Source: Perkinsus olseni (taxonomy: Eukaryota). Taken from it: a stretch of 40,570 nt of DNA. The position numbers and the translations under genes are program-made. Shown here piece after piece: positions 1-40,570 of the stretch (its first letter is position 1; each line of letters begins with the position of its first letter). The notes beneath the pieces are model-generated. The model was not told where the DNA came from, did no database searches, and saw nothing but the letters and a program-made list of their open reading frames with translations. The stretch lies in contig JABANN010000311.1 of the NCBI GenBank assembly GCA_013115125.1, forward strand, positions 1 through 40,570. Reading direction: 5' to 3'.

Positions 1-2
1 GG

Positions 3-56
3 GTACGGAGCCGTACTCGTACCCGTACCGTACTTCGTACTAGACCGTACCCGTAC
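3..56. repeat. Cluster of 8 GTAC (mostly CGTAC) units inside a minus-strand intron
   Basis: GTAC at 3, 13, 19, 25, 30, 37, 47 and 53. The cluster lies downstream of the minus-strand donor GAG|GTGGGC at position 66. Confidence 0.8.
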
Positions 57-66
57 TGTCGCCCAC

Positions 67-3000
67 CTCTACCTTGGAGAACTCCTCAATAAATTGCTTC
101 CGGCTGGTAGCCGACCGCGGGATGCTGCAACAGAACAACAGTCTAATTGAACTGACGGTACTCCTGCCATCCCTCACCTCAACGCCAGCAGCTTCACAGG
201 AGAAGCCACTGAGAAGAAGTAGGTGAACTTCTGTAGCCCCTGGCGTGTTATGTGCCTCTGGTCGCCATTCCCTTCCCCAAGGACCTCCAGTACCTGCGCC
301 CTCCTAAGCTCGGATCACCATCCACCTCCAAAAGGGTCCCACCGTAGAGAGGCTAACCAAAGGGAAGCTGCCGATCCAGGACCCTAGCTCATCCCCAGTC
401 AGCTTGCCGTCCTTGTTCTTGTCGAAGGCCGTGAAGAAGGCCTCGGTATTCACGGCAGAGAAGACCGCCAGAAGCCTTCGTAAGCGCCTGCGTCACCGCG
501 CCACGAAATTATTGCCCCTGCCCTAGGTCCTCTCACTTGTGGCGGACGGCGTTCATCCACGCCTCCACGGCCTCCTTCGGTATCCTTCCGTCCCATAAAA
601 GCGCTAGAGATTCAAAATTCTGACGGAGCGACGCATCATACTCTGCATGAAGGGTCGTCGGCGATCCCTCACTCGCGTGGAGAAGCCCCGATGGTTGGCC
701 TGAAACTCCGACGCCATCCTCGCGAAATCCTCTCCGGTCCATCCAGTGCGGGCGATGTCGATCTTGTCCATTACATAGGAGGACTCCGGCAAGTACTTAG
801 CTATTACTCCAGGCATCGACAGCAACCGCAGCATGGCAATTTCTTGATGGTCGATGAACCCTGACGACAGCGGCACCGAGCTGCTGCTGCTGCTGCTGTG
901 GTCAGCAGCGGTCAGCAGCCCACCATCATCATCGAAGTCCAGGAACTCTCCAACTTCAGCGCTCTCAAAGCCCGTGTATTCCTTCATCGCCTTCATAGTC
1001 GCCGCCGCATACTCCTCTACCGGCCCATCCGCCTTCGACTGCACTCTGATCATCAGCCACGGTACTCAATACCAAAACATCCCCTACTCTACTTCTGTGC
1101 CAAAAGCACCGCACTGGCAGGCACAGAATCCTCGCTGAAGCCAGCCAGCCTCTGCAGCTCACCCAGCGATATCGAGTCGGAGCCGTCCACGTCAACGACA
1201 GCGAAAACCTGAGGACGCGAAAAGGATTGACGTCATCCGCCACGGTGGGCTCGAATATCGAACAAGGATCGCGGGGCGTCGAATCACGGACGAGAATCGG
1301 CGTGGGTGGAGAACCCCAGGAGGCCCCGAGTAGATCATCACCGGCCGATCGTCTTGGGCAAAGCCTAGCTCCTCGAAGGCGAGCTCGCCGTCTCCATTGG
1401 TGTCGAACTCCTTGAAGCGCTGAGCCAGAATGAGGGAGTCCAGGATAAGATGAATACGACGATGGTTCCTGAGAAAGGACACATCCCTCAGAGCCAGGCA
1501 CCTTGTTCTGCCAGACGTAATGATAGGCAACGTGAGAAGAAGCGCTGCTCAGACCCATTCCCTTACCACCATCAACCACTCGTTAACGATCGCCACCGAG
1601 AAGCCTGAATCATGTGGGCCTCCCCTTACCGGAGGTCCTTCGATACAACATGTAGCACATCACTCTTGGTGGAGATGAGGTCCTCTGCATCACGGTCAGC
1701 AGGGTACTCTAGGAGGTCGTAGGCCTGCCCGACGGGGCTCCACCCATGCAAGGTTGAGGCCTCCAGACCCACCGTCCGAGAGAACACAGTGGGTGACGCC
1801 TGGATGGACTTGCCGTAGTCGGAAAAGTCCCTAGAGCTGACCCTAGTACTCGGGGACAGCTTCCGTAGACTGTATTCCAATGGTAGACGCCTCCACTGAG
1901 AAGACGAAAGAGTCCCTCGATACCATGATCGATAGGTAGACATTGATCGAGCATCACAGACCACAGCGTGACCAGTTGTGAGCGGTTCCCTGGTCACTTG
2001 ACGGCGTTTCAGCAGAAAGCAGCATAATGGTCCACGCGGCGCCTCTCAATCTGGAGACCAGTGCCTACCTGCTCGCCCCTTTCTCCCTCCTCAAGGAAGG
2101 ATGCCACATGATGACGGCCTCGATGGTGTCGTCTGGTACCCTCCTCCGGATGGCCAGCCTCCTCTTCCCTGTCGGGTAGCGTGGAGACGACCCCCCTCCC
2201 CTGCTGGGCCACGCTGAGTGCATTGGAGGTGAGTCGAGGCCGGCGACCATAACCCAGGTAGAACTCTGTGGCGACCAAGTTGTTCATCTCGTTACCACCC
2301 GCCATGGCCCGGAGGAGGCCGTAGTCGCCGTCTGATGGCTCACCTGACCACACCTCGCTACCATCATATCATGTTCGGCAATCGCTGGTACTAGCCCTAT
2401 CATGAGGCTAGGAGGCCGTGGGAATCTTACCCGCTCCCAGCGAGTCCAGAGCCTTCTTGATGACCGGCACGTACCGCTCCGGCATGACCGCTAAGCGCTC
2501 CTTCGCTTGAGTAACGAACGGTTCCACTGAGTAGGGGAGGAGGTTGTCCCCGACCATGTGGGCTATCCTGAAGGAGAGTGCAGCGGTCTCCAACCTCGGG
2601 GTGGCTGAGGGCCCACCAGAGTGCGAAGCGGCGGACCAGCAGCGGCGCCCGATGAATGATGACGAGCCGCTGCCATTCGTAGCGGGACAGGACACCATCC
2701 CTGTTAGAGTCCAAGTAGAAGAAGAGCTGACCATCGACGACAGGGATGGGTAGCCCGACGGCCCTTCGATGGCCCTCACCGCCTCCCCCACCGGACCCTT
2801 CCAGCCGATGTCTTCCAAGGACAGGTCGTTATGGCGGCCGCCGTCCAAGTCAGAGAACCGACTCTCCAGCGTGAGAGAGTCCATCACTAGCTGGACTGCC
2901 GTGTCCGCCTCCCGGGTCGATACGCTCAACCTCCCCTGGGCGATGGTCCGATAGAGCTCCTCGAAGTCCTGCACTCGAACCTCCTCTCCGTGCTCATCCG

Positions 3001-6000
3001 ACACCAACTCGTCGAACGCCTGAGAAGGTCAACGTTACTAATGAAGGGCTCGCCCGAACAATCCGTCTGCTAGTTCACTTCGCGCACGGTAGAGCAAGTC
3101 GTCCCGGAGCATCCCTCCCCACCTCCTTGGAGAACACAAAAGAAGGCGCGGCAATGGTCCGACCGAAGGCCGTGAACTCATCAAAGGCGATGAGGCCGTC
3201 ACCATTGGCGTCGAGTAAGGCGTAGATCTCCGATGGGGCCTCACGGAAGAGCTGGCAGGCAACACCAAGGGAAGCAACCCTTCACCGGGCAGCCCTGTTA
3301 CCGAGACCAGAGTGTGCTTGTCAGGAGCAGTGAGAAGGAGTATCCAGGAGTCCAGTATAGTGGCCACGCCGGCACGGAAGGAGTCGAAGCGCGGGAAGAC
3401 TGAGGAGGAGCGCTTCGGGAAGGCGACTAGAGCTCAACGCTGGTACTCTCGCTAACGTGCTTGATGGCAGTCCGGAGGCCCCTCATGGTCCTGATAGGTG
3501 TTATGTCGCTCTCGAAGAGACCGTCCTTAACGAAGCGGGCGAAGGCTCGGGTGTTGGCCGTAGTGGGGTACTTGCTGTACAACTGCAGCCATCAGAGAGT
3601 TCAGGCGACAGGGAAGAGCCTCCCCCGACCTACATGCTCCATCTTCTCCCTCAACGCCTCCACTGCAGCGAGAGCTGTCTTGTCCACCCAGCTGAGGGAG
3701 GCCTCCAAGGCTGGCTCGGGAAACTAGGCCGACAGCGTCGGCCCGACTGTATCGATGCGGGCGGCGCTTACCCTTCCGATCCTGCCCACGGAGAAATCAA
3801 CTTCCTGAGGAGCCAGCACGTTCTTAAACTGGACCTCATGAGGGCTGTCGTGATGGTAATGCCTGAGTAGTAGCATCATCCCCTCCCTCGGACCCCACTG
3901 TAGGCCACCCCCCATCGTTGGGCTGCTCCTCTCCCCTCCTCCCTCCCCGGCCGGGCTGTGTGGCCGGCTCTATCATCATCCGGGGCGCGGCCGCCTTCCT
4001 GCGCCTACATGAAGACGCCCTCAACTCCTTCCGCCGAGCATCCCCCTACTCGCCAACTGCCGGCCACGGTCCCGAGGGGTGGACAGTGGTGACCACGGAC
4101 ACCCTGCTGTGAGGAGGTCTGGTCCGCAGCCTGTATGGCGATCCCACCGCAGAGGGCATCGGCAGCACCAGAGCCCTCGAAGGAGGAGGGGCCGGCGGAT
4201 GGAAGATAATACGAGGCACGAAGGGGTGAGGGGCGAAGAGAGGCGCGTAGCGGACAGCTCTGACCAAGGAAGGCAGCAGCGTGACGGAAGAGGCTCTCTT
4301 GCTCCTACCCAGCCACATGGGTGACGATAGGCGGGGTGACGAGGCGCTGGCCAGGCGAGAGTCTGTACGGCAGCACCGGCGACCTCGCTTCACCCATGAT
4401 GGTCGCCATGCCCTTCAATTCACCATCCCGAACCTTTGGTGCCGAGGGGACGCTAGGCTGGCCCTCCTCGGGCTGCCCATCAGGCTGGTCATCGGCCACA
4501 CCTTCGTCAGGCGACCACGGGCGTACATGACGAGACTCCTCCTCTTCTGGTCGTTGCGATGGCTCCTCAGGGACGCCCTCCGCCTTGGACGGTCCTTCCT
4601 CCTGTACCCCATCTTCCTCCTCTGAATCATTCTCACTCTCATCCATCCGAGTGGCCCCATCAGGCACTACAGGGTCGCCTTGCTGCTCGTCAGGCGACTC
4701 CTCCTTGCCGAATACTGCGTCCAGCACCTTGTCCTCGGGGCTCTCTTCATCCGAGGTCCCCGGTTCGATCCCACCCTCCGGCGTTTCATTTTCTACCTCT
4801 TCTGGCACCTCACCAGCCTCTGGATTCACATCATCACCTTCAACTTCCTCAGACACTCCTTCGTCCTCCTCCTCGCCTCTGAGCCCCATTTCCATCATCG
4901 CAGCCGAGCCGACGGCCCCTTTCTCCTCCAGCAGGCTGCCGCTGCTCCCATGACCCTCCCCCGGGCCATAATAAGACTTCACAATCTCCGCCAATAGAGC
5001 GCTCTGAGTGGCCTCCCTGTCCCATGCGATCTCCGGTGGGACCAAGGCCTCGTGAGGAGCAGGTCTGGCCAGGACCCCAAGTCCGTGGCAGTAGGAGTAA
5101 AGCACCTACCCCGGGCTGGCCCCCCGTCAACGGCAGCCACCACAACCCACCCGTTTTGTGCTGTAGGTGACCCCACTGAGGCTACGGACGTCATTGACCC
5201 TCACCAGGGTCTCGATACCAGCCGAGGCAAAGCGCCTTCGCAGGTCCCTAACATCAGCGAGAACGTCCAAATGCGGTCGGAGGCCACCGCCGTTAGCTTC
5301 TGTATAGATGGTGAAACTAAAAGGCAATAATGCCTACAGCGCTGACCACTGCTCGGCCGACTACCTGACGAAGTTGCCCGCGAAGCTGTGGGCTACGATG
5401 GTGCCCCGAGGGCTCGAGGAGATCTCCATGTCCTCTCCTGTGACACCTACCCAACCATCTCCACCGAATCTGCCCGACTCCAAAACTCACCATTCTTGAA
5501 TGTGAGGTCAAGATTCTCTCTGTTCACTTTCGACATGGCCTGGCGGAGTACCAGACAGACCTGCACGGCAGGGCTCCTCGCTGGGCCCTATCCAGCCCCA
5601 CCCGCCTTACCCTGTCTCGGAACTTCTGAGTAGTCTCCGCGTTGAGGATCTCTATCTCGCCCTCTACTTCCATGGGGGAGTTGTCAAGGGAGCATCCTCG
5701 AAAGACTTGGAGGTGGAAAGGCGTACGGTCAGAGGAGGGTGGGACGAGGTTAGCCAGGCAACCCTGACCGCAGGAACGACAGAATCCTGAGAACCTCCAC
5801 TGTGGCCGTACATGCAGGGCAGTGTAGGCGGCCCTGGCGGTCTCCTCGTGCTGCTCGGGGGAAAGGCCGCCAACAGGAACGCGAAAGGGCTCCGTCTGAA
5901 GGGATAGTCGGCTGATCACCGAGAGGAAGGGGGGAGGACGCACCGAGAAGACCAACTCCGCGAAGAGGCCGTCCTTGGCGACATCATAGATGACTGTATA

Positions 6001-6663
6001 GACGGGATTGAAGCCAGCGGCTGTGAGGGCGTGGATCCTGAAGGAGTCGTCGCGGTAGCCACTACCATCATTGAGGCCCACATAGCATCCTTAATCCGAT
6101 CCACAGAGGCATGGTGGCCCTGGTCCAGCACTGGATACGGAAATCTAACCTTTCCGATTACCGCCTGATGGAGGACAGCCTCGAGAGAGGGCGGCGTCTC
6201 CACCACTACTACAGCTGCTGTTGCCGGCTTTCGAGACTTCTGCGATATGACAAGGGAATTGGTGGACATGGCAAAGGAGCCGGCCAACTCATAGAAGTGG
6301 CTTGGCTGGAGGCTGTCCAGCAGGTGAGAACACTGAGAGACCCAAAAACGAAAATTTCACTGCGCCACGAAATTGTCCCCTCACCCCGCAAACCGAGGAG
6401 CCGTAGAGTTGCGAGGTCTGCTCGGCACAAGCACCTTCCGCCGCGGACATCACCTGAGCCACGGCTCCGGCCTCCTTCCCCCGACCCTCTCCCCTCACCT
6501 GCATCAACCCCACCACGCCAGCGCCGCCCTTCGCCATATAAGCCTCGAAGGGCCGACACACACGCTCCTCCATCGACGGTCCGCAACCTTCCGACAGCGT
6601 CTCCTTGGACGCTACGGCCCAGCCGGAGATGAGAAGGAGGAGAGAGCGACAGTCCAGGCGCAT
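67..6663 (-). CDS. Very large multi-exon protein: signal peptide, acidic E/D/P-rich linker and multiple EF-hands; 3' end lies beyond the window start
   Basis: N-terminus MRLDCRSLLLLISGWAVA (ATG 6663). Acidic exon in ORF 4305..5105. The apparent stop at 4305 is removed by a 49-nt GT-AG intron that keeps frame into AVRYAPLF. EF-hand loops DANGDGLIAFDE (~3175-3210), DSNRDGVLSRYE (~2675-2712), DTNGDGELAFEE (~1370-1405), DVDGSDSISLGE (~1158-1195), DKNKDGKLTGDE (~388-423). Could be two genes. Confidence 0.6.
497..508 (-). promoter_or_regulatory. TTTCGTGGCGCG motif (exact), in 49-nt intron 488-536
   Basis: The + strand reads CGCGCCACGAAA; the same word recurs across the window. Confidence 0.7.
6361..6372 (-). 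promoter_or_regulatory. TTTCGTGGCGCA motif variant, intronic
   Basis: 11/12 match; follows the donor GTGAGGGG in an early intron of the EF-hand gene. Confidence 0.6.
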
Positions 6664-6787
6664 GAGAAAATAACTCCGGTCCTCCATCCACAGCTCCCGA
6701 TGATTGACAACTCAAGAAGAGCCGCTGTAGTTCACAAAGTAGTAGCTCAGTTAGGAATCGAAGAGGAAGGAAGGAAGAATGGTTACT

Positions 6788-7569
6788 CTATATACGAGAG
6801 TCGGACAGGAATTGGGTGGTGTCCGGCATGGTCCTAGGCACAGCCCAGGTGTAGGTTGTAGCCAGGGACCGCCGAGGGCTCAGAACCTCGGCCGAAACTT
6901 CTCCTTCTCTCTGTAGTTCTTGCGAGCCTCCTTCATTTCGTGCTTGAAACTGAACACCGGAGTCAGGATGCACAAGATTGGGCCGAACAAGCGTCCCTGA
7001 TGTAATCCACTTTACTTCTCTTGAAGGTTTTCCGGGGGCTCCCAGGTCATCTCCGTGTAGCCTTTCCACCGTACCAAGTATTTCCGTCTGAGCAGCTCGC
7101 ACTCCCGTCAGCAAACCCTACTACCAGACTTACCCGTCAAACTGGAGGATTCGGTCCACGATGTACCTAAAGCTCCCCTGCACCCGGACCGCTAAGTTGT
7201 GCTGATAGTACCGTCTATCGCCGTTATCATCTTCAAAACCATTCATGACCACGTCAGAGTCACTGAGTATCGAGGACGCGCTGGAAGACGACGACGATGA
7301 AGAAGAAGAGGAGGAAGAATCCTGAAGCACGGTCGTGTAAGGCTGAGGGAGGGTCACTACAAAGAGGTCTCGCAAGGCCTCGAGGATCCAGTACGAATTG
7401 TAGCCCTGGCGGTGTCTCCACCTACATCATCATCCCTCGGCTCGTTATCATCATCATGAGAGGGTGAGCTGTCCAAAAGGTTGATCGTGGGAACGATGAA
7501 ATCGGACAAGTCGTCGGAGGGTCTCCTCTTCTTCTTGCCGCTGGAGCCTTTACGGAGATGCCCTACCAT
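6788..7569 (-). CDS. Hypothetical protein (about 3 exons; basic KKKRR stretch, poly-Ser, acidic patches)
   Basis: ORFs 7357..7572, 7130..7375 and 6788..7114 lie in series with GT..AG junctions (e.g. GACGG|GTAAGT). No family recognised. Confidence 0.5.
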
Positions 7570-7728
7570 CACGAATCATGAATAGTTGAAACCCAGCAGC
7601 CGATACCACTCCAATCGAAGTTCATGTGCGGGGGGAGGGGGGCATAACTAATACCACTCCTTCCCTATAAAGTCACTCTTGCGCGTACAGAAGTTGCTAT
7701 TAACTACTGCTGATCGTCTACACTACTA

Positions 7729-8652
7729 CTAACCCAAAGGGCTACGCACAAGAGGTGTCCGAGCATGCCAGCCCACTTCAACCCCTGGATTGTAGACAGC
7801 AGCAGCGGCACAAGTATGCCTACGTTTCTCCGACGTCCGCACTTTCTTGGTCGACTGTCTCCTCTTCGGAGACTGTTCGGGAACTGAAAGGACGGTGCGA
7901 AGCTCCGAGTCCGAAGGCAAGCGGTCTTAGTTGAGCGACACGAGCAAGGAAAGAAGAATGCCCACTGGGTGGCAGGTTGATTACCATTGTAGCTATCGCT
8001 GCGGCTTTTAACTTCACTGGCGTCCTTCTTCCTTTTCCTTGATAGCCCCTTCTTTCTCTCCACCTTGCCCTTTCTAAGGCTGCCCTCAGAGGCCGCAGTA
8101 GCCGTCGTTTCGGACGGCGATGCCACAAGCCCTACCAACACCCGACGTGCTCCATCACACCCGATGCGCAAGAGTCCGTCCAGCTACTGTCGTGGTCGTC
8201 CGCCTCCTCCGCCTCCACCGGCTTCATTTCGCTTCGGATCAGATAGACTTTACGTCGATGTACTGCCGCCTCCAATTGTGTCAATAAATCTTCCACGGCT
8301 GAGAGAAGTCTCACGCGTAAACCTTCACGCGCCACGAAACTATTCTGCTCTACTTTTGATCTTGCTCATGTCCACCTCATCCTCCGTGATACACGTCGGA
8401 GGCCGTGGGCGTTGAGAAGTCATTAGCCCTACGGTCTCGCAATAGCTACAGCCAGTGACGCATTCCTCGAGGCCCGAGAGTCCTCGACCGACACGGTAAT
8501 CCACGACGACACGTCTCTTCTCTCTTGTCCTCCTCTCCCCTACTCTCCGCGAGAGTCTGCCCTGTCCCGAGTGATCCTCCGCAGTCCCCTGTCAGCATTA
8601 ATCGGCCGAATAAAGTCAACAAGGGAGTCCAGTGGAAACAATCAATACCCAT
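7729..8652 (-). CDS. Hypothetical multi-exon protein with basic C-terminal half
   Basis: Splicing joins ...EDEVDMSKIK|TVEDLLTQLEAAVHRRKVYLIRSE...; K/R-rich downstream exons. Start and end uncertain. Confidence 0.4.
8328..8339 (-). promoter_or_regulatory. TTTCGTGGCGCG motif (exact), intronic
   Basis: Lies in the intron GTAGAGCAG...GACTTCTCAG; part of a 20-bp exact repeat shared with 10292-10311. Confidence 0.7.
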
Positions 8653-8682
8653 ACTAACGCGCAGTATTTTACCAGTGGTTCC

Positions 8683-10242
8683 TTAGACAATACGCTCGAG
8701 ATCGGTAGCGTAACCTGCGGCAGACAAAAGATTTCGCTGCCGCTTTCGGCCGGCGCCCAGCACTACCTATCATATTCGATATCAAATCCAATGCTGGCAT
8801 TGCTGAGGCATCATCTCTTATCTTCTTGAAAACGAGCCTGGCCGAGAAATGAGCTAGTGGTGTCAGAAAAGAGGCCAAGCACGATCGAATCACCTGTCGC
8901 CCTCGACGACCCATCGAGTGCTCAGTCTGTTCCTGAGCCTCGCCTGGGCAGGAGTCGACGGGTCCTCCAATTCTAGCGTGGAGAGATTGGCTGAAGTGAC
9001 AGAGAGCTTCACAACACCGTCGCCGCCCACTGCCATGCTGCTACCTTCATCAGCAGCCTTCCTGTCGTTCTCTGCCTTGGCAAAGAGCTCCAACGACTTC
9101 TTATCGTTGGGGTCCATAAGAAGCATCTTGCAGGCCGTCTTCGAGTGCATGGAGGTGTAGGCACGCTCCAGCGACGAGGCGATTTTGATTCTGATTTTCA
9201 CCCTTCGTTATAATATCACAAAAAACACTGTTACTACCGGACTTGATTCACCACCCTCTGCAGGAGCAGCTCCGAGTGGGGCAGGTCCTTAGCCGCCTGT
9301 GAGACACAAGCCTTCAGCTTAGTGCCATTGCCTTCCATGATGCACCTTTCGACAGCCACCTGATCGACGACGAGGAAATGGCGGGCAGACTAAGCCGACG
9401 CCCTCGGTAAGAACTACAGCCGAGTTCGAAGCGGAAGTCCAGAGTTTACGCGATCATGATTTCCCTACTACCGGTAGTTGGATCTGAGGAGTCCCAGTGA
9501 GGGCCTCCGGCAACTGTTCAACCTCAGTGTGGAACTCTCCAGTCCGGTCGGCACTCTGATGAAAGGCTGCAGCGTAGTGGTGATGGTGCTTCGAGCTTAC
9601 CAGTAAGAACAAAAGGTAGAGGCCCATGATGGTGGCCATGTTCGTGGAGGGGGCCTGCTGATTGTTGGGGCTTTCGAAGTAATAGCGGCGTAGCTGAGTC
9701 ACTCTCCTTTCGAATGCTGAGAGGAGGAAGAAGACAAGCAAGGCGTCTCGACCAGCACGCTGGGCCGGCACGAAAGTGATGGGCAGTTCGAAATGGCGTT
9801 AGCCAATCTATCATGAGACTTCTCGAGAGAGGCCCCTCCTATCATTTATATAGCTTCTATAGGTATAGGAGCATCCTAAAATGAAGGGAGGGCTAGACGA
9901 CCGAATGTTGCCAAGATTTCGACGTTCCCGAAAGCCGTCCAGAGGTAGCAGCCTACCTCCCATATCGCCAGCCTTCAATGCATCAACAGCAGTGGTTTCC
10001 AGGGTTCCTCTAGCCCACTGTATGAACTCGTCTGTCAACAAGGGAATCCATATACCACACCATCACCACCTCCTACTACTACCCTGTGTCTTTATCCCTA
10101 GATTCTCTCGTGCTTTGATGATCTCGTCGGTGGGCGTGAACCCGAGGGCCAGCATCGCTATCTGAAGAAGAGAGAACTCACCATAGAGGGCCTGGCAAGC
10201 TCCGCTGACTACCTCCGACTTGTCTATGACAGCAGCAGCCAT
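8683..10242 (-). CDS. RPN12: 26S proteasome regulatory (lid) subunit RPN12 / PSMD8
   Basis: Spliced translation gives ARGTLE...AFERRVTQLRRYYF...IMGLYLLFLLSADRTGEFHTEVEQLP...PVAVERCIMEG...IASSLERAY...IGYATDLERIV*. This matches the RPN12 pattern FERYMAQLKCYY / [24 protein letters not shown] and its typical C-terminus. An extra upstream exon is possible. Confidence 0.92.
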
Positions 10243-10296
10243 GTTTTCAAAACCTTCAGTTGATTTATGGGGATGGCCGAGCAATGTTGGGCTTCA

Positions 10297-10308
10297 CGCG
10301 CCACGAAA
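10297..10308 (-). promoter_or_regulatory. TTTCGTGGCGCG motif (exact), ~55 nt upstream of the RPN12 ATG in a divergent intergenic gap
   Basis: Exact copy between divergent starts at 10242 (-) and 10458 (+); may lie in a 5' intron of RPN12. Confidence 0.7.
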
Positions 10309-10457
10309 CTACGCGCACGCCCAAGAGCACATTTCTCCTGAGCCTGCGTACTCAGAAGTATTCTCACGGTCTCCCCAGTTTTGGCTGGTTGAGGTGATAA
10401 ACTTTTTTTGGTTCGTAGATTGTAGACCTGCATAATCCCGTTTTCACTCTCAAGCTT

Positions 10458-12450
10458 ATGAAGGTAAAATTCCTGCTTTCATTTCGGCCAGTTTGTTTGC
10501 TCCCTTCATGAAGGCCCGAATCAACCTGCGGCGGAAAAGTGTCGGGACGCCTATGGCCGCCACGCAGGCAGCAGCTCCTCTTCTAGGTAGTAATGTCTTT
10601 CACCGTGGGCCTCGGTGATTGGCTGTCAGGCCCCCACGGAGGGTATGATCCAAGCGTTGGGTCCAGGAACCTGCCATTCTCGAGTGACGAGGCTCAGGAG
10701 CAGGTACCGCCAGGCCCAGCACAGGTGACAGGAGGTATCGATTACTTGGCATAGAGATCGTTGCATGTTACTGCGGCTTGGGTATACTTCTTCAAATAAG
10801 TCCGGTTTCAGGGAGCGGCGCGTGGTCAGGCAGAGGACTCAACGCCACCTGTACGGTCCAGTGCCAAACGACGCCGAGAGTCCGTGGTAAGGGGGAGAGC
10901 CCTTGGCAATGATTGATTGCTTGGCATTCTTGGGAAGCTGCTAGCACGTCTGGGACTGTATGTGTTCGCCGTTTTTTGCGGCTTGTCCGAGTAGGAAGCG
11001 CTGCATGAACCTCTTTCACGACTCTCAGCGGTCCCGCGAGTATTCGTTCCCTCAGACTAAGTGCAAGACCCTATTGGGTGGTCCGCCCTCTGCAAAAGCC
11101 GCCAAGCATTTAACGGATACCTCAGCATCTGGCGGCCTCCCCAAGACCGACGGCGACAGCAATGCCCAGCTGTCGGTGTCCCTTGTGAGTGCCCACACCG
11201 ATTGGAGGATGAGATGGACTCTAGCAGGTCTTTGATAATCCTAGTGATGGAGGTAGGCGGCTGTCAGTGGGTCGAGCAGGCGGCGGCGGAGCGACGGGGA
11301 GTCATCGTACGGAGAAACGACCAGGGACGGAGGCTGAGAGGGAGGACAAGGAGATGATGATAATGGATTGGAAAACTAAGTTCACAGTGAGGCTCCGTGG
11401 TCGTGGCTGCCGCCCATCAACTCAAGGGTCAATACACCTGAGCTGGTACAGCGTAAAATGATGGGCGATAGTATTAATACATAGCTTGTGGCGAAAGAAC
11501 TGTATCGTGCAAAAATGAAACCACTATGCCACCAGCAGAAATTCCAGAAATTCCTCTGTTCCACAGCCGGTGGCCATGGAACAGCAGCACTCAGCGAATG
11601 CAGGCTTAATGCTTCAATTGTTTGACCGCCCTTCGTGCGCCTCATTCGCGCTTGTCGCATTTTGTGGGCATTTCTTATAGTCTGCAGTTCACCTCGGAAT
11701 TTTCTAAAGTCTACCTGCTCCTGCTGCCAGCTTCGAACTGCCCCCTACTTCAGCCTGGGGAGATCGTCATAATACCCCGGAGTGAGAACAGACTGCATTA
11801 TGGTACGGTAGTAGCAGTGGACGAGAAGCTCGTCAGTGTGGACCTGGGCAATAATATGATCAAGAGGATGCCCACTCTACTGGTCGGCAAATTGAGTAGT
11901 ACTGGAGACATCCTTCTTGGGGAATTTCGTGGCGCGTGACGTATTCCTCTCAGGCGAACCATCAGCGGCATCGCACTCGTCTGATATAATGTCTAAGGCT
12001 AAGACGGTGATGCATACAGTGGAGGCCATCAGCCATTACCTCTTGACTTCGGCCAAGCTGAAGAAGCCCATTGATGACAATGTCAGGTAGTTGAAAAAGC
12101 GGAATGGAAGCACGCTGGAAGGCTTCGTACGGTCCTGCGGCTCAAGTCACTGATTTGTGTCGGGCGGTTGATGGTTGATCTGGGGAAGGTGTGGTATTCT
12201 GTCAGGAGCCACTGTGTCTTCGTCCTCACGTACCAGGCCCGTCGTCTGTTTGCGTTACTAACCAAGCAGGAGCATCACTACAGCACCAGAGTAAGGCTGG
12301 TGTTCCTCGTTGCTGATGGGCATGTTGTTTTCTTCCCAGGTAGCACATGAGAACCATTCAATCGACGCTCTTATGAAGGTTCGGAAGGATCTAGGTGGCA
12401 TCACTGGGACCATCGATCGGTTCCTCGCTCGAGAACAGCATAGCAGCTAA
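10458..12450 (+). CDS. Hypothetical multi-exon protein with an SH3/KOW/Tudor-like segment
   Basis: Starts MKARINLRRKSV. Exon PGEIVIIPRSENRLHYGTVVAVDEKLVSVDLGNNMIKRMP has an SH3-barrel-like pattern. Last exon ...IDRFLAREQHSS* ends at 12450. May be more than one gene. Confidence 0.5.
11925..11936 (+). promoter_or_regulatory. TTTCGTGGCGCG motif (exact), in 58-nt intron 11896-11953
   Basis: Exact copy, followed by TGA as at 8328 and 10297. Confidence 0.7.
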
Positions 12451-12563
12451 GGCAGCGGAGGCTAGCAGATGCCTCTCACGGTTTCATTTCTACTACTGTA
12501 TCAAATGAGTTTCAAATTAGTGTGACCGAAGAGGCTGTTGGGTTGAAGTTCTGCAATAACGTA

Positions 12564-13293
12564 ATGGTGCAACAGGGTGCTATGGCGGAACGAGGCACGT
12601 CAGTCGTCATCCATCTGTAGGTAGTTGTAGATCGTGGTTGTCCCTCCTCGCTAGGAGGGCACTTGTTCCGTCAGTTACGACCTAACCTCGCCCTCGGTGA
12701 ACACGGTATTATCAGACGTAGTGGGCGTTGGTGGAGCCTTCCATGCAGCAGTGGAAGTAGTGTTGTCATCCATCGCCCGCATGCTCGGAGCTCTCGCTGC
12801 TGGAGGTCTATGGGGTGGAGTGGAGCTACGGATACTGTCAGTATGGCTGTGGTATCTTTGCTGTTCCGCCGACCTCAAGTGAGGTAAGTTGTGATAAGCA
12901 TCACCGTCATGATGATGATGACGGTAGGTTCTATAGGCTCCTACAGGGAGCGTCTAGTTGCTGGCCGGTCTCAGTTGGGCGTGACTGAGGTTATACACAT
13001 ACTCGAAGGATTGAAGAAGGAATGGCTTGGGAGCTCCTATGATATACTCAATAGAAATTGCACTCACTTCTGTGACGTCTTCTTAAGGAAGCTGCTGCCC
13101 GACGCAGGTGATAGGAGCTTTGGAGACGATGGGTGGGTGGTTGGAGCGTGTAGGTTGTCTGCTACCACCTAAGGTTGTGAGACTGGCTAGCTTGGCTGAC
13201 GAGTGGATCAGAGGTGGGAGGAGGTTCGACCGCGATGGGCTTCCCATTACTCTGGTCTTGCTCTTCATAGCCGTAGACATTGACTCGAACTGA
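12564..13293 (+). CDS. PPPDE / DeSI family deSUMOylating-deubiquitinating isopeptidase (peptidase C97)
   Basis: Spliced: VVIHLYDL...GGAFHAAVEV|YGVEWSYG...GIFAVPP...EWLGSSYDILNRNCTHFCDVFLRKL...LPPKVVRLA. The His and Cys catalytic motifs are intact. The 3' end may extend further through an acceptor at ~13299. Confidence 0.88.
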
Positions 13294-13298
13294 TGTAG

Positions 13299-14862
13299 GT
13301 CTGATTGACACCGGTGCCCCTCCGGAGCGTGTCACCATATCCACTGTGGACGAGGAAGCTCTTATGATACGCGAATGGAGGCAAATGTGGTATGCAGCCG
13401 TCCAGAGGATGTAACATTGGAACTCAGCTGGTCCGGACTGACTGCCGATCACCTCCTACGTGCTCTCCGCTTCGCGAATGACCTTCTCTGAACGCACTGA
13501 CAGTTCCCTTCACGCCAGTCTGGCATTTTAGGACGAACGTGGCATGGTGCTCGGATCACCGCTCGACTGCCTCTGGTGTTATCCATTCCTTGAGGGAGTT
13601 TCAGGACGAGGAACATCAATTCGACAGGGACTGCAGACCAATTTATGAACTGTAGGATGTTCGGTTTGAGGTCTGCGAATCGGTGCCGGTAGTTCCTTGG
13701 AAATGATTTGAAGACTTTGCTTGCTTATTCGGACGTGATCTACGGATAAAAGTTAGGTGGAAATATTGAATCTCTCACGGCCGAGAGAGCCCTTCCCGGG
13801 CGCTTGAGTCAGTATGATTCAGCGAAAGGTCTGTTCTCCCCCCTCCGGTTGGCACTCCTCACTTTGAAACTATCGTGAGGATATAGGGCGGAAGCTGTAC
13901 ATAAGTCCAGTTCGGGTACCAACCTCGACGATGTATCTTCTCAGGAACGCAAGTGTTGTTCGGTTGGCCGCTGCGCAATTCGCCCTCATTGATCGTCTGG
14001 CTCGCCCGCAGGATTCCTGATGATTCTTCTTGTGCGCATCATGTGACCCCGTCTGCTAGCTTCCCATGTAACAATGGAATCGCGTTGGGACGCTCAGGAC
14101 GCTTCATGGTTAGAAGTACTTGCGCATGTGATAGCCCCACGATGGTTGTCGGTGGAAGCTTTATGAAACCGCCAGTACGGTATCCAGAGGTCCAGGAGGA
14201 CGCGAGGTCCCCTAAAGATGCTGGCCTCATCTCGGTAGGCCCGTGAGTTGCTGTTGTTATGGTACTTGTTAACCTCAGCGAGCAGACCTTCGTCAAATTA
14301 GAGGAACATGGCGTACGCTAGATCAGACATGCTTGTTCGTAATAACGGTTGGGGTGCTTCAGTTGGGCCGCTTCCCATCGATCTCTTCAGTACTCCGCCG
14401 ATCGTCCGAGTAACGCGGGGCTCTATTCCTTCCACCAAGCGTTGAATCGCAGTATACGGTGAGTCCTGAGTGCAGCGGGCCATCCCTCCGTCAGCTCTGT
14501 CTTCAGTCGTTGCAACGAGATTCTGGACGCTTTCGTACCGGAAAAACCGATACACGAGTGCCATACCAGCATCATGGAGGTAGTCGTCGCATGGCTGCTG
14601 TTGCCGAGTAACATAGCCACTCCTCGGCAGGCCTTCAAACGCTGTGAGGACGAAGCCAATCTCTCCTACCCCGAACGAGACGTGCGTGTTAAGAATGTAG
14701 AACCACCGCCACAGCTGACGTCCTTCATGTAAGCTCATTCAGCTTACCCAATTCCGACCAGCATTCACTTCCCGTGCAATGGAGCAGCGTATCCGTGAGA
14801 AGATCGAGCAAGAGCGTATTGATGCCGCCGAGGAGGATAAGTTCCTGCCCATCACCACATGA
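13299..14862 (+). CDS. Chain of very short exons; C-terminal extension of the PPPDE gene or a separate hypothetical gene
   Basis: Repeated AG|short exon|GT units on the + strand (e.g. RCNEILDAFVPEKPIHECHTSIME), ending ...EQRIREKIEQERIDAAEEDKFLPITT* at 14862. Confidence 0.35.
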
Positions 14863-15023
14863 TGACCATTCCAACAACACTTGTACAGAAGGACTGAGTG
14901 AACCTCTTCTTGTCTGCTTCGATCGTCAGTTGCGCTCGAGGAAATCTTGCTAACATGACACGCTCCGCTCCGCTGTAGTCATTTCTCGCTCGCCCGCGGT
15001 TTTGGCGTCTCGTCTCCTTGCGG

Positions 15024-18000
15024 ATGGCCCCTTCAACTTCTTCATCATCATCGCCTTCGAGCTCCCCTCATCCGTCCATTGCCGTTGATGCATCCTGTAG
15101 GAGGAGTGTCGCCCATGACGTCGAGGCCGAGCTTCGTATCATATGCCTAGAGTCACGGAAGAAGTACAGCCAGATAAAGGAACACTCTGAACGAGTGATC
15201 GCCAAGTTGATCGCAAGTGATGGTGATGTTCCTGTAGAAGAAGTCCTTGCGGTCATCATTGTGGCTTCGGAAACTCACAACCCTAGGCTGCTCCTGCCGT
15301 GTCTGGGTTGCATTCAAAGGCTCATCATGGGCCAGCTCGTTAACACCCCCAAAAGGCTCACTACCGTGGTCACCTACCTGCACGACCGAGCGAACGACAC
15401 AGATCCAACGGTTCAAGTGAAAGCGTTGCAGACCATCCTATTGCTGCTCACGCCCCCCTTCGCTCCGCTGCTGACGAACTCAGAGCTTCTGATGAGGCAG
15501 TTATTGTCTGCGTGCGTCATCCTACTCAATAGCGAATCGAGCCTAGTCCGGCACACTGCCGTGGCGTGTCTTCGTCAAGTTGCTGATTTCTTGCTTGATG
15601 GTGCCGATAAGGCCTATCACAGTTTGTCTGAGAAAGACCTCGAGAACTTGGGGTCGAGTGGTCGCAACGGTGGTCGTAGTAAAGGCCAGAGTGCCTCATT
15701 GATGGTCGAGGCGATGCCAGTACCTGATAGACTTCCTAGTGGTAATATTCCTTTCCCCTCCTCACACAGCACACTGCACAACTCCCAGGCGAGTAGGGAA
15801 ACATTTGGTATCTGTCATCAGGTCCACTTCGACTACTATTCCTCTTCGTCCATGACTTGTGCCTGATTTCCTTGGGGAGAGCCTCCCGGTGCAAATGGCT
15901 GGGTGAACTTGCCATATCGAGAACGCTGGCGTTGGAGCTCATAGAAAGTACGGGGGCCGGCACACGCGTATCGAGTTACTAGTCCGCGAAGAGCACTCGC
16001 AAATGACACAGTTCCGCTGGCTAAGCAGACGAGCTAGTTTCGTTCCCAAGGTGCAGTGGCCGTTGAAGCGGACGTTTTCGCATCCCTACCCGACTTCACG
16101 GAACTCGCCCGAGAAGTCGTCGTCCCCACGGTGGAAAGCACTATAGCTGTTTGTCAGTATGATTTCAAAGTAAGGCTGTTCCCTGTCACACGATGACCGC
16201 GCGCCACGAAAATATGCCTCCCGACAGGTCCTTATTCGTGCACTAAGAATCGTCTATCGACTATGTTCGTACCCTCCCCTCTGCTTGAAACTAGCACGCG
16301 AGATCTGTGGCGATTCCTCGGCCCCTGGGGAGCAGTCCCTGCACGGACCATCCCGCGGCCTCGTACCCTTGATGCTGCGCCAACTACTGCTGCGCCATGA
16401 TCGCCCCCTCTGGGCCCGATCGGCGGTCCTCGAGACCTTCAAGAAGATACTGCAGTCGGACGACTCTTCTAGCGGCTTCCTCAATACCCTCTTCTTGGGG
16501 TCGTCTTCATCGTCCAGCGCGTTGTCTAGCTCGCCACTGGATGACACCGTGGCTGCTAGCGATGACGGTAGCAGCAGCAGCAGTCCAGCAGCCTCGACGG
16601 GGCGGGACGTTCACATCGATCCCAAGTCCAACCGTTTCGTTGAGCTTGTGAACAGCCTCAGTCATGTTCTGCATCACCTCTGGTTTGCATCGGTACCAAC
16701 TCAACCCGACACCTCCGATGGCAGTATGAGAATGTTCGGCCTGTATGATGCGGATCCGTCCCAAGCCGCCACCGGGAGCGACCTCCTCGCTCTGGGTGTC
16801 GCCCACGTTTTCGCCGGGGAGGGCGGAGTGTCTCTTCTAGACTGCCTGGCTGACTCAGAGCCTCCTACCTCCGTCAACCCATCCTTTGGAGCGGCACTAG
16901 CAGCCGAAACTATACTCCTCCTAGTGGAGCACATCAAATCCTGCGACATGTTGGCGTGTTCGTGGGCCCCTCTCCTGTCCTCACTCAGTCTACTGCTCAG
17001 CGTACGCCTCCCTCAAAGCCACTCAGAGGGAGGCGGCGAGACTGTAAGGCACGCCGACGACGAAGAGGCTTTTGACGTCTTCCTCCAGAGCGTTCTCAAC
17101 GCCCTAGAACGCCTGCTACTGGGATGTGCGAAGTTCCCTCAGCTGAGTAGCGGCAGGGACAGCTGCCTCGAGGCCCTAGCCAAAGAGTCTCTCCCTCGCA
17201 AGGGGGCGCAGGAGCTAGACTCCCATACGGCCACCTGTGCCAAGGGCTTGCTCAACATCTGCCACAGAAGTGGCGAGCGTCTATCGGTCCCGGGCTGGAC
17301 CCTGGCCTTGAGGACCTTCGAGACTCTCTACCTGCGCTTCATCAACGCACAGCAACAACAGTCCGGCGCGACGATCTCCGACAGCGGTCTCGAGTGCCAA
17401 GTGCTGGCAGTCTCTATGGACTCCCTCTTCTCCACCCCACCGGACGCTGATGGCTCCTTCGTTGACATGGTGGATGCCCTGGTTCACCGAGACACGTGTT
17501 GGGCCCTTGAGAGGTTGGCGATGGCATTAGCGTCAGCTGACTCGAGGCGGCTCGACTTAGTTCTCGACACCATCGTATCGCCGGCCCTTAGGACGTCTCG
17601 TCATCCGGAGGAAGCCGCGATCTGCGCCGGCAAGGTCCTCATGGGCCACATAAACCGTCAAGGCTGCTGCCCTAGGAGCCTCATAGCACCTCTCAAGTCC
17701 TTCACAACCTCTGCTCCCGAGACGGTGGTGTCGATCCTCAAGGACCTCATGGTACGCTCACCTGTAGCTACGGAACTGGACGCGGCGGGTTGGGTCTCTC
17801 TGAGTGAGCTCATCCGTGATCTTTGTGATGTGCCAACAGCTGTTGGTGCTTCTCGAGCCTCTTCCACCGGCAAACGTTCCAGCCAACTGATGACCAATCA
17901 ACTGCACTCGTCAGTCTACTCCACGCTGGAAGCTCTCGTCATGGACTGCATCGACGTTCTCCCTAACGCCAGCGTAGCTCTTATCATCGATGGTCTCCAA

Positions 18001-20454
18001 CGGCTAAGTACTAACAGTGTCATCAACACCTCGCTGAAGGCTTTGGCTTTGCTCTGGAACGTCTCCGATGCTCTCCTGAGGCGCATGTCCGGCCAGGACG
18101 GGGGCGTCTCTGACCACAGTCGACGACACTACAGCGTTGGCAGCACCACTACTGATGGGACCCCAGCTGCTCCTGCCGTTCAGCCTGCCACCTTCGATCC
18201 GCAGGAGAGTGGCCGCCTGTGGTTCGACCTCCTCACCAAGTTCCAGAGTGTGTCGCTGGATCCCAGGCCGTCAGTGAGACACTGCGCCATCAGGACTATG
18301 GTGTCGATGCTCACTGCCGCCTGTGGATGCCCAGGGGTTGACGCTCCCTCTGCTGTTGGACTGATATGCGACACCCTGTCTGAGGTGGTGCAGGCCAGCA
18401 CGGCGCCCTCTACCGTCGATGTTCGCCCTGAGGACAGCTCTGGCCGGGGGTCTTATGAGGGCTTGATCGTCCATCACTCGAGAGACTCGGTTCAGAAGCA
18501 GTGGAACGAGACTTGTGTCCTCGTCTTGGAAGGCTCGGTCTCCGTCATCAGCAAGTACCATTCTTGCATGACGCCCCAGGAGCTGGACAATCCGACCGCT
18601 GAGATATTGACTTTCATCCGCTCTCACCTGGACGGCCAGGACGGCGAGGTCCACGATGCCTGTGCAAACGCCTTGGTGGAGCTCCTTCGCTTGGGTGCTG
18701 ACGAGAAGGATGGAAAATTGTGGTCTAACGGATGGCAACTGGTCGCCTACGTTGCGGACACGTTGGTCGAGGAACCGGTCCTATCGGAGGAGACCGGCGT
18801 TTCGCTTCCCCTCAGTCTGGCGGAACTCGTAAAGGATCCGCAGTGTCTTGCAGCATTCCGGTCGGATGACGTGATCGTCCTCGCTCTACTCGTCATGGCT
18901 ACTATTACCCGCCCCTCTACTTACCTCCAGTCAGCACTGCCGTTCAAAGACTTCTGGGTCCCTACGACGCTATCGGACACCAACCAGCAGCGAGGCAGGA
19001 GCATCAGTGTCGGCGACGGTGTCAGTGCTGGCTTGCATGAGGTGGCCTCTCGAGGGCGTTGTGCTCAACTACTCTGGGGTAAGGCTGAATCATCGCCCTC
19101 TCAGGACGCTCGGTATCGACGCCTACCCGAAACCGTGAAGAGCCCTGTCGTCGAGGCTAGGCTAGACGGTGATTGTTCGGATGAGTGCCACCAGCCAACG
19201 GCGACAGAGGCTATCGTGTTCTCGAGAACCACTCAACGGTTGCCACACAAATTCATGGAGCTGTGGTCGGTGCTCGACCTCCTGCTGGCCACCAGCGACC
19301 TCCCTGAGGCCTCTCTAGAAGTACTGGTCCAACTTCTCTGCAATGGCTTCTTGGACGTCAACTTCTGCCTTCGGGACTCCCTGACGGCGGCTCTCGCGGT
19401 ACGGGCCGGCAGCACTTGCGAACTTATTGCTACAAAACTGGCCCCTTCCAGCAAGGTGAAGTCCGCGGTGCTGATGTTTGTGACGTCCGCGGCTCTTGAT
19501 CTTATGAGGACCTACTACGCTGGAGGGACTGGTGGTGGGCAGTCTTGGAAGGCCAGTGGTCTCTGGGAACTTGCCGCCGAGATGCTCTCTACGGTTCTGG
19601 ACCAACTCAACACTCTCGGTGGCATCACTGACGACGAGCGGTCCTTCTGGAGCGATGGCGTGGAGGAGGTATGCAAGTACCTGCCCTCAGTACTGCAGAT
19701 CCACTACCGCTACTGCCAGCCTCCTCGAGGGGTATCTACTCCTGCCGACGGCAAGAAGGAGGACAACAACAACAACAACAACAACAAGCCCGACTGGGCC
19801 ACCGTCTCTGCCGTAGCCGTCCTCATTGCGCTCTGCCGGTCTAACTTTGCCAACCCCACTACGGTCGTTGGGCTCACGAGTAAACTGTGCGACGCGAGAA
19901 CGCGGAGTAGCGGCGACCTCGGCCGGTGTGCCCTCAGGGTCCTATTTGCAGTAGCAATACCACACGGCATGTTATGGTCACCGGAGGACGCCAGGGCCAG
20001 GTCTATCATGATCGCTGACCGGTGGGTTGGCCACCGGTACTCCGGTGATGGACGATCGGCCGCCGCCTCCTCCGCCAGCCCAGCTAGCGCTGATGGAGAG
20101 GTCCGTGACGCTGGCAAGGACATCGGCCCTCCACTGCGCAGGCTGGCTACCTCTGAGTTATGCAGGCGAGTCTGTTGCACTTTGTCGCAGTACGCCGAGG
20201 ATGAGGCAAGCACCCCTGACAAGCCCATGGTTCGGCCCCGAACCGACCAAGTGCTCTTCCTTCTGAATCGACTCTGTGACGCTGCCGATGAACAGCTGCT
20301 CTTAGCGACTCTACCGGCCTTGTCAAAGCTGGTTGCCAATACCCGAGAGGAGGAGGAGGTCCGTCGTGCAGCCTCCCAAGTGATGCTCTCTCTGGCTGAT
20401 GTGCTTGGGAGTAAGGCAGCCTATAATAGGCTTGTTGGTGCTGACTTTGTGTAA
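15024..20454 (+). CDS. MON2: Protein MON2 homolog (Arf-GEF-like Golgi/endosome trafficking scaffold without Sec7 catalytic domain)
   Basis: DCB-like N-terminus (ESRKKYSQIKE, CLGCIQRLI, VQVKALQTILLLL, VRHTAVACLRQV), SRTLALELIE, NTSLKALALLWNVSD, DPRPSVRHCAIRT and HHSRDSVQKQWNETCVLVLEG are all characteristic of Mon2. Confidence 0.88.
16200..16211 (-). promoter_or_regulatory. TTTCGTGGCGCG motif (exact), antisense within MON2 intron 16170-16227
   Basis: Exact copy in the opposite orientation to the host transcript. Confidence 0.7.
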
Positions 20455-20555
20455 GTTTTTATACTATGGTTTCAATACCCTTTTGAGTGTCTTGTTTCCG
20501 ACCCATCTCCAGCACACTCCTCGCACGTTAACTCAGCGTTGATACTCCAACCGCA

Positions 20556-23037
20556 ATGTCTCATCCTGGGAACCCGAGCGCAGGGGACGGCGGCGGTGGT
20601 AGTGGCTGCCCTCCTCATGCCACAGCCGCGCCGACTATCGAAAACTACATGCGTGGTTCCGACTGGCGAGGCAAATGGCGCAAAGCGGCGACGCCGGTCC
20701 ACATCGAACCGAGGAAACCCTTCGCCTCTCATAGCCAGCACGGTGGGATTGCCGCGGAGAGGCCCAACTCTGGAGGCCCTGTTATCATCGACTGGCGCAA
20801 GTCCGCAGCACCTGGCACAACGCCACCGAAGAGACCTAGGCCATGGTCCGGAGAGCCGCAGTGGCACAGTAATCATGCTAAGGGTCATCATGTCAAAGGC
20901 CATCACCACCAGGGCCCGTGGGAGGGGGACTGGCATCAGCAGCAGCAGCAGCAACAGCAGCGGGACCCCGGTTGGAATGAGGGTGGTGAACCGTGGCAGG
21001 GTGACCGTAACTGGGAGGGAGGTCGCTGGTGGAACTGGAAAGCCAATCCCGCAGGACCGGGCGGTACTTGGCATGAGGACTCCGGCAGTAAGGAACAGCA
21101 ATGGTCTGCCAACGACGGTTGGAACCAGCAGGATCAGTACCACAGAGGCAGTCAGGGCAGCTGGGGTGGTGAGGGACCGTGGGAAGAGGGCAAGTGGCAG
21201 GCTGCTGATCAACAGCAACAACAACCGGTGGAGCAGCAGGGCGGCGCACCGCCATTGGGTGGAGATGTGAAGACACAACATGATGCCTCGCAAGAGCAGG
21301 GCTCGGAAGAACCGTCCACGAAGAAGGCTCGCGGTGCCTCCAAGAGCCCCGATGGCCAACCCGGCAGCACCATCTTCGTCAACGCTCTTCGGAAGCTCTT
21401 CCAGGCTAAGAACGCTGCCGCTGCAAAAGCTCCGGCCAAGACCGCTACAAACACCGACAACAACAACCCAGCCCTCTGGGAGGAGGGCAAAGCACCGGAG
21501 AAGCCTCTAGGCGGTGGTGCTCTAACGGCCTTGCTATCCAAGCAGGCCACACTGTCTGCAGCCAAGGCACCGTCTCCCGTCCCCTCGCCAGGTAGGGTTT
21601 GAATGGCCCTTCCCGATGTTATCACTTTTTCTTTAGGGTCGCCGTCGAATGGCCAGAGTGACACTGAACTACGTAAGAATGTTCTCACGAGACTGCTCGC
21701 GAGTGAAAACGCGGGGGACTTGCTCCAGGACCCGAAAGGTACCTCCTCCAGGCGACCACTCCGCGCTGCTACGTTTGTTCGTTCAGTTGTCGAAATGCTC
21801 CTTCAAGTGGCATCACAGCTCGATGAGAGCGGTCTGTCTGATTTACAGAAGTCGGTGGTGAAGATAATAACGAAGCTCCAATCGTCATCTTCCCCGACTG
21901 CTGCTGCTACTACTTTGCCGCCGGATCAGTTGGCTAAACGCGGTGCTTGTGTTGAGCGTCTCAAAGCAATTCTTGAAGGGTTGCGGGGACTGTTCCTCGA
22001 ACGTCAAGAGAAGCGTATCAGCCAAGCGAGTAAAACCGCGGCCGCCACCGCGAAGCTGTCATCATCTACGCCCAGCCACAGTCATCTGGCGAGTCTGCTT
22101 TCGGGGGTTTCGGCTCAGAACCAACCGATATACGATCACAAGGTGTGGACTGGTCACGTTCAACGATCTGGGGTGAACAAGGCAAAGGTCAACCTCTACG
22201 CAACTCTGCCAGTGAACTCCCTAACTACGGCTTTGGTTGCACAACTCGGGAACGAGCTCAACTTGAAACTACGAGTCCCCGACACTGAGGTACGGCCACG
22301 GACACAGGAAGGCTCAACTTGTCATCGTTCGAACGTGCCGAGATTGTAAAACTTCGCTTTTGTCTGTAAAGTTGGTTTGAGTGCTATCCTCGTGGGTTGC
22401 TTTTACTGGGGTATCTTTGAAACGTGAGTCCACGGCGATTGCTGTTTCCGAGCGAACCCAAAGAATGACTGACTGGAATCCTGTTCCTTCTGGTTAGCCA
22501 ACTTACACCTGCCATTCATTGTGAGTAGGTATTGCACCAACGGCAGAATCACGCGGAAAGCTCAGCTCTGGTACTCATGAAGGCCGACTCCGCTGCTGGT
22601 AGGCATCATCATCACTCGCTGCTCCACTCGCAACTCGGCCAAATGACGTTTATAAAGGAAACCCGATTTCTCTGTCAGATCAAGCAGAGTTGAACGCTCA
22701 AATCGCTTACTTCAATGGGAGGAGCCGATCGGGCGTAGCCAAGTTCGAACGTGACGGCGAACACTACGCTGTATTCATGATACCACCCGGTCAACTCGCC
22801 GAGAAGTAGCAAACACCTCATATCACAGGTGGTCATCATCGATGTGCATTCAGGTTGATTGGCTCTGACAACTACAAGAGGTGCAATCCTGACGATATGG
22901 CGACGGTATGCATGATAACGAAGTCTGATACCAGCACCGCTACCCATTGAGATTATCATCATCCATCACCAATTGACCATTGAAGCATTCCTATACAATT
23001 GCTCTTAATAATCTACACCATCCCACTCAGCGACTAG
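20556..23037 (+). CDS. SPOC-domain protein with a long Trp/Gly/Gln-rich disordered N-terminus
   Basis: ORFs 20556..21602 and 21603..22349 join through a short intron. VWTGHVQRSG...VNLYA...LGNELNLKLRV plus downstream exons LVLMKADSAA|DQAELNAQIAYFNGRSRSGVAKFERDGEHYAVFMIPPG follow the SPOC pattern (W.G..., Y...[KR].GV...PP). Last exon approximate. Confidence 0.7.
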
Positions 23038-23501
23038 TTGTGTTCAAGTAACGCTGTCACTGATCGCAGACGACGAGCTATCGATAGTTTGAGAATGCTA
23101 ATGAGCCGGAAGTGAGCTCTCTCAACACACATCGGTGTGAAGTGGAGAGCAACTTACAGGAAGGCTTTGTCTCAAGCATTCCCTTCTTCGACCTCGGATA
23201 TCACGGGTATTCTATTGGCATGCTAGTGGTATGCGTGTCCGACATTGTCGACCGCAAAGTCCCAATTCTGAATCTCCTCACGGCCGTTAGAACGCGTAAC
23301 AGCGAGGGACTGCATGATGGTATGAATACTGCTTTCAATCTCGAATTTGTACCATCGCTGCTCTATCCGTGTCTTCGAGCAAAGAAGTAGGCACAAGTCC
23401 AGTGGACTGTCGAGACATCTCGTAAAGTGCATGCTCATGGCAATACGGTTGTGATAATCTAGCTCTCTCGCACTGTCTCATTCGCTGCGGCATCGCGCTT
23501 C

Positions 23502-23801
23502 TTAATACTTCGTGCTTATTCGACCGAAGCCGCTTCGGCGAAGCGCATCGATGATATCAGGCCGACCGCGAGTATATCCGTTGAGTGAACGATGTTGGCA
23601 TGTCTTCATAGTCCTACGTGAATGGAGTTCATAGTCCAACACCGGTCTCGTTTTAGTTAGACTCTTGTCGGTGTGCTCAGTTTGGGACTCTCTGTAGCGT
23701 TTGATCTCTAAACTAAGATTCCTTACCCTCATAATAGAGTACCATTTGTCCCTCCCACTTCGAGGCTCTAACTCGAGTGTGTTGAACGCACTGTGTTCCA
23801 T
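23502..23801 (-). other. Possible exon(s) of a hypothetical gene
   Basis: 99-aa ORF with a true ATG and an internal strong donor (AGG|GTAAGG). No recognisable family. Confidence 0.2.
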
Positions 23802-24216
23802 ACATTCATCACGTCAACAGCACAGCAACAGAAGTAACAGTTTCTACAAAATATAATAACTAGAGATAATAGTTCATTATAATATTGGATATATTAGCCG
23901 GGCTAATAGCGTCTAATGGCAGGCTGTTCTCCGCCGTCCGCCAACACTGTCATCCCAAGTCTACACCACCATGTGATCAAACCGAGATCGAGCGTGCGAA
24001 AGTGAATTCAACGCAGAGACGACCCTTCGGGTAGTGGTGCAGTATGTGTTGACTGATAGCGTCCTCAGAGTCATCATCCTACTAGTAACACAAGAGGTGA
24101 TTATCACACAGAACATGACATGGATAAATATAAACACGTGAACAAGATGAACATATATTTACAGCTAAATCGTTAATCTGTTGGCTCTGTTCATCATTCG
24201 GCTCTTACTAATATCG

Positions 24217-25306
24217 TTAATTTCTTTGGGTCAATCCGTACCTCCAACTACCGACGACTTCCCAAGCCTCATAAGTCCCCCCCTCGTTGAAGTCTTTGAA
24301 CCATCGAGCTCTTGACGACTCATATCCTTTCGGCGGATTGTCGACCAAGAGGCTGAAGATTCTCCTACACTTGACATTGTCTTCCTTGGTGATGGGCAAG
24401 GAAGACCGCAGCTTCATCAGAACCTCATCATTGAAGTGAGCAAATGGGATCAAGGAAGCGAAATGCTGCAAGGCTTGTGGTAGGTGGTCGGTGATTGTGA
24501 TATCTATCGAATTAGCCCAGGAAACGATGTTAAGCTGTGTGAAGTCTTTGTTGTATCTAAGTGAGAAGCTCCTATACTCCTAAAGTCGTAGCCTACGACT
24601 CGTAGGTAAGCTAAGAAGAATTCTGCCTCAAAAACTGTGAGCACGCCAACTCATACTAGTCCAATTGGGTCAACACGAGCTGGCAATTGAGCCCAACACA
24701 TAATCCCGTGATCCCCACAAGATTCACGAATGTATCAATGGTGATGACTGCCACAAGCAGTAGAAGAGTCATAAGAAGTATCAATCTAATACTCTTCACG
24801 TAGTCACGGTTGCACGAAACACCATAGGCGGCCCTTACGTGGCTTGCTTAGAGCTCTTCCCAGATATATAGGTTCCCCTGATTGGGCTTGGACTGTCGGC
24901 AGAGGAGGCGAAGTAGATAGTCGTCTTAGTACCGTGGTCGTCCTTGTATGCGCACTCACCCTGTCCAGCCGTAATCGTGCCTCCGAGCTACATCGAAAAA
25001 GCAGTTGTTGAGGTGATGAAGTCCACCCGTGCAGCATTGGAACTAAACTTACCACCTACCTTTTGCACTTCAATGGAATCCGCCAACCCAAAAACTATCG
25101 CACTGAGTTCGTTCAATCGTTCGGTAATCCCAGTAACTCTTCCGTTAACTTCGAGTAATCCTTCACGTAGTGATTGAACCTACAGAGACTACAGACCGCA
25201 TGGGTTACCAATACACGCGTGCTACCTCGGATTGGCCCGTGGTACGGAGACTTGAGGCTTGTTCAGCGGCCAGAATCGATACAACAACGACGCGAGAGAG
25301 AACCAT
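24217..25306 (-). CDS. Putative secreted lineage-specific protein (signal peptide, coiled-coil, globular C-terminal domain)
   Basis: MVLSRVVVVSILAAEQASSLR|VQSLREGLLEVNGRVTGITERLNELS...; in-frame spliced exons lead to a last exon EYRSFSLRY...LIPFAHF...CRRIFSLLVDNPPKGY...WFKDF...*. Confidence 0.6.
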
Positions 25307-26028
25307 GGACTTGAGGAAGAGGAAGGAATTCAAACTCGCACGAATACTCAAATCTAGATGTTGAACCCTTACAGTTCAAAATGGGCACCCGGCGCTTCTC
25401 CAAGCAACCTCCGGGCCCACTAGATGGCCCAGCCTGATTAGCCACTTAGTTGGCATGAGTTGGCTATCACAGGCTACATTCATTATCAACAACTTCACTT
25501 GGGGAACACATGGAAAGAATCCCTCGACCGCCGTCGAGCGACTCACAGCGTTTCGCCCCTCGATGGCGAGCGAGTGGTTATGTGCCATACGTCAACCCGG
25601 TAGACGTGTGACAGCGCCCGTCTGATATCACGCAGAATCGTTAACTGCAAGATACTATGATGGTGATGAGTATTCGTCGACAATCGTCGACACCGTAGAG
25701 ACGATTTATGTTGTCCTCTCAGTTGGATTATCTCTGCCGCTCGATTGCCTTCAAAGTTTGTGTCTCCAATGATTCATCTTCAGCAACCGTTGGCATCGAC
25801 ATCCGATCGACAACCCCGATTGGACTGTCACGGGATAAGGCCAGTGGTGCAGAATTAAAGTCACTCGCTCAGGATGTGCGTCTATTGTTCGCCTGGGCTA
25901 AATTGCATTCAAATACACATGCCCAAGATCACCTTCTAGGCGGCACGATACGAACTGACCCAAGCGAATCCGGACCCTCGGGGAAATTAAGCTCGATCCG
26001 CATCTACCGAAAGCAAATTGAATCCCCC

Positions 26029-26295
26029 TTAACATCGATAGCCCACATAGAACAAGATGGCCAGTCTTCTCGAACCGGCGATACTAACACCGCAAAAGAC
26101 AGCGTAATATTCGATATCGAAAGGCACCGGCTGCCCTGTCCCATCCTCAACCACATTGTATTGTACGTCTAGACTACTCAACAGAATTAAAGACCCTCTG
26201 AAACTCGCTCCTCCTTTGTCGGCATCCGGTAGTAGTGTATTAGTAAAAGTGATGATGGAGATAGTAACAAAGGCACGGGTATCTAATGGTTCCAT
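26029..26295 (-). other. Possible first exon(s) of a hypothetical or decayed gene
   Basis: ATG ~125 nt after the HSP70 stop, with splice-like signals; I could not assemble a consistent reading frame downstream. Confidence 0.2.
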
Positions 26296-26420
26296 ACAAT
26301 ATTGAGCAGCCCCACCACAATCGGTGATGAATCGGAAACGGGATACACTAGGTCGTTAAAGTAGCAGCACCAACTGTTGCACGAGTGGAAAATACCAACA
26401 AATGACTATGACCGCGACAG

Positions 26421-28969
<2,549 letters not shown>

Positions 28970-29148
28970 TCAGTGCTACTATTGCACGAAAAATGCAGGA
29001 AACACAATCATTTTAGCTGCGCCCGGATGATCGGCACCAGCCGTCAAGGAAAAGATACGCACCAACACGCATACGCAAAGAGTGTGAATGATGGAGAAGA
29101 AGTCCTCTGTTGTACACAACGCGATGGTTGATGACAATAAAGTGCTGC

Positions 29149-30432
29149 TCAGGAGCCATTAACACAATAGAACTGCTCATGCCAAGGCATCTCGGCCGTC
29201 AATGCCGACCGGCTGGAGCTGTTACCGTAGCTCACGCCGTCCGGGCCCGCCTGAAACATGGCGTAGAGATGGCACAGAGGCCCTGTAGATGTTACCTCGA
29301 CCGCGATCTCGGGATACTCCTCGTTGATGGTCTTTATCAAAGCTTCGTAGAACCATCTACTGCCAGAAGGGCTAAAGTGAAGGCCATCACGCAGGAAGGA
29401 GCGCCAGCCGGCCTCCCGTTGCATCCCATCGAAGGTGTTGAGGACTGGAATCTGAATAAACAACTGTGGCCCAGACCAAGAAGCAGGCTGTTATCCTCAC
29501 CTGACTTCTCTCACCAACTTGCTCGACTGCCTTGGAGTACTCTTCCGTGAATTGGAGCTTACGATTGGGCTGGTCCGGTGCAGAGGCACCAAACCTGGCC
29601 TTACCGTCAGCGACTATTGCATCGCCGTTGATCGGGGGCGGGGTGATCAGGATGAGGCGGGAAGTGAACTGATAAAGAAGAAGTATTGGCAGTTAAGGCT
29701 GACGCGAATACACCAAGGGGAGTCCGACATGCGCTGACGCATCTCGGCAATAGTCCAGAGCGTCCCTAGCTGAGCACATGGTCGAGCACTATTTCTAAGC
29801 CGGAACTGGCGTTGGACTATAAACTCCACGAACCAACGACGAAGACTAGCTCTTCTCAGGACTCCTACGAGAAAGGAATCACATTACTGGAGAAAACGAA
29901 CAAACCAAGCAGCAGACTGCAGGCGGGATAACAAGAACCGAACAGGAGTATCCAATGGCCGCCTACGGGCTTAGCTAAGTCCACGATCTCCTCCAGGGCA
30001 CCGCGGAACTTCTCCACTGGAACGTGTTTGCTCTCGGACCTACCAACCTCATAATCGACAGGCCATACCGCCGTGCATTCTCTTACCCCGAGGAGTTCAC
30101 CATGCCTGGTAGCTGAGAGTCGTTGGCGCCCAAAAAGATGACAACTAACAGGAGCGGCCCTCCTGCCATATGAGGCGATCCCTTTTTGAAAATGTGGCGT
30201 GCCACTTCAAGGGTCATCGGGGTGTTGTAGCCAGAGTACCTAGGATGCACTTTCTGATGAAAAAACAGTAAACCAGACTGACTCACCCTCTGTTGATAAT
30301 ATCAGCCCTTCTCTGATATCTGTCGGCCAGGAGACCGGCCCATCCGTCCACTCCCGAAAAACTCTGCTGTGTTACCGAGTCGCCCAGGAGGAGTATCCGC
30401 CCTCGGCAGGTATCGTAATTATGGGACTGCAT
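29149..30432 (-). CDS. IAH1: SGNH/GDSL hydrolase, isoamyl acetate-hydrolysing esterase-like
   Basis: ILLLGDSVTQ, GWAGLLADRYQRRADIINRGYSGYNT, VIFLGANDS, HVPVEKF and FLRDGLHFS give all SGNH blocks in IAH1 form. Confidence 0.9.
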
Positions 30433-30560
30433 CGTCAACTGATTCACGATCTCCCCGACGACTCTGGTGAACTCAACCCCAACATGGCCTCAGAAACACC
30501 CACGACAGAGACAGCTACGCATGCAGTGCCAGCAGAGGCCATCACTACTCAGCATCGTTA

Positions 30561-32520
30561 TCATTTTCCCTTACACCAGCCCTGACCGTCCACTCCGCAG
30601 CCGGTGACATCTTCACAGTATAGCCGTTCCTTTGTGCCACTGTGTGTCGAAGCTTGTGGATCCACCGAGGCCTGGCCTGGCGATAAGAAGCACGATACCG
30701 AGAGAGAAGCCCCCCGGTCGAACCTTATCGTTAACGTAGTAGAAACCATCGATGGGCTCATAGACGATCTTCTCGGCCGGGTCCACGACAGGGAAGAACA
30801 ATGAGCCAACGTCTCCGAACTCCCGGTCTGAAATGTCGCGCGCCATGAAATGCCCGACGTGAGAGGAGGGAAGTACTGGGTGCCGTTCCAGTATAGAATC
30901 CCCAGTGAGCCTTGTCGCTGGCATCAGCAGGATGCAACTGCGGCTTCCCGATGAGCTCGGAGATATCATAAATACTGAAAATATACAAAATATCGGCGGA
31001 GCGAAGCACCGTAAGAACTACTTACTCTCTCCAGCCCTCATCCAGGACTTCTCTCATTGCGGCTTCTCGACTGGACTGAGCAGTGCCACGGACTATATGG
31101 CCGATGAAATTGACGAAGGACAGACTCATAGACGAGGCGTCGTTGCCGTCATCCAGCAGCTCAGTAGCCAAAGGCGACAACAATGTGGCGAGCCTAGAGA
31201 GCACTCCCTTGGAGGAAAGGCAAGCGGCCTCATCGCTTCTACCGTATCCGATAGGCATCGACAGCAGTGAGCTCATCTTCCCTGTCACCAGCACATGCCG
31301 CAGATGCCTCCAGGAGCGCCCTGTGGTCTAATGGAGATGGCGAGGTGAGGAGGCGCACCAGCACTAGCGAGGCCAGAGTAGGGTGCCGTGGTGGTGCACT
31401 GGACCTGTTGTTTAAAATTTCCGTCGGCGCTTCAGTATGGTGGCAAATAACGACCGGTACGCCAGCAGCAGGATAAAGTCAGCTTACCCCAACAGCCCCA
31501 TGATCTTCGCTGTAACGCCCTCGCACTCCGACTCGATGGCAGCCCCCATGCAGTGACCCAGATACATATGGGTCGTTCGATCCGTCGAGGGCCCTTCTAA
31601 CACCTAGACGAGGCACACTCCCGCCATGTGGCTGCCAGGGAGGGAGCCTCGCCTTGTCCACTAAGGCAGCCAATTGATCATCAGCGATTTTACATCCTCG
31701 GGCGGCGGCCCGGTGAGCTAGTACAGGCGCTGCTTCTAATTCGAGAGACCCGTCTGAACCGGAGTGATCCTGATACTGGATGCGCCAAGTTTTTATCTCA
31801 CCGCTCCACGACGCAGCGGGATCCTCAGCACCAGCGGCATCACCGTTGAAGGTACCAAAACCATAGAAGTTGGATACGCTGTTGAAGGCAGCCAGTGGGC
31901 CCTGGTCGGTCCTGGTGACGATGGCAGGCCGGCCCACAGTGACAGAATCTAAGGTCGATAAAAACACTGCCACTCGGGCTCTATCCGAGCTTCATCCCGA
32001 TTGCTAATCAGGCGGGAAGGAGAGGTCTACGCGTGTCTCCGATGGAGGCCATGCGAGCCCGGCGCGACGGTCATCAGTCATCTCAACCAGCCAACCGGCG
32101 CCCGCAAGTAGCACAGGCCTCCAACAACAGCAGTAGTCCTTGCGGTCAAGCGACGCACGGACATGCCGGCCGATCGCCGCGCAAGATCGACCAGCGAAAC
32201 GTGCCCAACCAATAATTACCTAGGCGGCCAGCGTGGTCCGTAGCCGGTGCTGCACAGAAGTGCCGCCGCCGTACCCCGGATAGCCTGGTCCGTGTTATTC
32301 CTGTTGACCGGACGAAGAGGACGCAGAGCATCCACTTCAATGCTGAACTTCGCGTTAACGACCGAGTATTGAACCGAATATCCGCCGCCGGCACAGCAGG
32401 AAAGCTGAAGTCTCACGCGCCGCAAAATGCCGCGTGCGCCCGGACATCACTGGCAGTGCGCTGCCGTCGGTATGTGCTTACCCTGACCACTGGGGTGCTT
32501 CTAAGGTGGTTCTGTGGCAT
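30561..32520 (-). CDS. Hypothetical multi-exon protein
   Basis: MPQNHLRSTPVVR|LSCCAGGGYSVQYSVV... joins in frame. Further exons lie in ORFs 31479..31973, 31022..31294, 30613..30969 and 30561..30809. No family recognised. Confidence 0.5.
30839..30850 (-). promoter_or_regulatory. TTTCATGGCGCG motif variant, intronic
   Basis: 11/12 match just upstream of the acceptor TTTCAG. Confidence 0.55.
32416..32427 (-). promoter_or_regulatory. TTTTGCGGCGCG motif variant, first intron
   Basis: 10/12 match. It is followed by TGAGACTTC, and CGCGTGAGACTTC also occurs in the motif-bearing intron near 8310. Confidence 0.45.
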
Positions 32521-32691
32521 GTCTCATGTCAACGAGCTTGGATCAAAATGGTCCATGTTTTGTGAGTTGAAATAGAGTAAAGAGTGGGATTAAAAAACGC
32601 CGGTTTTGATAATGAATTGTCCCATCATGATGACCGCGGGCTGCTAGGCACCGTCAAGACTACTGCTGTTTATTGCTTTCAATTGTAAACA

Positions 32692-33445
32692 ATGGTCTTC
32701 GAGCCCTTCGCCACCTTCGCTCACCCAGTTGTCTCGGCTGGTGTTGCTGTACTAGTTCTTTATGGCGCGAAGAAGGGCTTAGAGTAAGGTGTTCGTCAGC
32801 TGGACTCAGTCCAGTGGACTGCTTCCTGTGAACCACCGAGTGTCCGTAGATGAAGTCGCTTGATGGAGTTGAAGTAATCAAACCTTCAGTTCCCGAGCGA
32901 CGACGACGACGACGAGCTCGCCGTCCGAGCTCAAGGAAGCTCGTGGTGAGAGGCACGCCAAAGTGATGTACCTGGCCACTGGCCTCTCATTCGGTACAGC
33001 AGCATTCGGCACGGCAATGATGGCAGCATTGCAGGATGGCGAGGATGATATCGAGGTGAGCCCGTACGGTGTTTTCTCGCCTGCGTACCAACGCGCTCGT
33101 GTTTGTCGTGTTGCAGTTCGGAGCGCTCTGTGCAAACGCTGGCTGGGTTCAGGGTCTAATTTGATCGATTGATAGTTGAATGCCACTGACGCTAACTGTG
33201 AGTCCACAGGTCCTACAGTCGCCTCATGCGCGCTTGGCCGGCCTCTTCCTATCCGCGATGAGCGTCAACTTCGCACTCTCACAAGGACTCTTCGGGAAGT
33301 TTGATAAGTACGGCTGAGATAAACCGATGCTCGTTCCCCTGGAAGCCTTAGGTCGAAGCGTGGACTTCACGCTTACATTGGATACGCTATAGCCTTCGGA
33401 GCAGTCGCCCAGTGGATGTCGGGCATACGCCTCCTGCTAGCTTGA
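32692..33445 (+). CDS. Four-TM, four-His membrane protein, DUF4079 / cytochrome b561-like (4 exons)
   Basis: Spliced: MVFEPFATFAHPVVSAGVAVLVLYGAKKGL...ERHAKVMYLATGLSFGTAAFG...VLQSPHARLAGLFLSAMSVNFALS...KRGLHAYIGYAIAFGAVAQWMSGIRLLLA*. The HP / RH / SPH / R.LH / Q..SG pattern fits my recollection of DUF4079. Confidence 0.7.
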
Positions 33446-33817
33446 AGTAGCATGCGTGTTTATCCTTTGCAGCGTTTCTCAGCCATCGGTTGTTGTGTCT
33501 TCTATTGGTTGGGAAAAGAAAAATTTACTGATGTTTCACAGACGGAGCTGCCTTCCTCCTGGTACCTTGAAGCCTTCAAGGCATCAACGCTCTGGGAAGA
33601 TACGATAGGAGCTGAGGATAGAGAACTGAATGTCCGCTCTTGCTCGTGAGCTCGAGGAGCGGCTTGCCGGGGAAGATCGGCCGCGCGTTCAGGGCTTTCT
33701 CTTCATCGCAGCACATAGAAACGTATCTCAGTTATACTCATATTAACGAAGACCGATCTAACAACGGCTTCAAAGAAACAGTACGATACAATAAGCAAAT
33801 ACATACATTCAGTGTAC

Positions 33818-36325
33818 TCAATCGAAGAGATGTGGCCCGAGAACCCCGTCATCAGCAACGCCCCGCACATGAGCGTCCAAGGCGAGGAGAGTATACGCGT
33901 CCAATGCAGCGTACTTCTTCTGGCTCTCCGATAGAGGCCTATCAGCCCACTCGCTGCACTGCTCAGTCTTGTCGAGGTACGCTCGCAGTTGACCAGCAAC
34001 ATGCCGCTGAAGACTCCCTCGTTTGTCCGTCTGAACGTCGGTTACTTGGCACTTCTTCAACTGCGGTATCCTCTCTACGTCGGCAGAGATGCTAAAGCCA
34101 AGCACCCGAGGGACGTCAATCAGCGCCGAGAAGAGACTCGACGACTGCCTGATCTCGGGTGTTAACATGTCGACGAGATAGACTGTGCGAGGAGTCGCCA
34201 CTTGGAAAAGGGCTGCTCCCGGGCCTGAACTCCACTCGACGTCAATGCCGATGGTGCGGTACTGCGCGATGTCCTCCACGCAACCTGAGAGCTCGGTCTC
34301 AGAGGACACCCATTTGACGGGAACCTCGGCCGACAGCGTAACCAGGGGCATGTCTCCACGAACGATCGGCTTCAAGTGATCCGGCCCTCTCGCGTGACGC
34401 GAAGTACGCGAGCTGCTTCCCTTCACAGGGTTCCACAACTGAGCCTGATCTGGCCTTTTTTCAGCAGCTCTGAGGTTGGCATCGCTCTCACACTGCTGGC
34501 ACAAAAGCCTCAGCCCAGCGATGAAAGCAGTATCCTCGCCTCCACGAGCGACATACCGCTGCACCGCCCCCTCGACCGACGCCTTGCTCGGCTCGACATC
34601 AAAACACCTACAAAGCTTCTGGATGACCATCGGTGAGACGGAGTCATCGTCCAAACACTTGTTGACGGTGAGCACCAGACTTCTTCCCATAGTGCATCGC
34701 CAGCCATATTTCCTCAGTCCCTCAACCGCTTCCAAGATAGCGTGGACCTCCTCCTGACCCAAGCTGCTGTCCTCTAAGCACAGATGGAGCACAAGATCAC
34801 TGACAGCCTGCGAGCCCTCTTCGCGCATCAGCTCGTTTAGTTCGTACGTTATCGCACTACGCAATCTTTGCGACTGCGCTCGGCCGAGGCCCCGGCCAGA
34901 TTTCTTGGGAGGGTGTCGAGCAATGCAGGCGGAACGCCAGTCGCTGATCGAATCGATCCATTGGTGGATATCCTTGAGGTCGTTCAAGTTCGTCAGCGGC
35001 TCACCGGGCTTCTCTAGCTTCGGTGGAGCCTTCGGCTGATCACACATGCGAACGTCCTGCAGGTCGATTCCCTTCACGGCCTCGAACATGGAGTCCACCC
35101 TACCACTCTTCCGCAGAATCTCGTACAGCGATTCTTGGAACGCCGCGCAGCTTCTCGTCTCCACGTGGCAGTCCTCAGACTCAGATGAGACATCTCTCTC
35201 GACCACCCATTTATTGGGCAGGATAAACCCGCGGCTCGCTTCAACGTATCTTCCGCCGTCGTCCTCGTCGGGCACGCACACCGCGACCATCACAGGCCGC
35301 TTTGAGCTGGCCTCGGTGAACTCGTGGATGGACTTCACTATCCCTTCAAGACCGACTAGCGGGACCGGTTCAATCCCGATAGCCTCATCACCCATGAGCT
35401 CCGTGCCATCGTCGGAGCCAACGCTAGGAGACATCCAGTAGCGTTTATGAGTAATCATGGCGAACCTCGCAGCGGTGCCGTAGTAATCTAGGATGTCTCC
35501 AAGGACTTCTTCGGAGTCCTGTTGCACCCACCAACCCTTAGGGTGCTCCTGACCTAGCAGCTCGTACTTGAGCTTGGACTTGCACTGCGGAAGGTCTTTG
35601 AAAACGTCCCATGCATAAAACACGCATCCCCGAAGCAGCCACATGTGTTCAACATCGCCTCCGCACTTCTCTGCGAGCCACTGCTTGACAGTAGGGTGCT
35701 CAGCAACCGAAAGCTTTCGACGGGTCTCGACGATCCGCCATGCGAGACTCTCGTAGAGAAAAGGGCCGCTAAAACGAGTAGCGAGAATGTCAGTCTCCTT
35801 AGGTGACATGGTGACACTGAAGTGGATGGACGCCTCCAGATGGAACCGCTCCGGGATGTTGTCATCCTCAAACTCGGTCTTATTCCGCACCACCAAAAAC
35901 TTGAGACTGGTCAGCTCGCCATGATTCTCGTCGCTCAGGATGCCCTGGCGACACCAAACGTTCTTTGCGTTGATGGCGGGGTTGTGCTCCAATAGGAACT
36001 GCAGCAGGCAAGTGAAGTAGTGGCCGAGCCGATGGGCCGTCTTCGAGTCCTGTATGTACTCTCGCAGCTCCTCAGGGTGCTCGTCCAGAGCTGCGAACCA
36101 ATCCTGTGACCGCCGAATCACGAAGTCCAGCTGCGAGGCACCCCACGTGGGAACGTTCGTGGTTTGTTTGGAGCCTTCAGAAAGCAAGTGGTGAGAGCTG
36201 CAGATCCAGTGAAGGTCACGAACCAACTTATGGCGGTAGGAGGTGATGGGCCGCACTGAACCGACGGTGGTGGAGGATGTCTCCGTGGATGACATCGTCG
36301 AGGAATCAGAGGAGTCTTCGGGCAT
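33818..36325 (-). CDS. Intronless fusion: DUF1853-like (PD-(D/E)XK fold) domain plus C-terminal DEDDy 3'-5' exonuclease (MUT-7/EXD3/WRN-type)
   Basis: N-half: LVRDLHWICSS, RLGHYF...FLL, HLEASIHF, FSGPFLYESL, LRGCVFY, GWW. C-terminus: IGIDVEW, ALFQVAT, VYLVDM, LGF...D, LDKTEQCSEWADRPLSESQKKYAALDAY. Likely start MPEDSS at 36325; the ORF is open up to 36553. Confidence 0.8.
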   Translation of the reverse strand: MPEDSSDSSTMSSTETSSTTVGSVRPITSYRHKLVRDLHWICSSHHLLSEGSKQTTNVPTWGASQLDFVIRRSQDWFAALDEHPEELREYIQDSKTAHRLGHYFTCLLQFLLEHNPAINAKNVWCRQGILSDENHGELTSLKFLVVRNKTEFEDDNIPERFHLEASIHFSVTMSPKETDILATRFSGPFLYESLAWRIVETRRKLSVAEHPTVKQWLAEKCGGDVEHMWLLRGCVFYAWDVFKDLPQCKSKLKYELLGQEHPKGWWVQQDSEEVLGDILDYYGTAARFAMITHKRYWMSPSVGSDDGTELMGDEAIGIEPVPLVGLEGIVKSIHEFTEASSKRPVMVAVCVPDEDDGGRYVEASRGFILPNKWVVERDVSSESEDCHVETRSCAAFQESLYEILRKSGRVDSMFEAVKGIDLQDVRMCDQPKAPPKLEKPGEPLTNLNDLKDIHQWIDSISDWRSACIARHPPKKSGRGLGRAQSQRLRSAITYELNELMREEGSQAVSDLVLHLCLEDSSLGQEEVHAILEAVEGLRKYGWRCTMGRSLVLTVNKCLDDDSVSPMVIQKLCRCFDVEPSKASVEGAVQRYVARGGEDTAFIAGLRLLCQQCESDANLRAAEKRPDQAQLWNPVKGSSSRTSRHARGPDHLKPIVRGDMPLVTLSAEVPVKWVSSETELSGCVEDIAQYRTIGIDVEWSSGPGAALFQVATPRTVYLVDMLTPEIRQSSSLFSALIDVPRVLGFSISADVERIPQLKKCQVTDVQTDKRGSLQRHVAGQLRAYLDKTEQCSEWADRPLSESQKKYAALDAYTLLALDAHVRGVADDGVLGPHLFD

Positions 36326-36549
36326 GTCGATGAACAGGCAGTCAGCAAAATCTAAGGAACTACTATCCGCGAATTTCTTTTTTCGATTTTTTTTCGCTCT
36401 GCTGCCCGCGCATGCACAGGATGCACAGTGCACCAAGCACTCTCCCACGTGCGAGAGAGGGTGGCTCGACGCAGTCACGAATTCGGAAAGAAGCGAGGAC
36501 GTGGAGGGAACGCTGAGCATCATCGACATCAGAAACAATTGAAAGCATC

Positions 36550-39500
36550 TCATCGTCTCCTGCGGCCCGGGCGTGTCCGGTCAATGATCTCAACTCGGTC
36601 TCGAGGGACGCCAACAGCTTCTACCAAGAAATGCATCACAGACTGTGCTACATTTCCTTGGACCTGACCACAACACTTTCCCTTAGTCTGCCGCCAAACG
36701 CGCGTGCTTACCATCACTGTGTTGGGTCCCAACACAGGGTCATCCCGTACCGTTGAACTCGAGGCGTTATGCTTAGCCAACGCCTTAGCGAAGTCCGACA
36801 ACTTCAAGTGGTACTTATCGACTCCCCCGATGAGCGTTTGAGTCTGAACCAAAACGCGTCAATGCATATGTCAAGCACCGAAAGACCAACCTTGTTTCCT
36901 GAGACCTTATCGGTGACCCTGATGGTGATCATAGGGGCGGGCCCGTATTTCAACAGTTCGATCAAGTCGGCCGGAGGAACGTCACCACCTAAGAGACCTG
37001 TTGCTTCCACCAATGCGCGACGCGTGCACTCACTTCCAGGTGGTACGATCGCAGTATAGAGCTCAAGGCCTTTGCTCTCGAACGCTTTGCCAATCTCCGC
37101 CTTAGAGACAGATGCGCCGGGCTGAACTCTGAAAGATGGTTGAACTGAAGGTAAGTCCGATTGCTGGTCTGCTGCTTACTTCTTGCCCCCCTTGCTGAGG
37201 GCGCTGGCGAGCCGGGCATCCACGCAAACGTCCGACCGGTTCTGAGAGGTAGCACTGGGTGTCTCCTCCGGACGAGAATCTTCAAGACCCTTAATGTACC
37301 TAGGATACGCTACTATCGGAGCTTCCAAAATGGAAGAAGGCATTTCTGCTGCCCTCAAGACGCCTCCAGAGATGATGTACTTCTGGAAGAGACCCCTGCA
37401 TTCCTTCGCGCTGAGGAAGTCGTGCTTGCCAAGTGGCGACCCCAATGAAGCCTGAACTCAACATTCTGCCCTGCCTGACAAGCCCTCGGGAAGCAGCTCA
37501 CCTCGAGCACTGGCTTCCACACTTGGTGAGGCTTGTACATGCTAACAACTCTTACTCGCAGCTCGGAGTCGATACTGGACTTCAAGCCTGAAGTACTGCG
37601 AGTAGTTTAGCCCAAAAACGATACAACTACCACTACCTTCCACAGAGGCGGCAGCAGCAGCAGCGTGCTTCACTCGAGGGGCCGACTTGGTCGCCTTAGC
37701 TGTGATAGCGTGGGCTTGGAGTTCCTCCTTGCCTTGACTGATGCTTGTTATGATCACATCACCTGCTCGACATCATATCGAAGGCTCTAGATCCACAATT
37801 GCTGATTGGAAGAGTTTGATGATGGACAGGACACCTCTCTGTCCTCACATCCGACGTGACCTATGCACACTGTAAAGCACTGATATAACTCTTTTCTTCT
37901 GCGATACTTATGTACACACGTCGCCCGCAGCAGTGATGGGTAGTTCATCCAGTCCCTCCACCAGCCCACCTCTCTTGTCCTTCATCTTCAGTATTCCTTC
38001 CTTCTCCAGTTCCTTCAGCAACTTGCCCACCTTCCGCCAGCTCGTCTTTTTGATATCAACCCGTATGTTCTCTGCATCTGTCACCTCGGGCCCGAGCTCT
38101 GCCAACCTGAAGTAACATGCCTCCCGTTTAGCCTATGATCAGTGCGATGCTACCGTGAGAGAAGGTCAGGACGCTTGCGCAAATCTGAGTAGGACTTCTG
38201 CGCATCAGAGTAGAGAACAGCAGCTTGGATCGGTAGCGATGACTTGTCTATGTTAGCCAACACCTCAATCACGGCGTATCTAAAGGTCGACCTGGTAAAC
38301 CACAGAAAAGGTCGAACCGTGACACACTTAAAATTTGAGATACGAGCCACAAACTCACCTGACCAACTCATCATATTGAGCTTGGACCATCGTCTCGCTA
38401 CCCGACGCTGCCGCCTCCTGTGCCTTCTCTGCGCCACTCTCCTCAGTACTCTGATGAAGGGGAACCCATGTGAGCCGGCAGGTAAGACTCAGAGCGGAAA
38501 TCTCACGTAAACATCTGAGACATCACAGGACCTACCTCTGGGCTGGCACTCCCTTGCACCACCTCACTCGAGGAGGTGCTACCGTCCACAGGAGACTCAT
38601 CAGATTGTTGGTTCTCTGAGGGCGGCACCAACTGACCCTTAGGACCCATCTGATGGATCTGGTCGCCGATACTGTGGAGTATCTGAAATTGGGAGGGTCA
38701 TAGAAACGCTCCCTGACCCAAAACTCCGAGCATGAACTTTCGACCGGGCTACTCGGAACCCATTCATGTAGCACCTCAACAGCCTTGCCGACGACTCCGG
38801 TAGAGGCGTTCTCAGCCACGGCCAACTGACTGCTGCTCAATAACGAACGACCTGCAACAGCAGCACCAGAGTTCAACCAGAAGGCCCCATCATATGCAGT
38901 TTCAGGAACTGATGATAAAGAGAAGATCGGCTTACCAATAGCTACAAATCGACCGCCATTATCAACTCTTACAGCACATACCGCACCCACATCGAAGGCC
39001 GCTACACTCTCGACTCTATTCTGAAATAACATCGGCATTGTACCTCGTGGACCCTGTCTAGTACACGCGATCAGGCCAGGACCACGATGAGCCATCTACG
39101 GATAAAACTAGTGCACCCTCCGGTAGTACCACTCCAGGAAGCATCAAATCCGCCCCTCGCGCCAAGTACCGCACCACCGGCTCCGATACCTGAACAGCCC
39201 GAACTCCATGCACTTGTCAACAGGTAGCTCCTTCCTACAATATATCTAACGGTCGATAAGCCCTCCGTTCGATTGAGGCCGAAAACTGTTGGGTACAGGA
39301 AACTGGACCCGTGAAGTTTGAAGAGGACAGGGACGCTGTTGTCCACGAGATAGATGATGGTCCTGCTTTCTAAGTGCAGCTCAGATACCGGCCCCGAACC
39401 CAACAGGAGCAACGTGGACGCTTCAGGATACTGTCGATGGACCTCTGTGATGAGCTGAGAGAAAGAGACAACCGTTCGACGGCAGGGAGAAGTTTGCATA

Positions 39501-39699
39501 GTAACTCGCGTGCGCGGTATGAAAATATCCATCATGATATGCTTATTTGCCAAAGACACTCTTCAACCCTAGATACCACTCCCTCGCTCGAACCGACTAA
39601 ACTTGTCCCCACTCCCACTTGTCCCCGTTGTATCACCTTCTTTTTATCCTTCCCTCCGAGCCTCGTCTCTCGGGTATGTCCCAAAGACTTGCGAAACAT
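36550..39699 (-). CDS. EIF2D: Eukaryotic translation initiation factor 2D (ligatin): PUA, SWIB and SUI1 domains
   Basis: MFRK...RLGGKDKKK, LYPTVFGL, LARGADLMLPGV, GKAVEVLH..GD, VDIKKTSWRKVGKLLK, and a SUI1-like end SGNK..TLIGGV...FAKALAKHNASSSTV...VQGN...FL...GVP. Confidence 0.9.
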
Positions 39700-40139
39700 A
39701 ATATAACAATCGGTGAATTGAAACGATTAAACAACTGCAGACACAAGATGGCCCAACTCGCTACACGAGTGAACTCGACGTCGGACAGAACTGGGCAGTG
39801 GAGCCACACCTTCGGCGCGTCGATCGGAACCGCGGGGACTCCTTCTCCCGTCTAGGACAATCCAGAATCTCCGGGCCAAACACCCCCAATTCTCGACTTC
39901 TCTTATTCGTGAACGCGGCCGTTTCAACGTCGAATGCCCTGCTCCTCACTCGGAACGCAAAAGGACTTCAACTCACACTTGAAACAAAAGTTAAAACAAT
40001 CCCCGCAAATCATACTGAGCAGTCGAGAAAAAACGTGTTAACAGAAATCATGGTGGAAGGGCCGCCCGCCATCACCACCCGGTAACGGCAGTCATGACCA
40101 CGCCTACACTTCGAGCGACGCCACTTTAACAATTACGAA

Positions 40140-40570
40140 TTAGATAGAGAATCGTCTCAGGAGGGGTTCTCGTTGGTCGGCCCACTCGAAGGACCTCGGA
40201 CGCCTCTTCCTCGGGGCGAGCTCATTCGAAGCCTCTGGCCCCCCGGCAGGCGGTGCTAGCGAGCTGAGAGTTACACCCAGCAGAATGACGAGCATGCCTA
40301 GCAACTGGGAGGGGCAGGGCAGCAGACCATCAATGGCGAAGTTGAGGCCCAAGACGATGATGGAGTTGGCAGAGACCACCACGTTAACGAGGCTGGTGTG
40401 GGGATAGGAGAGGGCTAAGTTGAGGGCGAAGAAACCAGTTACCTGGCAAGGAACGGTAACCCCCGAGTCGATCCATCGTGGCGCGACTGCCGGCAGAGTG
40501 GGAACGCCCGTCATGAGCGTAGTCCAGCTACTTGCCAACAACACCGACTGCGTTATGGACAGACCACGGA
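40140..40570 (-). CDS. C-terminal part of an EamA/DMT-superfamily membrane transporter (5' end beyond window)
   Basis: FFALNLALSYPHTSLVNVVVSANSIIVLGLNF...QLLGMLVILLGVTL, followed by a cytosolic tail with the dileucine-like EPLL. Confidence 0.65.
   Translation of the reverse strand, partial: RGLSITQSVLLASSWTTLMTGVPTLPAVAPRWIDSGVTVPCQVTGFFALNLALSYPHTSLVNVVVSANSIIVLGLNFAIDGLLPCPSQLLGMLVILLGVTLSSLAPPAGGPEASNELAPRKRRPRSFEWADQREPLLRRFSI
40474..40485 (+). promoter_or_regulatory. CATCGTGGCGCG motif variant, probably intronic and antisense to the host gene
   Basis: 10/12 match about 30 nt upstream of the minus-strand acceptor TTGCCAG|GTAACT (~40443). Confidence 0.4.

What the first reader, a model, noticed from the sequence alone, without database searches (positions are those of the whole stretch)
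497..40485. Dispersed 12-mer TTTCGTGGCGCG sits inside tiny introns of unrelated genes, in both orientations
Seen: exact copies at 497, 8328, 10297, 11925 and 16200, and variants at 6361, 30839, 32416 and 40474. With equal base frequencies a given 12-mer is expected ~0.005 times in 40.6 kb on both strands (the word was picked post hoc, but five exact copies still far exceed chance). Eight of nine copies fall in predicted short introns; the ninth is just upstream of RPN12. Most are sense to the host gene, but the MON2 and EamA copies are antisense. Known: the TGGCGCG core resembles E2F/DP sites (TTTSSCGC). Inference: orientation independence and a ~1 per 4-5 kb density deep inside gene bodies favour a genome-wide DNA-binding mark over a branch point or ordinary promoter element. 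Candidates are a chromatin organiser, nucleosome-phasing or insulator site, or replication-origin signal, parked in the only non-coding space of a compact genome.
Basis: partly seen in the sequence, partly recalled or inferred. Interest (0 to 1): 0.8.

Follow-up and report, generated by a model that had tools for sequence, protein, structure and literature searches.

The report
Conserved word inside tiny Perkinsus introns
A 12-base word recurs letter-perfect inside the very short introns of unrelated genes of the shellfish parasite Perkinsus, mostly pointing the same way as the host gene, which suggests an undescribed signal whose function is still unknown.

Summary
The repeat is real. TTTCGTGGCGCG occurs 5 times exactly (0.00 expected) and 7 times with at most 1 mismatch (0.07 expected). 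The three 2-mismatch hits (32416, 35886, 40474) are at chance level. Database protein names place the window in Perkinsus olseni or a close relative.

Of the 7 solid copies, 6 lie in 49-58-nt GT..AG introns:
- 16200 is supported by RNA contigs.
- 497, 11925 and 30839 are supported by database protein models.
- 8328 is supported by an open frame plus a contig break.
- 6361 rests on frame continuity only.

The seventh (10297) sits 54 nt upstream of the RPN12-like start codon. Six of the 7 point the same way as the host gene; only the MON2 copy is antisense.

The word is all-or-none. It extends to about 18-20 nt, usually followed by TGA, and has no shared RNA fold. It does not match the E2F, U12, CHR or Sm consensus strings. 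Its distance to either splice site varies.

Best reading (about 35%): an intronic signal read on the pre-mRNA by a sequence-specific factor. A DNA-binding site (25%) and a copy-paste element (20%) remain open. No genome was available, so genome-wide claims are untested.

The parts
497..508 (-). Exact copy, sense, inside coding intron 488-536 (49 nt) of an EF-hand protein gene. It lies 28 nt from the 5' splice site and 9 nt from the intron's 3' end.
   Evidence: exact copy. P. olseni model P0121 maps to 942..70(-), and its residues run NAVRHK then RLRR across the gap. I read frame continuity.
6361..6372 (-). One-mismatch copy (last G to A), sense, in candidate coding intron 6333-6384 (52 nt) near the 5' end of an unexpressed, unnamed gene.
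   Evidence: Frame continuity across the candidate intron was read. My crude gene model starts at 6687. There is no RNA or database support. It shares 24 of 31 bases with the 497 copy (family D1).
8328..8339 (-). Exact copy, sense, in the first coding intron 8299-8353 (55 nt, phase 1, 16 nt after the ATG at 8369) of a gene I read by eye as a chromodomain protein.
   Evidence: With this intron removed, only the acceptor at 7562 gives an open 231-aa frame, and 7562 is where the RNA contigs break. The splice-pair score is 13.3, inside the range of confirmed introns. The joint itself was not among the 15 joints shown.
10297..10308 (-). Exact copy 54 nt upstream of the RPN12-like ATG (10242), co-oriented with it. 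It lies in the roughly 310-nt leader region between RPN12 (-) and a divergent + strand gene with a candidate ATG at 10553.
   Evidence: An RNA contig reaches at least 10269 (side 57). No good splice pair surrounds it (score 2.7). The 20 bases 10292-10311 are identical to 8323-8342 (family D9).
11925..11936 (+). Exact copy, sense, in coding intron 11896-11953 (58 nt, phase 1) of a + strand gene, about 1.3 kb downstream of its candidate ATG.
   Evidence: Database models P0131 (100% identical in both flanking exons) and P0132 (a diverged homologue) both join ...LLVGKLS to the next exon across this segment. The splice-pair score is 14.3.
16200..16211 (-). Exact copy, antisense to its host, inside the MON2 (+) intron 16170-16227 (58 nt). 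In host orientation it lies 30 nt from the 5' splice site and 16 nt from the 3' end.
   Evidence: One search gives the MON2 domains; contig pieces of 3 runs start at 16228; 3 of 106 exon chains fit the 246 contig letters with an open frame, and in all three the last intron (starting at 16149, 16157 or 16170) contains the copy.
30839..30850 (-). One-mismatch copy (TTTCATGGCGCG), sense, in coding intron 30828-30876 (49 nt), about 1.45 kb downstream of the model's ATG at 32331.
   Evidence: P0122 aligns over 634 of 634 residues with 14 introns, this one included. The printed sequences of P0122, P0124, P0126 and P0127 run ...TAP then NRE/NRQ across it; one search showed alignments only for P0122 and P0124.
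32416..32427 (-). Two-mismatch variant, 84 nt upstream of the start codon used by models P0122 and P0125. It is a candidate 5'UTR intron (32405-32481, 77 nt). Membership is probable but not shown.
   Evidence: chance-level class; start codon at 32331; splice-pair score 10.6. The shared 13 bases with the 3' part of the 8328 intron were read by eye.
40474..40485 (+). Two-mismatch variant sharing a 10-base exact core. It is doubtful: it lies inside an open - strand frame, not a demonstrated intron.
   Evidence: the ORF 40143-40568(-) is open across it and gives only a weak EamA hit (14.6 bits against a cut-off of 28.2).

Best explanation
TTTCGTGGCGCG is the core of an 18-20-base word. The word prefers A and a purine just before the core, usually has TGA just after it, and often has a G-run a few bases upstream. 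It marks a minority of the tiny spliceosomal introns of Perkinsus: 3 of the 43 introns listed carry it. It also occurs in at least one 5' leader.

I think it is most likely read on the pre-mRNA, in the sense strand, by a sequence-specific factor. That factor could be a protein or a small RNA carrying the complementary 12 bases, and it would act in recognising or processing these introns, for example around the branch region and 3' splice site.

Shown:
- The copies are real.
- The word is all-or-none rather than degenerate.
- It lies in introns.
- It is mostly co-oriented with the host gene.

Inferred:
- It is under selection rather than recently copied.
- It is read as RNA.
- It has anything to do with splicing.
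For: The word is far beyond chance. It is the only non-low-complexity word of 11 or more bases with at least 5 copies in the window.

Its 8- and 9-base sub-words occur almost only inside the full copies. For example, TTTCGTGG occurs 6 times, all 6 in copies. That is a long exact word, not a degenerate site.

Six of 7 solid copies are in introns (P 0.0004-0.014), and 6 of 7 are co-oriented with the host gene (P 0.06).

The host introns are 49-58 nt, the ordinary size (median 54 over 40 introns, shortest 45). Taking out about 20 bases would leave them shorter than any intron seen here. So the word is part of a normal-sized intron rather than an add-on.

Sequence around the core has diverged (alignment A1) while the core stays exact. 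This fits constraint on the core.

The other 40 introns have no strong internal signal: 17 of 40 show T[GA]A[CT] at 6-45 nt from the 3' end. A strict word in a subset therefore stands out.

In 5 of the 7 solid copies TGA follows within 1-4 bases (print).

RNA contigs of 3 or 4 runs that diverge from the window do so right beside 3 copies (511, 6356, 16192). So the word with its own flanks also exists in other transcribed sequence.
Against: The MON2 copy is exact yet antisense, so an RNA-level role in the host transcript cannot explain why it is kept.

The distance to the 3' end varies (9, 28, 29, 17, 11 nt), as does the distance to the 5' splice site (12-29 nt). It is not a fixed-position splice signal.

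The enrichment of a good acceptor just downstream is weak: 5 of 9 against 26% of random places.

The 10297 copy has no convincing intron around it.

The co-orientation rests on 7 copies and is not significant at 0.05.

No partner RNA or protein was found or could be searched for.
Confidence: 0.35

Rival explanations
1. DNA-level site. The word is bound as double-stranded DNA by a sequence-specific factor, whether a transcription factor, chromatin organiser or origin factor. It sits in introns and leaders because that is the non-coding DNA of a compact genome.
For: There is an exact antisense copy in the MON2 intron. One copy lies in the roughly 310-nt divergent leader between RPN12 and the neighbouring gene. 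The word has three CpGs in a genome that is not CpG-depleted (observed/expected 0.88). The TGGCGCG part resembles half of an E2F site. In the alveolate Cryptosporidium an E2F-like motif is the most over-represented upstream motif (PMC4117751, passages read).
Against: Six of 7 copies are co-oriented with the host gene and 6 of 7 are intronic. Four intronic copies lie roughly 0.4 kb (a minimum, for 497) to 1.5 kb from the host gene's start, so they are not promoter-proximal. TTTSSCGC is absent from 8 of 8 motif segments on both strands and occurs once in the whole window. A letter-perfect 12-mer with no degenerate relatives is unusual for a factor site. The host genes share no evident theme.
Confidence: 0.25
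2. Copy-paste origin without present function. The word would be the core of a short mobile or locally converting element (introner-like, or spread by gene conversion or templated repair) that survives only where it does no harm.
For: The word is all-or-none. Neighbouring copies share extra flank: 8323-8342 is identical to 10292-10311 over 20 of 20 bases, and 493-523 matches 6357-6387 at 24 of 31. Adjacent copies are more alike than others (permutation P 0.06). One copy is inverted. Contigs from elsewhere share about 20 bases including copy-specific flanks (loose ends at 511, 6356, 16192). Introner families are known in related parasites (Amoebophrya, PMC7789003, passages read).
Against: Likeness covers only about 20 of 49-58 intron bases. 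No terminal inverted repeats or target duplications were found (by eye). Host introns are of ordinary length, so the word is not an insertion into a pre-existing intron. Intergenic DNA should tolerate such an element, yet at most 1 of 7 copies is there. The 11925 intron position is shared with a diverged homologue (P0132), which suggests an old intron; the homologue's DNA was not seen.
Confidence: 0.2
3. Upstream signal of independent mini-genes for small RNAs nested in introns, as with the upstream motif of C. elegans 21U-RNAs (recalled, not checked).
For: The copies are dense and local: 6 of the 7 solid copies lie in the first 16.2 kb. They sit in introns and a leader, and one is on the opposite strand.
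Against: No small-RNA data were available. There is no conserved spacer or downstream element. The strand bias towards the host gene is not expected for independent units. Rfam found nothing.
Confidence: 0.05

Closest known systems
Branch-site word of U12-type (minor) introns
   Same: A long, nearly invariant intronic word carried by a minority of introns, in the sense strand and near the 3' end, while most introns have only a vague branch signal.
   Different: The sequence is unrelated. None of the host introns has the U12-type 5' splice site or branch word (0 of 8 segments). The distance to the 3' end varies from 9 to 29 nt. One copy is antisense. The consensus strings used were recalled from memory.
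Introner elements (Micromonas, Aureococcus, Amoebophrya; PMC7789003, passages read)
   Same: A repeated sequence found in many introns of unrelated genes in a marine protist, a relative of dinoflagellates. Sub-families share flanks.
   Different: Introners are alike over their whole length and often carry direct and inverted repeats. Here only about 20 of 49-58 bases are alike and no such repeats were found.
E2F/DP sites, e.g. the over-represented upstream motif of Cryptosporidium (PMC4117751, passages read)
   Same: A GC-rich GGCGC(G) core. The host is an alveolate. One copy lies in a divergent leader region.
   Different: The consensus TTTSSCGC is not met on either strand. Most copies are in internal introns. 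The copies show a strand bias. Whether Perkinsus has E2F/DP genes was not tested.
The 12-base 3' intron motif of Trichomonas and Giardia (recalled, no paper read)
   Same: A 12-base conserved word inside very short introns of a parasitic protist.
   Different: That motif sits at a fixed place against the 3' splice site in essentially all introns. This word has a variable place and occurs in a small minority of introns (3 of 43 listed here).
Intron-mediated enhancement signals of plants (10.1101/083261, seen only as a title and abstract in the listing)
   Same: A motif that lives in introns, in sense orientation.
   Different: Those signals are short, redundant and act within about 1 kb of the transcript start. 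This is one long exact word, and several copies lie 1.1-1.5 kb into the gene.

Membership tests
E2F/DP binding site | Match to the consensus TTTSSCGC on either strand | tested here: not met
   0 of 8 motif segments match on either strand, and the consensus occurs once in the whole window.
E2F/DP binding site | E2F and DP genes present in the organism, and binding shown | not testable with these tools
   No genome is held. The literature search (12 papers hold both terms) gave nothing on E2F in Perkinsus in the one paper read.
U12-type intron | 5' splice site [AG]TATCC and branch word TCCTTRAY | tested here: not met
   0 of 8 segments. The donors are GTGAGA, GTGAGG, GTAGAG, GTAGTA, GTACTT and GTAAGC.
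Introner / MITE-like element | Likeness over the whole element; terminal inverted repeats or target-site duplications | tested here: not met
   conserved columns are confined to about 4 + 12 + 3 bases. One search found no such repeats around the copies.
Introner / MITE-like element | Presence/absence differences between strains or species | not testable with these tools
   No second Perkinsus genome could be reached. The metagenome scans found no relatives.
Fixed-distance splice signal (Trichomonas/Giardia type) | Constant distance to the 3' splice site, sense strand only | tested here: not met
   the distances are 9, 28, 29, 17 and 11 nt. One copy is antisense.
Known structured RNA family, or tRNA | Match to a covariance model, or a shared fold | tested here: not met
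   0 Rfam matches at E up to 1; 0 tRNAs; z-scores range from +1.13 to -2.86, 1 of 8 folds is below -2, and the word pairs differently in each.
Spliced-leader sequence or relic | Likeness to the Perkinsus spliced leader (sequence taken from PMC9399869) | tested here: not met
   0 matches in the window with up to 3 mismatches.

The most novel reading that the evidence does not exclude
Perkinsus (and perhaps Perkinsozoa generally) has a second, sequence-defined class of spliceosomal introns. Roughly one intron in ten to fifteen, plus some 5' leaders, would carry a 15-20-base tag recognised by base-pairing with a dedicated small RNA or by a dedicated protein. This would be functionally analogous to the minor spliceosome but unrelated to it. 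The tag would have spread by copying between nearby introns.
Probability: 0.12. Interest if true: 0.85.

Novelty: new variant of a known kind. Interest (0 to 1): 0.55.

Why it matters
Perkinsus is the sister lineage of dinoflagellates and a major parasite of oysters and clams. Very little is known about how its genes are regulated or its very short introns recognised.

A letter-perfect 12-base word in a subset of introns is a concrete handle, whichever reading holds:
- If read as RNA, it points to an unknown recognition system for a class of introns.
- If read as DNA, it would be the first candidate cis-regulatory word for this group.
- If it spreads by copying, it bears on how introns and their contents propagate in alveolates.

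I found no mention of the word in the literature. Exact-string search returned 7 papers, of which the 5 listed use the strings in unrelated contexts by their titles. Searches on Perkinsus with introns, motifs, introners, promoters, splice signals and E2F showed nothing on it.

Tried and rejected
**Whole genome.** None is held, so no genome-wide count was possible.

**Relatives in metagenomes.**
- A protein scan with MON2 found none: 225 pattern hits, 0 confirmed.
- A 19-base degenerate pattern found 35 loci. All 35 carry a single copy of the 12-mer, and 34 of 35 have at least 74% of their length in long open frames, as prokaryote contigs do; the exception is a 1.3-kb contig. I read them as chance hits.

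Loose ends beside three copies (511, 6356, 16192) are not found anywhere in the window. I considered four readings:
- Structural variants bounded by the word.
- Lariat or trans-splice junctions.
- Contigs of diverged haplotypes.
- Short cross-matches of other family members. A (GCT)n run at 880-898 gives loose ends in the same way.

The last two readings fit best, but I cannot tell them apart.

**Promoter idea.** In 4 of 9 copies the first downstream ATG lies 52-100 nt away and opens at least 28 codons (random 17%). I dropped the idea after database models showed that 11925 is an internal coding intron and that the 8328 copy lies in the gene's first coding intron, downstream of its ATG.

**Other checks that led nowhere.**
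- My own gene finder was too crude. I used it only for a start-codon guess.
- A good acceptor downstream is only weakly enriched, and splice-pair scores discriminate poorly.
- No shared RNA fold, no Rfam family, no tRNA, no spliced-leader likeness.
- The E2F, U12, CHR and Sm consensus strings are all absent.
- The earlier-findings index held nothing relevant.
- A single RPN12-like exon matched no solved structure.
- One literature search returned only unrelated genome papers.
Full report

Yes. TTTCGTGGCGCG occurs exactly at 497(-), 8328(-), 10297(-), 11925(+) and 16200(-). Dinucleotide-preserving shuffles give 0.00. With at most one mismatch there are 7 hits against 0.07 expected, which adds 6361(-) and 30839(-).

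With at most two mismatches there are 10 hits against 3.32 expected. The two-mismatch class therefore has 3 observed hits (32416, 35886, 40474) against about 3.25 expected, which is chance level. 35886 lies in a 920-aa open frame.

I treat seven copies as solid, 32416 as probable and 40474 as doubtful.

The word is all-or-none. Its 8- and 9-base sub-words occur almost only inside the copies. It is the only non-low-complexity word of 11 or more bases with at least 5 copies in the window.

Alignment of the copies shows conservation over about four bases before the core and three after it, and nothing alignable beyond that. TGA follows within 1-4 bases in 5 of the 7 solid copies (print).

Some neighbouring copies share more flank:
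- 8323-8342 and 10292-10311 are identical over 20 bases.
- 493-523 and 6357-6387 share 24 of 31 bases.
- The tendency of neighbours to be more alike is only suggestive (permutation P 0.06).

**2. What organism and what genes?**

Database proteins that map onto the window with near-identical exons are named Perkinsus olseni. They include a mitochondrial Hsp70, an EF-hand protein and an esterase-domain protein. The window therefore comes from P. olseni or a very close relative.

RNA contigs of four public runs confirm 15 GT..AG introns of 44-240 nt in the first 20 kb. Spliced alignment of two database proteins gives 24 more introns.

The introns have these features:
- Median length is 54 nt over 40 introns; the shortest is 45.
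- The donor consensus is G|GTA(G/A) and the acceptor consensus is TCAG|.
- There is no strong branch consensus: 17 of 40 motif-free introns have T[GA]A[CT] at 6-45 nt from the 3' end.

**3. Where do the copies sit?**

- **497.** Inside a 49-nt coding intron. Removing it joins the frame exactly as in model P0121.
- **11925.** Inside a 58-nt coding intron. Models P0131 (100% identical in the flanking exons) and P0132 (a diverged homologue) both splice across it. It lies about 1.3 kb into a + strand gene.
- **30839.** Inside a 49-nt coding intron. The printed sequences of four models run across it, and spliced alignment of P0122 places it there.
- **8328.** Inside the first coding intron, 16 nt after the ATG, of a gene I read by eye as a chromodomain protein. 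With this intron removed, one and only one acceptor (7562) opens a 231-aa frame. The RNA contigs break at that position.
- **6361.** Inside a candidate 52-nt intron. The only support is frame continuity.
- **16200.** Antisense in a MON2 intron. Contig pieces of three runs start at 16228. All three exon chains that fit the contig length and keep the frame open place the copy in the excised segment.
- **10297.** 54 nt upstream of the ATG of a 283-aa RPN12-like frame built from nine RNA-confirmed introns. One exon gives a weak CSN8/PSMD8 hit (E 0.0039). The copy lies in the roughly 310 nt between that ATG and the candidate ATG of a divergent gene.
- **32416.** 84 nt upstream of the start codon used by two models.
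- **40474.** Inside an open frame with only a weak EamA hit.

In sum, 6 of the 7 solid copies are intronic. Five of those are sense to the host and one is antisense. The seventh copy, in the leader, is co-oriented with RPN12.

**4. How unusual is that?**

Introns make up 38% of four fully modelled genes, and less of the window as a whole. The chance that 6 or more of 7 copies fall in introns is 0.0004 to 0.014 for intron fractions of 0.20 to 0.38.

Co-orientation of 6 of 7 copies has a one-sided P of 0.06.

The word's position inside the intron is not fixed. It lies 12-29 nt from the donor and 9-29 nt from the 3' end. Host introns are of ordinary length, so the word takes up a fifth to a quarter of a normal intron rather than being added to one.

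**5. What it is not**

- There is no Rfam family or tRNA.
- There is no shared RNA fold.
- There is no likeness to the Perkinsus spliced leader (sequence from PMC9399869, passages read).
- The E2F consensus, the U12-type splice and branch words, the CHR and the Sm consensus are all absent from 8 of 8 motif segments.
- There are no terminal inverted repeats or target duplications.
- The genome is not CpG-depleted (0.88).

**6. RNA contig oddities**

Contigs from three or four runs match the window up to points 3-8 bases from three copies (511, 6356, 16192). They then continue with sequence found nowhere in the window. At an ordinary intron, the one comparable loose end (7319) stops at the exon edge.

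Either these are short cross-matches from other copies of the word elsewhere in the transcriptome, or they are contigs of diverged haplotypes that keep the word while the rest of the intron differs. A (GCT)n run at 880-898 behaves in the first way.

Both readings imply that the word, with its copy-specific flanks, exists in other transcribed sequence. Neither can be proved from the truncated tables.

**7. Interpretation**

An exact 12-mer in diverged surroundings points to one of three things: constraint, recent copying, or recognition by base-pairing.

Intron preference and co-orientation favour a signal read on the pre-mRNA. I put this first at about 35%. The exact antisense MON2 copy and the leader copy keep a DNA-binding reading alive at about 25%. 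That reading fits poorly with the strand bias, with the internal position of four copies, and with the failed E2F consensus.

A copy-paste element with no present role gets about 20%. It explains the all-or-none word, the shared flanks of neighbours and the inverted copy. It does not explain the ordinary intron lengths, the short extent of likeness, or the rarity of the word in intergenic DNA. Small-RNA mini-genes get about 5%.

The remainder is unassigned. With seven copies in one window and no genome, these odds are soft.

**8. Novelty**

Exact-string and topical literature searches found no description of this word or of any intronic motif or introner in Perkinsus.

I class it as a new variant of a known kind, namely conserved intronic sequence elements, with mechanism unresolved.

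Noticed in passing
window 1335-6003: This stretch has about 0.61 GC in 2001-6000, against 0.52-0.57 around it. RNA contig cover is 0 in three of four runs and at most 2.6 in the fourth, although both neighbouring genes are well covered. Open frames there have no Pfam hits. It may be a silent gene or a strain-specific segment.
   Followed up: partly
window 6880-8369 (-): A 231-aa frame in 8 exons, highly expressed. Its C-terminal part reads like a chromodomain to my eye; no family search was run on the joined protein. It has an unusually long 422-nt third intron and a 4-codon upstream ORF overlapping the start codon.
   Followed up: partly
window 10242-10553: The RPN12-like gene (-) and a + strand gene are divergent, with only about 310 nt between their candidate start codons. 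One exon of the + strand gene (11754-11894) matches a unit repeated up to 16 times in very large database proteins (P0128).
   Followed up: no
window 70-942 (-): The P. olseni database model P0121 is named 26S proteasome subunit 8, but it carries EF-hand domains and maps to the EF-hand gene, not to the RPN12-like gene 8 kb away. This is probably a naming error or a fused model in the source annotation.
   Followed up: no
window 2163, 3606, 30786 (and 31276): A second repeated word, CGACAGGGAAGA, occurs 3 times (its 11-base core 4 times). At least two copies are in coding sequence, so it may be coincidence.
   Followed up: no
whole window: Splice sites are distinctive. The donor is mostly GTAG or GTAA followed by G or T (9 of 16 have G at the fourth intron base). 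The acceptor is TCAG in most introns. There is no clear branch consensus. Several database versions of the same gene differ by 5-25% (P0122 against P0125-P0127; P0131 against P0132), which fits diverged haplotypes or paralogues.
   Followed up: partly
window 880-898: A (GCT)n run attracts contigs of several other loci (loose ends at 880, 883 and 888 with three different continuations). It is a useful control for reading loose ends beside the motif copies.
   Followed up: yes
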